A DNA stretch of 64,000 bases from a virus (IMGVR_UViG_3300025707_000004); one strand, 5' to 3'. Positions 1 to 64,000 are shown, counted from the stretch's first letter. Notes: generated by a model not told the origin, from the sequence alone. Made by a program: numbers and translations.

Positions 1-154
1 GGGCATCGTTGGGCGCGCAGACGCATGCCCAACTGCATTCACCGTTGGAGGTGCGGACCAGCTGCATCATCCGATCCATGACCTGCTGCTTGAATCGGAG
101 GGGAGGCAGGGTGAACTTCAATTCGGCCGCTGTCGCGGTTTTGGTTCCGCTCAT
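1..154 (-). CDS. Probable JAB/MPN metallopeptidase, N-terminal part (runs off the window edge)
   Basis: Hand translation from ATG 154: MSGTKTATAAELKFTLPPLRFKQQVMDRMMQLVRTSNGECSWAC... A helix followed by E-x-S-W resembles the JAB N-terminal catalytic Glu strand. Lies directly downstream of the E2-like gene. The HxH motif is outside the window. Confidence 0.45.
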   Translation of the reverse strand, partial: MSGTKTATAAELKFTLPPLRFKQQVMDRMMQLVRTSNGECSWACVCAPNDA

Positions 155-1391
155 AACGCGTCTTGAGCCTTTCGAGTAGGCCGCCCAGATTCTGGGTCAG
201 CTGGAGATTCGTGTCGGCCGACCCGAGGAGGTCGGGAAAGATGGGCTGCCCGCAGATGCCTTTGGCGTCTGGAAACGGGTTGCCCTGTCGTTTGGCTTCG
301 GTTCGGAGGCAGTTGGTGTGCGCCACTGTGGGGGTCTGCCCGGGTTTGGGAGAAGGGAGTGTGTCTGCGCAGACAAAACAGCGCGGTGTGCGGCAAGCGT
401 TCGCGGTGTGTGGCGCCCCACGACCACAGGGACATTCGTCCTCGTCCGTGTGGCAGTCCGTCCAGTTGCTCAGCGCAAGGTACGGGTCCGCGTGGTTGTA
501 GTGACTGAGTAGGTGGCAGACCAGGATGGCCGCGTCCAACCACCGCCCGTCAGACATGTGGTCTAGCAGCTCTGACGAGCCGGTGCTTCCACAGCAGAGG
601 CTGCCCCCGCTGTTCGCATGTGGCATGAAGTAGTCCATACCGGCGGTCAGAAGGTCGACGGGCTCGTCAATAAAGGGAGTGATGTACGCCCCCGCGTGCC
701 GAGAGACATTCCCCTGGTTCAGTCGGATGCGCACGGAGAGCCGGGGGAAGTAGGTATCAATGGGCCACGTACCATCCTCCGAAGTTTCCGCCCAGGTGCG
801 TGTGATGCGCTTGGTGCGGAAGGACACTTCCAGGAAGGTTGGCCGGTCGATGACGGTGATTCCAGCCCGGCGGTCGATGAGGGCCAGGAAGTATCCGACG
901 TTCTCGTCTTCCTCGGGGTAGGGCATACCCGCTTCGATGCGGGTCTTGAGGGCACCCAGTCGCTTCGCAACCTTTGCTTGGTTGCTGTTGTGCCGCTGGA
1001 GCAGGTTCAGGGCGTGCCTGTGTGCCTGCTGGTTCTGTAGCAGTTGGGTATGGGCGTCACTAAGGTTGCTGGCCGCCCGCTCTCCGTCACGCTTGGCGGT
1101 CGATACGCGTTGCTGCAGGGCAAGTACGTCAGCGTCCGCAAGCGCCTTTTGTTCGAGTGCGGCTTCCTTGGCGACCTTCGCCGCCGCGATGGCTTCTTCT
1201 CCGTCGTCGGTTTTCACCATCGCGTCGGCGATAAGATTGGGAAAGGCGTCAGCTTCCGCTTGGAGGTTGACGACCATGCGGGTGAGCCCGGTGCCCGCCT
1301 TTTTGGCGGCGGTATTGTAGCGGTCAACGAGGGCCTGCACGACCTCGCGGTCAGTTGCCCCCGCATCTAAGCCAATGAGGCCGATGCGCAA
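39..1391 (-). CDS. Coiled-coil + prokaryotic E2 (UBC-fold)-like protein with Cys-rich tail
   Basis: MPHANSGGSLCCG resembles the HPH/N...G.lC.G E2 active-site motif, followed by L...L..YN..DPY..L..W. N-terminal coiled coil. TTG start at 1391 has AAGGAG upstream. Confidence 0.65.
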   Translation of the reverse strand: MRIGLIGLDAGATDREVVQALVDRYNTAAKKAGTGLTRMVVNLQAEADAFPNLIADAMVKTDDGEEAIAAAKVAKEAALEQKALADADVLALQQRVSTAKRDGERAASNLSDAHTQLLQNQQAHRHALNLLQRHNSNQAKVAKRLGALKTRIEAGMPYPEEDENVGYFLALIDRRAGITVIDRPTFLEVSFRTKRITRTWAETSEDGTWPIDTYFPRLSVRIRLNQGNVSRHAGAYITPFIDEPVDLLTAGMDYFMPHANSGGSLCCGSTGSSELLDHMSDGRWLDAAILVCHLLSHYNHADPYLALSNWTDCHTDEDECPCGRGAPHTANACRTPRCFVCADTLPSPKPGQTPTVAHTNCLRTEAKRQGNPFPDAKGICGQPIFPDLLGSADTNLQLTQNLGGLLERLKTRYERNQNRDSGRIEVHPASPPIQAAGHGSDDAAGPHLQR

Positions 1392-1408
1392 AGGTATCTC
1401 CTTCAAAT

Positions 1409-1437
1409 AGAAAAAGGGCGCGGTTTCCCGCGCCCTT
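1409..1437 (-). terminator. Intrinsic terminator between the Ubl and E2-like genes
   Basis: Minus strand aagggcgcgg-gaaa-ccgcgccctt followed by tttct. Confidence 0.75.
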
Positions 1438-1469
1438 CTAGTTACCGGTGAGGCAGCGGGAAGGGGCTC

Positions 1470-1892
1470 TTAGCAGCCGCCCTCCACCTTCTGCGACACC
1501 TGAACGCGGAACGTGCCCGCGGAGAGGGTTGTGGTGTTCGAGGCCATCGTCGAGGACATGTCCGGCCTGATGACGGAGACCTCGCGCTCGCTGATGTTGA
1601 CGTTGTTGTCCGCCAAGAGGCGGAACAGGTTCACCCCGGCTTCGGCCTCGACCTCGAACTTGCGCTTTCCGGCGCGGTCGATGATGACCCGGGACGCGCC
1701 ACCGCTGCCGCCACCGCTCGACACAGCGGCGGTCGTGGTGTTGGCCGAGGTGAAGCGCGACAGGTCCTCGATCCACGCGGAGATGCCCGTCTTGCTGGTC
1801 CAGGGCGACGCGTAGGCCGCCTTCTGGTCGCGGTCCATGGCCTTCAGAGCGGCCTTGGCGTCGGAGGGGTCGAGGTTCTTGAGGTTATCCAT
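1470..1892 (-). CDS. Ubiquitin-like (beta-grasp) protein ending GG-C, with N-terminal helical domain and Gly/Ser linker
   Basis: C-terminal ~75 aa has a beta-beta-alpha-beta pattern (RVIID..KFEVEAEAGVNLFRLL..) and ends KVEGGC. Adjacent to the E2-like gene. Confidence 0.7.
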   Translation of the reverse strand: MDNLKNLDPSDAKAALKAMDRDQKAAYASPWTSKTGISAWIEDLSRFTSANTTTAAVSSGGGSGGASRVIIDRAGKRKFEVEAEAGVNLFRLLADNNVNISEREVSVIRPDMSSTMASNTTTLSAGTFRVQVSQKVEGGC

Positions 1893-2157
1893 TTTCTGAG
1901 TTCTTTCTCTGCTGCGGCTGCGGTTTCACCCTGCAAGCTGAGCATGTACGTGTACGTCGGGGGGGAAGTGTCTGTGGTTGTAAGCACGGCCGTCAATGGC
2001 GCATCTTCGTTCAGGACTTCTGCGGTGTGTACCAGTCCCCCATAGGTCAGGCGTGCAAGTCCGTCAATAGTGACCGACCTGCGGATGAGTTTCAATGTGC
2101 GACCCGGGCCAACCCCGAGAAGCGATGTGGTCTTGAAGGGAAGCAGTCGATGGGCGG

Positions 2158-2631
2158 TTACGCCGTGCATCCGGACAGCAGCTCGTTGAGAACGAGCTTG
2201 TCGGGGTGCGTGGTCTCGAAGCCGTCTGCGAAGAAGGCTACGGTAATCCGGTCCGGCTGTAGCCAGCTGAGTACCTCGTCCATGTGCGTGGCGGGCGAGA
2301 TACAGAGGATGCGCTCTCCGGGGTGAAGCGTTGCCACTTGGGCCAGCCTTGCGGCGACTGGCGTTGAGTGACCGCTCACCCGAGCGTTTCGCAAGCAGAC
2401 TTCCCATCCGCGTGCGTTCAGCCTCTGTAGGAAGCTGGTCTGGGCTCCAGGGCGTATGCGAGTGGTTACGCCCCAAACAGGTTCTGTGTGGTCTGGTCCG
2501 AAGACCTTGTCTTGTGCGGCTTTTACGAGGTCGCCGTAGTCAAGTCTTGCCTGGCTGTACCGGGGCTCCAGACGTTTGATGTCCTGCCATGCGTAATAAA
2601 GCGCGCTCAGATCAACTAATGTTTTCAACAC
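2158..2631 (-). CDS. Hypothetical protein (first gene of the Ubl operon)
   Basis: ORF with AAGGGAGG RBS, just downstream of the promoter copy at 2674. Confidence 0.6.
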   Translation of the reverse strand: MLKTLVDLSALYYAWQDIKRLEPRYSQARLDYGDLVKAAQDKVFGPDHTEPVWGVTTRIRPGAQTSFLQRLNARGWEVCLRNARVSGHSTPVAARLAQVATLHPGERILCISPATHMDEVLSWLQPDRITVAFFADGFETTHPDKLVLNELLSGCTA

Positions 2632-2743
2632 CTCCCTTTACAGAGTGGGGGTAACTCGGTCCTAACCAGCGCTCTTATACCGTGTAACCCCCTCTTTTTG
2701 TACTACATGATGTACACCCCGGTTCGTCGGAAACCCCCGCGGT

Positions 2744-2758
2744 TATTAGCCGCTAATA
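2744..2758. repeat. TATTAG-N3-CTAATA palindrome
   Basis: tattagccgctaata between divergent promoters. Confidence 0.85.
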
Positions 2759-2849
2759 CCAACGTGTATATCAGGGCAGATGGCGGGGGCTTATTGGTAT
2801 AAGCCGTTTGTACCCAGAAGGTTAGTACACCCCAGGAAAAGGGATACAG

Positions 2850-3698
2850 ATGCGTAACAAAGTTCTAGTTACTCCCGCCACGTTGGAGAGTGACGACGCT
2901 TTCGGGCAGTTTTTCGCAATGGCGGCAGCGCTGAATGGCATCGCCGTTCCGGCGGAGGGAATCGAGGCAACCATCACTGCTCGTATGGGCGGGCAGAACG
3001 TGGATGTGCTGGAGGTGCTGAGTGCCATGGTGCTCCAGCAGGCGACGCCGGCCACCACCACACCCGACAACTCGGTCCCGGCGTTTGAGCACACCCCGCG
3101 CCTCGACGGCGAGGGTATTGTCCCGCCCCCGGCTATCGAAGTGCCGCAGCGGACAGACCTCCCGGTGCTGATCGACCCGGACGGCCAACTGAACGGCCCG
3201 TTGCTCATGCTCACGGCCAACCAGTACCACAGGCTGCACGAGCGCATGCGTAACCTCAGCCCCATCGTTCCGGGCGTGGAGGAACTGCGTGCCAGCGTGG
3301 TCCGCCTTGTGGAGGACCTCACTACCAAGGCGCTCCACGCAAAGCTGGCCAATCTCCGAGACCCTTTGCTGGCGATGCTGCAGCAGTTGGACACGGGCGT
3401 CCGTATGACCGCGGGCGAATCCGTCCAGGGCCTTACACGTGGGCAGACACGTACACACCTGGAGGAAACCCTCCCAGGACTTCGGGAGCAGATGGAGGAA
3501 CAGCGCGCCAGCTATATGGAGGTGCACCGCATGTTCAGTGATGGTTTCGTCAACGCTCGCGTGGACGAGATGTTCGAGGTGCGAACGGAGACGGAGGAGG
3601 TAGTCGACCCAGACAGCGGCGACACCGTTACGAACGTGCTGAGGACCCTGTTGGCCCTCGGAGGCGCTCGTGGGGAGTCACACCATGCCGCAGAGTAG
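2850..3698 (+). CDS. Hypothetical protein
   Basis: 282-aa ORF downstream of a plus-strand GGTATAAG promoter copy at 2796. Confidence 0.7.
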   Translation: MRNKVLVTPATLESDDAFGQFFAMAAALNGIAVPAEGIEATITARMGGQNVDVLEVLSAMVLQQATPATTTPDNSVPAFEHTPRLDGEGIVPPPAIEVPQRTDLPVLIDPDGQLNGPLLMLTANQYHRLHERMRNLSPIVPGVEELRASVVRLVEDLTTKALHAKLANLRDPLLAMLQQLDTGVRMTAGESVQGLTRGQTRTHLEETLPGLREQMEEQRASYMEVHRMFSDGFVNARVDEMFEVRTETEEVVDPDSGDTVTNVLRTLLALGGARGESHHAAE

Positions 3699-4500
3699 AC
3701 AGGACCGCCGCCTCCTCGACAGCGGCGCCGTCTTCGGCGCAACGCGCTATGCGTGGGGCAACCATGTCCGTGGTGTCGTCGCCCCGGAGACGCTACGAGC
3801 GCTCTGCCTTCAGCTTGGTGACACGGTGGGGCGGGGCGTGTACGTGTACATACTCGCGCACCTGCTCTCGCGGAAGTACCCGGTACTCACCCCACTGGTC
3901 ACGCGTGTGATGCCCAACTTCCACGGGGCAGTGGATAGTCGGGCCACACAGAAGGGAAGTACGCTGATCGTCCACAGCAACCGTACGTTTCTCCCAAGTG
4001 GCCCTGAAGGCATGGTTCACCGGCAGGAGTGGGGGGTGTGTGTCCAGGTGCATGACATGTGGCGCCCGTGGGAGCTGCCGCACCACCGGAAGATGCTGAC
4101 GTCCTGGTGGGACCCGGCGACAATGTGGGTCAGGCAGGAGTATGAGATTGAAATCGACGAGGAGGAAGGGGAGTCAGAGGAAGGACTCGAAGACGAGGAT
4201 ACCCCGCGCGCACGGGAGCAGCTCCGCCGCGCACGGGTGCAGCGGGTCCGGCAGGACGCCGCCGAACGACTCCAGTTCGTGAACAACAGGCTGGCTCTCG
4301 TCCCGGTGGAGGGCACTGGAACCTACGCAGACATCGCGTACGAATATATGCACTGCTTGGAGCAGGGCTTCGGGCGTGAGCGCGCGTACCTGCATCTGAT
4401 GTCGCTGCTTCGTCCGGTTCATATGGTCTCCTCGAAAACGGAGGCCCCGGAGCAGCGGCTGGCGTACTGTGCCAACACGATGAACGGCAAGTGGTGGTAA
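3685..4500 (+). CDS. Hypothetical protein
   Basis: GGGGAG RBS, overlaps the previous gene, followed by a hairpin and T-run at about 4510-4550. Confidence 0.7.
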   Translation: MPQSRQDRRLLDSGAVFGATRYAWGNHVRGVVAPETLRALCLQLGDTVGRGVYVYILAHLLSRKYPVLTPLVTRVMPNFHGAVDSRATQKGSTLIVHSNRTFLPSGPEGMVHRQEWGVCVQVHDMWRPWELPHHRKMLTSWWDPATMWVRQEYEIEIDEEEGESEEGLEDEDTPRAREQLRRARVQRVRQDAAERLQFVNNRLALVPVEGTGTYADIAYEYMHCLEQGFGRERAYLHLMSLLRPVHMVSSKTEAPEQRLAYCANTMNGKWW

Positions 4501-4610
4501 CACCGCGGCCGTAAAAAGTGGAGGGGGCGGGGGACCCCCTCTCTTTTTATCTAGCAATCTTGTACAGAATGATATACTGCTGAGGGACCGTAGGAGGAAG
4601 CCAAGCGCTT

Positions 4611-4847
4611 ATGGTTCAGGAGACGATCTGGAGGTACGAGGCGAACCGTCGCGGCAAGGCTGCGGCGGCGGAGAACAAGATTGGGCCTTATACCGTGCTG
4701 GAGGAACAGCTCACTCGTATCCGCTTACTGCGGATTTTCGCCTGCAATGACTACGACGCGTGTTTGACATACGCCGCCAGGAAGAACTGGGATTCGTTCA
4801 CCTGTCGCGGCTGCAAGAAAGCTGAGGTACTGCGTGGCATCTCGTAA
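4611..4847 (+). CDS. Small Cys-motif (putative metal-binding) protein
   Basis: CNDYDAC...W.SFTCRGC; AGGAGG RBS. Confidence 0.6.
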   Translation: MVQETIWRYEANRRGKAAAAENKIGPYTVLEEQLTRIRLLRIFACNDYDACLTYAARKNWDSFTCRGCKKAEVLRGIS

Positions 4848-5595
4848 GAAGCCCAAGCCTGAAGAGGCTGCGGCCCCTGTGACTGTGGCCACCCTGAAGG
4901 AGCGGGCTAGAAAGGCCGAACCGGTTGTCCCGGCTGCAGCTCCGGTTGAGTCCCCGACGTCACGACCACTCTCTCCACAGATGCGAAGCACCATCCAGGG
5001 GTACGCTCGTGATGCTGCGGCATTGGAGGCCGAGCCCGAAGATGATGGTCGCGTGGACCTGGGGGAGATTCCCGAGGAGGTCAAGAAGGCGCGGGAAGAG
5101 GAAGAGAAGGAGAAGGACACCAGCACCGTCGTGTACTCGTACACTGCGTACGACCGACCAGAGGTGCGTAAGCAGGTCGAGGCACGTTGCGAGGACCTGG
5201 GCGACTTCTCGGACCTCCTGACCAGTGGTCGGGTGATTCAGCAGGTGCCGATTCTTAGCGAGCGGCTCGATGTCGTTTATCAGTCGCTAATAGGCTCCGA
5301 GACGTGGTTCGCCCAGCGGGTGGCTATGACTCGCTACCCGCGCGGTCGTGAGGCACAGACCTGGAACGGCTACGCACGTCTCGCGCTGGCGGTCATGGCC
5401 ATCAACGGTGCTGAGTACCCCCCGGCCTACAACGAGAAGAAGGAGCTGGATGAGCAACTGCTTGCCGCTCGTGTCGAGCAATTCCTGAAGTTGCCTGAGC
5501 ACCTCATCAATCTGATGCTGGTCAACCTGGGTTGGTTCGATGACCGCGTCGAGCAGCTGTTCAAGGACGACTTCGACCTCCTAAAAAATGGATAA
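4834..5595 (+). CDS. Putative tail assembly chaperone (G-like)
   Basis: Acidic 253-aa protein ending LLKNG on the slippery heptamer A AAA AAT. Confidence 0.5.
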   Translation: MASRKKPKPEEAAAPVTVATLKERARKAEPVVPAAAPVESPTSRPLSPQMRSTIQGYARDAAALEAEPEDDGRVDLGEIPEEVKKAREEEEKEKDTSTVVYSYTAYDRPEVRKQVEARCEDLGDFSDLLTSGRVIQQVPILSERLDVVYQSLIGSETWFAQRVAMTRYPRGREAQTWNGYARLALAVMAINGAEYPPAYNEKKELDEQLLAARVEQFLKLPEHLINLMLVNLGWFDDRVEQLFKDDFDLLKNG

Positions 5596-5903
5596 GGTCT
5601 CCCTTGGGATGGCACCGGGCCAACCTCCTATTTGACACGATAGGGGAGCCCCCGGAGCCCGGCTCACTGAGGGAGGCCGCGTGTGTCGTTGTGCAGCGGT
5701 ACAGGTGGGAGCAGGAGTACTACAAGACCTGCGTACTTGCCGCGGCCGGCGACAAGAGTGCGCAACAGGAGTTCTTGGGAGAGTATCGTTCCGCGTTGCT
5801 CCCCTTCTTGACAGACATTAAGAAGCAGGTTGAGGGACGGATGCAGACAGCCATGACTAGAGCGTTTGCTCAAGGGCCCATCCGAATTCGGAGGACAGAA
5901 TGA
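5586..5903 (+). CDS. Putative -1 frameshift extension (GT-like) of the preceding gene
   Basis: The -1 frame is open from the slippery site (KWIRSPLGWHRANLL...) and has no ATG start or RBS of its own. Confidence 0.5.
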   Translation, partial: KWIRSPLGWHRANLLFDTIGEPPEPGSLREAACVVVQRYRWEQEYYKTCVLAAAGDKSAQQEFLGEYRSALLPFLTDIKKQVEGRMQTAMTRAFAQGPIRIRRTE

Positions 5904-6271
5904 GCGAAGAAGCTGGGATCTACCCCCGCGCCTTGATGGTCATCGGCGTGGGCAGGACTCGTATCTACATTGACGAGGATGGAAACCCCGACCAGACAGA
6001 GGTGGCCACACTGACGTTGATGACTGCGCCTGATGGTGAGGTCTTCGACATTCCCGTGGAGGTGGACATCGCCGAGACGGTGGACGCGGTGTTGGCGAGC
6101 TTCGCACTACCAGAGATGGAAGAGACGCCCCCAATGTCGCCCCAGGCGGCTGCGGAGGTACTGGGGGGTAACCATGCCGCGCCGCCGCAAGCTCGCCGGG
6201 AGAGAGTTCCTCAGGCAGCAGGCGCGCAGAGGACACAAAGCGACGGTTCTCCAAAGGTCCCGCAGTTCTAG
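5900..6271 (+). CDS. Hypothetical protein
   Basis: ATGA overlap, GGAGG RBS. Confidence 0.65.
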   Translation: MSEEAGIYPRALMVIGVGRTRIYIDEDGNPDQTEVATLTLMTAPDGEVFDIPVEVDIAETVDAVLASFALPEMEETPPMSPQAAAEVLGGNHAAPPQARRERVPQAAGAQRTQSDGSPKVPQF

Positions 6272-6668
6272 GGAGTTTTGGACGTGCGGAGTGTGCTTCA
6301 AGCGGACGGTCAGCCTGACCTACGGGGCGAGATGCTCTCGATGCCGGTCAATCGCGCCCCCGCGCGTCCACGTTACGTGGCTCCAGAATGTGTGGCAGCG
6401 CGGAAGACCAACAACGGTAGGGGCGACACTCTACCGCACGACACGTCGGGGCTTAGTACTAGCCAAGCTGGCTTCGTCCATCGGGACCGCGGTGAGGAAA
6501 ACGTACAGACACCCAGTCTATTCTCGCGACGTGTTGTGGGAGACCCGGGTAGTTCCTACGCCCTTCAGGAAGACCGAACGCTGGTGGGTGGTCGCCTTCA
6601 TGGACGGGTACAGGTACTCGGGTTGGATGCACCCGGGAGTAGAAGTAAGGAGGCCGTTGGACTCGCTG

Positions 6669-6839
6669 ATGACGTACATAGGTAGAAAGAAGATGTTCCA
6701 GGTGCGTTTGCCCGAGGAGCTACACCGCTGGCTGAAGGGCTACGCGGCCAAGCACGGAGTCAGCATGACAGAGGTGATGGTCACGTACGTGGAGAGCCTC
6801 AAGGAGAAAGAGGACAGCATGTCCGTGAAGCAACTATGA
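6669..6839 (+). CDS. Ribbon-helix-helix (CopG/Arc-like) DNA-binding protein
   Basis: KMFQVRLPEELHRWLKGYAAKHGVSMTEVM is a canonical RHH pattern. Confidence 0.8.
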   Translation: MTYIGRKKMFQVRLPEELHRWLKGYAAKHGVSMTEVMVTYVESLKEKEDSMSVKQL

Positions 6840-7372
6840 ATCAAACAACGTCCACGTATGACTGGCCGCCCTCGTCTTTGGGCGTGATTGAGCTGGTCCA
6901 CGCGGCCCTGGAGAAGGAACTCCTACAGCTTGTCCTCCGCCCAGGTATCGGCATCGAGGCCACCTGGAAGCCCGAGGGGATGGAAGACACCCAGATGGGT
7001 CTTGCCGGGGACCGGGAGGACGTAGGCGCTGCCTTCAGTCGGCTGAGCTTGAAGGAGGTGCGCCCGGGTATGAACCAGCACGCGCTGGCCAACATCGCCG
7101 GAGCGTTTCTTCACTTGTCAACTCAGGGGCTCGTGCCTACGTTCATCGTATGCTCTTCGCTTGAGCGCTTCCGAGAGTGGGTGGGGATGCCGGACATGGT
7201 GGCCCTGCCCCCCGTGGGTGGAGTGACGGACGACAAGAACTTCATGAACGTGCGCCTTCGCCAAATCGAGGAGAGGCACGTCCCGCCAGACCGAGCAGTG
7301 GTATTCGGGGCGCGGCTGACGTCCTCATCGATTTCCGAATCCCGCGCAGGCGCCGTGCTGTTGTACGAATGA
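6836..7372 (+). CDS. Hypothetical protein
   Basis: ATGA-coupled within the operon. Confidence 0.65.
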   Translation: MNQTTSTYDWPPSSLGVIELVHAALEKELLQLVLRPGIGIEATWKPEGMEDTQMGLAGDREDVGAAFSRLSLKEVRPGMNQHALANIAGAFLHLSTQGLVPTFIVCSSLERFREWVGMPDMVALPPVGGVTDDKNFMNVRLRQIEERHVPPDRAVVFGARLTSSSISESRAGAVLLYE

Positions 7373-8151
7373 AGCGCCGAGTAGATCACCTTCGAGAAAC
7401 ACAGGAGCAAGCAATGGAACGGCTTGTGTTGGAAATGCGGCAGTCGCTGGAAGCGATGCCGGGTGTGGGCGAAGAGCCCTTTATCGAGTACCTGCAGGGC
7501 GGTGTCCGCCACGACACGGCGTTTGCGCTCATGCGGGTGTTCGACAACGGGCGATGGGAGCAAATGCTGGAGCTGCTCCTCAACTTCGACTCGGGGTACG
7601 GCCTCAACTTCAAAATCTGCCAGCGATTCATGGTGAAGGAGGGGAAGCTCGGCTTTTTGTGGGAGGTGACCATCCAAGGCGCTGTTCTGCAGGAGGCTAT
7701 CTACTCCTTCCGCGCCATCCTGATGGCCTGCGTGCATGAGCTGTGGCTGACGGCGCAACCGTCGACCACGCTACCCATTCAGGACCGCGTGCGCATCGTG
7801 GCGGCGCAGCTGAAGGCGACGGGTCAGCCTCCCTTGGAAGCGGCGGCCATCGCAGCGGCCCCTGAGCTGGACCACCTGCCCATCGATGAGGTTGAGGCCA
7901 TCATTGAGGAGAACAGCACCGCTGACGCCCCAGCCCAGCCGGTCAAGACGCGGCGTCCGGCACGGTCTAGGAAGGCGCTGGGGGTGCCCAACCTCCCCCG
8001 CAGTGGCGAGGACAAGCTCGGGGTCATCCCTGATGGGGCGACGACCGCAGACGGGAAGGGCTACTCAATTAAGCTCCCGCAGCCACAGCCAGAGAAGTGG
8101 AACGAGCACGTGGGTCCGGTGGGCGGTAGCCGCAGGGGTACGCGGCGATGA
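7369..8151 (+). CDS. Hypothetical protein
   Basis: ATGA-coupled start MKRRVDH. Confidence 0.65.
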   Translation: MKRRVDHLRETQEQAMERLVLEMRQSLEAMPGVGEEPFIEYLQGGVRHDTAFALMRVFDNGRWEQMLELLLNFDSGYGLNFKICQRFMVKEGKLGFLWEVTIQGAVLQEAIYSFRAILMACVHELWLTAQPSTTLPIQDRVRIVAAQLKATGQPPLEAAAIAAAPELDHLPIDEVEAIIEENSTADAPAQPVKTRRPARSRKALGVPNLPRSGEDKLGVIPDGATTADGKGYSIKLPQPQPEKWNEHVGPVGGSRRGTRR

Positions 8152-8843
8152 AAATCTTCGGGGCAGGCGCCAGCGATGAGATGGCCGCCATCAAGCTGAT
8201 GTTCCCTGACCCTGTCGAGAAAGCGACGTGGGCACTGCAGGTGAACTACCTGCACCGAGGGCCACTGACCAACCCGTTCATGGGTGTGCAGATTTGGAAG
8301 AAGTCTGCCAAGGGCTTCGGGTTCAGCGACGAGCTGGTGCGTTGGTGTGCCGTGGATGGCTGTCTGGGCCACAGCGCCATGCAGAGCCTCGACCTGACGC
8401 CGGAAGAGGACAAGGCCATCACGGAACTCGGCGCGTTTACTGCGCCCGAGAAGTGGCCCGCGTCAGCGCGCATGCGGCTGCACACGTACATGGCGGGGGA
8501 GACAGCCTGCCCCAAGTGCTTCGCCAAGGCTGTGTGGCGTGAGCTGCCTGACTCGGTGGGGTACAGCCTGCCCCTTGAGCAGCTGGCAGATGCCCTGGCT
8601 CGACACTGGGATGCCTTGGAGGGTGACGCGGACCTGTACCTCGTCAAGGAGAAGAAGCTGAACGGGATGCAGATTGCTCGTCGTGAGATGAACACCCGCG
8701 ATGACTGGCTGCCCGAGTACAAGGCCAAGCTCGAAGAGGCCCGTGACCGAGAACAGGTCTACTACCAGCGAGCCCGAATCATCAAGGACACTGCGGCAGG
8801 TAAGTCGGTGTCGTCCGCTATCCTGGCGCTGCTGAGAGCATGA
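8148..8843 (+). CDS. Hypothetical protein with possible Zn-binding cysteines
   Basis: CAVDGC ... CPKC; ATGA-coupled. Confidence 0.65.
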   Translation: MKIFGAGASDEMAAIKLMFPDPVEKATWALQVNYLHRGPLTNPFMGVQIWKKSAKGFGFSDELVRWCAVDGCLGHSAMQSLDLTPEEDKAITELGAFTAPEKWPASARMRLHTYMAGETACPKCFAKAVWRELPDSVGYSLPLEQLADALARHWDALEGDADLYLVKEKKLNGMQIARREMNTRDDWLPEYKAKLEEARDREQVYYQRARIIKDTAAGKSVSSAILALLRA

Positions 8844-9175
8844 TGAAGACCCTCAAAGAAATCGTTGAAGAGCTGGAGATACGTCGGTCAGCAGTTCGGG
8901 CGTGGGAGAGCCTGATTGGTGTTCTGCAGACGAAGATTCATCAGGGCGGCGTCCCAGCCTCAGTGCCCGTAGACCAGATAGGCACAGGCTACATGCCCCC
9001 GCCCCTGCAGATGCTCCCTATTCACGACGCGCCATTCCTGTTGGCTAGCGTGCTCCCGCACCTGAAGGCCGCGAAGGCGGCGTTGGCGGAGATGGAGGAG
9101 ATGGAGTTCGACATTGAAGAAGAAGCGGCGGAAGACAAGCAAGGCGACGAAGCGGCGGGAGAAGAAAGTGAGTGA
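8840..9175 (+). CDS. Hypothetical protein
   Basis: ATGA-coupled, acidic tail. Confidence 0.6.
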   Translation: MMKTLKEIVEELEIRRSAVRAWESLIGVLQTKIHQGGVPASVPVDQIGTGYMPPPLQMLPIHDAPFLLASVLPHLKAAKAALAEMEEMEFDIEEEAAEDKQGDEAAGEESE

Positions 9176-9680
9176 CAAGGGGTACGAGGGGCCTGTCTCC
9201 ATTTCGGAGGAGCGCGCTCTCGCGATGATCGCGAACAAGAACGAGGAGCCCGCCGTTCGCCTGGAGCTGATGGCAAGCTACATCCTCAACCTGCACCACG
9301 CCAAACTGGAGCTGTACCAGAAGCAGGCAGTGCTTGAGGGCAGGTTGGCGGCCCTCGCTAGGGCACACATCGCGGGTGACGAGGAAGCCTTCAAAGCGCT
9401 GATGGCGGACACCAAGTCGTTCCTCGGCCTCTCTGCTATGGCCCCCATCCATTACTGGCGCTTCGTTGAGGGCGCGAGCCCGGTGGACTGCGTGGAGGAC
9501 AAACTCAGTGAGGTGGAGCAGACCCAGCTCGCCCAGAGCATGCTGGCCGCGGCTGCGGACGATGACCTCGAAGAAGAGGGCTGCAAGTTGGAGGGTGAGT
9601 GCAAGACCCCGAACCGCTGCACGATGCAGCAGCAGTGCCTTGGCGCGGTTGTATTAGCGGCTAATAATCCGGGTAACTAA
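9168..9680 (+). CDS. Hypothetical protein
   Basis: GTG start overlapping the previous gene's end; Cys cluster near the C-terminus. Confidence 0.6.
   Translation: MSDKGYEGPVSISEERALAMIANKNEEPAVRLELMASYILNLHHAKLELYQKQAVLEGRLAALARAHIAGDEEAFKALMADTKSFLGLSAMAPIHYWRFVEGASPVDCVEDKLSEVEQTQLAQSMLAAAADDDLEEEGCKLEGECKTPNRCTMQQQCLGAVVLAANNPGN
9652..9666. repeat. TATTAG-N3-CTAATA palindrome
   Basis: tattagcggctaata inside the 3' end of a gene. Confidence 0.85.
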
Positions 9681-9983
9681 GAAACGCGAGGAGTCGCGCT
9701 CTCAGCGGGGCGAGGCCGCCCCACGTCAAGGTTTGGATCAGCTTCGGGCGCACTCGATGCACATCCCCATTTTTGGTCTTGGGGTCCTCTAGGCTACTAG
9801 GGCAGCTTCAGCTCGATCTTGAGTTCGAGGAAGCGGCCGTAGTCGTATTCCGTGATTTTCTCGGTCACGGTCTCGGTCGCCCAATCGGCGAGCCAGGGGA
9901 TTGCGTACTGGAGAATAGCCAGTCCGATGTACTTGAGCATTTCCTTAGCGATCAGAAGCATGTGAACTCTTTTCTTGTATCGA

Positions 9984-10985
9984 TCAGGCCGCCCGGGTTG
10001 GGGCGACCAGTTGGTCTACACGAGAAGGGAGCGCATGCGAGAGCAGCCGTTGGCTGATGTTCAGGAAGTCGAAATCGTCTCCGACGCTGTCATCCGTCTG
10101 ACGGAGACAGGAGAGGTGGTGATTGTGCCGGAGGGTCGGGTGCTTGCCGGGGGTGAAGACCCGATTCCAGGCGTTGAACAGCATCGGAGCCACCCAGCCG
10201 AGCATCGCCCCGCTGGGAGTGGTGAAGCAGCTGTAACGAAAGGTCGCCCGCTCGGCGTCAGCATCCCAGGCGACGATGCTGGGGAACACGAAGGTCGGTG
10301 TCCGCAACACGAACTGGTCCATCAGGACCTTCGCGTTCACCTCTGTGGGGCTGTCCCGCAATAACGCGTGGGCCGAACCGACCACATTAGGGCGGCACAC
10401 AGAGCTGAAGAGGGACCAGTACGTGCGAGACAGGACCTCGCGGGTCACCGTGACCTGCTGGTCGAACCAGCCGCCTAGGCGGAACTCGGTTCCCTCAACC
10501 GTGGGGAGATCCCAACACATCGTGGCGTGAGTGGGCCAAGTGTCCCTGGACGTAGGCCCCATGGCATCGAGTACGTCAAGAGGCCAGTCGGAGCAGTACG
10601 GCGTGGTCGGCGCGAAGCTGTCCAGCAGCTTGTCGGTGGCATCACGCATGTCTGCCGCGGAAGCGGGATTGATGCTCCCCGTCGCGTAGAGCAACCGTGT
10701 GCGCTCTTCGCCTTCTGCGTCCTCCCAGGCTGAGTTCAGCCAGAAGCGGATACCGTCAAGAGTAATCCCAGCCCCGGTCTCTGTAGCGAGGAGCTGTGCG
10801 ACGCGGGCGTTTAGGCAGCCCGCAGATATCAGGGTGCTTGCAGGCGCACCACTCCGCCAACGACGTAGGGAGTAGTGCGCGCAGGACTGGTCCCGGTGGA
10901 AGGAGAGCCGGATACTCGATCCAGTACCACACTTGATGTTGAAGGAATTGCGGGTGCTGGAGCGGACGACGATAGTCGGGGGCAT
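9984..10985 (-). CDS. Hypothetical protein, possibly a divergent Prok-E2-like C-terminal domain
   Basis: Start reassigned to ATG 10985 because a promoter copy lies at 11031. APMLFNAW...HLSCL loosely resembles the APFFN...IC motif of E2 family D. Confidence 0.4.
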   Translation of the reverse strand: MPPTIVVRSSTRNSFNIKCGTGSSIRLSFHRDQSCAHYSLRRWRSGAPASTLISAGCLNARVAQLLATETGAGITLDGIRFWLNSAWEDAEGEERTRLLYATGSINPASAADMRDATDKLLDSFAPTTPYCSDWPLDVLDAMGPTSRDTWPTHATMCWDLPTVEGTEFRLGGWFDQQVTVTREVLSRTYWSLFSSVCRPNVVGSAHALLRDSPTEVNAKVLMDQFVLRTPTFVFPSIVAWDADAERATFRYSCFTTPSGAMLGWVAPMLFNAWNRVFTPGKHPTLRHNHHLSCLRQTDDSVGDDFDFLNISQRLLSHALPSRVDQLVAPTRAA

Positions 10986-11312
10986 GAGGTCCTCGTAGTA
11001 AGAAGTATCTAGGGCTCCCCTAGCATTGGGCTTATACCCAAGCAGGCGGCTACTTTGCGTAGGGGCCGGGAGAGTCTTTGAGGAAGTATTGAACGCATTG
11101 GCTACACATGCCCGAGCCGTCGCTCCAAAACAGCTGGTAGCTACCCTCGGGGGTCTCGGGAGGGATGGCGCAGCCACAGCTGGTGCAGGTGAGCCTCTTA
11201 CGATGTGCGCTCGACCCTGGCTTGCGCGGGTCGCGTGAGCAGGCTACCTCAGCCCGCAGCACTTTGCCGCGTGGGCTAAGGCGGGTCTTGTATGGGCTCT
11301 CCGGCATATCGG

Positions 11313-11735
11313 TCATTCGGGCAAGAGGTACGTTTCCAGCTTCTCCCGCAACCAAGCACTCCAGTAGACCCCGGCAGTCTTGCCGAGAGGCTGGCTCATG
11401 AAGTAGGCGAGCCCCTCGCTATGTAGCCCGGCGGTGTAGAAGAGCACCTTCAGTTCGTCCTGGGAGAAGCCGAAGTCATCCGGAGCAATCTGCCAGAAAG
11501 CGAGCCCGGCGTCATTGGCTACTTCGCCACAGGACTCCTTGTGGCGGTTGTACGCGAATTGAACAACCCCCTCGTACTCGTAGTCGTCATCGAGGTCGTC
11601 TTCGTCCGGCTCGGGGTCATTGAAGAGCATCCCAGCCTCGTTCATGAACCAGTAGTACTCCGCCAGCTCCTCCAGGAGCGCGAGGACGCGACCACGCCAG
11701 TTGGGCTCGTACTTGGGCTGCTTTTTGCCCACCAT
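11313..11735 (-). CDS. Hypothetical acidic protein
   Basis: 140-aa ORF, translationally coupled to the next small gene. Confidence 0.6.
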   Translation of the reverse strand: MVGKKQPKYEPNWRGRVLALLEELAEYYWFMNEAGMLFNDPEPDEDDLDDDYEYEGVVQFAYNRHKESCGEVANDAGLAFWQIAPDDFGFSQDELKVLFYTAGLHSEGLAYFMSQPLGKTAGVYWSAWLREKLETYLLPE

Positions 11736-11764
11736 GTGTTTTTGTCCGCGTGTTAGGGTTTTGG

Positions 11765-12052
11765 ATGTCTAAGAAATCGAAACGTGAGGAGCTGGAACGG
11801 AAGCTCGCCGGCAGTACACCCGCCGAGCGTCCCGCAAGGCTGTCAATCGAGGAGCGTCGGGCAGAGTCTAGCCATCCCGTAGCCGGACGAAGGCGTAAGC
11901 CCCCAGGGCTCTTCCCGCTCTCGCGTATGGGGCAGAAGTGCAGCTCATGCGCGTGGTACCTGGGTAACAAAGCCCACGTGCACCGCGGGGTGTGCGAGAA
12001 GTTCAAATATCAGGTCGGTGCTATGCTGGTCTGTGATGAATGGGAAGATTAA
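11765..12052 (+). CDS. Small protein with a HiPIP-like four-Cys motif
   Basis: KCSSCAWY...GVCEKF...VCDEWE. Confidence 0.5.
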   Translation: MSKKSKREELERKLAGSTPAERPARLSIEERRAESSHPVAGRRRKPPGLFPLSRMGQKCSSCAWYLGNKAHVHRGVCEKFKYQVGAMLVCDEWED

Positions 12053-12353
12053 ACAGCCCCGGCCGATATTAGTCACTAATACTCGCCGCCGTCGAGTCCG
12101 TCACGAGGTCCTGCGGCTGAAGCAGCGGACCAGCCTGAACAACCGCGACCTACTCAAGCTACGTAGGCGCTTGCGCCGCAACACCATCCCGATGGGAGTC
12201 AACCACGTCAAAATGCGTGATGGTTCCTTCGCGGTAGTGAGCACTAAGAACGGCAAGCCCCTGGTGATGTCGTTCCTTACCTCGTCGATGCACCCTCCAG
12301 GCACAGACGTGACGCCGCATCTGTACAAAAAGAAAGGCCCGACCACACCGTAG
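12036..12353 (+). CDS. Basic hypothetical protein
   Basis: Arg-rich ORF overlapping the previous gene; contains a palindrome copy. Confidence 0.55.
   Translation: MNGKIKQPRPILVTNTRRRRVRHEVLRLKQRTSLNNRDLLKLRRRLRRNTIPMGVNHVKMRDGSFAVVSTKNGKPLVMSFLTSSMHPPGTDVTPHLYKKKGPTTP
12067..12081. repeat. TATTAG-N3-CTAATA palindrome
   Basis: tattagtcactaata, intragenic. Confidence 0.8.
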
Positions 12354-12827
12354 GGGACCTCCATGGTCGTCCTCACTGGCGAGTCGGGCCCTGTCCCCGA
12401 GATTGAATGAAAGTCCCGACACGGGAACACCCCACGGGACTTGGGGCGGGTACAGCCTGTACCCGTGCAGTGGGCCAGCTAAGCCCTCTGCTTCACGGCT
12501 CTTATACCGTTCCGTTGCCAGTACTTGCAGACTAGCGGTCGGTCTTGGCTGCAGGGAGGTTATCCCGCTTGCGCTTCAGCAGGAGCAGGTGAATGGCGCC
12601 AACAACGACGCCGAGGGCCAACAGACCCCCCGGAATGTAGTACTCAAGCATGTAGATACTCTGTGTGTCTCTGTACTCAGGCGGAGCACATGTGGGTGTT
12701 GCTTTTCTTAGCTACGAGGGCTAAATCGGCTCCAAAACGGGCACGTAGTACGCATTAGTACACAATTTGAGTCGGTTCGGTGGCCCCCCTTTGTGGGGTA
12801 CACTGAGGAGGCCACGACGAGGTTGAG

Positions 12828-13769
12828 ATGGACGCCGCAGAAATGCAGAAGCAGGCCAGTATTGGCCGCCTAGCCGGGAAGCTCCGGAAGCTCCTTTACG
12901 GAGAGGTCGCACCACTCAGTCAGGTGGGCCGAGCGGTCGGTCAAGCGGCCTCGTACAAGGCTCTGCCCACGCCTCTTCGGCAGCCCCGTAGGCTGTTCGA
13001 CTTGCTCGCCGACCGCATCTCGATTGCGGGGGGTAGCCCTGCTGAGGCAGCGACGGGTCGGGCGGTTACGACCATTCCTGGGCTTATCACCGAGGCGGAC
13101 ACCGTTCGGCGGACGATGAAGGCCGCCAGGAAGCTCTCCAACAGGCGTCAGCTCGCGGCCACTAAGCGGGTGCTCAAGCTGCAGGGGGCGTCCAAAGCAC
13201 TGGAGACGGGGGACAGCATTGGGACGCAGGCGTTCTCAGCCATGGCTGCGCCGAAGGACCCCGCGGAAATGCTGCAGCGGCTGCTGCTGGCGTCTGGGAA
13301 AGACCTGGGTGTTGGCCTTGCCCATATGGGTATCGGCCAAGCCGCTAGTAAGGCGAGCCGCCAGGAACGCCTACTGGGTGGACGAGGGCAGAAGCAGCTG
13401 AAGAAGCTCTTGTTGGGAGGAAAGGCGGGTCAGGTCGACATCCGGCCGTCGCCGCGGTCCCTCCTGCAGCTGCTCACCGGGCAGGAGAAGGGCTCAGCGG
13501 CGTTCTCGCTGGGGAATACCGCGTACGTTCCCTCGCGGCCCAAGCCGGACTTCGGCAAAGGTGACCCGTTCCATGGGTTGCTGCGGGCGCTCGAACGCAA
13601 GAGCCAACGCAAGCCAGTCCGTGATGCGCTCGCCACGGTGGGTGAGAGCCCGATTACGCCTACGCTACTGAACTTGGCCTCAGCGGCGATACCCCAGGCT
13701 CGCCACGCTTCAACCGCCCTGAGCCTCGCCAACATCCCGCTGGCTAACCCGCTCAAGGCGCTGCAGTAG
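12828..13769 (+). CDS. Basic Ala/Leu-rich protein (possible virion protein)
   Basis: GAGG RBS, TACACT -10-like element upstream, hairpin terminator at about 13775-13802. Confidence 0.6.
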   Translation: MDAAEMQKQASIGRLAGKLRKLLYGEVAPLSQVGRAVGQAASYKALPTPLRQPRRLFDLLADRISIAGGSPAEAATGRAVTTIPGLITEADTVRRTMKAARKLSNRRQLAATKRVLKLQGASKALETGDSIGTQAFSAMAAPKDPAEMLQRLLLASGKDLGVGLAHMGIGQAASKASRQERLLGGRGQKQLKKLLLGGKAGQVDIRPSPRSLLQLLTGQEKGSAAFSLGNTAYVPSRPKPDFGKGDPFHGLLRALERKSQRKPVRDALATVGESPITPTLLNLASAAIPQARHASTALSLANIPLANPLKALQ

Positions 13770-13812
13770 CTAAGAAACAGGGGGGCGCTCACTTCCCCCC
13801 TGACTTCTCCGT

Positions 13813-14157
13813 TCACACCACGTGGGCGTTGTTTCCTGCGTCCGCGGGCCTCACCCGACCCTGGACGTACTCACGCCACAGCAGCGCCTCGTGGATGAGC
13901 TGCCGCAGTAGGTTCGGGCTGAGATTGCCGAGCAGGTCGACAAGCTCGTCGGGGGCATCCTTCGCGAACCGGAGCAGGGCATCCCCGTCAGCATCGCAGA
14001 GGTAGACCTCGCCCGCACGGTGGATTAGCTCCCGCCAAGGGCCGGGTCCCGAGGTCCGTAGGTCGGCAGCATGCGCGTCCAGCCGGTCGAGGTCGCTATT
14101 GGTGTACCGCTCAGGGGTGCTTTTGTGGGGTCTCCGCCCGTTGTTGTACTGGGCCAT
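13813..14157 (-). CDS. Hypothetical protein
   Basis: AAGGA RBS. Confidence 0.6.
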   Translation of the reverse strand: MAQYNNGRRPHKSTPERYTNSDLDRLDAHAADLRTSGPGPWRELIHRAGEVYLCDADGDALLRFAKDAPDELVDLLGNLSPNLLRQLIHEALLWREYVQGRVRPADAGNNAHVV

Positions 14158-14634
14158 GTTGGTGTCCTTGTGGGTTGGCCGGGAACCGCGCGCGTGTAGC
14201 GAGCGCCGTGGCGCCCCAACGCAGCGCCTCCTTGGCGTTTGGGAGGCTGATGAGCCCCTCGGAAAAGATGGCGTGGTCCTTGTAGGCCCGGTAGTGCAGT
14301 GGTCTCCGCCCGATGCGGAACACCACTACAAGCCGGCCTGTCTCGACTCTTGAAGCCCTTAGGCAGAAGCGTACGTTCTCACCCGCAGGTCCCCATGTAG
14401 CAGCGTCAAAGTGCACCTCAGCCTTGGGGGCGCGGTTGCGAAGACGCAGCAGGTACTGCGTTAGCTCGATGATGTCGTTGGGCGGCTCGTGGTAGTCCCG
14501 GATAGCCGAGTCCCAGAAGTGTTGAGCAACACCTACAGGCTTCGGGAATCGGATTAGCCGTTTCATATTAGTAGGGTACACGGTTGCGCGGGGGTGTGAC
14601 CGAGTAGCGGCCATACCTCACAAAGCTAACGCAT

Positions 14635-14649
14635 TATTAGCCGCTAATA
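14635..14649. repeat. TATTAG-N3-CTAATA palindrome
   Basis: tattagccgctaata overlapping the stop codon of 14644-15153. Confidence 0.85.
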
Positions 14650-15153
14650 ATCCTGATGCATCTCGTCGGCGCCCTCTTTCTCGGGCTTCGTGACGGTTTT
14701 GGTGGGGAGGACCAGTCGCCAAGGGCCTAGCGGATGCGGATGGTGGGGGTGGTCATCAGCCTCATCGGCGGCGTGGAGGTAGGCGCGGTACGTGGGCGCT
14801 TCGCGGCCCATCACTAGCGGGATACGGGCCATAAGGTCCGAGCCCTCCACCATATGGAACCACACCCCATCAGTCATCTGGACACGTTCGCCCTTGTCAA
14901 GGGCGAGGGTGTACCCCTGGTCACCGTAGGTGTCGAGCACGACACGAGCAAAGACGCGGGGGATACTGGAGTCGGACGCATCAGGGAAGAGCAACATCCG
15001 CGGGGCGGTGTGTGCGGGGTGTATGGAAGGCTGGAGGGAGTCCGGCCCATCGACCTCCACCCAGGCGGTGAAGGCCGTGGGTGCAGGGGTATGCGCGCTG
15101 TCGTAGTAACCCACCGGGGTGTCTATGGGTGTAAGGGCTGGCAGGAGGCTCAT
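14644..15153 (-). CDS. Hypothetical protein with C-terminal HxD tag (EMHQDY)
   Basis: ATGA-coupled start MSLLPAL. Confidence 0.65.
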   Translation of the reverse strand: MSLLPALTPIDTPVGYYDSAHTPAPTAFTAWVEVDGPDSLQPSIHPAHTAPRMLLFPDASDSSIPRVFARVVLDTYGDQGYTLALDKGERVQMTDGVWFHMVEGSDLMARIPLVMGREAPTYRAYLHAADEADDHPHHPHPLGPWRLVLPTKTVTKPEKEGADEMHQDY

Positions 15154-15656
15154 CCCCTTGCCTCGAAGAAGTGGCGGAAGCGCTTCAAGGCTCCGGTCAT
15201 CTGGACCAGGGCGCAAGGGGGTCGGCAGGTCCCCTGCGCACCCCCGCAGGCGACACAGTTCGGTGCGTCGTTCTGCCACACGTCGTTGACGACTGTCTGC
15301 AGGACCGCGTACTCCTTGTAGAAGGGCTCCCGCTCCTGGATGGCGCGGTCGACGGCCCGCCGCGCGCGGTCAACGATTAGGAGGGGGCAGGTCGAGCGGT
15401 GCTGCTGAGTTGGTGATGTTCTGCAGAGTCTGCAGAGCTTGCTACCGCTGTGACCGGCGTAATAGCCCCCCATCTCACGAGTGAGGTTGCGTAGCTCTTT
15501 GTTGAGCCCGTCCCAGCCAATGAGGAGCATCCGGTAGTAGATGGAGCGGGCCTCCTTCTGCGGCTCCTGCTCGGGCGCCGTGCTGACCTGGACCTCGGGT
15601 AGGTCGTCTTCAGGGCCGAGCAGCTCCTCGTAGACGTCTTCTCCGATGTTGCTCAT
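15150..15656 (-). CDS. Hypothetical Zn-finger-like protein
   Basis: CRLC..H...C and CVAC...C...C. Confidence 0.6.
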   Translation of the reverse strand: MSNIGEDVYEELLGPEDDLPEVQVSTAPEQEPQKEARSIYYRMLLIGWDGLNKELRNLTREMGGYYAGHSGSKLCRLCRTSPTQQHRSTCPLLIVDRARRAVDRAIQEREPFYKEYAVLQTVVNDVWQNDAPNCVACGGAQGTCRPPCALVQMTGALKRFRHFFEARG

Positions 15657-16086
15657 GACTTCTCTTCCTCTTGGTCTAGCCGCTCAAGCTCTTCTCGCCA
15701 GAGGCGGTTGCAGGGCTGGCGGAGGCAAATGTATTCAGGGCCCACCCGTTCGGCGGGGACGTGAGAGTCGTGGACGTCCAGGGTCTTGTTGCAGGCACTG
15801 GCACCCTCGTCGGTTCGAGCGTGGATGACGAGAGGCCCCCGCTTGTAGGTGCTTCTGCTGAACTTGGGCGGAGTAGCCATTACGTATTCCTTGCTTCTTT
15901 CCTACTTCAACTTCAACTTCTCCGCGGGTACCAAGGTGCCCTTCCCGCAGTAGCGGCAGATTGGCTTGAAGTACTGGTTTTTCGGGTCAGTGCTGAAGCC
16001 TGTGCGCTGCTCGCGGTGGCATTTGGGGCACCTGCACTTGGTGAATACGCTACCGCGCATTGGTCGAGCCCAACCATCGCGTCATG

Positions 16087-16557
16087 TCACCACTCGTATT
16101 TCGGCAGGTGGTCGTAGACGTTCTCGTCGCGGTCGAACTCGATGAGGCGGGCACCGCATTCGAGGGCCATCTTCCACACGGGGATGAGCCACTCAGGCAA
16201 ATGCTCGCCCAACTCATCCGCCTCCAGTACCTGGACGAACACGAGGTAGCCGTAGCTGCCCAGCTTCCCCGTGCTCTCAATGGTTCGTAGGTCCCCGAAG
16301 TCGGGGTCGTTGCTCGGCATGTGGCCCGTGCTCAGCGAGAGCATCACGCAGGCTGGGCGCATGTCGTCGGCGACGTGCATCAGCTTGATGGCGAGCGCTT
16401 CGACGTCATCGGTCTCAACGTCTCGGGGGATGGGGACATCGAAGACGGGCGCCACGTCGCCGTCTACCTCTAATGGCTCTTCGACGGTGACGTGGTTGAT
16501 GAAGGCGTTTTCGGCGGTGTGGAAGTCGAGCAGCTTGCGGTTCCGGGGGTACTTCAT
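16087..16557 (-). CDS. DUF5983-like phage protein
   Basis: LSLSTGHM...YGY...LIEFDRD...LPKYEW pattern recalled for this family. Confidence 0.55.
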   Translation of the reverse strand: MKYPRNRKLLDFHTAENAFINHVTVEEPLEVDGDVAPVFDVPIPRDVETDDVEALAIKLMHVADDMRPACVMLSLSTGHMPSNDPDFGDLRTIESTGKLGSYGYLVFVQVLEADELGEHLPEWLIPVWKMALECGARLIEFDRDENVYDHLPKYEW

Positions 16558-17082
16558 TGGCCCTCTCCAACACGCACCACCCGGTGCCCGCCATCGCTGT
16601 CGTCACCACCATCGGCGGCGTCTGCGTCAGCCCGAGCGGTCAACCGGTTGACCGCCTTGATGATGGGGTGGGGCACCCTGCCTGGAGGTTCCCGCAGCTC
16701 AGGTACGGGAGCGTCGTACTCAGTGGCGTGGCCGGCGACGTACCCCTCCGGGTCCGTCCAGAAGTCGGCGTCGGCGACGGCGGCTTCCTCTTCGTAGTCG
16801 TAGGGGTTGCAGTCCCCTGTGACGTACCACTCGCCCGTTCGCCCGGTCTTGTTGAAGTAGCTCACAGATCCTCACCCTCCTCCATGACCTCGGCCCTGAT
16901 CGATCCCTTCTCCCAGTAGTCCGTGTCATCGAAGAACTCCCCGCCGTCGGTCTCATCCCACACCCGCTGGGCGAGGTCTTGAAGGGCCTGCGGGTTGTTG
17001 GCGGTGGCGTCGTCGACCTCCACCTCTTTGACGAACTCCACCCTGGTGAATGCGGAGAGCCGGATACGGACGCGCTGACCCA

Positions 17083-17679
17083 TCAGGTCCTCTCTTTCGT
17101 GGCGTCGTTGTCGTCTTCGGAGATCTCGTCACAGCGCCGGATCTCCTGCTCTCGCGCACAGTCCTCCAGCACGTCCCACCCGAGGCTAACGCTGCGGTCT
17201 TGCAGCGCAGACTTGGCGCTCTGGAGGAACGCCTCGGCGTCCTCATCACTGAGATCGTAGACATCCGTGATGTCTTCGACGGTCCAAGAGATAGCAACTA
17301 CCGGACCAGTGGTGACCTCCCCGCCGGACGTGGCGTCGGCGCCGCAGTCGGCGCAGATACGGTCGACCATGCCGTGTTGCGTGAGGGCCATGCTGGCAAC
17401 CTCGGCGACCTCTTTCACCAACTCGGCGAAGTCGGGGTAGGCCACCTCAAGCTCTTCCAGGGTGTCTCCGCTTATCAACGCCTGTCGGACCGCCTCAGCC
17501 GCTTCGACCAGCTTGTCGTCAGCGGTCAGGGTCGGAATGGGGTTAACCTCGATACGGTCGACCATGCCCTCACCCACCCACCGCTCGGCCTCACGCCGAA
17601 GATGCTTTTTCATGTTCGCTTCGTGAGCCGCGTCGGCCTGCTCACCCGCCGCCTGAATGATGATTGTCAGTGCCATTGT
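17083..17679 (-). CDS. Hypothetical acidic protein
   Basis: AGGAGG RBS before MALTIII; part of the coupled operon 15653-18396. Confidence 0.6.
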   Translation of the reverse strand, partial: TMALTIIIQAAGEQADAAHEANMKKHLRREAERWVGEGMVDRIEVNPIPTLTADDKLVEAAEAVRQALISGDTLEELEVAYPDFAELVKEVAEVASMALTQHGMVDRICADCGADATSGGEVTTGPVVAISWTVEDITDVYDLSDEDAEAFLQSAKSALQDRSVSLGWDVLEDCAREQEIRRCDEISEDDNDATKERT

Positions 17680-18407
17680 GATGCACCCTCCTTTGAGTGC
17701 CAGGGGCCAGCGAGCATGAGCGCATGCCAGCATTCGGTTGTTACGTCGGCGAACTCTACGTGGTTGACCGCGCAGTTCTCGTCGTTTGTTTCGTGGATGT
17801 CTCCGCAGCTCTCGCACCACACGTACCCCATGGGGACAGCGCCCGGCACGGGGTTGTCGCAGGGGTTACCCCCGTCCGACAGCACAACGGTAGGTGTGTC
17901 GACAGCGGTCAGCTCGTCGTAAGCGACTTGGTACGAGCCAGGGATGTGGCCGTTCTCGTCGGCCATGGGCCGCACAAGCGTTGGTACGATTACGACCGCC
18001 TCCGCCTCTTCCGCGCTATAGCGGCGTGCAACGAAGCCGGTCTCTACCTTGTCCTGCCAGGTGAATTGAACCCAGCTGTGTAGCTTCGGCTCAGGCATCG
18101 TCGGCCTCCTCGTCTTCCATGCCGAAGAGCGCTAACCAACGCGCTCGACGTTCGGGGTCTTCCATGCTGCACGCGACGGTGTACGCCGCGTCGGGGATGC
18201 TGCTGTTCGCGAACACGTCGGAGAACTCGGTGGGGATTTCCCGGAGGTCGTTTACGAAGCTGACCTCGACGTCCACCCTGTGACCGGGCGCGTCTTCACC
18301 GAGCATGCCGTCGTCGATGCAACGGCGGATGTTCTGCTCGATGGAGAACTCAGTCTGGAGTCCGCCACTGCGGGGGGTGGTGATTGTTACGTTCATTCGT
18401 TTCTCCC

Positions 18408-18422
18408 TATTAGCGGCTAATA
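18408..18422. repeat. TATTAG-N3-CTAATA palindrome
   Basis: tattagcggctaata just after the paralog array. Confidence 0.85.
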
Positions 18423-18425
18423 CGT

Positions 18426-18542
18426 TCAGACGTCCATGTGGTAGTCGGCGGAGAGCAAGACGGCTTCGTAGGGGCTGGTGGTTGCTGGGTACACTTTGCG
18501 GCGGTGGACGACCCGGTCGCCGTTGTTGTATTCGCTGGGCAT
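18426..18542 (-). CDS. 38-aa truncated array paralog with C-terminal tag (DYHMDV)
   Basis: Hand translation MPSEYNNGDRVVHRRKVYPATTSPYEAVLLSADYHMDV; AGGAGG RBS. Confidence 0.75.
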   Translation of the reverse strand: MPSEYNNGDRVVHRRKVYPATTSPYEAVLLSADYHMDV

Positions 18543-18549
18543 GGGCCTC

Positions 18550-18762
18550 CTATACGTCTACGTGGTAATCGAGGTGCAGAAACCCGGGGCGCACTTCAAA
18601 GTCGCCCTCGTTCCACCACGAGATCATTCCTGAGTCCAGATTGACTCGCCAAACGGTCATGCCGACCGCTGCGCTGTAGTGGGCGGAAACCAGCGTGGCT
18701 TCCTGTGGGCGTTTGAACATGTCTTTGCGGTGGGCCCGGTCTCCCGGCTTGGGATTAGACAT
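18550..18762 (-). CDS. SH3/KOW-like array paralog, tag DYHVDV
   Basis: GDRAHRK...WRV...WW...F. Confidence 0.75.
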   Translation of the reverse strand: MSNPKPGDRAHRKDMFKRPQEATLVSAHYSAAVGMTVWRVNLDSGMISWWNEGDFEVRPGFLHLDYHVDV

Positions 18763-18964
18763 CGACGTGGTACTCGTCGGGGCAAACCTCGAAGCGGGAT
18801 TGGTACCACCACGTTTCACGGCCCGTAGGTTCGAGTAACACCAGCCAAGTGACCTCTTGGCCTACTTCACTCCAGCGGGAGTGTGACAGCGTGCCGTATC
18901 GGTAGGTGCTGGGGTCAACGTGCCTGGGTCGGCGGACACGTTGTCCGGTCGTGAAGCTAGACAT
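18755..18964 (-). CDS. SH3/KOW-like array paralog, tag EYHVDV
   Basis: GQRVRR...WLV...WW...F. Confidence 0.75.
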   Translation of the reverse strand: MSSFTTGQRVRRPRHVDPSTYRYGTLSHSRWSEVGQEVTWLVLLEPTGRETWWYQSRFEVCPDEYHVDV

Positions 18965-19211
18965 CGATGTGAAACTCCGGCTCGGCTGGCGGCGGCTCCC
19001 AAGCACGCTTGAAGACGAACTCCCCGTGGTACCACCACTCGTAGGAGTCGGCAGGGATGCCGTCGTTCTGTCCCAGCTTCTGGACACGCCAAGCACCCGG
19101 ATTTGCGCTCTCGCTCTGCCAACCCAGCCGAGCACGGAGCGGAGTGCCGTCGGGGTAGAAGCGTTCGGTGTGTTCGACGATGTCGTTCCTTGCAAATGCG
19201 TCGCGGGGCAT
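18957..19211 (-). CDS. SH3/KOW-like array paralog, tag EFHIDV
   Basis: NDIVEH...WRV...EWW...F. Confidence 0.75.
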   Translation of the reverse strand: MPRDAFARNDIVEHTERFYPDGTPLRARLGWQSESANPGAWRVQKLGQNDGIPADSYEWWYHGEFVFKRAWEPPPAEPEFHIDV

Positions 19212-19222
19212 AGCGGCTCCTT

Positions 19223-19471
19223 TCAGATGTCCTCGTGAAATTCGGGGCGCTCGCTAAGTGGCGCTTCGGCCAACGTGAACTCCCGGGTAGACCACCACTC
19301 GAAGTAGTCGACGTGGACACCGTCTATGTCGATGCGCTGGATACGCCAAGCAGGAGCGCTGTCGTCCTTGCTGATGAAGCGCAGCAGACCACGAAGGGGC
19401 GTGCCGCTGCCGGTGGAGTAGCAGCGGTAGTTGTGTTTAACGATGTCGCCGCGGGCATATCCGTCAGCCAT
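19223..19471 (-). CDS. SH3/KOW-like array paralog, tag EFHEDI
   Basis: GDIVKH...WRI...EWW...F. Confidence 0.75.
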   Translation of the reverse strand: MADGYARGDIVKHNYRCYSTGSGTPLRGLLRFISKDDSAPAWRIQRIDIDGVHVDYFEWWSTREFTLAEAPLSERPEFHEDI

Positions 19472-19482
19472 GGTTATGTCCC

Positions 19483-19706
19483 TCAAATGTCCTCGTGGTA
19501 TTGGGGCGGGGTCGTAACAGCGGCGGAGCTAACGACGGTGAAGGCACTGGAGCACCACCAGTCCTCTTGGTGCCAACTGAGGCCGATGATGCGGACTCTC
19601 CAGTAGGTGGCGTTGCCGGAGTTTTTGTAAAGCAGCTCCCCCTCACGCCGTTGCCACTGTTGTCGTACTGCCGCTCCCTGTGCTCGACGATGTCACCCTT
19701 CTTCAC
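19483..19706 (-). pseudogene. Array paralog split by a 1-nt frameshift in a G5 run, tag QYHEDI
   Basis: MKKGDIVEH...GVRG continues in the -1 frame as ELLYK..YWRV..DWW..F..QYHEDI. One extra G at 19638-19642 restores the frame. Confidence 0.7.
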
Positions 19707-19750
19707 GGCTGTGCTCCTCCCTAGGTAAAGCAGTACTTGGGTCCATCGGC

Positions 19751-19778
19751 CTTATACCGCCAAGATGGCCGAGTCTGC
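19751..19778 (-). promoter_or_regulatory. Repeated phage promoter driving the paralog array
   Basis: GCAG-N16-GGTATAAG. Confidence 0.7.
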
Positions 19779-19852
19779 GGTTCGACCATTAGTCGGTAAT
19801 AAAAGAGCAGCGCCCCCGAAGGGGATGCTCTTGCCCCGCTGAGTGCGGGGGC

Positions 19853-20815
19853 TTAGATGCCCAGCGGGTGGGGCACACCGCTGAAGTAGATGGTGATGCT
19901 GTTCGCGCACCGACGCGTCTCCAGCCCGTACTCATCGGTGATGAACTTGGCCAGCGCATCACGGATGCCGGCGCAAGCACCCACCGTCCTCGACGAGAAG
20001 GGAGCCCGCAGCTGCAGCTCCCTCCGCTCGTTGTCCCACGAGATCGTCGAGTACTCGTGGGACAACGAGGTCGAGATGGTCAGCCGGGTATGACCATGCC
20101 GCGCTCCCTCAGCGGCTACCCGGAGGATTCCGGGGAGCGAACTTCGGATTTCGTGGAGGACGCCCTCCGGCGATGCGGCGTGGTCCAAGCTCTCCACCCG
20201 CTCCGCGTTGAGCTGGACCAGTCCAGCCCGGAGGGCCTCGGGACTGAGCGGGGCCTCCACCTCGCCTCTCCTGCGCTGAATGGCGCCCATGAAGGCGCCA
20301 CGCAGCGGGTCGATGGACGCGTGGAACAGGCAGTGGGCCACGTCAGCCCATCCGGTACACCTGGGCGTGGTGAGCACGGCGCGGATGACCCGCTCCGTCC
20401 ACGCCCAGTACTCGTCGCGCCGCTCGTCACTCCACCCCTGCGGCACAGGGTTCATGGATGCCCGGTTGTCCAGGCAGTCAGCGAGCTTGACGAGGGCGGC
20501 ACCACCGGAGAGTTCCGGGGCATGCGTCACGCACAGTTCCTTGCGGAACTCCTTGCTCAGCTCCTTGTCGTCGGTCAGCTCCGCTACCATGCCGGCAACG
20601 TGCTCACCAAACTCGGCCCGGAGCTGCTCCGGGGTGACGTCGGTGTCCTCCACGGTGTCGTGGAGCAGCGCGCCGATGATGGTGGTTTCGTCGGCCCCAG
20701 CCGCCTTGAGGGCAGCCGCCATCCGGAGGGGATGGCAGATGTAGGCTGACCCGTCGCCCTTCCGCTTCTGGAAGCGGTGGGCGTGTGCCGCAAATGCGGC
20801 TGCGATGATGGGCAT
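19853..20815 (-). CDS. Small alarmone hydrolase (RelA/SpoT/Mesh1-type HD domain) with C-terminal extension
   Basis: AH..QKRK...YICHP...ALLHDTVEDT...V.ELTDDK...VKLAD.LDN; AAGGAGG RBS. Confidence 0.9.
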   Translation of the reverse strand: MPIIAAAFAAHAHRFQKRKGDGSAYICHPLRMAAALKAAGADETTIIGALLHDTVEDTDVTPEQLRAEFGEHVAGMVAELTDDKELSKEFRKELCVTHAPELSGGAALVKLADCLDNRASMNPVPQGWSDERRDEYWAWTERVIRAVLTTPRCTGWADVAHCLFHASIDPLRGAFMGAIQRRRGEVEAPLSPEALRAGLVQLNAERVESLDHAASPEGVLHEIRSSLPGILRVAAEGARHGHTRLTISTSLSHEYSTISWDNERRELQLRAPFSSRTVGACAGIRDALAKFITDEYGLETRRCANSITIYFSGVPHPLGI

Positions 20816-20870
20816 TTCTGCCTCCTTCTGTTGTGTTGGTTGAGTAGGCGTAATTGCCTCCTCTATGGTT

Positions 20871-20900
20871 CTTATCCCTAGAAAGGGGGGGTGGTTTTGC
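20871..20900 (-). promoter_or_regulatory. Repeated phage promoter
   Basis: GCAA-N18-GGGATAAG. Confidence 0.7.
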
Positions 20901-21268
20901 AGGGGGCTAAGAAGAGCGCGGGGAGAAGCCCCCGCACCCATTGACCACACCGACCAGTATTAGTCGGTGTAGTTCTGAAGGCGGTCACGGCACGCAGCCA
21001 TGGACACCCGGGGTCGAGGCGGTGCTGGAGCATCGCCGCAACCTCTCCCGGCGCCACCTTTTCCCCGGAGGGATAGGTGCCGCGGTCCAGCAACTGGCCG
21101 TGCTCCCGCCAATCGGCGAGCAAGTACTCCAGCTCGCCGACGACCTCCGAGCGACGGCACCCTTCGAGACCCTCGGCGGAGCCAACCAGCTCCCCCTTGT
21201 AACTAGACATATCGAACCTTTCTGCAGCAACGCTGCATTGGGAGGCGTAGATGCCCCCGTTCATAGTT

Positions 21269-21297
21269 CTTATCCCAAAAAGCACTAGCGGGTTTGC
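21269..21297 (-). promoter_or_regulatory. Repeated phage promoter
   Basis: GCAA-N17-GGGATAAGAACTATG. Confidence 0.8.
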
Positions 21298-21299
21298 AG

Positions 21300-21734
21300 C
21301 TAGTCCTCTCGGTTGATGCCGTCGCCTTCCGCTTCGTCCTCAGCGCTCACATGGAGTACCGCGATTTCCACCACGCTGGACGTGTCGACCTTTCCCCAAG
21401 CGGCGTCGAGGGCGACTTCGGCGGCGTGCTCCGCGGTCTTGGCTTGGACGACCACGTCCTCCGAGTGCCAGCCCTCGTGGCGCAGGATGTAGCAGAGCTG
21501 GACGTCCCAGTTGACTTTGTCGAGCGCCAGCTCTTCCTTGATTTCCTCCCACCGCTTCTCGGCGCGAATGAACAGGGTGTGCACCTCAGCGGTGGTGAGG
21601 TCCATGGACGCCGCGACCTCGGCGATGATGTCGGTGTCCGGCGCGATGGCCGCACGTAGCTCGGCGAGTAGGCGGGGGAATTGAACGTCGTTGTCTGCCC
21701 AGGCGGTGCTCGCGCCGGGCTTCTTCTTAGGCAT
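21300..21734 (-). CDS. Hypothetical protein
   Basis: 144-aa ORF, W.DN.VQF.RLLAE motif. Confidence 0.6.
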   Translation of the reverse strand: MPKKKPGASTAWADNDVQFPRLLAELRAAIAPDTDIIAEVAASMDLTTAEVHTLFIRAEKRWEEIKEELALDKVNWDVQLCYILRHEGWHSEDVVVQAKTAEHAAEVALDAAWGKVDTSSVVEIAVLHVSAEDEAEGDGINRED

Positions 21735-21771
21735 GGGTTATCCTGTGGGTGACTATCGGGAGTAATGGCAG

Positions 21772-22355
21772 ATGAGTGGCGATACTGAGGCTCTTCCGGT
21801 CGCAATGAAGAGAAAGGTCGTGCTCGGCTTCATGTCGGCATTCGGCCTGATTGTTTGGTGGGGTTGGGGCAACATGACTGAGGCGGCCACCCTGCGCGTT
21901 GAAAACGCTACGATGGGGCAACAGGTTGAGGTCTGCGCTGACATCCAGAAGCAGGCCGTGAAGCTCATCGTTAAGTTGAGGGAAACACCATGATTCGGCA
22001 AATTCTACTCGCCAGTCTCATCGTCTACGGGTCGCTGGGCATCTTCCTCTACACGACCACGCTAGGTGCCAAAGCCCAGCCAGCGCCGGTCGTCACGCCC
22101 GAGGCACCCATCATCGTGGAGGAGCCCGGTCGCGTGCGGGGCTTCCTGGAGATGCTCAAGACCAATGAGGGGCGTGCGGTGCTCTTGGTGAAGCTCGCTG
22201 AGCTGCGCGAGGCCACGCTCTTGATGGCCCCCTCCCCTCCCGCGCCGCCGGGCGAGGTGGATAAGCGTCAAGAGATGCTCAGGGAGGTGGACGAGCTGGA
22301 GAACTTGCTCCAGCAGTACCATCAGGTGGCGCCTGAGTCCAAGAAGGGCGGCTGA
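21772..22355 (+). CDS. Two coupled membrane-anchored small proteins (21772-21993, 21990-22355)
   Basis: N-terminal hydrophobic helices, ATGA overlap. Confidence 0.55.
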
Positions 22356-22960
22356 CCGCTAGGGGTCGCACTCGCTGGTGGCTTTGTTGCCGAGGTCTTC
22401 GTCGGCAATGCGCCGTAGCGCGGCAACGCTTCTGGAGACGATGGCACGTGCTTGGTGCGCGCCGGCTACGAGGTGCCGCGGCTTTGAAACAGGGCTCGTG
22501 GTTAGCAGCGAGATAACCACGCTGAGGTCGTTGCAGAGGTCGTTGAGCTTGTCCGAGCGGTGGGCCAGGAGTCGCCGCATACGGGTCTCGCTGTAGTCCC
22601 GCTCTACTACGTAGTCACTCTTCATTGGTCATCCGGTGTAGTGGGTGAGTTCGATTGCGCGGCGCAGCTGGGTTAAGCCGTACCACTCGGGGAAGACGAA
22701 CTTGAACTTGCCTTGAAGGATGCGTTGGCCGTCAACCATGGTTTCCCATGAGCCAGCGTCGTCCCTGCACCACACGGTGAGGTGTGCGTGGTGGGTGCCT
22801 CCGCGGAACGACAGGGCGCCGTCTTTGCGGAGGGAGGGCTCTATGGGCCAAGGCCAGTCGAGGAGGAGGAAGACACGCCAAGCGGTGAGGTAGACCGCAG
22901 TCTCCGCACCAGCTTCACGGAAGGGCACGGGACTGAGCATGTGCACGGGCGGTTCCTTGT

Positions 22961-24421
22961 TTAGGGAGCGGGGTCGTACTCGATGTGAAGCCGGGGTGCG
23001 TGCTTGTGCTCCTTGCCGACCTCACCGTTGGTGGAGACTGCGAGGCGCAAGCCACCAGCCTCCACAGAGCTAATGATGAACGACATGGCGTTGCCCGGCT
23101 TCCACCCGGGGGCGTCCACACGGGCCTGCACCAATGCCGAGATGTCGGCGCTTCGCTGGTCCTCTGGCGGGGCTCGGGTCTGCCAAATCCCAGGCACCCA
23201 CTCGATGGCTTCCGCGGTCTTCACCCTGCCGCTGATGTTGTCGCGGTCTCGACTGAAAACGGCGGAGTTCGGAACGGCTTCACCATGGATAGCCATCTTC
23301 ATCGGCTTGTTGGGCTCACCAGTGCTGAACTGGATATACGCCTTGGCGATCTTGACCCCAGCCGGAATCGGAAGCCGGCGGAAGCGAATCCCGATGTACT
23401 GGTTGAACTGCTTGTCCTGCGTCAGCTCCAAGTCGCTGCTGCCGAGGGACATACGACCACTGCGCTCCTCAGCATCGTCACGACCCGCGGCTACCCGGAT
23501 GTCGAGGACCACGGTGTCGACACGCCACTCCTTGTAGAGCATGAGAGCGAAGCCGTTGGCGTTGCTGTCGTCACAGAGGACGAGGAGGTTACCCATGATG
23601 GCGATGCACTCCAGGTTGCCCCCCTTCGGCGAAGCCCAAGTGCGGAGCGAGTCGAACGTGCCGTTGGTCGACTTGAGGCTCACCTCCTCCAGTGAGTTCC
23701 CGCCGACGTTGTGCCAGACGTAGAGCTTGCCGCTTGAGCGATTGAACTCCAGACCCGATGACTCACGGGTGTTGGTGCCGTACGCACCGATGAAGCTGAC
23801 CACGTCGCTGTCGACACCAAGGTCAAATGCGTAGACCTTGCCCCCGTTCTGGTGAGCAACGAGCATCAAGCCGCCCATGCCGTTGCTCGACTTGGGGAAC
23901 GCCGTGCCGTCAGGCTTCGTGAAGCCGGACTTGGCGAGCCACTCATCAGGGACGAAAGCGATGCCCTCAGGACCAGCTCCGTTGTACGCCGGCACAAACG
24001 GGCGGATGTTCCACTGGTGCAGCAGCTTCACGTCCCCGTATTGGGACGTGTCGTACTTGCGGATGAGGTGCTCCCGCTCCGCCATGATGTAGACGCTGTT
24101 CTCGTTGTAGTCGACCTGGGTGATGCCCTCGCAGTCACCACCAGACTTCCAGTAGGCCCGCGCCTCGTCCTGGTAGTCGACGACATACGAGCCCTCACCG
24201 TCTGGGACCATGGCGACGAATTGGCCGCCATTGTCGGCAACCCATAAGCGCTTGGTGACCGGGTTGAAGTGCGCGCCCGACACGTCGCTACCGAAGCCGT
24301 CGTCGAGTTCGGTGAGGTTGGTAGAGGTCTCCCACGTCTCAGCGGGCCAGGGGTCCCCGCTCGCGGTTCCGACCAAGAGGCCAAAGGTCAGCAGGGTCAT
24401 GATTGCGGTTTTCATCGTCAC
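22961..24421 (-). CDS. Secreted beta-propeller (SdiA-regulated/phytase-like) protein with C-terminal beta-sandwich
   Basis: Signal peptide; repeated SG/EG-I/L blade motifs (DVSGA, DCEGIT, GPEGIA, ESSGLE, NLECIA); C-terminal DDAEE...SSDLEL...GIRF...AYIQF domain. Confidence 0.65.
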   Translation of the reverse strand: MTMKTAIMTLLTFGLLVGTASGDPWPAETWETSTNLTELDDGFGSDVSGAHFNPVTKRLWVADNGGQFVAMVPDGEGSYVVDYQDEARAYWKSGGDCEGITQVDYNENSVYIMAEREHLIRKYDTSQYGDVKLLHQWNIRPFVPAYNGAGPEGIAFVPDEWLAKSGFTKPDGTAFPKSSNGMGGLMLVAHQNGGKVYAFDLGVDSDVVSFIGAYGTNTRESSGLEFNRSSGKLYVWHNVGGNSLEEVSLKSTNGTFDSLRTWASPKGGNLECIAIMGNLLVLCDDSNANGFALMLYKEWRVDTVVLDIRVAAGRDDAEERSGRMSLGSSDLELTQDKQFNQYIGIRFRRLPIPAGVKIAKAYIQFSTGEPNKPMKMAIHGEAVPNSAVFSRDRDNISGRVKTAEAIEWVPGIWQTRAPPEDQRSADISALVQARVDAPGWKPGNAMSFIISSVEAGGLRLAVSTNGEVGKEHKHAPRLHIEYDPAP

Positions 24422-25990
24422 TCCGTATCCGTTAGCGGCCCCGATTCGGGCTTCACGGACACGGTATCACTCGTCTTCGGCTTCGGTGACTGTCACTTCG
24501 ATGCTGATTGGCCCAAGGGGCACTTCTCGGTGCCCTTCGAGCCACGTACGTGCCGTTCCAAGCGAACCCCCAGTTCAGACGCCGGAGCTGCCTCTTGTTG
24601 ATGGCTAGCTTGTTCCCAGCTTCCGCAGCCGCAGCCCTCTTACCGATGGTGGCGTCCCAGTTGAGGATTTCTTCTTCTTCGGCGTCGTTCATGGCTCACC
24701 TAGTAGGGTGCCTTTGTAGGCAATGGCTTTACCGAGCAGCTCAGGGATGTCCACCAGGGTGGCTTCGGTCAGCTCAAGGGTCTCTTGGCCATCGTCTTCC
24801 TCTGAGGGTGTCTGGACGATGGCGATTAGGGTCAGTGCGCCGTTGTCCTCCCGGTCAATCCAGACGATGCAGTCCAACGGGCCTTTGTACTCGTAGAAGC
24901 TCTGGGTGCGCCCGGGGACGAGCCCCTCGCTGAAGAGCCACTCTTCCTTCTCCCAGTTGTGGATGTTTAGGACCATCTCGGCGCGAGCGATGGCCACGGG
25001 GGTTCTCATTGGCGGGTCTTCCCACCCAAGTCTCGGCAGCTTCACTAGCTGTCCCTTTCTAGGTCCCGTAACACGTCTTCGACATCGTCGTCACTGCGTG
25101 GGTCAACGGGGATGGCCCCGAAGGTTACGAGGTGCGGCTCTGCCCACTCAGGGAATGGGGGCAGGCCGCGTCTTTGAGGGAGTTTGATGTCCTTACTCAT
25201 GGCTTTCCTAGCGGTAGTGGGTGCAAGCCGCCCCATCGGCGTTGTCGTTCATGCTGGCATCCGCGTTTTCCCGCACCTCAGCGCAGGCGGTTGCGCCCAC
25301 CTTTGTGGCATGGATGCAGACCTGATTGTTCAGGTTGGGGTTCTCGTGGCGCCGCATGTCGCAGACCCGCCAGTCCTTGTGGTTTCGGATGGGGTCCCAG
25401 CTGCAGCGAACGACGTAGAAGCGCTCACCCTTGTGCTCGTCCTCAGCCTCCCGCTCGCGCCACCAGTCGGACACGAAGTCGCGGGCTTCTTGGATTGTGC
25501 CGCACTCGTCGGCTATTCCACGGGACAGGAAGAACATGTCGTCTTCATGGCCCACGAAGGCAAGGGGCCATACGTGGCTGGGCTCGCCGTCAGCAGTGCA
25601 GTCTACGATGGGCGTGGAGAAGGCTTGGCCCCCTGAGCCTGTCATGGGAATCGTGGCGGGGCCGCCCCGGAGGGTGGCCGAGTTGGCGTAAACGAGGTAG
25701 GTCTCTTTCATGTCTCGTCCTCGTCAGGCGCAAGGCGCAGCAGAGGGGTCTCGGTGGCGCGGCACAGAATCCAGCCGCTCTCGGCGGCCTCATCGGTTGC
25801 CCCGAAGGTGTCCAAACCCTCGATGGCCTTTTCTTTCGAGGCGAAGAGGCCCACGAAGGGGTGCTCGTGCTTGTGCGGGTTGCGCCAGGGGTAGAGGAGA
25901 CGGTCTTCGCCGTCGACATGCACGAGTTCGCGCCAGACGTAGTGGGTTTCGGGCTCGGAGAGGTTGTCGGTGGCTTGCTTCATGGGGCTC

Positions 25991-26059
25991 CTAGATATCG
26001 ATGTGGTATTCGGCGCACGCTACGGCTCGACGTGCGAATACGAGGTCAGGGTCAGTCAT
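25991..26059 (-). CDS. 22-aa micro-protein ending in the C-terminal tag (EYHIDI)
   Basis: MTDPDLVFARRAVACAEYHIDI; ATGA overlap with the upstream stop; the next gene's RBS follows its stop. Confidence 0.65.
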   Translation of the reverse strand: MTDPDLVFARRAVACAEYHIDI

Positions 26060-26357
26060 CCCGGCATCCCCCCGATGGACCCAGAAGGCCCTCCCCCTCC
26101 ATCCCAGCAGTTACCGCAGTAGCCCCCGCTGATGGCGGGTTGGCCGCATGAGCAGGCAGGGGCGCTGCTGGCTTGAGGGAGGTAGCCGCCGGCAAGGCAC
26201 GTTTCGTACAGGAGGTGCAGACGGCCATCCGACCCTGCCCTGCTCCGCAAGTACACGCCAATCCGCGCTGCCACGATGCCCAAGTCGGGGTCGGAATGAC
26301 CCACGCTCCGCCTGATGGTGCGGAGGGCGGTCAGCATCTCTTCAGGTGTCGGTTTAC

Positions 26358-26834
26358 TCATCGAACCGTCACGACATGCGACGACAGCGCAGCTCGCCAA
26401 TAAGCCACGGTGTCCTCTGGCACGGTGCCGCCAATCTGGTTGTAAGCGAACTTGTAGACGGTGCTCGCCATTTCGTCCATGCCGCACAGAGCGAGGCACC
26501 GAATCACCCTCGTGATTCGGAGATGGTTGTGGTCGTACTCGTTGACCCACTCATGCGAGTTCTCCAGGAAGGAGAGGAAGCGCCCGGTGAGCATGATGAG
26601 GCGAGCCTGCATGAGCGGATTGCTCTTCATCTCGTCGTAGAAGTCATCTGCGGCGGCAGGGCTGGCGGGCACAGCACGGCTGGGCTCGGGAATAGGGAAC
26701 GCCCACTGAATGTGGTTGTGGTTGCGCTCCCACCAATCGTCGCTGTTGGTGAAGTAGATGGGGAGGCCGCGGTCTGCACCGTCGAAGCCGTTGTCTTGCC
26801 AGAAATCGAGTAGGTTTCTGTCGTCGTCAGTCAT
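26358..26834 (-). CDS. Opioid growth factor receptor (OGFr)-like conserved-domain protein
   Basis: E..HN.IQW.FP..E.S and HNHLRITR.IR.L motifs; AAGGAG RBS. Confidence 0.85.
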   Translation of the reverse strand: MTDDDRNLLDFWQDNGFDGADRGLPIYFTNSDDWWERNHNHIQWAFPIPEPSRAVPASPAAADDFYDEMKSNPLMQARLIMLTGRFLSFLENSHEWVNEYDHNHLRITRVIRCLALCGMDEMASTVYKFAYNQIGGTVPEDTVAYWRAALSSHVVTVR

Positions 26835-26854
26835 GGGTTTGTTCTCCTTGCCGT

Positions 26855-26869
26855 TATTAGCGGCTAATA
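26855..26869. repeat. TATTAG-N3-CTAATA palindrome
   Basis: tattagcggctaata overlapping the stop of 26864-27145. Confidence 0.85.
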
Positions 26870-27145
26870 GTCGACATGCATCTCTTCGGGCTTGGGGCGA
26901 GGCCACGGCTTGGGGCCGGCGTCGATGCGGACGTGGTCGTAGCCGCACTCGCCGCGACAGGTAAGTACCCCGAGGTCGGAGAGCGACACAGTGCCGGCCT
27001 CGCAGAGCGGGCATTCGTCTCCGTGGTCGCAGGCTATGAAGGCGGTGTAGAGGCGTTGAGAGACGGTGGCGTTGTCGGGGCCCCCGATGAAGGGAAACAA
27101 CTCTTCTTCACCGTCGTCGTAGGGGATTCGACCATCGTCGTCCAT
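26864..27145 (-). CDS. Zn-ribbon protein with tag (EMHVDY)
   Basis: CPLC...CRGEC. Confidence 0.65.
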   Translation of the reverse strand: MDDDGRIPYDDGEEELFPFIGGPDNATVSQRLYTAFIACDHGDECPLCEAGTVSLSDLGVLTCRGECGYDHVRIDAGPKPWPRPKPEEMHVDY

Positions 27146-27304
27146 GAGGGAGGCTCCTGGTGTGGCTGTGCGGGAGTTATACCCTGACGGGCTCGTAGGG
27201 CTTATGCCTAAAAGGGGCGCGCGTTTGCGGGGGGCTAAGAAGAAAGGGCGGTGTTCCCACCACCCCTCTCCCTAGGCACTATGTCCCGAGTTAGCAGCGA
27301 TTAG

Positions 27305-27787
27305 TTAGTTTTCGTCGAACTGCAACCAGATGGCTGCAGCCTCTCCTGCGGCCGTCAGCACCGCGCCCGGGGGGCACGGGTGGACGACCAGCATCCGGCC
27401 CACCACTGCACGGAGCAGCGGGCGTGCATCGAAGTCCCCGTGCAGGTCGGCCTGCACGGAGTGGAGGAGCGCGCTGGCCTCCTCGGCATTCGTCACGCCC
27501 GCTTCACAGCGGGCACGCAGGTCGGCCTTGCGGTCGGCCGTCCTCTTCTCCGCCGCCGCCCCCTTCGCCGCCTCTTCTGCCTCCCACGCCGCCAAAGCGA
27601 CGCCCTCGGGGCCGCCCAGCCACTCGGCCAGGGCGGCCTCGGCCGCCTCTCCCCCCTGCTGCGCGGCCCGCTCCAGGCGGCCTCGCTCCTGTCCTGCGTG
27701 AAGGCGGTTGAACGCCTTCGCCTGCGCCGCGTTTCGGCGCTTCTCGTCCGCCATCTCGGCGGCTACCTTGGGGTCTTCCCAATGCAT
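27305..27787 (-). CDS. Ala-rich hypothetical protein (single-gene cassette)
   Basis: Promoter at 27828, AAGGAG RBS, terminator at about 27236-27270. Confidence 0.65.
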   Translation of the reverse strand: MHWEDPKVAAEMADEKRRNAAQAKAFNRLHAGQERGRLERAAQQGGEAAEAALAEWLGGPEGVALAAWEAEEAAKGAAAEKRTADRKADLRARCEAGVTNAEEASALLHSVQADLHGDFDARPLLRAVVGRMLVVHPCPPGAVLTAAGEAAAIWLQFDEN

Positions 27788-27827
27788 GTCGAACTCCTTC
27801 GGTTAAGTAGGTTGTCTGTCCATAGTT

Positions 27828-27873
27828 CTTATCCCCAAAACGGCCACGTGTTTTGCATTATTAGCGGCTAATA
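27828..27873 (-). promoter_or_regulatory. Repeated promoter with palindrome abutting the -35 element
   Basis: Promoter 27828-27856 and tattagcggctaata 27859-27873. Confidence 0.8.
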
Positions 27874-28170
27874 ATGGGGCGGAAATACCAGCCCCCGCTC
27901 CCCACACCTATGCAGCGTGTAGCACCGCTGCTGAGACGTTAGAGCGCCTCAAGGTGTGGGGGACGGGAAGCTCCCCTTAGCTCAGGGCGCATGTCATACC
28001 CTGAGCCTCTGCACGTTATATTTAGGAACGGGAGGGGTTACTCCGAGACCCGGAAAGTCCTCGTAGCGCAGTAGGCGGTGTTATGCCTACCTTGGACCAG
28101 CGCGGGGAGGTCAGCACGTACAGGCACTGTACTGGGGACAATTCGCCAGCGGCGGGTCCGTCCCATCTGA

Positions 28171-28395
28171 TTACTCGTCGAAATGCATCTCTTGGTCTGC
28201 GGGCTCTGTGGCCAAGACGACCGGCTCGTACCCGCCTTGTAGCCAACTCTTGATCTTGAGGTCGACGGTGTCCTTCCCCCCGCCACCCGCGGAAATGAGG
28301 GGAAGGACGTCATCCCGTAGCACCTGGGTGCGCTCTCGCACCAGGAACTCGTCCATGAACTTCGCCCATTCGGGGAAGTTGCTGCCGTAAGCCAT
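28171..28395 (-). CDS. Small protein with tag variant (EMHFDE)
   Basis: 74-aa ORF immediately after the 461-aa gene. Confidence 0.6.
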   Translation of the reverse strand: MAYGSNFPEWAKFMDEFLVRERTQVLRDDVLPLISAGGGGKDTVDLKIKSWLQGGYEPVVLATEPADQEMHFDE

Positions 28396-28398
28396 GAC

Positions 28399-29784
28399 CT
28401 ACTCCAAGACTCGGGTTGAGGGAATGTACGGCGAGCCATCAGGCCCCCGCAGGTGCCGTTTGACGCGGACGGTCTTGAAGGCAATCCACTCATCACCCTC
28501 CCGAGGACCAATACCACGATTGGCACGGCTCTCGGCTTGGAGCATTTCCTGGACGTACTCGGGGAGGTGCCCATCGGTGATGAGCGCGTACTCCAGCTCC
28601 ACCAGCCGCGCTCGCTTCGCACTGTCGAGGTTGGCCAGTTTCCCGCGGCGGATGAAGAGCCGCTCGTGGGCAGACACCGAGTGCTGGTAGATGAGTTCGC
28701 CGCGGTCGGGTCCCTCACCACTGCCTTCGCTGTCTGCCCAGCCGTAGTCCGCCGCTTGGGCTACCCCTGGGAGAGGGGAGAGTGCGGTAGAGACACTCAC
28801 CCGGTAGAAGGGCTTCGGCATCGTCCGGGGACACACCGGTCGCTTCTTCCACGCACGCCTCTCACGCAACGACGCCCGCGTCTTTACCACTTCGCCCCGG
28901 CGGTAGTAGATGCGCTGGAGGAGCGAATAGACGGCGAGGCAGAGTATCGGGCTTTTGCGTGACCACTCGCCATCTCGGAAGATGGACACTACCCGGACGG
29001 TCAGCACCCCCATCGAAGCGCGCTCACCGACGAGGGCCAACGCTACCACGCTGTTCTCGTTGACGACAAAGCCACAGATGCTCATCAGGGCGTGGTCAAA
29101 GCTCTCGGCGTGTTCGACCGAAGCCGCCCGGCGAAGAGCCCCGCAGAGCAGGGGACTCGGAAGCGTGTCCATCAGCATCCACTCCGAGGTCTCTGAGGGG
29201 CCGAGCAGCTGGAAGACGAGAGGCTTCTCCGTTGTGATGAACATCGACGGCGCCGCGAGCGGAGGAATGCCGTCGATGTCGTCGAGCACCTTCTGAGCCT
29301 TGTTGTAGATGGCCCAGATGTGGTCAGTCCACTGCTGGGTGGAGGTCATCGTGTCCCACGCACCTGACGTGAAGATGTAGCGACCAATACCGTCGAAGAG
29401 GTCATCGAGCCCGGCACCAAGAGCATCCACGGGGACCTCGTACAAGTCGGCCGCCACGAGCGCGGCGCGGATGGCCTCAGGCAGCCCACTCCGCTCAGTG
29501 AGCGGTTGCAGGCTGTCGAGGTCCAGGTCTAGGCCGCTCAAGATAGCGTGTGCCCACATCAGGCGGTCGACGGCGGTGCTGTTGGGGTGGACGATGGCCG
29601 GCAGGTGCTCAGGGGTGATGTAGGTTTCCGCGCCGTCGTCCCCGACGATGCGGGAGGCAACCAGGGTCATGGCCGTATCGACATAGTTGTTCTCGTGAAA
29701 CCTCGGCCACTTACGGTCGTCCTCGGCATGCGTCGTGATGACGCGCTTGTTTCGGCCGGCGCCGACAATCCTAGTGCTGGACAT
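28399..29784 (-). CDS. Hypothetical phage protein
   Basis: 461 aa; C-terminal H.V..H.R...V..H.RGP motif seen in phage hypotheticals. Confidence 0.65.
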   Translation of the reverse strand: MSSTRIVGAGRNKRVITTHAEDDRKWPRFHENNYVDTAMTLVASRIVGDDGAETYITPEHLPAIVHPNSTAVDRLMWAHAILSGLDLDLDSLQPLTERSGLPEAIRAALVAADLYEVPVDALGAGLDDLFDGIGRYIFTSGAWDTMTSTQQWTDHIWAIYNKAQKVLDDIDGIPPLAAPSMFITTEKPLVFQLLGPSETSEWMLMDTLPSPLLCGALRRAASVEHAESFDHALMSICGFVVNENSVVALALVGERASMGVLTVRVVSIFRDGEWSRKSPILCLAVYSLLQRIYYRRGEVVKTRASLRERRAWKKRPVCPRTMPKPFYRVSVSTALSPLPGVAQAADYGWADSEGSGEGPDRGELIYQHSVSAHERLFIRRGKLANLDSAKRARLVELEYALITDGHLPEYVQEMLQAESRANRGIGPREGDEWIAFKTVRVKRHLRGPDGSPYIPSTRVLE

Positions 29785-29826
29785 GGTTACTTTCCCTTCG
29801 CTTCAGTGGTTAGTGGTTGCGGGAGG

Positions 29827-30297
29827 CTATGCGGCCACCGCGTACTTGAGAGTGCGACCAGCCAGCAAGAGCGGGCGAGCCACATCGTCGAGGTCTTGGA
29901 CCAGGACTTGCCCCAGGCCAGTTGAGACGAGTGTACGCGCCACGCTGAGGGTCGAGGGAGCGATGTACGCCCCGATGTGCGAGCGGATGAGTCGCTCCTT
30001 CAGCGTCCGGATAGCCGTACTTGCCCACGGCGGAAGGCCGATGGTGAAGGTGGTCATCGCGTCAGGGTCCCCATCGGGCAGGTTCGGGAGCCGCCCCATG
30101 AGGGCCAGTAGCCCCTCGGTGCTGAACCGGTGGTCGCCAGCCGCCAGCAGAAACCGCAGGAACGTCGCATCGGCGATGTTCTTCCGGCGGTCATTCACTG
30201 GGGGTGGGCAGTAGACCGACTCGACGAAGCCGGGGCGGGCGGTGTAGTAGGCGTGGTAGAGCGCCCCGTCCAGGCGGATGTTGATCTTGGCGGACAT
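29827..30297 (-). CDS. Tandem ribbon-helix-helix-like paralog
   Basis: KINIRLD...LRFLLAAG...FTIGLP...ARTLVSTGL. Confidence 0.5.
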   Translation of the reverse strand: MSAKINIRLDGALYHAYYTARPGFVESVYCPPPVNDRRKNIADATFLRFLLAAGDHRFSTEGLLALMGRLPNLPDGDPDAMTTFTIGLPPWASTAIRTLKERLIRSHIGAYIAPSTLSVARTLVSTGLGQVLVQDLDDVARPLLLAGRTLKYAVAA

Positions 30298-30317
30298 GGA
30301 ATCTCCTTGTTTGGCGG

Positions 30318-31103
30318 CTAATCGCCGGTCTTGGCCGTAGCCAGCGCGGAGGAGAGGGTCTCCTTGTTCGCCTGCATGTGGCTGAGGTTGCAGACGGGCC
30401 GCTTCGACCCGCGGGTCTCCGCGATGATGAAGGAGCCCCACGGGATGCCGGAAAATGACGTGTTGCGAAGCGAAGCCACGACCAGCTCGCCGTGAGACTC
30501 GTCGTTGTCGTACGTCTTCTTGTCTTCAGGGCGGAGCATGGCCCAGATGCCTTCGCCGTTGGGGTCGCCGGTGCTGTTGAGGTTGACCTTGATGAGTTCG
30601 CCGCCGTCGAAGTCCTCGAACTCCACGTCTTGGCCGTTATAGGTCAGGTGCATGCGCTGTTCTCCTGGTTTCTGTGGTGTTTGAAGCCCCTACACGTCCG
30701 AAGGCATGCCGAGGTCTGGGTGCCGCTTCAAAAGGCGTATGGCCTCTTTGCGCTCGTTGAGCCGGCGCTGCTCCTTCTCTTCCTCCTTCCTTTTTCTGAT
30801 GGCCTGTTTCTCAGCCTCATGGGCAGCCGCGCAGAACGCCACCATGTCGTCGAGTGTCATGTGCAGCTCATTCAAGCTGACGGTGAGGTAGGACAGGCTG
30901 GCATCACGGTCAATGGGGCAGAAGGTCAGCTCGATGTGGCTGTCCCCTTCTGGCACCCAGGAGCTGAGTTCCAGGCCGTAACCCCACTGACGCGTAGCGG
31001 GGTGTTTGCTGCAGATGAGCCTCGACGCGAACGCTCGGAGGAAGTCGTTGAGTTCATCGGCGCTGGCGACAGCAGCTGCGAGTTGCTTGGGGGTCATGTT
31101 CAC
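30318..31103 (-). CDS. Two hypothetical proteins (30318-30653, 30690-31103)
   Basis: AGGAG RBSs; the second ends MPSDV. Confidence 0.55.
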
Positions 31104-31106
31104 TCC

Positions 31107-31421
31107 TTAGATGTCTACGTGCATTTCGTCGTCTGCACCGGTTGGCGCCTTCGGGATGTGCCCCGCGTGCTGGAACCAGCGGCCGGTGGAGTCCTGGACG
31201 CTCTGAGGGTCCAGGCTGAAGTCCTCCATGACGTAGCCGCCGCACATATTGTCGATTGCTTCGAGGATGTCCGAGGAGCAGTCATCCGGGTAATCGCCGA
31301 GGACCATGTCCAGCTCGTTGAGGTACTCGCTGATTGCGATGGCGCGCTCTTCACGCTCATCGTCCCAGTCACCATCCCTTACGCCCCGGTTGAACAGCTC
31401 CTCAGACGTCATCGCACTCAT
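31107..31421 (-). CDS. Acidic small protein with tag (EMHVDI)
   Basis: 104-aa ORF. Confidence 0.65.
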   Translation of the reverse strand: MSAMTSEELFNRGVRDGDWDDEREERAIAISEYLNELDMVLGDYPDDCSSDILEAIDNMCGGYVMEDFSLDPQSVQDSTGRWFQHAGHIPKAPTGADDEMHVDI

Positions 31422-31555
31422 GTTGGTCCCCTTCCCAGTCCCACTCGTGCCCGCACGTGTTGCAGTACGCCTCGTGGCCGCAGCCGGGCGGGTCTGGGAG
31501 GTCTATGTCGTCGGAGCCGCAAGCTGGGCACGTCTCCCGCTCTTCACCGGCCGGC

Positions 31556-32005
31556 TCAGACATCCGTGTGCTCCTGCGGGAGTGCGGCCTCCACCAGCGC
31601 GTCCGCCTTGCCCTTCAGGTACCAGTACGTGAGCGTGGACTGAATGACGGGATTGGGAGCTTCATTATCCCCGCCCTCGTACGCCCCGCCCACCCCGTAC
31701 AGCACGCTAACGTGCTTGCCGAGGCCGAGGGTGCTCGCCTTGATGTCTGCCCTGACGGCGCTTTGCTCGGGGAGCTGGGGGTGCTCGGCCCGCCACAGCC
31801 GGCAAAAGACGCGCATCATGACTTGGTGCGGCTTGTCCTCGTGCCACTCGACGACGTAGGGCTTGTCCTTGAAGTCCCAGCGGCGCCCGCTCATGTAGTA
31901 AGTGTAGAGGTCTTGGATGTCCTCGTCGGTGAGGTCGTCACCGCATTTGCGCTCGCGAGGATTGCCCTTGTCGAATACCTCGAATGCGTGGTCGGGAAGT
32001 CCCAT
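31556..32005 (-). CDS. Hypothetical protein with tag (QEHTDV)
   Basis: First gene after promoter 32098; AGGAG RBS. Confidence 0.65.
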   Translation of the reverse strand: MGLPDHAFEVFDKGNPRERKCGDDLTDEDIQDLYTYYMSGRRWDFKDKPYVVEWHEDKPHQVMMRVFCRLWRAEHPQLPEQSAVRADIKASTLGLGKHVSVLYGVGGAYEGGDNEAPNPVIQSTLTYWYLKGKADALVEAALPQEHTDV

Positions 32006-32097
32006 TAATTGCTCTCCTGGGTAAGTAGTTGGGCAGATGTGCGTGGTGTTGGCCCCCTCGCATGGGGCGAGAAGGTGCGAACTCAGGGTTCATAGTT

Positions 32098-32145
32098 CTT
32101 ATGCCAAAAAGCACCCCAAGCCTTGCGGATTATTAGCGACTAATA
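32098..32145 (-). promoter_or_regulatory. Repeated promoter with adjacent palindrome
   Basis: Promoter 32098-32126; tattagcgactaata 32131-32145. Confidence 0.8.
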
Positions 32146-33241
32146 ATGGCGCTGCTCACTCTTCCGCTCTTTCGTATTGGGCTTTGAGCTTAGCGAGCTG
32201 ACGCAGGTCCCTCTGCTCCGCAGCGTATTCTTTCCACTCCAGATACTTGGCCCGCTCCACCTCGTAGATGGCGAGCTTGGCCTCGTAGATAGTGAGCTTG
32301 CGGTTGTACGTCACCATCCGCTTCTCGTACTCACCCATCTCCACGTCGAACCGCTCGTTGGCTATCTCCCGAGGGGGCATCTGGAGCATGGTCGTCATGG
32401 TCGTGTGGCAGTCGTGGTAGTCCGACGTGTCCACTTCTTTGATGGGCAAGTCGAGTAGCTCGTCAGCCGTGAGCTGGTGGAATTCCATCACGCCCCGCAA
32501 CGTCGGGGACGAGTAGCGCAAGTCGATTTGCTGCCCCGGGAGACTGAGCGTCTGCGAAGGCAGCTTCGGCATCTTGGGCTTATTCGGCTTACTCGGACTG
32601 GTAACCTTCTTCATCAGTCGTCCTCCTCATGGCTGTGTTCATTCGGCCCCCTTGATGAACACCATGTCGTCGTGCATGGAGCAGTCGGGGTGGTGCGGTT
32701 CCTCGAAGGTAGGCACATCCCTTGGGGTGAAGTTGTTGGCGAAGTTCCGGCACACCTCGCAGTCGTAGTCAGTCTTGCCGTAGACCGCTAACTCCATCGC
32801 GGTCTTCTCAAACTCGTCTTGTGGGGCAGCTACGTCGACCAGACGAATCCGGTCCCAGAACGCCCCGCGAGACTCGACCTTCGTGACCCGGTAAGTACGC
32901 CCCGCAAGTAAGACGTGCTCGTCGACTTTGTAGCTCACGCAGCCTCCATGGCTTGGTCCCTTTGAGTATTAGTGACTGATGCTACATCTCTACCTGCCGC
33001 ATGTCGCCATCGGCGATTGCGAGCAGCCAGAGGAGATTGTGGACGCAGAAGAGAGCTTGCTTGAGGGTCAGCCCGCTCGCTTCTTGTAGCGTGTGGGCCT
33101 GCATCAATTCCCGGTTGCCCGGATAGACTTCCTTGAGGCTGACGTGGCGGACGGTGAAGCCTTCGGGCTCAGACTCGGGGTTACTGAGGTCGCAACGCCA
33201 GCCAGGGCCGATGAGGTAGATGTTGCCGGTGCGGGTGATGC

Positions 33242-33838
33242 TCAGCATGCGCTGCGCTCCTTGATGGCATCGAGAAACACGAGGGGGTTGGTGCTGGGGG
33301 CCTCGCCGAGAAGGACGCCTTCGGGCTCCCGTGCTGGCGCCAACTCATGCGGGCGGATTTCGTGGAGGTGGATCCGGACGCGGGGGGAATTAACCACGAC
33401 CTGCGGGCTCGCTCCACGGCCACGGACCATCTCCAAGCCCGCCCGGACCAGCATGCGCAGCACGGTCTCTGCCGTCCAGAGGCGGACCTTCGATCCCGGG
33501 TGGTAGACGTTCAGCCACGCCCGCAACGCCTGCAACCCGCGGTACGTCCCGTCAGGTATCCGCAAGGTCACGTATTCGCAGGAGGCGCTGCCCCGAAGCT
33601 CCCGCATGAAGTCGTTTTGGGCGTGGCCCAGGAGTAGCGCCCGGCCCTCGACACGCACCATCCGCGGAATGTCGTAGCCGTGGCACAGATGTGCCGCCCC
33701 GTAGTGAAGTAGTGTGTAGAAGGGGCCGCCAGGGTTGGTGTCGTCGAAGGTCTGGTGGTAATCGACGCGGTAGCGCTTCAGCTCGGCCATGAGTTGGGGG
33801 TCACGGCAAGAGAAGGCGGCGTAGTGCGGGGCAGACAT
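33242..33838 (-). CDS. Tandem ribbon-helix-helix-like paralog
   Basis: LLHYGAAHL...VTLRIP...LQALRAWLN...LRMLVRAGLE. Confidence 0.55.
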   Translation of the reverse strand: MSAPHYAAFSCRDPQLMAELKRYRVDYHQTFDDTNPGGPFYTLLHYGAAHLCHGYDIPRMVRVEGRALLLGHAQNDFMRELRGSASCEYVTLRIPDGTYRGLQALRAWLNVYHPGSKVRLWTAETVLRMLVRAGLEMVRGRGASPQVVVNSPRVRIHLHEIRPHELAPAREPEGVLLGEAPSTNPLVFLDAIKERSAC

Positions 33839-33848
33839 GAGGCGCTCC

Positions 33849-34421
33849 TTAGAGGCTTTGGGGCTTGAGGGCGGCGACGTAGTCGAACGCCACGTCTGCG
33901 AAGGTCGCCTCACCCGTGGCGGGCAGGCTTGTAGCGGCCGACTGGTCGCCCTGTGCGTGGCAGGCGAAGAGGTGGGCCGCAGCCTTGGGGTCGGCGTGAA
34001 TTTCGTAGGCACTCAAGTTGCCCCTAGTGGTGTGGCCCTCTGCCCACCCGATGATGGCGCGCGTGAGGTCGCCGATGCTCCGGGAGAGGGCTTGGCGGTT
34101 CAAGCAGACACGCAGCGCGTCCAGCCGGGCGTACATCCGGATGGGGAGGTAAAGAGTCGGGGGCGAGTAGGTGTACCCGGGGCTTTCGTTCTCGGCCCGC
34201 CAGTCTTCATCCACCGCGGATTTAAGGGCTAACCTGGGGGCGTCAGGGTTGAAGCCGAAGCAAAGACGCGCCGCCCCGTAGTTCAACAGCGCCCGCATCG
34301 CTTCGTCCATGTCAGCGTGAGGGAAGTAAGCTTTGTGCCTCTCGGCGAAACCCCGCAGGGCCTTGGCGAGCCTGGGGTCAGTGGTGTAGAGCTGGATTGG
34401 CTTGAATGTGAGCGCTCCCAT
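33849..34421 (-). CDS. Tandem ribbon-helix-helix-like paralog
   Basis: LLNYGAARL...TLYLP...LDALRVCLN...LTRAII. Confidence 0.55.
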   Translation of the reverse strand: MGALTFKPIQLYTTDPRLAKALRGFAERHKAYFPHADMDEAMRALLNYGAARLCFGFNPDAPRLALKSAVDEDWRAENESPGYTYSPPTLYLPIRMYARLDALRVCLNRQALSRSIGDLTRAIIGWAEGHTTRGNLSAYEIHADPKAAAHLFACHAQGDQSAATSLPATGEATFADVAFDYVAALKPQSL

Positions 34422-34553
34422 TAGTGCCTCCTGGGTAGTGTAGTCGGGGCTTTGTCCAAGGCGCTTATGCCAAGAAGCAGGGGCGCTTTGCGGGGGCTAA
34501 AAAGGGATGACCCCCCGAAGGGGGTCAGAGCCCGAACGCTTTTACGCGTTCAT

Positions 34554-35021
34554 CTATGAGAAGACGGTGTCGTACCAAGACGCCGTCTGGAGGACGAGCA
34601 GCACGTCGTAGCCGTTCGTGACGTACAGCTCAAGGCCGGTCAGCAGTGCCACCCGCGTCGCTTGCGGGGTCGTCAGCTCCCGGCTGAAATACCGGAGTCG
34701 CGTCCGGTTCATCTGCCTGCGGAGGGTCTCCAGCCGTCGCACAAGCTTAGGCGGGAGCATGAGGTTGAACCGGTACGATTCGGCCTCGTCCTCCTTGGGC
34801 AAATACTCGACCAGCCCTGACTCAGCCGAGAGCATCCCAGCCCGCAGCACTATGTCCACGCCCGCACACACCAAGATGCGGTAGTGGCTCTGGATGGTGC
34901 GGGCACGACAGGCCCACTCCGACGCCCGCAACTCACGGTCGAAGTGGTGGAAGAGCAGCCGCTCTCGGCTGAACGTGAGGGTCACGCTGCGGGCCTTCGG
35001 CATCGGTGGGTCCGCGCTCAT
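34554..35021 (-). CDS. Tandem ribbon-helix-helix-like paralog
   Basis: SVTLTFS...ILVCAG...FNLMLP...LETLRRQMN...TRVALLTGLE. Confidence 0.55.
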   Translation of the reverse strand: MSADPPMPKARSVTLTFSRERLLFHHFDRELRASEWACRARTIQSHYRILVCAGVDIVLRAGMLSAESGLVEYLPKEDEAESYRFNLMLPPKLVRRLETLRRQMNRTRLRYFSRELTTPQATRVALLTGLELYVTNGYDVLLVLQTASWYDTVFS

Positions 35022-35237
35022 GGGGACCCTCTCAGTCGCCGCTTCTGCATGATGCGCTCCTTACGCATGTGTGCGGCGAAGGTGGTGCGGCGCAGACGGC
35101 CGTACGCCGAAGTGAGGGAATGGACGCCACCGAATGACGACGAGCTTTCCCCCCTCCGTGAGCAGGACCCAAAGGGCCATGGTGAAGCAGTTCAATGATT
35201 CTCCTTGGTGGTTAGGGTGTTGGTTGCTTCCATAGTT

Positions 35238-35292
35238 CTTATGCCAAGAAGCCCCTCCCCTTTTGCGGTAGGCTGAGTATTAGTCGCTAATA
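35238..35292 (-). promoter_or_regulatory. Repeated promoter plus palindrome
   Basis: Promoter 35238-35266; tattagtcgctaata 35278-35292. Confidence 0.8.
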
Positions 35293-36039
35293 ATGGAGAC
35301 CGAGATGTCTGTCGTACTGGAGCCTTCGCCAGAGAGCCTTGAGCGCATGCGCGAGCGCTGGTGGGAGAAGCCGTCGCCGCTCGTTGCGCTGCAGCTGAGC
35401 GTGTGGAACCCCGAGACGGAGAAGTACGAGGCGCGGTGGCAGGTGCGCCAAGAAGCGGACCAATGCCGTGGGCTCTCGGTGATACAGGTGGTTTACCTGC
35501 GGACACCCACGCCGGAGGAGCGTGCTTGTGTCGATGAGTGCTTGAGCATGCAGTCCCCTGAAGCACGCGTGAGCGTGGTTCTTAGTGACCTCCTGCCTGA
35601 GCCGCTGTGAGCAACTCGTCTACAGCGCGCTGGCGGCAGCGGGCGCAGAAGCACGTCGTTCACCTGGACAGGCTGGCGGCAATGATGGGCCTCGATAGCC
35701 GCGACAAACTCATGCCTGCAATCTCTCAGATGCGGATGATGAACGACGTCCTCACCAAAGAGAACGCCAAGCTGCGCGCACAACAGGACTAGCTAAGAAC
35801 GAGCGCCCGGGTGGGGCGCGCGTTCTCCCATCACGGGTCGAGGGCCTTTCGTGCCCTCTCCACGATGGGGAGTTTTTTCACAGCCTCGCCGCCCTCGTCC
35901 AGCACGAAGCCGAGACCGAAGGCGAGGGCAAAGAGTAGGACACCGGACAAAAGGTCCAGGTTCTCGGGGCTCATTGCTCTTCTTTCGTTAGTTGGGTTAG
36001 ATGGCTTTGTAAAAGTTGTGGCGCGTGGCGCCGAGACGA

Positions 36040-36735
36040 GAAAGAAAAGGGCCGCACAACCTCGGGCGTGAACCCGATAGTCATGCAGCCCCCGACCGGA
36101 AAACGCTCTGCGCGCTCAGTACGGCCTACCCAGGCACAGATGGCTGTGCACGGCCCCCGGGCCTGCTGGGTGCAGGTGTTCCGGTTCGCCTCATTTGGGA
36201 GGCCCATAGAAATGAGTGCCCCGCCACCCCATTGCAGCCGAGGAGGCGGGGCGGAGCATCGAGCGCCTGTTAATGCATTGCCCTGTGCGGGTTGCCGGCG
36301 CTCAACCCCTTTGAACCACCGACCCCGAAGGGCGGGCGACTGCGTCAAAGGGGAAGCTCTAGAGTTGGAAGGACAGGCGGGACTTGAACCCGCACTTTCA
36401 GGCTCCTGATAGCCACTGCCCTATTTTTCGGAATGCTTCACCCGGTTCGGAGATTGATGGTCTCCTTAGCCCGCTCATGCGGACTGTACCCGTTACAGCA
36501 CCCTCGCGTCCGTCCCTAGCGCCGGGGCCATCGCTGCTCATCACAGCAGTTCTGGCCCCCGCGCCTTCGGGACGTCGGCTAGCGGTTGAACCCGGCTACC
36601 CGCTCACCATGCCCCTCGGGGCTAGGGAGCGGACCGGCGCAGCCCCCGGTTTTACCCGAGGTACCTGCTGTTTAGTGTCTCATCTTTCCCTCCCGTGTTA
36701 AGCGGTGTTAGAGACGGGCGAGGCGTAATACCTCC
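36040..36735 (-). ncRNA. Candidate large structured non-coding RNA (unclassified)
   Basis: Promoter at 36745-36773, no credible ORF, many helices (e.g. 36508-36520 pairs with 36621-36634), hairpin and U-tract at about 36040-36092. Confidence 0.55.
36366..36422 (-). ncRNA. 57-nt tRNA-like element lacking D stem and anticodon loop
   Basis: AGGGCAG/CTGTCCT acceptor stem, T-arm GCGGG-TTCAAGT-CCCGC, discriminator T and encoded CCA. Confidence 0.7.
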
Positions 36736-36932
36736 TCCATACTTCTTATCCCCAAAAGAGGTGCTTGTTTTGCACTTTTCGGGCTCCCACCAATAGAAAC
36801 TCCTTCTGCTGCCTTAGCAGCCCCTTACCAATCTCCGGCGAAGGCGCCATATGCGCCAACGCCACCGCATAATTCGTGCAGCCACGCGCGGATGACGTAT
36901 AGCCATCCGCACGAGGCTGCACCAGCGCGCGA

Positions 36933-37361
36933 TCATGTGAAGCGTTTGCCTCCCGATGACCACGCCCCCCAGCGCCGCGACGCCTTGCGGCGCACGCCGG
37001 CGAGCGCCCCCGCCAGCGTGAGGCTGGCGTCGCTCCACCCCCCCGTACCCAGCGGCGAGAGGTCCTGCGCGGCGACGACGCTTGTGAGCGTCTGCGCCAG
37101 TTCGGCCGAGATTTGCCCGGCGAGCCGGACATCCTCGACGCCGTGCGCGGCCAAGAGGCCGCGCAGGGCGTCCTGGACGGAGGAGGTGGCGATTCGCGCC
37201 TCCTCCTCCGCCTCCTCTTCCGCCTCGCGCAGCTCCGCGCGGGCGAACTTCGCCTCGTCCTCCGCGTCGATGATGGCGGCGCTCGCCTGCTCGGCGAGCG
37301 CCTCCGCCGCCTCCAGAGCCAGGGCGGCGCGGACGATTCGGTTGGTCGTGTGACCGTTCAT
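36933..37361 (-). CDS. Ala/Glu-rich coiled-coil hypothetical protein
   Basis: Promoter at 37426, conserved leader, AAGGAG RBS before MNGHTT. Confidence 0.6.
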   Translation of the reverse strand: MNGHTTNRIVRAALALEAAEALAEQASAAIIDAEDEAKFARAELREAEEEAEEEARIATSSVQDALRGLLAAHGVEDVRLAGQISAELAQTLTSVVAAQDLSPLGTGGWSDASLTLAGALAGVRRKASRRWGAWSSGGKRFT

Positions 37362-37459
37362 AGAAGACTCCTTCTGCAGCAATGCTGCGTGGATGAAATG
37401 GGCGTAATTGCCCCTGTTCATAGTTCTTATCCCTAAAAACACCCCGTGTTTTGCAGGGG

Positions 37460-37750
37460 CTAAGAAGAAACCCAGGAGGGGTTTCTCAGCACACCACTGA
37501 AGCGTAGAGGGGGGCTACGCTGTTAACGACGTCAGGGCGCCGGACCTGTGGTTTGTTGTTCCCGGATTCTCGCATCCGCCGAAGCGGTGGGAACTTTAAC
37601 TCCACCCCGTGTCATTGGGGATCTCGGTGCGGACCGAGCACACACTTCCTTTACCCCCTACCCGTTCTTACCCCTAGGGACAAGACACGGCTGACTGGTG
37701 GTTTAGCACTTCACAATCGCACTCCTACTGGGGGGCTAGTGCCTCCGTTC
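37460..37750 (-). ncRNA. Candidate small structured RNA (promoter-to-terminator unit with only a 3-codon ORF)
   Basis: Promoter 37757-37785, UUCG hairpin at about 37576-37588, terminator at about 37460-37487. Confidence 0.45.
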
Positions 37751-37828
37751 ACAGTTCTTATGCCAAGAACGCCCCCCTGTTCTGCAGGTAAGAACAGGCG
37801 CCCCCCAGAAGGGGGACGCCCGCAGCGG

Positions 37829-38296
37829 CTAACGCTGCTGTTTGAGGACCCGCTCAATCTCCACCGGGTCGTATGGCGGGACGTGGGCCGATGCAGCCGA
37901 CACCCGGCCGAGGAAGTCGCCCCAATCCGCCTTGGTGGCGAGCGGGGCACCGGAGATGGACTGGAACGCCCACCCATGCTCCAGGCTGAGCAGCGCCACC
38001 TGCTCGTACACCTGTCGCCTCGACCCGATGTGCTTCCCGCCGAAGTCCCCGGTCCGCACATTCCAGGCATGCACCCACACCCGGCTGGCCGAGTGGTTGA
38101 CGCTGAGCCCGATACGCACGTCAGTGTGCACCGGGTGCTTCACGATGAGCGGATGACCCATCAGGGTCTTCCGCACGTTGAGGTCCATCACCGCGTCGGG
38201 CACGCGGAGGAAGCTGATGCTCGGCCCCAATTCCTCGGTAGGCACCCCACCCGGGACGCCTAACGCGAGAACCGCTGCCAGGATTTTCCCAATCAT
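37829..38296 (-). CDS. Hypothetical protein downstream of the toxin-like lipoprotein (candidate immunity or accessory)
   Basis: AGGAG RBS, same operon; hydrophobic N-terminus. Confidence 0.55.
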   Translation of the reverse strand: MIGKILAAVLALGVPGGVPTEELGPSISFLRVPDAVMDLNVRKTLMGHPLIVKHPVHTDVRIGLSVNHSASRVWVHAWNVRTGDFGGKHIGSRRQVYEQVALLSLEHGWAFQSISGAPLATKADWGDFLGRVSAASAHVPPYDPVEIERVLKQQR

Positions 38297-38305
38297 TGTC
38301 TACTC

Positions 38306-40012
38306 CTATAGCGTCCAGAGGTCGAAGTGGTAGTCCGCACAATTACGGATGTCCGGTCGGGAGCCAGGAGCCCCACACCGCCACTGCTTGTTGAAGTTCG
38401 TGATGGCCTCGTCGGCAGCCATCTCGGGCCAGATGCGCCGGTCCAGCTCGCGACCGATGAGGTCACCCAGGTCGCCTCCTTGCAGCCCCAGCTCGATGGG
38501 CGGGTGCAGCAAGCCCCGTTCACCCGCCCCGACCATGCGGTCAGCGAAGTAGACGGGTATCTCGTTCAGCCCCGGGATGGGGATGATTTTCGGCGTGTTC
38601 ATAAGCCGCCCGAATTCTGGGTGGGCAAACTGCTCGGGGAGAGCGCCGATGAGAAGGGCGAAGTCGTCGGAAGGGCCTCGCCCGAACCAGTACTCCACGT
38701 CCGTGTGCCGCCCTGCGGTGGTTTCCACGAGCGCGTGCGCGAGGTAGTCCTGGGCTTGGGTAGCCCGACCGTACCAGCGCTCACACGCCCACATGCCCCG
38801 ACGCAGGTCATCGGCGTCGTTGATGTCGATTTCGAGGCACCACTCCGAGGGGTCGAAGGTCGGCGTCGTGTACTTCATCTCGATAATCTCGTTCCACGAG
38901 TCCCAGCCCCGGTCATGCTCGCAGAGGATTCCGCGTGCATCCGGCCAAGGCCCTCGGTCTCGGACGAGCCCATCGGCGTATCGACGCCGCCCAGCAGGCA
39001 GGTGGACCACGGCGGTATCGGGGTCCATGTCTTCGCCTTCGAGCAGCATCCGTCTCCACAGCGCGGGCGGGACCACCATGTCGGTGGCTTGCGTCCTGTA
39101 GAGGGGCACACGGGGATTGCCCCCGGCGTTCGAGCAGAAGACGTTCCCCGAGCCGGGCAGCTCAGGGTTGTTGAGGATGATGAGCAGGTCGCACGCGAAT
39201 ATCTCGAACTCGCGCCACGCCAAGAGGGCTGCGTTGGGGTCACCCTCGCGGTCGATGCGGTCGCCCTCGTACATGATGCTGTAGAGGAACGACCCCGCTC
39301 GCTGCCCAACGTCCCCAGGCAGGTTGTTGAGGGCCGCGGCGTAAGCCACGTCCTTCGCCTCCTCACACGAGACGGCCTCCTCCATCTCGGCCACAGCAGG
39401 CATGCCGCCATCCTCACCACCCGCGGCGATGTTGATGCCCCCGTCACCACACGCCGCCCCGGGACCGAGGTCGAACGTGTTGATGTCGGCACAACGCTGG
39501 AGCGCGCACGCACCGACGTTACCCACGGGAGCCCCAACACCAGCAGGGCACTGGCCAAGGGGGAACTCCAAGCACGCCTCCGGGTAGAGGATGACCCCGC
39601 CCTCGCCTTCGAGGATGACGTACTCGTTCTCCTCGGCGCACACGGGCAAGATGTTGCCCAGGTCCCCCTCGTCTGGCGCTGCATCCAGCACCGTGCACGA
39701 GAAGCTGTGGGTCAGGATGGGGATGTCCACCAGACCAACTCGGGTGTTCTGCACCCAAGACCGGAACCGCCCTGTAACGGCGGTGCACGAGCCGCGGCAG
39801 TCACCCGCTCGGGTCACCACCTTCCAGCCGTAGCCAGCCACCAAGGGGTCGGCCTCGACCTCGCTGTGCGCGAGGCGGGGGTCGCAGATGTCCCCTTGGT
39901 CACCACGAAACTCCCCCGCTCCAGGGGCGGGCATGCACGCGCCCCCGTTGACGCTGTACTCCAACCCGTTCCCGCAGCAGCCCGCGAGGAAGAGAAGCGT
40001 GAGCAGCCTCAC
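38306..40012 (-). CDS. Cys-rich lipoprotein with C-terminal PD-(D/E)xK (Tox-REase-like) nuclease-like domain
   Basis: Lipobox LAGC; YADG...IIEMKY...QAQDY...VEYWF. Confidence 0.55.
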   Translation of the reverse strand: MRLLTLLFLAGCCGNGLEYSVNGGACMPAPGAGEFRGDQGDICDPRLAHSEVEADPLVAGYGWKVVTRAGDCRGSCTAVTGRFRSWVQNTRVGLVDIPILTHSFSCTVLDAAPDEGDLGNILPVCAEENEYVILEGEGGVILYPEACLEFPLGQCPAGVGAPVGNVGACALQRCADINTFDLGPGAACGDGGINIAAGGEDGGMPAVAEMEEAVSCEEAKDVAYAAALNNLPGDVGQRAGSFLYSIMYEGDRIDREGDPNAALLAWREFEIFACDLLIILNNPELPGSGNVFCSNAGGNPRVPLYRTQATDMVVPPALWRRMLLEGEDMDPDTAVVHLPAGRRRYADGLVRDRGPWPDARGILCEHDRGWDSWNEIIEMKYTTPTFDPSEWCLEIDINDADDLRRGMWACERWYGRATQAQDYLAHALVETTAGRHTDVEYWFGRGPSDDFALLIGALPEQFAHPEFGRLMNTPKIIPIPGLNEIPVYFADRMVGAGERGLLHPPIELGLQGGDLGDLIGRELDRRIWPEMAADEAITNFNKQWRCGAPGSRPDIRNCADYHFDLWTL

Positions 40013-40524
40013 GGTACGTACCCCTCGGTTATGGCTTCACTCAGCGCCGCGATGTCGGCCTTGAGCGCCATCAGCTGCTCGTGGGTGATTTCCTGCGGGA
40101 TGTACCCCTCGACATGGAGACGCTGCCCCGGGATGTAGCGCCCCTCCTCCGTGGGCACGTGGACGTCGTTGGTCGACGCTCCCCCGACCGGGGTTTGGAT
40201 GACGACCCCCTCACCCTTGTTGGTGAAGGCGACCTTGGTCCCCGGTAGCTCATTCCAGCCGACGACGAGCGCGATGTCGTCCGGGCTGCCCTTCTGGGGG
40301 AGGATCCTGTCCATCCCCCACTTGTACGCCTCGTCGATGTACTCGACAGGCGCCGGGCTCGTCGAGCCGGGGATACCGGTGACGATGCTCAGTTGGGGTT
40401 GGGTCAACGCCTGCCCGACGTTCTTGACCAAAAAGGTCCGCTCGGTCACGCCGGGCAGACCGGGCTCCGGGGCATCGCAGCCCTGAATCCCAGCGAGGAT
40501 GAACAGATAAACGAGTGCACGCAT
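40009..40524 (-). CDS. Putative lipoprotein
   Basis: MRALVYLFILAGIQGC lipobox-like; AAGGAGG RBS; promoter 40636-40664. Confidence 0.6.
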   Translation of the reverse strand: MRALVYLFILAGIQGCDAPEPGLPGVTERTFLVKNVGQALTQPQLSIVTGIPGSTSPAPVEYIDEAYKWGMDRILPQKGSPDDIALVVGWNELPGTKVAFTNKGEGVVIQTPVGGASTNDVHVPTEEGRYIPGQRLHVEGYIPQEITHEQLMALKADIAALSEAITEGYVP

Positions 40525-41288
40525 GGCGCACCTCCTTGTAGCACCCGCGCAGTGCGGAGTGCCGGTTGTGGACCTCAAGTGGTCCGTGCTTAACCCCTTC
40601 GGGCACGGTTGATGGAGGCGAGTTCCTCCATAGTCCTTATGCCCAAAACATGTAGGGGTCTTGCAGGTAAGAAGCGCGCCCAGGAAGGGCAGCGCTGCCC
40701 CCGCAGGACGCGGGGACTTAGGCGGTGAGGTGCTGTGCTGCGCGGGCTAGCGAGGGGATGCTCACGGCTGCCTCTCGCAGCACGTTTGCACGCCGTCGCA
40801 GGTCGGCGACACGGCACAGTCCGGCCGTGCCGTGGGTGGCCGCCGTGGAGGCTTTCACCTCCAGCTCCGCCGCCCGGAGCAGGCAGCCATCGCTGACCTG
40901 CTTCGCTCGCGCGATGGCCAGCGGCCACTCCAGCTCCGCCGCCTTCACCTCGCAGACCACTCGGGCCTCGCGCGGTAGCCGGGCCTCGACCTCGACGAGG
41001 TCGCTGAATGACCCCACCAGCCGGGCGTTGAGCCGGCGCATCTGCTCCGTCCGCTCCTCTCGCACCTCGGAGAGCGCCACTCGGCGCTCGTTCCAGTTTT
41101 CGAGGCGCCGCAGCGCCTCCTCAATTCCTTCGATAATCCACGCTACGATTGCGCGAAACATATCTCTCTCCCTCTTCCTGGTGGTTTAGACACAGACACT
41201 CTCCCGGAAGGCACGACCAGCCTAGTCATGCATTCGGGGAGCCACACACGGATGACGGCAGTGTGTGAGTGCCGATGGAACCGGGCGG

Positions 41289-42260
41289 TCAGCGGGCGAG
41301 GCGCTGCTCGGCGTAGAGGTCCCGCAGCAGCTTCACCGCGGCGTGGAGCTGCTCGATGCTCAGCTCCACGCCGCGCGGCCCACCACCGATGGCCTCGCGA
41401 CCACCCCAGCCCGGGGCGTTGGTGACCTCGCCCAACGCCTCGAAGACGTTCTTGAGGCCGCCTGGGCCGAACATCTCCTCCGCGACCGCCTCGTTGGGGC
41501 AACCAACGGTGATGCCACTGGTCGCCGCGACCCGAGCGATGACCACCGGGCGCAGCCAGCCCTTCGCCTCGTTCGCCGAGCCCGTCCCCTGCAGCCGGGA
41601 GTACCAGACATCGAAGCCCCAGGTTCGGGACGCCTCGACGAACCCGATGGCATGGTCCTGACGGACGTCCTCTGCCGCTGCCGCCTCCCGCCGCGCAGCC
41701 TCGGTGGTGAGGCCCGCCGCCAGCAGCGGCCGGTGGGCCGGGTGACCCGATACCAGCTGCTTCCACAGGCCCACCCCCATCTCGCCGGACAGCGAGGTCT
41801 GCGGGGCGCCCGCGGTCAGGGCGTTCCACGTGAGGACGACGTCGCCGCCCTCCTCTTCGGACAGGTCCCACCCGATGGGGTCCGTGTCCACCTTCGCGAT
41901 GAGCGCCGCCAACTCGGTCAGGTCCTTCTGCGCGCCCCGGTGGAGGTGGGGCGGCAGGGCGGAGACGTCCGCCTGCGGGTGCGGGAGGATTCCCGCGAGA
42001 GACGCGACCGCGAAGGTCGCGTCCGCGTCGGGCTGCCCGACGATGACGAAGCGTGGGTCCTCGCGCCGCGCGCCGTAGTGGTCGCGGTAGGCGCGGAGAG
42101 CGACGCTCTCCAGGTGGGAGAGCGCCCCGTGGTGGTCCATTTGCAGGTCGTCCGTGATGGACTCCCCGCCGATGGAACACTCCACAGGGCAGAAGCCCTG
42201 CGCTACGAACTTGCGGACCTGCTCGGGCGAGTTCGTCACGCGAACGATAATGGCCGGCAT
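41289..42260 (-). CDS. DHH-like phosphoesterase family protein
   Basis: MDHHG, PDADA, C-terminal WGGRE.IGGGP; promoter 42325-42353. Confidence 0.55.
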   Translation of the reverse strand: MPAIIVRVTNSPEQVRKFVAQGFCPVECSIGGESITDDLQMDHHGALSHLESVALRAYRDHYGARREDPRFVIVGQPDADATFAVASLAGILPHPQADVSALPPHLHRGAQKDLTELAALIAKVDTDPIGWDLSEEEGGDVVLTWNALTAGAPQTSLSGEMGVGLWKQLVSGHPAHRPLLAAGLTTEAARREAAAAEDVRQDHAIGFVEASRTWGFDVWYSRLQGTGSANEAKGWLRPVVIARVAATSGITVGCPNEAVAEEMFGPGGLKNVFEALGEVTNAPGWGGREAIGGGPRGVELSIEQLHAAVKLLRDLYAEQRLAR

Positions 42261-42501
42261 AGTTGACTCCTTCTGCAGCTCAGCTGCGTGGATGAAATGG
42301 GCGTAATTGCCCCTATGCATAGTTCTTATCCCCAAAAGCACTACCGCTTTTGCACCCTGGTAGACTCTAGGAATGCGGAAGAAAACAGGGTCGATTACGG
42401 GGCTGGTACTGGGCGCAGGGACACGCCGCGACTTCCTCAAGAAACTGCTCAAGGAAGCCGTCGTGCAGAAGCGGCGGCAAGCACTCGCCAAGAAGCCCCG
42501 G

Positions 42502-42516
42502 TATTAGCGGCTAATA
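42502..42516. repeat. TATTAG-N3-CTAATA palindrome
   Basis: tattagcggctaata. Confidence 0.85.
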
Positions 42517-43134
42517 CCTCAGCCGAAATAGCCGTCCTGGCACTCCTGGCAGAAGCGGGTGATGGCGTACTCCCGCTTGGAGAGTTCGTCTTTGAATTCG
42601 GTCGCGGGGCCACTGCACCGGACGCAGGTCTCTGTGGCCTCGGCCTTGGCGGGGGTGTTGCCCTCGAACGCGGCCTTGGCCGCCTCGGCAGTCACCCGCT
42701 GCATCTCGGGGGTTTGGTTCTTGTTGCTCACTCGCCCTCCTCGTCCACTCGCGTGATGATGTACTCAGCTGAGTAGAATTCCACATCCTCAGTGAAGCGC
42801 GGGTCGGTGTCGTCGAAGTAGCTGTCGTCAGGGTCCCGCCCGATGGGGTGGGTTAGCTCCAGTTCTCCTTCGAGGCGAATCGTCTGGAGGATGACTACCT
42901 TGTAGAGCGCGGTCATCGTCCTGGGTCCGGCCGGCGCCCAGCCGGTTACGTGGAGCACAGGGTCTCCGTTGTCGGTTGGCCATCCGGGCTCGTACTTGAT
43001 GCCCTCCAGCTCCGGCTCGTGCAGCTGCTTCCGGATGTACTCGAAGAAGGCTTTCCCGCCTTGGAGGTTGATGAGGTCCGTGAGACTGAGGGGGATGGTG
43101 CCGTTGACTTCTCGGCGGTCCTTGTGGTCTTCAC

Positions 43135-43719
43135 TCATGTCGACGGGAAGACGCTGAGGGAGTTGTTGAGCCACGCCTTGGCCGCGCGCTCAGCGAGGGC
43201 CTTGGCACCTTCTTTGGTCCCGCTGTACCCATCGCGCTCTGTCGCGCCCGTGACGCTCCAGACCCAGCCAAAGCCGTCGTTGTCATCGAACTCGTCGAGT
43301 TCGACGTTGAGGATGAGGCAGCCAGCGCGGGCTCGCTCGGGTTCGTCGGGGTCGGTGGGTCCGCCGTTGATGGCCGAGATGGCGGCGTTCCAACGCAGCT
43401 CGCTACTGGGGTGGAGCACCTCCTGGAAGGTGTAGGCGACCCAGCTGACCCGCATGTGTTTTTCGTCGATGTCCAGATAGTCTTCCCCGTAGACCACGGC
43501 GTCGAGGTAGTTGGCGGCCGTGATGAATTCGCACTCCTCGGGGTGCTGGTCGTGCCAGACGGCGTAGAGACCATGCTCTGGTTGGAGGTACAGGCTCCCT
43601 GAGCCTGCGCCCCTGGCCTTCCGAGGCGTGCGGCTGTTTCCCGCTTCTTCGGGCGGTGCGGGGGAGATTGAGTCCTTGTGGCGGAGGGCGGAAAAGAAGT
43701 CGAGTTCAGCAAGGGTCAT
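43135..43719 (-). CDS. Hypothetical protein
   Basis: 194-aa ORF coupled to 42728-43138. Confidence 0.6.
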   Translation of the reverse strand: MTLAELDFFSALRHKDSISPAPPEEAGNSRTPRKARGAGSGSLYLQPEHGLYAVWHDQHPEECEFITAANYLDAVVYGEDYLDIDEKHMRVSWVAYTFQEVLHPSSELRWNAAISAINGGPTDPDEPERARAGCLILNVELDEFDDNDGFGWVWSVTGATERDGYSGTKEGAKALAERAAKAWLNNSLSVFPST

Positions 43720-43753
43720 TTTGGGCCTATTCGTCTATGTGGACGTTTTACGT

Positions 43754-43894
43754 TCATACGTCGATGTGCTCACTGCGGGCGAGCTGGATGAGGTCCCAGG
43801 GCTGGAGTGTCACGAGACACTGTTGTCCGTCCATAAAGGATGTGCGGGTGATGTGGTCGGGGTCGGTCCAAGTGCGGAGAGTTGGGTAGGGCAT
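43754..43894 (-). CDS. 46-aa protein (or frameshifted tail of the upstream ORF) ending in tag SEHIDV
   Basis: Hand translation MPYPTLRTWTDPDHITRTSFMDGQQCLVTLQPWDLIQLARSEHIDV. Confidence 0.5.
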   Translation of the reverse strand: MPYPTLRTWTDPDHITRTSFMDGQQCLVTLQPWDLIQLARSEHIDV

Positions 43895-44126
43895 GGAACA
43901 CCAGTGAGTAGTGTGGTGATGAGTACGAGGCTGCCACGGTGGGAGTGGCGCACAATGGCTACGTCGTAGGGGAGCTTACGGCTGAGGCTGTGGTGCCACA
44001 CCAGGGCAGCGTCTACAGCTTCGCCAGGGGAGAGCCCAGGTAGCCTGTAGGCCCACTTTATGCCCTCGGCGGTGTAACTGGATAGCCATTGGCCTGGGAG
44101 AGGCTCAAAGACGCTTGGGTCCATGC

Positions 44127-44417
44127 CTAGCGGTCCGCGTGCATCGCGTCGGGGTCCCTGAGGCGGGCCTCTTCCTCGATGCGGTCCTCGACCACAGCCA
44201 GGAAGTGTTCGTCTTCGCACCGCTGGATGTCGCTCGCGACCTGGGCCAACCACGCGCGGTGGTTCTCCTCAGAACCGCCCACCAGGACCTTCTTGTGGGT
44301 GCCCCCAATCGCGGCGGCCTTCGCGAGTCTTTCCTTCTTTTCGCGGGCGGCTTGCTTGCGTTGCTTGGCCGCAGCGTTCCGTGCCCTTCGAGCCGCGGTC
44401 ACTATCTCGTCAAACAT
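44127..44417 (-). CDS. Small helical protein, tag variant AMHADR
   Basis: Start overlaps the tag of the upstream gene. Confidence 0.6.
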   Translation of the reverse strand: MFDEIVTAARRARNAAAKQRKQAAREKKERLAKAAAIGGTHKKVLVGGSEENHRAWLAQVASDIQRCEDEHFLAVVEDRIEEEARLRDPDAMHADR

Positions 44418-44610
44418 CGACGTGCATTTCCTCTTCTCGTTTCTGCGTGGCTACGATAACGGGCACCCCGTAGTCCCGTGCGCGCTTCTTCGCGGCGAAG
44501 GTTTTCCGTCGTGCTTGGGCCCAGTCCCACGTGTCGTACTGGAACTGGTCCTCTTCGTCGCGGCAGTCGGCACAGGTGCAGCGCGTGCCGTCTGCGTTCC
44601 ACAGGCTCAT
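44410..44610 (-). CDS. Small Cys protein with tag EMHVDV
   Basis: CTCADC; first gene after promoter 44650. Confidence 0.65.
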   Translation of the reverse strand: MSLWNADGTRCTCADCRDEEDQFQYDTWDWAQARRKTFAAKKRARDYGVPVIVATQKREEEMHVDV

Positions 44611-44704
44611 ATGCGGGGCTCCTCCAGTTGGGGTAATAGCTACTTGAAGCTTATGCCCAAAAGCGGCTGACTCTTGCGTCTTTTCGGTATAAGGCGGTGA
44701 GCCG

Positions 44705-44719
44705 TATTAGCGGCTAATA
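44705..44719. repeat. TATTAG-N3-CTAATA palindrome
   Basis: Between a plus-strand GGTATAAG (44686) and the RBS, an operator-like position. Confidence 0.85.
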
Positions 44720-44730
44720 AAGGGAGCAAG

Positions 44731-45180
44731 ATGGCGGAGCAGTTCTGCTACGGTCTGAGCGATTTCGAGGAGTACTTAGAGTCCATCAGCGACGTGCTGG
44801 AGTCGGTCAACGCGGTCACAGGGTTGGTATACATCGTCGAGGAGTACGCACCGTTAGTGGTGTCTGCCGAGTGGGTCGAAAACACCAGCGCGCACTTGGC
44901 GGAGATGTGGAACGAGCACTTCTCAGACGAGTACGGGAGCCTAGATGGTGAGTCGCCCGACAACCCCGCGGGCCAAGGCTCGGTCCAGGAGATGGAGGCC
45001 CTTCTGACGGGGTGGGCGAAGCGTGCCCGCGTTTGGCGGTGTGAGCCTACGGGCAGGAGCTTCACGGTGGAGGCCCAGGAAGACGGCGGCTATGTAATCC
45101 TCTTTACGGTCGGTCCGCCGTATGCCGACGGGAGACAGCCTACGCTAGGCTTGGTAGATGAGGTACATACGGATGTCTAG
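44731..45180 (+). CDS. Acidic protein with tag EVHTDV
   Basis: 149-aa ORF, GGGAG RBS. Confidence 0.65.
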   Translation: MAEQFCYGLSDFEEYLESISDVLESVNAVTGLVYIVEEYAPLVVSAEWVENTSAHLAEMWNEHFSDEYGSLDGESPDNPAGQGSVQEMEALLTGWAKRARVWRCEPTGRSFTVEAQEDGGYVILFTVGPPYADGRQPTLGLVDEVHTDV

Positions 45181-45784
45181 GCCAAAGACGGAGGGTGTAG
45201 GTGCGCAGGGGTAGTGAGAGGAAAAGACTGATGGTCACGCTGCGGTTCGATACCGCGAGTGCCCACGAAGGCGGGGACCAGCTCGTGGCAGAAACGGAGG
45301 CTGGGGTTCTAATCGCGAAGGTACCGCTGGCCCACAAAGGGCGGCATCCAAGGGCAGAGCAAGTGTTCATCGCCGAGCTGGTGGACTCGTTGCATCACGC
45401 AGAGGAGACGGAATGAACCCACTCGCGGAGCTGGACAAGCTCACGAAGAGGCTCGATATGCTGAGGTCGGCCCACGCTAAGGCTGTCTCGATAGGACTGG
45501 TCTTCAGAAAGTTCGTTGTCGAGGCGGATACCGCGTTCTTCTCCTCGTCAAGCGAGGAGTTCCCCGACTACTGGTGCAGCCTCAGTGTCGGCCTGACCGG
45601 AGACGGCGCGGTACAGCTGGACGTGGTGGACGAAGAGGAGTTTGTCCTCTTCGGGGTGGAGTACCCCAACTACGACGACATGGCAGAGGCCAAGACGATA
45701 CTGGATAGCCTCGGCGGGTAACCGAGGTGCCAGCTAAGAATGGGGCCGCGACTCGCGCAGCCCCATTTCTTACGTACACCCCGG

Positions 45785-45994
45785 CTAGACGTCGGTGTGG
45801 TACTCGGGCTCCGCCGGCTCTAGCGTGGGTAGCTTCTTCATGCGGATGGAGCTGATTTCTGTGAAGGGGACTTCGTGGCGGCTGGCCTCTGTCCACTTGG
45901 ACCCGTCAGGGTAAAGGACTTCGCGGGGAACCCTGCAGAGTTTACCGCGCCGGTACTTACGGCTGGGGGTGCCTTTGAATGCAATGTCGCTCAT
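45785..45994 (-). CDS. Small protein with tag EYHTDV
   Basis: ATGA-coupled start MSDIAFK; bidirectional hairpin at 45733-45772 downstream. Confidence 0.65.
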   Translation of the reverse strand: MSDIAFKGTPSRKYRRGKLCRVPREVLYPDGSKWTEASRHEVPFTEISSIRMKKLPTLEPAEPEYHTDV

Positions 45995-46197
45995 ACGTCC
46001 ACATGGTAGTCGAGCGGTGGGCCGGGTGGTGCAGGCACGGGCGCACTCCCGAAGCCTCCGGGGGCTCCGAAGCTCGCCACCTTCGCCACTCTGTCCCCGA
46101 AGAAGAAGTTCCAGGGCACCCCTAGCGACTCGATTACACGGCGCTCCCAGTACCTGTAGTCGATGTCGAGCCCGAGTGCGGTCGGCGGAATGTCCAT
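45991..46197 (-). CDS. Small protein with tag DYHVDV
   Basis: Pro-rich linker before the tag. Confidence 0.65.
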   Translation of the reverse strand: MDIPPTALGLDIDYRYWERRVIESLGVPWNFFFGDRVAKVASFGAPGGFGSAPVPAPPGPPLDYHVDV

Positions 46198-46472
46198 TAC
46201 CGGTCCTGGTGAAAGAGGTGGGCGCTGATGTCGCTGATCGGGATGCGTACCCCGCCACCGGGAAGGTAGCGCGTGCCCATGCTGGTGTCTAAAGTCATCT
46301 CGGGGTTGATTTGTATGTACGCCCCGCCGGGAGAGTCGTCGTCGCGGAGTGTGTAGCTCAGGTCGACCTTCAGGTGGTTGAGTAGGAAGTCGGCGATGTA
46401 AGGCTGTAGACGCCCCACAAAGCCTTCGTCGTTGAAGAGCCGAATGTAGTCTGCATCGGTGAAGTCGGGCAT
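46197..46472 (-). CDS. Small protein with tag variant LFHQDR
   Basis: TAATG coupling to the next gene. Confidence 0.6.
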   Translation of the reverse strand: MPDFTDADYIRLFNDEGFVGRLQPYIADFLLNHLKVDLSYTLRDDDSPGGAYIQINPEMTLDTSMGTRYLPGGGVRIPISDISAHLFHQDR

Positions 46473-46697
46473 TGATGCTCGTAGGTTGTTGGGGTCACTC
46501 GTCCCCTAGCCACACAACGACTAGGAAGAGCAAGACGACCGAGGCGGCGAAGATGTGGGACCAGAAGGTCCCGGGGTCGGGCAGCACGGCGGCCACCTTT
46601 CGTTAGAGAATGGGCGTTGGTTGGTAACCGTAGCCCCATAACTACAGGACCCTTATGCCTCTTTTCGGTCTGTTCTTGCCACTGGTTTTCTCGCGGT

Positions 46698-46712
46698 TAT
46701 TAGCGGCTAATA
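46698..46712. repeat. TATTAG-N3-CTAATA palindrome
   Basis: tattagcggctaata in a divergent intergenic region. Confidence 0.85.
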
Positions 46713-46749
46713 ACTGGTACAACGGGGCACACCATCAGAGAGCGTTGGC

Positions 46750-46977
46750 ATGAGCACGGTCCAGCAGGTCACAGGGAAAGTTGTGCAGCGGCGGCTGTTC
46801 TGTGACTGCGGAGAAGAGATGAAGTGTGTGGGGTTCGACCGGAGTAACTGGTCGTTGAGAGAGCTGGGCTCGACGCCGTACGCGTGCCCTGCCTGCGGGG
46901 AGAAGGAGTCCAGGGAGGGGCATGTGTACCCGCACATCGTGTTCATAGCGCGGGACGGTCGTGAGGAAGTGCTGTAG
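46750..46977 (+). CDS. Zn-ribbon protein
   Basis: CDCG...CPACG. Confidence 0.65.
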   Translation: MSTVQQVTGKVVQRRLFCDCGEEMKCVGFDRSNWSLRELGSTPYACPACGEKESREGHVYPHIVFIARDGREEVL

Positions 46978-47020
46978 CTAAGAAGGAGCGGGTTGCGGCC
47001 CACCCCTCCTCGGCTTTCGC

Positions 47021-47878
47021 CTACGACGGCAGAAGGCGAGCCTTCTGCTTCTTGCTCATCTGCCGCTTGTTGAGACAGACGGCCTGACGGCCGTACTCGT
47101 TCTGGAGGTTCCCGAACCGAACCTCGCTCATGGGCCGGTTGCTCCAGTTGTCGTTCCGGGTCGCAATCTGCATCCCGAGACGACCGCAGCTGACGTAGCG
47201 GCTGGTGGCCGAAGTGGGGTACGTGTGCCCCCGAACGACATTCGCCTGCCACGACCGCTTCGACTCCACCGTCTGCTGCAGGGTCGACTCCCGGTAGTTA
47301 GGCGACTCCTCGACGGGAACGAGGTCCCACATGAACCACACTCCGGCGACCTCCTCCAGCAGGAGGTCACCGACGATGCGGCACCCGCGCTGGGTGGCGA
47401 AGGGCTGAGTGGGCGCGCGACGGTACCGACGCGGCTTCTGGTTGAAGCGCAGCACCCCGTTGGTGGGGTGGACCCACAAACCATAGACAACGCTCCCCCC
47501 GCCGCCGTTCTCGGTCGGGAGGCTGATGGGCGTCTTGCCGTCCATCACCACGTGGAGCGTGACGATGTCGCCGGTGATGTGGTCCCGCACGTGCTGGGTC
47601 ATGGTCGACCCGGCGCGGAGGTCCGCACAAATCTCGGACCACACAGCGTCCCACTGCCGGTTGACGCAGGACCGGAGGTACCGGACCAGCGGGTTGAGGG
47701 TGTCGCTGAGCTGTTTCCGGTCGTAGCCGGTGCAGTCCCGCCAGTCAGGCCGCATGCGGCCCTTGTTCGTGGCGTCGCTCTGCCCCCGGAACGTCCGGCG
47801 CCGGCTCTTCGACGAGTGGTTGGAATTGTCACCGAAGCGCCCCCGCTCGATGACTTTGTAGCGCATGTCTTCGCGCAT
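47021..47878 (-). CDS. Conserved basic hypothetical protein (MRxDMxxxxIER...LNPL..YL...W..V.SEI family)
   Basis: Pattern recalled from bacterial hypothetical proteins; AGGAG RBS. Confidence 0.6.
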   Translation of the reverse strand: MREDMRYKVIERGRFGDNSNHSSKSRRRTFRGQSDATNKGRMRPDWRDCTGYDRKQLSDTLNPLVRYLRSCVNRQWDAVWSEICADLRAGSTMTQHVRDHITGDIVTLHVVMDGKTPISLPTENGGGGSVVYGLWVHPTNGVLRFNQKPRRYRRAPTQPFATQRGCRIVGDLLLEEVAGVWFMWDLVPVEESPNYRESTLQQTVESKRSWQANVVRGHTYPTSATSRYVSCGRLGMQIATRNDNWSNRPMSEVRFGNLQNEYGRQAVCLNKRQMSKKQKARLLPS

Positions 47879-47894
47879 TCTCTTCTCCTGTGGT

Positions 47895-48755
47895 CTAGGC
47901 AGCTCGCCGAAGCGAGCAAACGTGTATTCGGTGCCGGAACCAGTAAATTCTGATTCCGGCATGCTCCCAGTGAAGCTCTGGACCCGACGGGCCCGAGAAG
48001 CTCATTGGGGTGCTACCGATGACCACGCTGTAGAAGTCCTCCCGCATGGACGGCGGGGTGGAGTCCCACATGACCTTCGCTGTGCTTCCCATCAATTCAC
48101 GGATGCGCTCCTCCGCAGCGAACTGCGGGGTGGCGTGCTTGGGCAGGTTGTTCTTGTGGGTGAGTTCCATTTCGCCGTTTCTCCAAGTGAGTTGAAGGGG
48201 GCAGTCCCCCTCCGGGTTGATGATGACTTCGTGGTTGTTGACACGCTTGAAAGGCACATCGCCCTCTTTGAAGAGCCGCATGAGCCGGGCGTATTCACAC
48301 CCGCGGACCTTCTCGTTGTTCAGGGGGCAGTCGCCCGTGAGGCACGGCGACACCAGTTCCCTGAACATGCGCTGCCGCCAGCGTGAGTGCCCGCGGCTAC
48401 TGAGTTCAGGCGCCGTCAGGATGTGCGTCTCGGTGGTGCACTCGGTCGGAGTGCTCCTACGCCCATCCAGCATGGCCCACTGGGTCCCGCTCAGGGCGAG
48501 GAAGGTCACGACGACCTTCCGCCCACTCTCAGGGATGCCAGGGGGCTTCACGACGAAGATGCCGTTGTTGTAGTGGAAGTACTCACTGTCCGGGCTTTCT
48601 CGCTTCTTGAGCCCAGTGGCGACAGCGACGAGGTCGTTCCTGACCAAGACAGCCATGTTGAAGGCGGCCCTCATGGCCTTTCCGTCAGCTTCGCTGTCGT
48701 AGCGCTCACGGAAACGCTCCAGGGCGTGCTCGCTTATGTGGAGGTTCACAGACAT
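47895..48755 (-). CDS. Hypothetical protein with N-terminal RelE-like RNase pattern
   Basis: ISEHALERFRER...IFVVK...VVVTFL. Confidence 0.45.
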   Translation of the reverse strand: MSVNLHISEHALERFRERYDSEADGKAMRAAFNMAVLVRNDLVAVATGLKKRESPDSEYFHYNNGIFVVKPPGIPESGRKVVVTFLALSGTQWAMLDGRRSTPTECTTETHILTAPELSSRGHSRWRQRMFRELVSPCLTGDCPLNNEKVRGCEYARLMRLFKEGDVPFKRVNNHEVIINPEGDCPLQLTWRNGEMELTHKNNLPKHATPQFAAEERIRELMGSTAKVMWDSTPPSMREDFYSVVIGSTPMSFSGPSGPELHWEHAGIRIYWFRHRIHVCSLRRAA

Positions 48756-49511
48756 TTTTTATCTTCTTTCGCTTCGGGTAATTTTACGCGGGCGTTGTAC
48801 CCGCGCAAGGGGGAACGCGGGACGGCTAGTCCCCGTCCGTGTCTTGTTGATGGAGCTGCCAAAGACCGAGGACGAGACCACCAAGGAAGGACAGAAGCGT
48901 CCCAGGCCAGAGCAGCCCCGTCCAGCAAAGAGCGTAGAAGGGGATGTAGTCCTTCGCGGCCAACTGCAGCCCTACCGCGGTCCAGACACCTATGCAGGCG
49001 TAGACCCAAGCCGACGTCACCGTTGCGACCAGGATACTGATCGCAAGGGAGAACGCCCAAGGCAGGAGATTTCGGAGAAGCCTCATGTGATGTCTCGGCG
49101 GCCGGGCACCGCGCACTCATAAACCAGCTGGGAGCCGGCGTAGAAGCGTTGGTGCACCCAGCCGGGGAACTCCGGGTTGGTGGGAGTACCCTTCGCTTCA
49201 TCACTCGCGCGGGAGAAGAAGATGTGCGCACGCGTGATGCTTCGCAGGACAGTGTCGGCATCCCCGATGTCTGTCCGCCAAGCCGCCGCGTAACCCCGTC
49301 CCAGGTTCTGTGAGACAAGGACTCGCGCCTCATCATCCCGGAAGACCTCATCCGCTGCTCGGTCGAGCAGGGTCTCTTTGCTCCACCCCGGCAGGTGCGG
49401 CGCTTCAATCAAGAATTCCATGTGGCATCCCTTTCCTAAAAAATGACCGTATCGCGACATGCGAACGGCAAAGTACCTGCACGCGTAGCGTGACAAGGGT
49501 TCTTCATAGTT

Positions 49512-49540
49512 CTTATGCCAAATACGCCCCACGTTCTTGC
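49512..49540 (-). promoter_or_regulatory. Repeated phage promoter
   Basis: GCAA-N17-GGCATAAGAACTATG. Confidence 0.8.
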
Positions 49541-49577
49541 GACGTAGTAGAATGGTAGGCAGGCAAGGAGGTTCGAT

Positions 49578-49748
49578 ATGCATGACGCAGAAGACCGCCC
49601 AAGGCTCTACCTGGACCTGGAAGCCCCGCAGTACCGCGAGGCAAGTGAAGAGAAGAAGCCCGAGGCCCCTCGGGTAATCATCATCGACCTGTATGGGGAC
49701 GAAGACGAGGACGACGGGCGGGGCTCAGTCACCGTAATCACGTTGTAG
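49578..49748 (+). CDS. 56-aa acidic small protein
   Basis: MHDAEDRPRLYLDLE...RVIIIDL...; AAGGAGG RBS; missed by the ORF track. Confidence 0.6.
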   Translation: MHDAEDRPRLYLDLEAPQYREASEEKKPEAPRVIIIDLYGDEDEDDGRGSVTVITL

Positions 49749-50263
49749 GTAATGAAGCGCGCCCCGAAGGGCGCACGACCCCTCCCCGTAGGGAGGCGAA
49801 GACTAGATTCCGAGCAGCGCCTGCCGGAGGTCCGACCGTGCCCGGCTCGCGCTCCGGCGAGCCGTTACCAGTCGCTGCTGCGCGTCCTCCAGCGACGTCA
49901 GGTAGACGTCCTGGAAGGCACTCGACCGGGCGCCGTAGTACAGCCGCTCCGCCCGGTCTCGTGCGCGCTCCGCCGAGCGCACGTCCTCCTCCGCGTACTC
50001 CACCCGCCTCCTGGCATTGCGTGCCTCGAACGTGCTCGGCGTCCCGAGCACGACGGTCCGCACGACCACCGCCCTCGGCGGCGGCAGGAACGGGTTCGGC
50101 CGGGGCGGCTCCGGCAGCTTCTCGATTTCGTCCGCGAGCGCCACCGCCGTGCCGATTACCGCGGCCCCCGCGACCACGCCACCAAAGACCTTCAACCAAG
50201 ACATCTCAGACTCCTCTCCCTCATTGAGGGGTGAGACAGGAGTTAAGTCTCCTGTACGTAGTC

Positions 50264-50292
50264 CTTATCCCAAAAAGGCCCATTGGTTTTGC
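50264..50292 (-). promoter_or_regulatory. Repeated phage promoter (drives 49803-50204)
   Basis: GCAA-N17-GGGATAAG. Confidence 0.8.
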
Positions 50293-51079
50293 AGTAGGTA
50301 ACAACGAGCCCAGGAGGGGCTGTTGCGCTGACCGCCCCGAAGGGCGGCCGGCTCGAAGACTACACAGGCGTCGGGACGAAGGTGCAGCGGCGGGTGTTGC
50401 CTTCCTTCGTCTCGCTGACCACGTAGGTGAACCCGCCGTCCTCGGCGGACCGGTGCCGCCCGCTGAGGCGGCTCAGCTCGACGGGGACCAGCTCGACCTC
50501 CTCGTCGTCGTCGAAGGTCGCGCACAGCCCCTCGACGTAGGCCCGCTGGTCCGCGGTCCAGCCCAGGGTTTCCCAGGCCGTGGGCTGCTGGGAGTCCCAG
50601 ACCTCGACCGCGGCGAATGCCACGACCGCGCCCGCGTCCAGCTCCAGGATGAGGAGCATGTAGAGGAGCTGCTCCTCCCGCGTGTCGTGCGCGAGCAGCT
50701 CAGCGATGCCGGTCTCACACCGGAGGGCGCGGAGCCCCGTGAGCAGTCCCCGGGGGGACTCCGCCACGCACACCGACATCGCCGCCGTGGCGGCGACCAT
50801 GAACTCCTCCCCGAACGGGAGGAGGGTCTCGCCCATCTCTCGGAAGAGACGGTCGAGGTTGGAGGTTTCGGCCGGCACCGCCTTGGGCGGGGCCTCCAGG
50901 TTGATGAGACGACGGGGCATGAGACGCATAGCGTCTCCCTTCTCTCCCTGACGGGAGCTTAGCTGGACCGTTTGTCCAGCTCGTTGAGGGCTGCGTACAG
51001 CCCGAAAGGGGTGAAGATGAGGGCAAGACCCAGATGAAGCAGGAGATTGGGCTCCATATAGACTCCTTTGTTCATAGTT

Positions 51080-51130
51080 CTTATCCCTCAAAACCCCCTT
51101 CGTTTTGCACCCCGCTATTAGCGGCTAATA
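51080..51130 (-). promoter_or_regulatory. Repeated promoter plus palindrome
   Basis: Promoter 51080-51108; tattagcggctaata 51116-51130. Confidence 0.8.
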
Positions 51131-51204
51131 ACCGCGTTAGCGGTTGTGGTGGTGGTGGGGTGCGGGCACGAGACCCACACCCCCCCCCCCCCACGGGGTT
51201 AGCT

Positions 51205-52470
51205 CTACTGGTTCCGGAGCGGGTTGTACTTGCGCCGGTAGGTCACACCTTTGCCCGCGACGTTCTCGTTTCTCACGACACCGCCGCGGTCAGCGCAGGC
51301 GTCGAGGTACCGAGTGATGTCGCTGATGAGCCGCCGCCCCGTGAACCGCCGGTCGTGGGTGTCCGCCCCCTTGGCCAGCTCATTCGCCAATTTCGCGGAA
51401 GGCCAAGCGGCGTCACTGCCGTTCAGCACGGCCAGGAGCAGCGGTCCCAGCTCAGCCTCGGTGAGACGGAGCGGGGTCGACTTACGCTTCTTGGGCTCCG
51501 GCTCAACCGGCTCGGGTGCGGCAGCCTTGGGAGGCTTACTCATGCCCGCGAGGACCTTTCCGAGCTGCTCGGGGTCGAGCCCCAAGCAGTCCGCAATCCC
51601 CTCGATGGAGGCCCCATCTCGCCACATCTCTGCGGCGGTGACGAGGTCCTCCATGGACACTGGCGCGGGCGCCGAAACAGCAGGTGCCGCGGGCTTCGGA
51701 ACCTCCTTGGGGACAACAGGCGCCGCACCCGCATCGAACGGGTGCCGCGCCCTGAACTCTCGCCCAGCGCGTGTCACCGTGCCCCTCCTCACGCCAGGAG
51801 CCTTCGACGACGGAACCGCCACCAAGTACTTCAGGGTGAGGTCCCTGCTCATCTCATTGCGGCTGAGGAAGTTGTCCCCCGCGTTCACGCACTGCTGGCA
51901 GAACCTCCCCCGGAACGCTCGCCGGATAGAGGTCGTGCTGGCGTTCTCCGTACGGCATCGCTCGCAGAGCTTGGGCGTCTGGTCAACGACCGGAGGGGCC
52001 TTCTTCTGCTGCGGCTTCGGTGCGGCCTTCTTCGGCGCTAGCAGCTGTGTGACACACGCCTCCGAGCAGACGAGTACTCGGCCGACCTCCGGCAGTACGA
52101 CGTAGGCCGCACCACCTTCCGTGCCCCGCGCACACGGGCCGAGACACACACGGCAAGGCGTCTCGTGGTAGGTCGGGTCCACCGCACGGCCCAGAACCGC
52201 GGCGGGTTGTGTGGTGCCGAAGGCAATCAGCACCTCCTCCGCGGTGGTCTGGTAGGTGGTGAAGAGAAGCTCCACCATTTCCACGCGCTCCTGCGCCGCG
52301 GTCATCTTCGCCTTCGCGGCTGACAGGGTTTCTTCCGCCTCTTCCGTGAGGCGGGTGTATCGCTCGATAAGCACTAACGCCTCTGCCTCCGACTTGCGGA
52401 GGTTCTCCAGCTGGAGCTGGAGCTGCGGCAGCTGCCGTGCAGCAGTTACAAGCAACATGTTGCTAGACAT
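51205..52470 (-). CDS. Coiled-coil + double Zn-finger + HTH-like protein
   Basis: CRVC..CSEAC, CERC..CQQC, GASIEGIADCLGLDPEQL; promoter 52594-52622. Confidence 0.6.
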   Translation of the reverse strand: MSSNMLLVTAARQLPQLQLQLENLRKSEAEALVLIERYTRLTEEAEETLSAAKAKMTAAQERVEMVELLFTTYQTTAEEVLIAFGTTQPAAVLGRAVDPTYHETPCRVCLGPCARGTEGGAAYVVLPEVGRVLVCSEACVTQLLAPKKAAPKPQQKKAPPVVDQTPKLCERCRTENASTTSIRRAFRGRFCQQCVNAGDNFLSRNEMSRDLTLKYLVAVPSSKAPGVRRGTVTRAGREFRARHPFDAGAAPVVPKEVPKPAAPAVSAPAPVSMEDLVTAAEMWRDGASIEGIADCLGLDPEQLGKVLAGMSKPPKAAAPEPVEPEPKKRKSTPLRLTEAELGPLLLAVLNGSDAAWPSAKLANELAKGADTHDRRFTGRRLISDITRYLDACADRGGVVRNENVAGKGVTYRRKYNPLRNQ

Positions 52471-52637
52471 TTTCAATCGTCCTCTTTGTGCGTGGTGGGT
52501 CTCCGGGCTAATACGCAGACAACGTGGACCGGAGGATGTCTCCCAACAGCGATGCGCAGAATGCACAAAGTGTTAGGGAGGTTCTTCATAGTCCTTATGC
52601 CAAGAAACGCCCGTCTTCTTGCGGTAGTATCGGCGCT

Positions 52638-52991
52638 ATGACAGGTGACACATTTACAGAATATCAGCTGGCTGCAGGGGCTTTCGCGTATTACCCCGGC
52701 CGCCTACAGAACGACCCGACCTACCCCGTCTTGGGCCTCAACGGGGAAGCAGGGGAAGTCGCAGAGAAGCTCAAGAAGCTCATGCGTGACACGGGGTGGA
52801 AGGGGGATGGGGCCATTCCCGATGACTTCCGGGAGGACATGGCTAAGGAACTGGGGGATGTGCTGTGGTACCTCTCCGCCTGTTGTGATGAACTCGGCGT
52901 CACACTCGCCGAGGTGGCAGCTCTGAATGTCGCAAAGCTCCAATCGCGGCAGGAGCGCAAGGTCCTTGGGGGTTCGGGGGATAACAGGTAA
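52638..52991 (+). CDS. MazG-like nucleotide pyrophosphohydrolase
   Basis: LGLNGEAGEVAEKLKK...KELGDVLWY...NVAKLQSR...GSGDNR. Confidence 0.92.
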   Translation: MTGDTFTEYQLAAGAFAYYPGRLQNDPTYPVLGLNGEAGEVAEKLKKLMRDTGWKGDGAIPDDFREDMAKELGDVLWYLSACCDELGVTLAEVAALNVAKLQSRQERKVLGGSGDNR

Positions 52992-53142
52992 CCGCGCCCG
53001 CGCAGGGAGATGCAGACCCGCGTGGTATTTTAGGGGGTAGCCACCCGCGGTAGAGGCCGTATGTCAAGCTCAAGCAGCGTTCAGTTAAGCGCGTCGTTAC
53101 TGCGCTCAGGTGCGGGCGTGAAGGGCGTTAGGCAGCCAGGGG

Positions 53143-53790
53143 GTGGGTGTGCTTAAGCGCGGAACCCCTGAAGCCCTAGCCCAAGCAATCGAGCAGCTCG
53201 TCAATGCGGAGCCCGAGCACGACTGGCTCTGGCGTATCCACGACATCCTTCACCCCGACATTCTGCCAACCGAGGACCCGACTAGATTGGCCGTCCCTAG
53301 TTCCGTCTCGGTCCTGCTCGTTGACGACTCGCCGACAGCCGGCGCCTCGCTCAAGCTGGTGCTGGACAAGACGGCGGGCATCGAGTGGGAGGTTGAGCAC
53401 GCCCAGACCATCGAGCTAGCGAAAGCCTGCCTGGGCAGGGCCGCGTTCGAGGTGCTGATGGTTGATTGGAACATGGGCCAGGGGCGCGACGGGTGGGAAC
53501 TCGTCCGTTCCGTGCGCGGGGGTCACACGATGGCCGACCCCGACCAAGCGGTTGTGCTCTGGACGGGGCACGGCCTGGAGGCTTTGCAGGGTCGACCCGC
53601 CAGCGACGTGGCAATGATCAACGGGGCGATACCCAAGACGAACGACCCCAATGTCCTGGTGATGATGATCGTTCCCGCTCTCGCTCATGCTGCGGCGATG
53701 CGTTCCCGGACCGCGCTGCTGAAGGGCATCGAGACGATGGTCGAGGGGCGAATGCGCGAGGTTCTGGCGTGGTCAGCGGTTGCGTCATAG
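53143..53790 (+). CDS. Stand-alone response-regulator receiver domain protein
   Basis: LLVDDS, LMVDWNM..RDGWELV, VVLWTG, AIPK. Confidence 0.8.
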   Translation: MGVLKRGTPEALAQAIEQLVNAEPEHDWLWRIHDILHPDILPTEDPTRLAVPSSVSVLLVDDSPTAGASLKLVLDKTAGIEWEVEHAQTIELAKACLGRAAFEVLMVDWNMGQGRDGWELVRSVRGGHTMADPDQAVVLWTGHGLEALQGRPASDVAMINGAIPKTNDPNVLVMMIVPALAHAAAMRSRTALLKGIETMVEGRMREVLAWSAVAS

Positions 53791-53867
53791 TGCTGAACGA
53801 TGGGGGGTCAGATAGCTGAAGAGTCTCTGCCCTAGTCTGGGACCTGATTCAAAGGGCACGGGAAGAA

Positions 53868-54317
53868 GTGATTAACTCGAACGAAACGCCACTTGTTATC
53901 GCGATCAAGGCGGCGAACGACCTTACGAAGCAGGCGGTTGCGGACAACGTGGCTCTCAGTAAGGAGGTCGCCAAGTTAACCACCAGCCTCCACGTCCTGC
54001 GTGCGGAGTTTTCCGGGGGCACCAAGGACCTCGGGCGCATCGAGACGCGCATCGGAGACCTGGAGGTCACCGTCAAGACCGCCGAGAAGGACCAGCGTGC
54101 GTTGATTGAGACCGCGGTCACCGAGGTCAAGAAGACGGTCGAAGAGGCGATAAAGAAGCTTGACGAGGCCGCGAAGACCAACGTCGGTCAGGACGAGCGC
54201 CACAAGGCCCTCGTGCTCCAGGTGGACGAGTCCAAGGACAACATGAAATGGGCCGTGCGTGGCGTGCTCGCCTCGGTTGTCGCGGCGCTGGCTGCCATCG
54301 TCAAAGCGTCGCTTTAG
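53868..54317 (+). CDS. Coiled-coil protein with C-terminal transmembrane helix
   Basis: Heptad pattern followed by KWAVRGVLASVVAALAAIV. Confidence 0.6.
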   Translation: MINSNETPLVIAIKAANDLTKQAVADNVALSKEVAKLTTSLHVLRAEFSGGTKDLGRIETRIGDLEVTVKTAEKDQRALIETAVTEVKKTVEEAIKKLDEAAKTNVGQDERHKALVLQVDESKDNMKWAVRGVLASVVAALAAIVKASL

Positions 54318-55603
54318 CCCGTAAAAAGGGCTACCACCAACCCCCCACTTTCAACAGGGTGATAGCCATACGCTCCTGCCACCCTCGCCCACCGGCTGTG
54401 TAGAGCCCGTGTAGCCCTTTACCCAGGATAGGGCGCCCCAATGCTCCGCCCCCCAGTACACCGTAGTTATAGTCCCCTTGCCGTGTGCGGACGGCCACGC
54501 CTACGCACCTCCTCCCGCCGTAATCACGGTGAATGATGGCACTCGCAGGTAAAAAGCGGAGGAGGTGTTCTACGACTTTCTTCCGGTCTTGCTCAAGCTT
54601 AGTCACCTATCCCCCCCGAGGAAGAGAGTAGCGCGTAGCTATCCCGGTGAACGCGGAGTTCTGGACGAATGTTGAACCCACCTGCGGCGAGGGCGTCACA
54701 GGCAACGAGGGTCAGGAGGTCCTTCTCGCAGAGCCACTTGCGGGCGTCTGCTAGGGGCACTTCCTCGTCACGGAAGGGACGCCTAAAAAGGAAGCGAAGG
54801 CTGACCACGAGGCCCTCCCTGCGGAGGACTCTCGCAGCGCAGCAGTCGACACCGTTCGGAGCCACCAGGATGAAAGGCTTACCTATGGAAGGTGGTTGCA
54901 TGGTGGCCTATGCTACCGTCAGTCGTGGGTCCCGTGGCACTTGGTTCCGTGTGTCTCACAGGCGACGCTCACCTCACAAACACAGGTCCGGGGCCGGGCC
55001 AGCTCACAGCAAATCTTCGAGGAATGACGGCCCTGCCACGCCTTCCAGTCGAAGCCGGTCAGGTCCAACGCGAGCCGGTTGCCCTCGGTAGTAATGGAGA
55101 CCCGTGTGAGCCAGCCACCCATCCTGCCGGGGTGTAACTGGATGTAGCCGCCCTCGACAACCGCGTCGAGTTCTTCATAGGTCAGTTCAGCGCTGTTCCG
55201 CTTGGCGAAGTCTTCCAGCGAGTAGGGGGTGTACATGGGGGTGATGACCGGAGGAAGGCTCCGGTCGGAGGGGAAGCTCATGTCGCCTCGGACAAGTTTC
55301 AGGAGCTGGCCAAGGCGCTCGTCAGAGAGGTTCATCAGAGTGCCGTGGTTTCGCCGGGTACTTCCGCGGCGCTTTCCACCTCGGGTGGCCCAGGCACCTC
55401 CTCAGGTGCAGTGAGCGAGAGGAACACGGGGTGGGGAACAAGCTCCCCCAAGTTGGCGGTGTCGGGGTGGTTATAGGTGAGGGACTCTTGAGCAGTAATG
55501 GCGGCGGCGCGAGAGGGGTAGAACACCTTGCCGATGGCGGCGTTGGGGTCGGTGGAGCCACGAGGGAGGAGGACGTAGACGGGGGTAGCCAAGGGACAAC
55601 CTC

Positions 55604-55618
55604 TATTAGCGACTAATA
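55604..55618. repeat. TATTAG-N3-CTAATA palindrome
   Basis: tattagcgactaata. Confidence 0.85.
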
Positions 55619-56251
55619 TTATTGGGGCACCGCAGTTTTGCGGGGGTCGGTTAGAGCGTGTCGCTCAGGACGCTGAGTGCGGCCCCGACCTCAGCGTGCG
55701 GGACGATGGTCCAAAAGCCGGTCTCGGCTGCCCGCGGAGACAGAAGCTCGGTGGTGAAGACACAGTAGCAACCGTTGCCCCACTCCTTGATGTAGGTGTG
55801 GGAGGCACGCATGCCGATGCAGGTCGTGATGATCGTACGCGGGTCGTCGTCGGGCAGGTTGAAGCGCTCGCCGATGTCACGCGTAGCCAGCTTATCCTCA
55901 CGTGCCCAGTTCTGCCCCCGACCTGCGAAGGCGTTCTGGCCCCACGGGTAGTTGGGCCACCGGACGTAGCCGCCCTTCTGGATGACGCGTTTGCTGGGCG
56001 GGTGGAGACGCACGGGCTCGCGTGGTGCGGGCGCTGCGTCTTTGGCGGCGCGGAGAAGCTGCTCGGTGGGCTCATCGCCTCGGAGCAACCGGAGTTGCGC
56101 GAATGAGGTCGAGACGCAAAGGTTGTGGTTCTTTATCATTGCCATGCGCTCTGTACCGAGGCTTTGTACGGTGCAGGGGCAAAGGGAGTGCGGGCGCTGA
56201 CACCACCCGTGTACGGGTGTGTGGGCGGGGTTCACTATTGTGGGCATGGTA

Positions 56252-56827
56252 TTACGCCAATCCGACTACGACGCGGATATCAGACAGGGAGTAGTCCTGT
56301 AGGTTTTCGTATGGGGTTGCGTGGAGTTTCCGTGGCGAAATCTCCGTTCCCCACCGGAACGCGTCTCGCATATCTCTCCTGCTTGGTGGCCGCAGCCCGT
56401 GGAGGGGGTAGATGGCCAACCCTGCAACCGTCGCGGCGGCCAAGGGGTCGACAGGCCAGCAGCCCAGCATAAACAAGCCAGCCAGTACCTCGCCGTGGTT
56501 TTCAGGCGGGTACCCAGTCAGGGCGTGAGTCATGTCGTGGACCACGGTGAACCACCGCCGCGCGGCGGGGGTCCGTGGAAGGCACTCGGGGGTGAAGGGG
56601 GTACTGGGCAATTCCCAGCGCTCCCGGAGTTCTGGTGGAAAGTCGACCTGTTGGCGAAGAAGGAAGGGGCCGAGGGCCTTGCGCGCGTAGGGTCTGCGTA
56701 GCAGCCGCTCGGAGTGCTCGGCCAAGGGGCGCAGTGCGCGGACGGCGGCGTCCGTGTCAGTTGGGCGACGAAGAACCCGAGCCAGTGCGGATAGCGTGTT
56801 CACGGCCCGTCCCTTCGCCCTGACCAC
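56252..56827 (-). CDS. Coq4-like metal-binding protein
   Basis: HDMTHALTGY.....GE matches the HDxxHxxTGY...GE signature. Confidence 0.7.
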   Translation of the reverse strand: MVRAKGRAVNTLSALARVLRRPTDTDAAVRALRPLAEHSERLLRRPYARKALGPFLLRQQVDFPPELRERWELPSTPFTPECLPRTPAARRWFTVVHDMTHALTGYPPENHGEVLAGLFMLGCWPVDPLAAATVAGLAIYPLHGLRPPSRRDMRDAFRWGTEISPRKLHATPYENLQDYSLSDIRVVVGLA

Positions 56828-57125
56828 TCCACATTTCTCGGTGGTCCCACTCCAGTGTAAGGGAATGGGCGAACATGTTGCGCCCGTGTTGCATGACTCC
56901 TTCCCACGGGTACGCCTGGAGCGTCAGGAGCCAGAGCCGCTGGAAGTGTCGCTCTCCGAAGAGGCCGACGAGTCGTTGAAAAATGCGGAGGTCCGAACAG
57001 GTTTGCATGCGCTGGCCTCAGGTGGGGGTGGTTGTTGTAGGCTTCGTCCTGCTTATACCCAGCAATCTGGCTTATTAGCACCCGAGCAGCTGGTGTATAG
57101 TCAAGTGGACTTTCCGTGAGGTGTC

Positions 57126-57578
57126 ATGCTCAGCGTACGTAGGCGGGCTCAGGTGCTGGAGAAGGTGGCCTTCATGTGGAAGGACACTCAGCCAAAGCGC
57201 ATACATGCGAAGCAGCAGGTTGGGCAGGCTGCGGCTGACGGGGTCATCGCAGGCGGCGAGACCATGGTTGCCTCGCCCAAAGACGCGCAGCGGATGGGGC
57301 GGAAGGCACGGGTGCTCTCCCGCGCCCGCAGCGCTCCACCTCAGCGCCCCAACATCCCGCATGAAACGCAGCAGCGCCGGATGGCCGCGTCTGATGCAAG
57401 GATTGCTGCTCGGCCCGCCCCGCTCAACTTCGCCAAGTCCAGCTACAAGCAGCGGATTGCCGCCAAGAAGACGATGGGCGGGAAGGCGTGGAAGAAGGGC
57501 ATGAACACGTGGTGGGGCGCCCGACGTGACCGGATGGCTAAGAGCAGGTCAGCGGCCCAAGGAGGCCAGCAGGCTTAG
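57126..57578 (+). CDS. Highly basic protein (possible virion or DNA-binding protein)
   Basis: GAGGTG RBS; Arg/Lys/Ala-rich. Confidence 0.6.
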   Translation: MLSVRRRAQVLEKVAFMWKDTQPKRIHAKQQVGQAAADGVIAGGETMVASPKDAQRMGRKARVLSRARSAPPQRPNIPHETQQRRMAASDARIAARPAPLNFAKSSYKQRIAAKKTMGGKAWKKGMNTWWGARRDRMAKSRSAAQGGQQA

Positions 57579-58189
57579 CGGGGCTTCTTCGTGAGGGTAG
57601 GCGGAACAGGGATGCCCGGGAAGGTATCTCTCACGGCCGCAAGGCTGTGTCGCCGGGAAACGTCCTCCAGGGAGCGTGTGACGAACGTCTTCTCCGCCTT
57701 GGTCATAAAGACGGGGGAGCGCTTCAAAATCACCCGTAGGGGAGAGAGCAGGGTCTTCACGAGCGTCTGCAGGTTGGCGTACTCAGCCCGCTGAGTGCCT
57801 CGCGCAGATGAGAGCGTCTCCGCCCGGGTGTTGGCCTCTCGCAGCCTCCCCCGCAGTTCCTCGATTTCCAGCACCAACGAGCCGTTCTGTTCGAGCGCTT
57901 TGTTGTAGGCGCCCTGGATGGAGGCAAGGTCCGCTACCTGCTTCTGGTACTTGAGGGCGACGGTGTTCCAGGATTTAGCGGACGCGGCACCCTTCCGGAG
58001 GGCGTTCTCGTGCTGCTGGTCTTCCCCGAAGAAGTGAACAACGCCAACCAGGGCGACCACCCAGCTCGCCACCAGGAGCACGCTCTCTAGGCCGAGGGGC
58101 TTCCATACGAAGGGGCCGTAGACGCCCCAAGTGAGCCATAGGGCGGTTATGAGAACCGTGACCAGTGTGGCGTTTCTCTTTGCAGTCAT
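57575..58189 (-). CDS. Two-TM + coiled-coil membrane protein
   Basis: Two hydrophobic helices then heptads; AAGGAGG RBS before MTAKRN. Confidence 0.6.
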   Translation of the reverse strand: MTAKRNATLVTVLITALWLTWGVYGPFVWKPLGLESVLLVASWVVALVGVVHFFGEDQQHENALRKGAASAKSWNTVALKYQKQVADLASIQGAYNKALEQNGSLVLEIEELRGRLREANTRAETLSSARGTQRAEYANLQTLVKTLLSPLRVILKRSPVFMTKAEKTFVTRSLEDVSRRHSLAAVRDTFPGIPVPPTLTKKPR

Positions 58190-59416
58190 GGGCCCTCCTT
58201 TCATCGGGATGATACCGCGATGGCGCTAAAGAAGCGGGGAGAGGCGAAATAGGTGGGGAAGGGTGCCGACGACCTGCAGGGGGCAGGCCGTCGACTGGGG
58301 ACCCGACTAGGCTACTCGCCGGATCGGGGTCTTCGGGGGGTCCGGCGGGCGCCACGTGGCGTTCAAACCCGGGTCGTGCGCCGGGGCGCCCTCAGAACAG
58401 TTGAGCAGAGGCTGCTTGCACTGACCGCACTGGACCAGCCCGTGGACCTCCACGATGTAGGACTGGGCAGCGCAGTGGGGACAGAAACAGCCGGCGTAGG
58501 CTTCGATGACTGGCGTTCGCATATTGGGCACCTCCTTCAGTTACACGCTGAACGTATTCCTGGAGTCCGGTGGTTTGCAACTTTTTTCTCGGGCGCTTTG
58601 GATTGAGCGCCTTCTGCGGTAGTACCCGTCTACTCCGCGGGGGCCTCTTCCTCGCCCTTGAGATTGTCGAGAAGCGCGTCCACGTAGCCGCCGAGGTTTA
58701 GGGACTCCGCTTCTACCGCCCTTTCGTCCATGCCCTCGTCATGAAGAATGGCTTCCATCAAATCTCGGATTCGCACGAGGAAGTCGAGGTCGTGTAGCGC
58801 GCTGTCCCGCGCTGAACCGAGGAACTCGACCTTGGCGAGCGCGCCATCCTCGATGGAGTCCTCGTCAGAAGCGTAGACGTGCCCACAGAAGGCCACGTAG
58901 GGGTACCCCGCCTTGTCGGCGAGCTTCATGGCCCTCCGGCGGTTGAAGGAGGCGGGGACCTCAGCGAGCCCCGCGTTGAAGGTGGTCGCCCAGGTTGGCG
59001 GGGGGAGAGCGTCGGCGGTATCAGCCACGTTGGGTCCTTGTTGTGAAAAGGGGCCGGATTGTACGGCCCTGACCAAGAAGACGGAGTGCAGGCGCACTAG
59101 CCCAGCCTCGCTGCTGGTACCCGGCGCAGTCTGTGAAGTGAATGGGGACGTACAGGAGGTCGTCGAAGTAGTTAGTCAGTTCGGTATGGCGGTCGGTCCC
59201 TTTGTCGGTGGCGACGAAGATAGGGAGATTGCGCTTTTCCACGCTGCGCGCGGGTCGGACAAGTCCGCTGGTGAGCGGATTGAATGCGGGCTTCATTTTG
59301 GATTGGGGCCTATCAATAGGGGGGCAGAGTCTAAACAATGAATGTGCTGCTTCCTAGGAGAAAGGGGGCCCTTCGGTAGTACTTATGCCACTTTCTTCTC
59401 GAAGCTTGCACCGCGT

Positions 59417-59431
59417 TATTAGCCGCTAATA
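59417..59431. repeat. TATTAG-N3-CTAATA palindrome
   Basis: tattagccgctaata upstream of the tape-measure-like gene and of promoter 59382. Confidence 0.85.
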
Positions 59432-59478
59432 ATCTCGGGTTTGGTATCCTGGGAGGATGCGTGCCGAAAGGTGGGTGA

Positions 59479-62400
59479 ATGCCTCTTTCTTCTACAGACA
59501 TCTCGAACCTCATCGCGGGTCAGCAGGCGTCCTTCGCCAACTCCGCGGTATTCGCCCAAGGCATCGGGAGCGGCGGTCAAGCTAGCGCCATCTCTGCCGC
59601 GCCGGTTCAAGACCCTCGTGCGCCTTCACCCGGGCTAGCAGGGGCGGTAGGCAGCGCCCCTGACATGGCTATGGGCGGCGTGGCGATGATGGCCGCGTTC
59701 GGCTTGGCGCCTCGGGCCCTCGACCCGTTCACGTCCACCTTCGCCTCAGGCGCCAAGGGGCTGGCCGGCGGCGGTATGGCGGGGGCCATCGGCAGGGCCG
59801 GGATGACTGGCGGCGCGTACATGGCTGGGGGAGCGGCCCTCAATGCCGTGGCCTTCGACCCGTTCGCCCAAGGGGCGCAGACCCGCGGGATGATGAACCA
59901 GTTCGCTGGCGGGCTGATGCCGGGAGCCAACGCCAACCAGCGTGGCCAGATTTCGTCTGCTGTCGAGGGGATGAACCAGCAGGGCTACGGCACGCTGAAC
60001 GAACTCACGTCGCTGATGTCGCAGGGTGTAGGGTCAGGTGAGATTTCGACTACAAGTGTGAGTGAGTTCAAAGCCAGCTTCCAGAAGATGGTTACCACCG
60101 CGCGCGAAGTCGCCACCGCCCTCAACTCGTCGGTCACAGAGGGCAACGCGGCGCTTCAGAGCATCAAGGCCATGGGCCTGAGCACGGACCAGAGTTCGGC
60201 CGTCATTGGGGCCATCGGCGGCGTCGGCCGTGCGAGCGGCATGAGCCCTGCTCAGCTGACAGAGAGCGCGATGGGCGGCATCCAGTTGGCCCAGAGTCTC
60301 GGGGGCGATGTGGTGGAGGGCGCGCAGGGCGCGGTCTTCAACCGTTCCCTGCTCGGTACAGGGCGCAAGATGGGCGGCGTTTACGACGACGTGTCCGACC
60401 AGCAGTACGGCAAGTTCCAGCAGGGGGCCATGCGGTTCCTGGGCTCCCGTCAGGGGAGTCAGGTACTGGCCGCTTCGTACGACACGCAGACTGGCGCGCT
60501 CAACATGGACATCGCTGGCCGTATCGCGGGCGGGCAGATGTCGAAGGAGGCCATCGCCTCGGCGGCAAGCAAGACGATGGCATCGTCCCGCGATGACTTC
60601 GCGTCACGACGGACGGAGCTGGCGTCGTCCTACATGTCTCAGTTCGGGGCACAGGGAGTCGCAAACCCGCTCCGAGAGATGACCTCCGGGTCCTCGATGC
60701 AGCAAACCCAGATGCAGGCCATCTCCGGCTTCGGCCGCCGTGACATACAGGCGCTTGAGCAGTTCTCCAACCAGACCCCCATGCTGCGCGCCAACCTGAT
60801 GAGGGCGGCACAAGAGGGGTGGAACGAGGGCCAGCATCAGGCGACGACTATCGGCGGCGCCTTGTCGTCCACGATGGACGCCCTCACGCGGCCTTTGAAG
60901 GACAAGTTCAGGCGCATGGGACGAGACATGGCCCAGTCGGTCATGGAAGCCCAGGAGAAGGCCACGTCGCTGTTCGTGGGGAGCCCGCCCAAGCGGGCCG
61001 ACCCACAGTACTTCCAGATGAAGTTCCGGGCTGCTGCGATGGGGGATGCCCACGCAAGCGGGGTCATCGACGATTTCGAGGCACAGCGCGGCCCGATGCC
61101 CGGTCCGAATCAGTCCAACGCTTTCGGCTTCGGTCGGGGAGGCTCCCAGGCACAGCGTCAGTGGATTCCGCCCGCGCTCCGAATGCAGACGATGGGCGCT
61201 GGTGCGCAGTTCAGTGAACTACCCATGTACGGCATGGCGATGGAGGAGCATAACCCCTACATGTCTGCGGGCGCAGGGGTCATGGCGGGCGGTGCCATGA
61301 TTCGCGGTATGACCGGTGGGCATGGCCCGCTGGGTGCTCCTGGCGCGGGCATTGAGCGCCTTGGCCGTGGCATGCGTGCGATGGCAGGCTCGCAGCAGGG
61401 TTGGATGGGCTTCGCCGGCCGCGGCTGGAGAGCGGGCTCTGTCGCAGGCGCAGGCGCACTCACGCAAGCTGGCGGCTTCATGGCTAAGCACGCGGGTCGG
61501 CTTGCCACGAACAAGTACGTGGCGGGCGCGGCACTGGTAGGCGTCGGGCTGAGCAACATGCTTCCGGCAGCTCTACGTGCGACAGGACACATGGATGAGG
61601 TCCCCGAGGTCACTGGGCATAACAGGCGACTGCTGGGGATGCTGCAGAACCAGGGCCTCATCGATATGCCGGAGTACCAGAAGGACGCCGAGATGGCGTC
61701 CGTGGGGTCGATGGGTGGAAAGAACCGCGGCCTGACCTCGGGCGTCGCTTCCAGGGTGCAGGAGCTGGCGAGGTTGACCCCGGACGAGGGAACCATCAGG
61801 GCGTTGGGCGGAGAGAGTGGCGTCCGCCGGACGGTCAACTTGATGCACTCGTCGGGGATGGAACAGAACGACATGATGGACTACCTCACCAACGTGAAGG
61901 GCCTTCAGGGTGAAGAGGCGTTCGCGGTGCTGCGGCAGTCAGGAGCGGTCGAGGGCGTCGTTGGCGCGATGGGCAGGGGGGAGGACCCCGAGAACCGCAG
62001 TAAGGCGCTACAGGGGCGTATCAAGGAGCTGGCGCGCGACCCGGACAAGTTGCGCCGGTTCGGCGTCGGGGGCGGCAAGGGTGTACACAAGAAGGCCCTG
62101 GAGATGATGGGCGATAGCCTTGAGCAGAACAGCGCGCTGGCGGAGCTTGCCTTCGAGATGGAAGCCGGCCCCAACCCGGCTTCCCGGGCGAACTATGGAG
62201 CGCGCATGAAGCGATTTCATGCCCTGCTTTCGAGCCAGTTCGGCGGCGCAGACAAGAGCAAGACGGTGGCCTACCTTGCATCTACCCTCGCCGCGGGCAA
62301 CACAGGGGCTACCACCGATGAGAGTCTCCCTGGCGGCGATTCAGAGATGGCGTCAGATACCGGAGGAGCGGACCGCTCCGCGCTCGGTAACGATTCGCTG

Positions 62401-63183
62401 GTCAAGAGGCTGGTACGTGTCGGCGCGAGTTCAATGGCTCGGGACGCGCAGGGGTACCGCGACAACCTGACAAAGATGCTGAAGGACGAGCGGGCAAACA
62501 CAGTCTCGCTGGCTCGCCTTGCTGGCACAGCCTCCGGCGGCCGGACGGGGTTGTTGGAGCACTTCCTCGGGAACCAGACCGTCGACAGCCTCAGCAACAA
62601 CACTGAGTTCGGCCGGAACCTTCGGGGGCAGCTCGATGATGCGGGGCTCGACAGCCCGGACCAGATGGACGACTTCGCGTCGATGATGGCGGGCTCGAAC
62701 ACAGAGGTTGGCCGCCGCACGGCAATCGCCACGTACAACACGTCGCGTACGCGTAGGGCGATGAAGAAGGGCGGCGGCAACGCGGAGAAGTTCATCGAGG
62801 GTCTGGTCGGGGACATCAACGGCAAGCTCAACAAGGAGCAGCTGGCGTTCTTCAAGGGCGATGGCCCCATGCACGCCACGACTGAGGCGTTCATGCGGCA
62901 AGCGGCCAGTCGGCTGGTCGACTCGGGTGATGAGCCCGCGATGCGCCGGATGACCCAGCGGCTCATCGACTCCGCCTCCGCCTACGTGCAGAAGGACAAC
63001 AAGGGGGCCGAGAACGTAGCCGACCACCTGTCGGGGTACAGCCCGCCCCACGTCGAAGGCGGCAATCGGTCCGGGGCACTCATCGAGCAGATGCCTGACT
63101 TCCAGAAGGCGCTGAACACCGTGACGCGGGGCCTCCAGACGCTCGGTAATGAGCTGGCGGGGATGACGCTAACAAGGGAGTAA
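59479..63183 (+). CDS. Tape-measure-like large virion protein
   Basis: 1234 aa, Gly/Ala/Met-rich amphipathic helical repeats with hydrophobic stretches, no Cys. Confidence 0.5.
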   Translation: MPLSSTDISNLIAGQQASFANSAVFAQGIGSGGQASAISAAPVQDPRAPSPGLAGAVGSAPDMAMGGVAMMAAFGLAPRALDPFTSTFASGAKGLAGGGMAGAIGRAGMTGGAYMAGGAALNAVAFDPFAQGAQTRGMMNQFAGGLMPGANANQRGQISSAVEGMNQQGYGTLNELTSLMSQGVGSGEISTTSVSEFKASFQKMVTTAREVATALNSSVTEGNAALQSIKAMGLSTDQSSAVIGAIGGVGRASGMSPAQLTESAMGGIQLAQSLGGDVVEGAQGAVFNRSLLGTGRKMGGVYDDVSDQQYGKFQQGAMRFLGSRQGSQVLAASYDTQTGALNMDIAGRIAGGQMSKEAIASAASKTMASSRDDFASRRTELASSYMSQFGAQGVANPLREMTSGSSMQQTQMQAISGFGRRDIQALEQFSNQTPMLRANLMRAAQEGWNEGQHQATTIGGALSSTMDALTRPLKDKFRRMGRDMAQSVMEAQEKATSLFVGSPPKRADPQYFQMKFRAAAMGDAHASGVIDDFEAQRGPMPGPNQSNAFGFGRGGSQAQRQWIPPALRMQTMGAGAQFSELPMYGMAMEEHNPYMSAGAGVMAGGAMIRGMTGGHGPLGAPGAGIERLGRGMRAMAGSQQGWMGFAGRGWRAGSVAGAGALTQAGGFMAKHAGRLATNKYVAGAALVGVGLSNMLPAALRATGHMDEVPEVTGHNRRLLGMLQNQGLIDMPEYQKDAEMASVGSMGGKNRGLTSGVASRVQELARLTPDEGTIRALGGESGVRRTVNLMHSSGMEQNDMMDYLTNVKGLQGEEAFAVLRQSGAVEGVVGAMGRGEDPENRSKALQGRIKELARDPDKLRRFGVGGGKGVHKKALEMMGDSLEQNSALAELAFEMEAGPNPASRANYGARMKRFHALLSSQFGGADKSKTVAYLASTLAAGNTGATTDESLPGGDSEMASDTGGADRSALGNDSLVKRLVRVGASSMARDAQGYRDNLTKMLKDERANTVSLARLAGTASGGRTGLLEHFLGNQTVDSLSNNTEFGRNLRGQLDDAGLDSPDQMDDFASMMAGSNTEVGRRTAIATYNTSRTRRAMKKGGGNAEKFIEGLVGDINGKLNKEQLAFFKGDGPMHATTEAFMRQAASRLVDSGDEPAMRRMTQRLIDSASAYVQKDNKGAENVADHLSGYSPPHVEGGNRSGALIEQMPDFQKALNTVTRGLQTLGNELAGMTLTRE

Positions 63184-63501
63184 AAAGAAGGGGGAGCGGG
63201 GCGCGGATGCGCCCCTTCTCACTTCTTGGCGAGATTCGGGTGGAGCTTCGGCGGCCGTGCGGGATTGAACTCCTTCCGGTACCGAGCTAGGTGGGCTTGG
63301 TCATGGCAGGGGCATCCGCAGTCTCGTCCGGAGCAGGAGGCGTGCTGGCCGGAGATACACCACGCTCTACGGGGGAGCGCTTGCGCCGCCGGTCGGCTCT
63401 CCTCTTCAGGCGGAGGAGCTTCTGGCGGATTTGCTGAGTCGAAAGCTTGGGTTCGGTCGTCATGTGGAGCCCCCACAAACGGCGTAAGGTCCATTCTACC
63501 C

Positions 63502-63864
63502 TCAGCTCCTTACGGTGTCATCAGGGCCGGGCACGCTGCCCTCCCAAGGCCCTGTGGTGACTTCGCCCTTGGGCGGCTCGGGAGGTGCCGCGGAGTCCTC
63601 CACCCACGTGTGGTTGTGGATGTCGTCCTCAGCCACCACGGTGAGGCTCACGGTAGGCGCCTGCCCAAGCTCGCCCCGGAGGGTCAGGTTGTACTTGTAG
63701 CCCCCGTGGTCGCCGGAGACACGAAGGCCGAAGCCCGGCATGTCCTCCAGCGGCGTCTCATCGCTGGGGTCGATGATGCGCTCCTGGAGCGTCTCCAGGG
63801 CCTCCCGGGTTTTGGGGTGGTCGAGCGCCCGTTTGAAGAGGTCTCGGATGGTGTCTGCGAACAT
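63502..63864 (-). CDS. Hypothetical protein
   Basis: 120-aa ORF with GGGAG RBS. Confidence 0.55.
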   Translation of the reverse strand: MFADTIRDLFKRALDHPKTREALETLQERIIDPSDETPLEDMPGFGLRVSGDHGGYKYNLTLRGELGQAPTVSLTVVAEDDIHNHTWVEDSAAPPEPPKGEVTTGPWEGSVPGPDDTVRS

Positions 63865-64000
63865 CAGCAGCTCCCGATGGGTTGAGGGGGAATGGTGAGC
63901 GGGCGCACGACACGCTCCCAGGAGCCGCCGATGATGCGCACCCGATCCTGCCCGCGCTGGACAATGACCGCAGCGAAGCGGGCGAGCGCGCCCGCCTCTT

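Follow-up and report, generated by a model that had tools for sequence, protein, structure and literature searches.

A conserved C-terminal His-x-Asp peptide shared by small proteins of one gene block in an uncultured phage

Why should many small and largely dissimilar proteins of a single phage end in the same few residues? This question is raised by a 64-kb stretch of DNA (hereafter the window) from a 188-kb uncultured phage, which was analysed together with 10 kb past each end (84 kb in total). A preliminary description had listed 19 ORFs terminating in a peptide of the form [DE]-[YFM]-H-x-D-[VI]. When the sequence was re-read, all 19 ends were found where they had been reported, each of them as His-x-Asp-x-stop; all are thus real ends, although two do not belong to intact ordinary genes, one being frameshifted (19483) and the other a 22-aa ORF (25991). 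Residues of the tag are numbered from the final residue as 0, which places the His at -3 and the Asp at -1. No prior description of this tag was found in the literature.

The proposed comparison of C-terminal with internal positions was performed on the window and revealed strong C-terminal enrichment of H-x-D-[V/I]. This sequence terminates 11 of the 113 genes that were called independently from codon usage, against 0.02 expected (binomial p ~1e-33), and only 3 matches fall among the 16,673 internal positions of the same proteins, with zero internal occurrences of the full six-residue motif among window proteins. In unrelated IMG/VR loci (1.73 Mb) the background is 1.0 H-x-D-x and 0.15 H-x-D-[V/I] ORF ends per 64 kb. 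At the DNA level, the pattern CAY-NNN-GAY-NNN-stop matches 20 times across both strands of the window, never in another frame or in intergenic DNA: all 20 matches are in frame and close ORFs. Nineteen of these are the reported ends, while the remaining one repeats the tag in frame, 27 nt past the stop at 43754. The tag had been termed phage-wide, which is incorrect for the 84 kb covered, as all tags lie within window positions 14.6-46.5 kb, with none elsewhere in the window or within 10 kb beyond either end. Within this one 32-kb block about a third (~30%) of the small genes are tagged, on both strands, and the proportion is similar in relatives. The tagged set consists of small and probably early accessory proteins of one promoter-defined block.

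Two relatives were available for comparison, namely a strain variant, A' (96%), and a distant lineage, B, whose orthologues are 37-67% identical to window genes and of which 14.4 kb with 34 called genes were surveyed. Residue tallies on 48 sites pooled over three lineages give the consensus Pro-[Asp/Glu]-[Tyr/Met/Phe, or Glu]-His-x-Asp-[Val/Ile]-COOH, with the His and Asp invariant. The [DE]-[YFM] originally proposed for -5 and -4 holds for the larger subclass, whereas a second subclass carries Glu at -4. Acidic residues are common at -5 and -6, position -2 is chiefly Val, Thr, Ile or Glu, and the last residue, which mostly swaps between Val and Ile, is Val/Ile at 35 sites, Tyr/Leu at five and Arg/Glu/Ser/Gly at eight.

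Codons vary freely, as had been claimed, with wobble bases, last codon and stop all differing between copies. Over the 19 tags the His is encoded by CAC (14) or CAT (5) and the Asp by GAC (12) or GAT (7); the final codon is GTC, GTA, GTT, ATC, ATT, TAT, GAG, CGC or CGG, and the stops (TAG 8, TGA 7, TAA 4) show the same mix as the entire gene set. Position -4 may be Tyr (TAC), Phe (TTT) or Met (ATG), the codons of which have nothing in common. This free choice of wobble base and stop, together with conservation in relatives, supports the earlier view that the peptide, rather than a repeated DNA sequence, is under selection. A DNA or RNA element that is translated by chance (a binding site, a recombination joint or part of a terminator) might be suspected from the short palindromes of GTCGAC type in some copies and from two copies that merge with a 15-bp palindrome. 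However, conservation is codon-periodic, with positions 1 and 2 fixed and position 3 free, unlike codons encode similar amino acids, and 20/20 occurrences stand in frame at ORF ends; with about 9 fixed bases in 15 nt, the motif is also too degenerate for a recombination site. Such an element, which we regard as exceedingly improbable, is already contradicted by the codon variation, the placement and the A' comparison. The palindrome does account for the Tyr ends of two tags, at 14644 and 26864, since both overlap the 15-bp palindrome, which starts TAT-TAG. The former closes an acidic gene of about 156-169 aa with an uncertain start (14644..15153, minus strand), and the latter an acidic, Cys-rich 93-aa protein (26864..27145, minus strand), whose gene is the first to follow a promoter-like repeat.

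Selection on the coding sequence could alternatively act in cis on translation, with the last six residues or codons tuning termination or re-initiation at a packed downstream gene. Many tagged genes are indeed tightly coupled to the gene downstream: the next ATG lies within the Asp-Val codons (GAT-GTN) in five, GTA-TGA overlaps occur in two and TAATG in one. Yet the spacing to the next start codon is not fixed, extending from -8 nt (an overlap) to about +380 nt, the transcription unit is closed by a tagged gene in at least two cases (28171 and 45785), all three stops are used in genome-typical proportions, and most coupled gene pairs in the window carry no tag. This role is very unlikely.

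Selection for the peptide as such leads to the question of which bodies carry it. An array of tagged paralogues with a predicted SH3-like barrel occupies 18.4-19.7 kb of the minus strand. It includes a truncated 38-aa gene (18426..18542), in which the N-terminal part of the domain is fused straight to the tag, and copies of 70 aa (18550..18762), 69 aa (18755..18964), 84 aa (18957..19211) and 82 aa (19223..19471). The 69-aa protein starts at ATG 18964, which lies within the Asp-Val codons of the preceding tag, and is not the product of a longer ORF. A further array copy (19483..19705) is frameshifted yet tag-ended: its N-terminus, from GTG 19705, is in a different frame, with the shift near a G-run, and its intact orthologue in a relative has 74 aa. 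Because the array genes are paralogues, independent acquisitions of the tag number fewer than 19.

Outside the array the bodies had been called unrelated, and no similarity was detectable among them, with one exception: a 69-aa protein (45785..45994, minus strand), which ends a convergent unit, is distantly similar to the array proteins and forms a single paralogous family with them. The other tagged genes of the minus strand are diverse. They comprise a 22-aa mini-ORF (25991..26059), the ATG of which overlaps the stop (ATGA) of an upstream gene for a Cys- and Gly-rich 101-aa protein (26056-26361); a 74-aa gene with Glu as its last residue (28171..28395), which directly follows a conserved 461-aa gene, in the same order as in B; a strongly acidic 104-aa protein (31107..31421); a 149-aa protein (31556..32005) that is first after a promoter-like repeat; a 46-aa ORF (43754..43894); a 96-aa protein ending in Arg (44127..44417); a Cys-containing 66-aa protein (44410..44610), which heads its unit; a 68-aa protein with a poly-Pro linker (45991..46197); and a 91-aa protein ending in Arg (46197..46472). 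A very acidic, tagged 149-aa protein is encoded on the plus strand (44731..45180).

The relatives permitted the question of whether orthologues lack the tag to be addressed, and the outcome favors the tag, which they retain. In 11 orthologue pairs between A' and the window the His and Asp are never altered, and the remaining exchanges within the tag are either synonymous or conservative (Glu/Gln/Asp, Phe/Tyr, Ile/Val). Orthologous linkers vary in length and sequence while the tag remains terminal, as exemplified by the gene at 19223, whose orthologues keep the tag behind a changed linker. Across A' and B, the His and Asp remain constant even where body and linker have diverged, become shorter or been exchanged. 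Thirteen of the 34 called genes of B are tagged, some being orthologous to window genes and others without a window counterpart. Tagged orthologues in B were found for 31556 (54% identity), 44410 (41%) and the plus-strand gene at 44731..45180 (45%), the last of which is missing from A', while the B orthologue of 46197 (37%) keeps the His and Asp and ends in Ser. Furthermore, bodies that have been truncated or have suffered deletions retain the tag (18426 and 43754), the 43754 ORF being an in-frame deletion derivative of a tagged protein of 295/308 aa in relatives. The DNA pattern for the common variant Pro-Glu-Tyr-His-Val-Asp-Val-stop was found in this lineage only.

The tag is preceded by a linker in which proline makes up 17.9% of positions -7 to -16, compared with 4.7% in untagged genes (p = 7e-9). 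Structure predictions for a barrel and a hairpin protein place the tail in a coil of low pLDDT: AlphaFold2 models the 84-aa array protein (18957..19211) as a five-strand barrel (residues 11-69) with a coil tail (70-84), and for the 96-aa protein at 44127 the prediction is an all-helical hairpin followed by a disordered tail. The predicted folds of the tagged bodies therefore differ, from an all-beta SH3-like barrel to an all-helical hairpin, and the anatomy is that of a portable C-terminal short linear motif, in agreement with the shared C-terminal address suggested earlier. We favor, with a probability of roughly 60%, the reading that the tag is a portable motif, selected as a peptide and carried on a flexible Pro-rich linker, the exposed tail of which would be gripped by one common partner. 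In such a grip the tail would probably add as a strand to its partner, which would read the side chains of His and Asp as well as the free end; strand addition would also account for beta-branched residues being preferred at -2 and 0. A single partner, of phage or host origin, would cause many unlike proteins to be treated as one group, with docking, unfolding and degradation, or modification as the possible outcomes.

A reader would be dispensable if the tail were autonomous, for example a metal site composed of Glu, His, Asp and the terminal carboxylate, kept by descent or repeated transfer for the chemistry of each protein. Invariant or near-invariant Glu, His and Asp are classical metal ligands, positions -5, -3 and -1 point to the same side of an extended chain, and Arg, Glu, Ser and Tyr are tolerated as the last residue. 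Nevertheless, the second subclass places its Glu at -4, on the opposite face of the chain, a long flexible Pro linker is unexpected if the site cooperates with the body, and the tag is kept on bodies as small as 22-46 aa. An autonomous tail thus appears improbable.

A common reader has precedents in phage replication. T4 gp43, gp33 and gp55 dock on the gp45 clamp by their C-terminal tails, and T7 gp2.5 and gp4 use acidic tails on gp5. As in these systems, dissimilar proteins of one phage share a short peptide at the extreme C-terminus, which in T4 and T7 is read by one hub, and one tagged protein of B is of primase type, its AEP-like domain being the only replication-type domain among the tagged proteins. 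In contrast, docking tails in T4 and T7 are found on three or four replication or transcription proteins, while here ~30% of the genes of a block are tagged, most of them tiny and of no known family; the T4 and T7 motifs are hydrophobic or acidic-aromatic, whereas the present one has an invariant His and Asp. In the covered DNA neither a clamp nor a polymerase was encountered, clamp families being searched among 98 window proteins, and no tag fits the clamp-binding motifs Gln-x-x-[Leu/Ile/Met]-x-x-[Phe/Tyr][Phe/Tyr] or Gln-Leu-[Ser/Asp]-Leu-Phe.

Like the tag, the tail of bacterial SSB (Asp-Asp-Asp-Ile-Pro-Phe type) is acidic, ends in a hydrophobic residue and follows a long, flexible linker rich in Pro/Gly. 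Its free carboxylate matters and it has many partners, so that one protein is met by many readers, where here many proteins would presumably meet one. The sequences are unrelated, SSB tails being without His; a tail of the acidic SSB or T7 gp2.5 type was rejected, as the tag lacks an acidic run, contains the invariant His and ends in Val/Ile. The last three residues may be compared with those of PDZ ligands, of which class I is [Ser/Thr]-x-hydrophobic and class II hydrophobic-x-hydrophobic: most tags (Val/Ile/Thr-Asp-Val/Ile) fit one or the other. However, PDZ domains read -3 and -1 weakly, exactly the positions that are invariant in the tag, and Arg, Glu or Ser is the last residue of some tags. 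Such ends make up 6 of the 48 sites and are stable across strains, which makes for an imperfect fit with a classical hydrophobic-pocket reader. The family search of the 98 window proteins returned no PDZ, TPR, protease or clamp family, and no PDZ family was found among ten flanking proteins that were scanned.

C-terminal degrons, such as ssrA for ClpXP/ClpAP or the tails of SulA and other proteins for Lon or HslUV, show that a short C-terminal peptide suffices to address unrelated proteins to one machine. The tag may likewise pass early or accessory proteins to a phage or host unfoldase or protease for scheduled removal, a special case of the one-reader view in which the outcome is destruction instead of docking. 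Its anatomy, an exposed short tail with a free end, is like that of known C-degrons, tagged genes are often first after a promoter-like repeat, which fits briefly needed proteins, and a gene for a Cdc48/VAT-like AAA+ ATPase (E = 6e-52 to VAT) is located ~6 kb beyond the left end of the window, adjoining Ubl, E2-like, JAB and ThiF genes. Even so, the motif is unlike any described degron, ending in Asp-Val or Asp-Ile with His at -3 and without a Leu-Ala-Ala or non-polar tail; the AAA+ and Ubl genes are situated outside the tagged block, without any tag-related feature, and no protease partner was found in the 84 kb covered. Scheduled removal is accordingly a tentative, rather unlikely reading.

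It is doubtful to a greater degree that the tag selects clients for the phage's own Ubl, E2-like, JAB and E1 proteins and the Cdc48/VAT-like ATPase, for timed conjugation, unfolding or removal. The element does carry such a set: just left of the window lie a ThiF gene (E = 7e-18), as an E1, and a weak Prok-JAB match (E = 0.002, below Pfam's cut-off), both separated from the nearest tag by 12 kb or more, and the Ubl candidate (window positions 1470-1892) ends in Gly-Gly-Cys. The tag itself was rejected as a Ubl-type C-terminus for E1, as its last residue is Val, Ile, Tyr or Arg, where adenylation would call for an exposed Gly-Gly or another small residue.

Encapsulin cargo-loading peptides, which are read by an HK97-fold shell, are similarly C-terminal and placed behind flexible linkers on unrelated cargo, an arrangement matched here by the Pro-enriched linker and the low-confidence coil. 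The Gly-Ser-Leu-x-Ile-Gly-Ser-Leu-like consensus is absent from the tags, and the tagged genes stand among promoter-proximal small genes and not in a virion block. Short C-terminal addresses are known from a few well-studied cases (T4/T7 docking, SSB tails, degrons), each with few carriers. In this phage lineage one peptide is placed on roughly 30% of the genes of an accessory block and has persisted where sequences diverged by 40-60% and where genes were truncated or replaced. Should a single reader exist, finding it would assign dozens of proteins without known function to a shared pathway at once and would provide a compact, portable six-residue tag.

Finally, tag-like copies were observed at positions other than the ends of ordinary genes. 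A paralogue fusion has buried one tag, and the buried copy is degenerating. The second in-frame copy near 43754 (43727..43741, minus strand) reads His-Ile-Asp-Glu-stop and lies behind two stop codons. A 568-aa protein (38306..40012, minus strand) ends in a tag-like hexapeptide followed by three extra residues, the first encoded by TGG; this may represent a former tag that was lengthened by loss of its stop.

The tag is a C-terminal hexapeptide of the form [Asp/Glu]-[Tyr/Met/Phe, or Glu]-His-x-Asp-[Val/Ile]-COOH following a proline, with the last residue numbered 0, Asp at -1 and His at -3. All 19 ORF ends reported in the preliminary description were located at their coordinates, and each closes with His-x-Asp-x-stop. 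Counting of C-termini against internal positions confirmed the proposed enrichment: H-x-D-[V/I] ends 11 of 113 genes versus 3 of 16,673 internal positions, where 0.02 such C-termini are expected (binomial p ~1e-33), and the six-residue form has no internal occurrence in the called genes of the window. At the nucleotide level, CAY-NNN-GAY-NNN-stop occurs 20 times over both strands of the window, exclusively at tag sites. As a control, 1.73 Mb of unrelated viral contigs yielded 0.15 H-x-D-[V/I] ORF ends per 64 kb and not one full motif. These contigs were obtained via two unspecific IMG/VR pattern scans, one with a 15-bp palindrome and one with a promoter-like 15-mer (both elements are described below), which themselves returned single chance matches only. 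As regards individual ends, the copy at 19483 is a frameshifted paralogue, the end at 25991 belongs to a 22-aa ORF that is ATGA-coupled to the upstream gene, and the gene ending at 18755 starts at 18964. The observation is real, and the persistence of the tag through deep divergence makes it stronger than first stated.

The window (63% G+C) is a section of a 188,287-bp metagenome scaffold (ENA ERZ23491365, scaffold_20; positions ~27,929-91,928, reverse orientation), of which 84 kb out of 188 kb were read. Genes were called by ourselves on the basis of codon usage, giving 113 genes with a third-position G+C of 0.7-0.9. Against 50,697 deposited phage genomes, megablast and tblastn found no match to the window at the nucleotide or the protein level. 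The tag had been described as phage-wide, which does not hold for the 84 kb read: all tags lie at 14.6-46.5 kb, and the remaining 32 kb of the window and the 10-kb flank on each side are free of them.

The tagged stretch overlaps a block (20.8-52.6 kb) in which a 42-nt promoter-like repeat is present on the minus strand, in 14 copies between 20859 and 52623 (e.g. 27816-27857, 37414-37455 and 42313-42354), with three shorter variant copies at 27200, 34463 and 44649. A tagged gene often stands first after this repeat. The conserved core of the repeat, of which the 10-kb flanks on both sides of the window have no copy, directly adjoins the ATG of the next gene, a contact that suggests leaderless or very short-leader transcripts. 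The 15-bp palindrome, TATTAG-NNN-CTAATA, is found in at least 13 copies in the window (e.g. 14635, 18408, 26855, 27859, 42502, 44705, 46698 and 51116) and also in a distant lineage, B (locus L220; 2360, 3250, 6841, 11810 and 12534), often positioned just past a stop codon or beside the promoter-like repeat.

The palindrome overlaps a Tyr-ending tag three times over two lineages (window 14644 and 26864; L220 3250), and in both window cases the last codon and the stop form the first half of the palindrome. In these Tyr-ending tags, a DNA constraint is met by the use of a tolerated residue. Across the tags, the codons vary freely, as had been claimed: His is encoded by CAC or CAT and Asp by GAC or GAT in roughly genomic proportions, with an excess of GAT because downstream ATGs sit embedded in GAT-GTN. 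The last residue is encoded by nine different codons, and all three stop codons follow the tag in proportions that match the whole gene set. Position -4 is Tyr (TAC), Met (ATG), Phe (TTT) or, in a second subclass, Glu, while position 0 is Val or Ile; at both positions the amino acids are alike and the codons unlike. The distance to the next start codon ranges from 8 nt within the tag to ~380 nt downstream. Two or more tagged genes close their unit, and both strands carry tagged genes. The variation in codons, stops and spacing agrees with the earlier proposal that selection acts on the peptide and not on a DNA repeat, and points to the peptide, rather than the nucleic acid, as the object of selection. 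Set beside this variation, the notion that the tag is a nucleic-acid element, to which the palindrome overlaps might be taken to speak, retains next to no probability. A cis-acting role of the tag in translation, which the embedded ATGs might recall, is most improbable in view of the range of distances to the next start. A recombination-joint or 'boundary sequence' model was dropped, since the shared DNA is too degenerate and too short.

Proline makes up 17.9% of the ten residues preceding the tag, compared with 4.7% for untagged genes (p = 7e-9). Between 18.4 and 19.7 kb, six genes in tandem (the array) are paralogues, and the gene at 45785 is a more distant one. AlphaFold2, run with 15 sequences, predicts the array protein to be a five-strand SH3-like barrel (residues 11-69), with the tag riding on a coil tail of lower confidence than the barrel; Foldseek searches with this model retrieved nothing beyond weak, generic matches to SH3, PWWP and Tudor folds. 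For the 96-aa protein of gene 44127, an all-helical hairpin whose end is disordered is predicted with modest confidence. Sensitive blastp after tag removal found no similarity between bodies outside the array, in agreement with their earlier description as unrelated, and Pfam returned no family for any tagged window protein, every one of which was searched.

HD, MazG, receiver, HicB, RHH, XhlA and ParA-like were the sole families found among 98 window proteins (Pfam, PHROGs). The HD-domain phosphohydrolase gene (19853-20815, minus strand, 320 aa) is located upstream of the array. The conserved 461-aa gene directly before tagged gene 28171 had no match when its profile was searched against PDB sequences. 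A 568-aa protein (38306-40012, minus strand) ends in a tag-like hexapeptide followed by Trp-Thr-Leu (38306-38335), the Trp codon TGG being one change from a stop. An IMG/VR search for relatives of this protein returned none, and the ESM Atlas gave nothing usable.

Searches of large protein databases returned no lineage but this one, which is present at three depths. Identical copies occur in many samples. A strain variant, A', from JGI and ENA metagenomes, is 96% identical to the window in the 568-aa protein, and retains the hexapeptide and Trp-Thr-Leu ending of that protein. All six of its array genes are tagged, on linkers unrelated to those of the window in length and sequence. It possesses an additional tagged gene (136 aa) on the opposite strand and is devoid of the plus-strand 149-aa tagged gene. 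The 46-aa tagged ORF of the window corresponds to a 295-aa tagged protein in A', consisting of the first 37 residues of the latter joined in frame to the final nine. Over the six tag codons of 11 orthologue pairs there are seven synonymous and 10 conservative changes, and none at His or Asp. In a 146-aa fusion of two array paralogues in A' (L209 4057-4497, plus strand), the buried tag is degenerate, having lost the acidic residue at -5 and the final Val. Upstream of the A' array, the HD-domain phosphohydrolase gene (L209 669-1220, 183 aa) is followed by three extra genes.

Lineage B (61% G+C), from other samples, was reached via a homologue of the 295-aa protein that is 45% identical and likewise tag-ended, and it has the palindrome and the promoter-like core in common with the window. 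In 14.4 kb of B, 13 of 34 called genes are tagged. Five tagged genes of the window have orthologues in B (37-54% identity), and these retain the tag, the loss of which in related phages would have spoken against the original proposal. Several tagged genes of B have no window counterpart, one of them encoding a 241-aa protein that contains an AEP-like primase domain (E = 6.5e-14). Neither His nor Asp changes at any of 48 tag sites, where Val takes the last position 27 times and Ile eight times. When 1.84 billion representative proteins were searched with a profile built from the array family, the tag turned up in no other lineage. The DNA pattern of one common tag variant had no match in IMG/VR, and in JGI metagenomes it retrieved this lineage and one chance match. 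A literature search (six tag strings; shared C-terminal motifs or degrons in phages) returned nothing relevant.

These data show the tag to be a portable peptide under strong purifying selection, with a free C-terminus and a flexible linker, on bodies of different folds; such a combination is characteristic of short linear motifs that are read in trans. Reading the tag as an address is the best explanation and is half shown, the tag being established and its reader proposed; we put the probability of a single common partner at roughly 60%. Along the tag, a polar face (Glu, His and Asp at -5, -3 and -1) would alternate with one that is hydrophobic or beta-branched (-4, -2 and 0), which suggests binding by strand addition. 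Because variants ending in Arg, Glu or Ser are stable, a hydrophobic pocket may matter less than His, Asp and the end of the chain. A tail that binds metal by itself, for which the invariant His and Asp might be invoked, is quite unlikely. No PDZ, TPR, clamp or protease family was found among the 98 window proteins and the flanking proteins scanned. A role as a degron would be the most specific form of the common-partner reading; as a separate rival it is unlikely. The Tyr-x-x-x-Asp/Glu signal of type VII secretion was discarded, as its spacing does not fit, as was the HbYX proteasome-docking motif, since the penultimate Tyr is missing.

The common partner had also been linked, as one candidate, to a ubiquitin-like (Ubl) system of the phage. 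Immediately to the left of the window are genes for ThiF, a protein with a weak JAB match, an E2-like candidate and a candidate Ubl with a Gly-Gly-Cys end. Some 3.5 kb downstream of these genes, about 5.8-7.4 kb left of window position 1, an AAA+ ATPase of 535 aa is encoded (L217 17677-19284), with one AAA domain whose best match is the D2 domain of archaeal VAT and eukaryotic p97/Cdc48 (E = 6e-52). The cluster and the Cdc48-like ATPase render the suggested Ubl link slightly more concrete, though nothing ties these genes to the tag, and such a link is very unlikely. The ATPase gene is followed by genes for a RecA-like protein, DUF2997 and a radical-SAM protein.

Lineage B also contains a 143-aa M16 (insulinase-type) peptidase fragment with a His-x-x-Glu-His motif (L222 18869-19300, plus strand), identical in two samples. 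Its coding bias is lost over the last 30 codons, where a perfect tag ends another frame, and it looks like a once-tagged gene after a frameshift. Between the window and B, a 70-aa protein (42519-42731, minus strand) whose cysteines form a Cys-x2-Cys ... Cys-x2-Cys zinc-ribbon pattern is 86% identical, whereas neighbouring genes reach just 40-60%; it is by far the most constrained protein seen and a candidate for a central role. A 486-aa protein of no known family (22961-24421, minus strand) is 67-68% identical to its B orthologue and looks exported, given its N-terminal signal-peptide-like hydrophobic stretch. Finally, an 87-aa gene overlooked by the gene caller (43864-44124, minus strand), with 55% identity in B, has its ATG 2 nt past the stop of tagged gene 44127.
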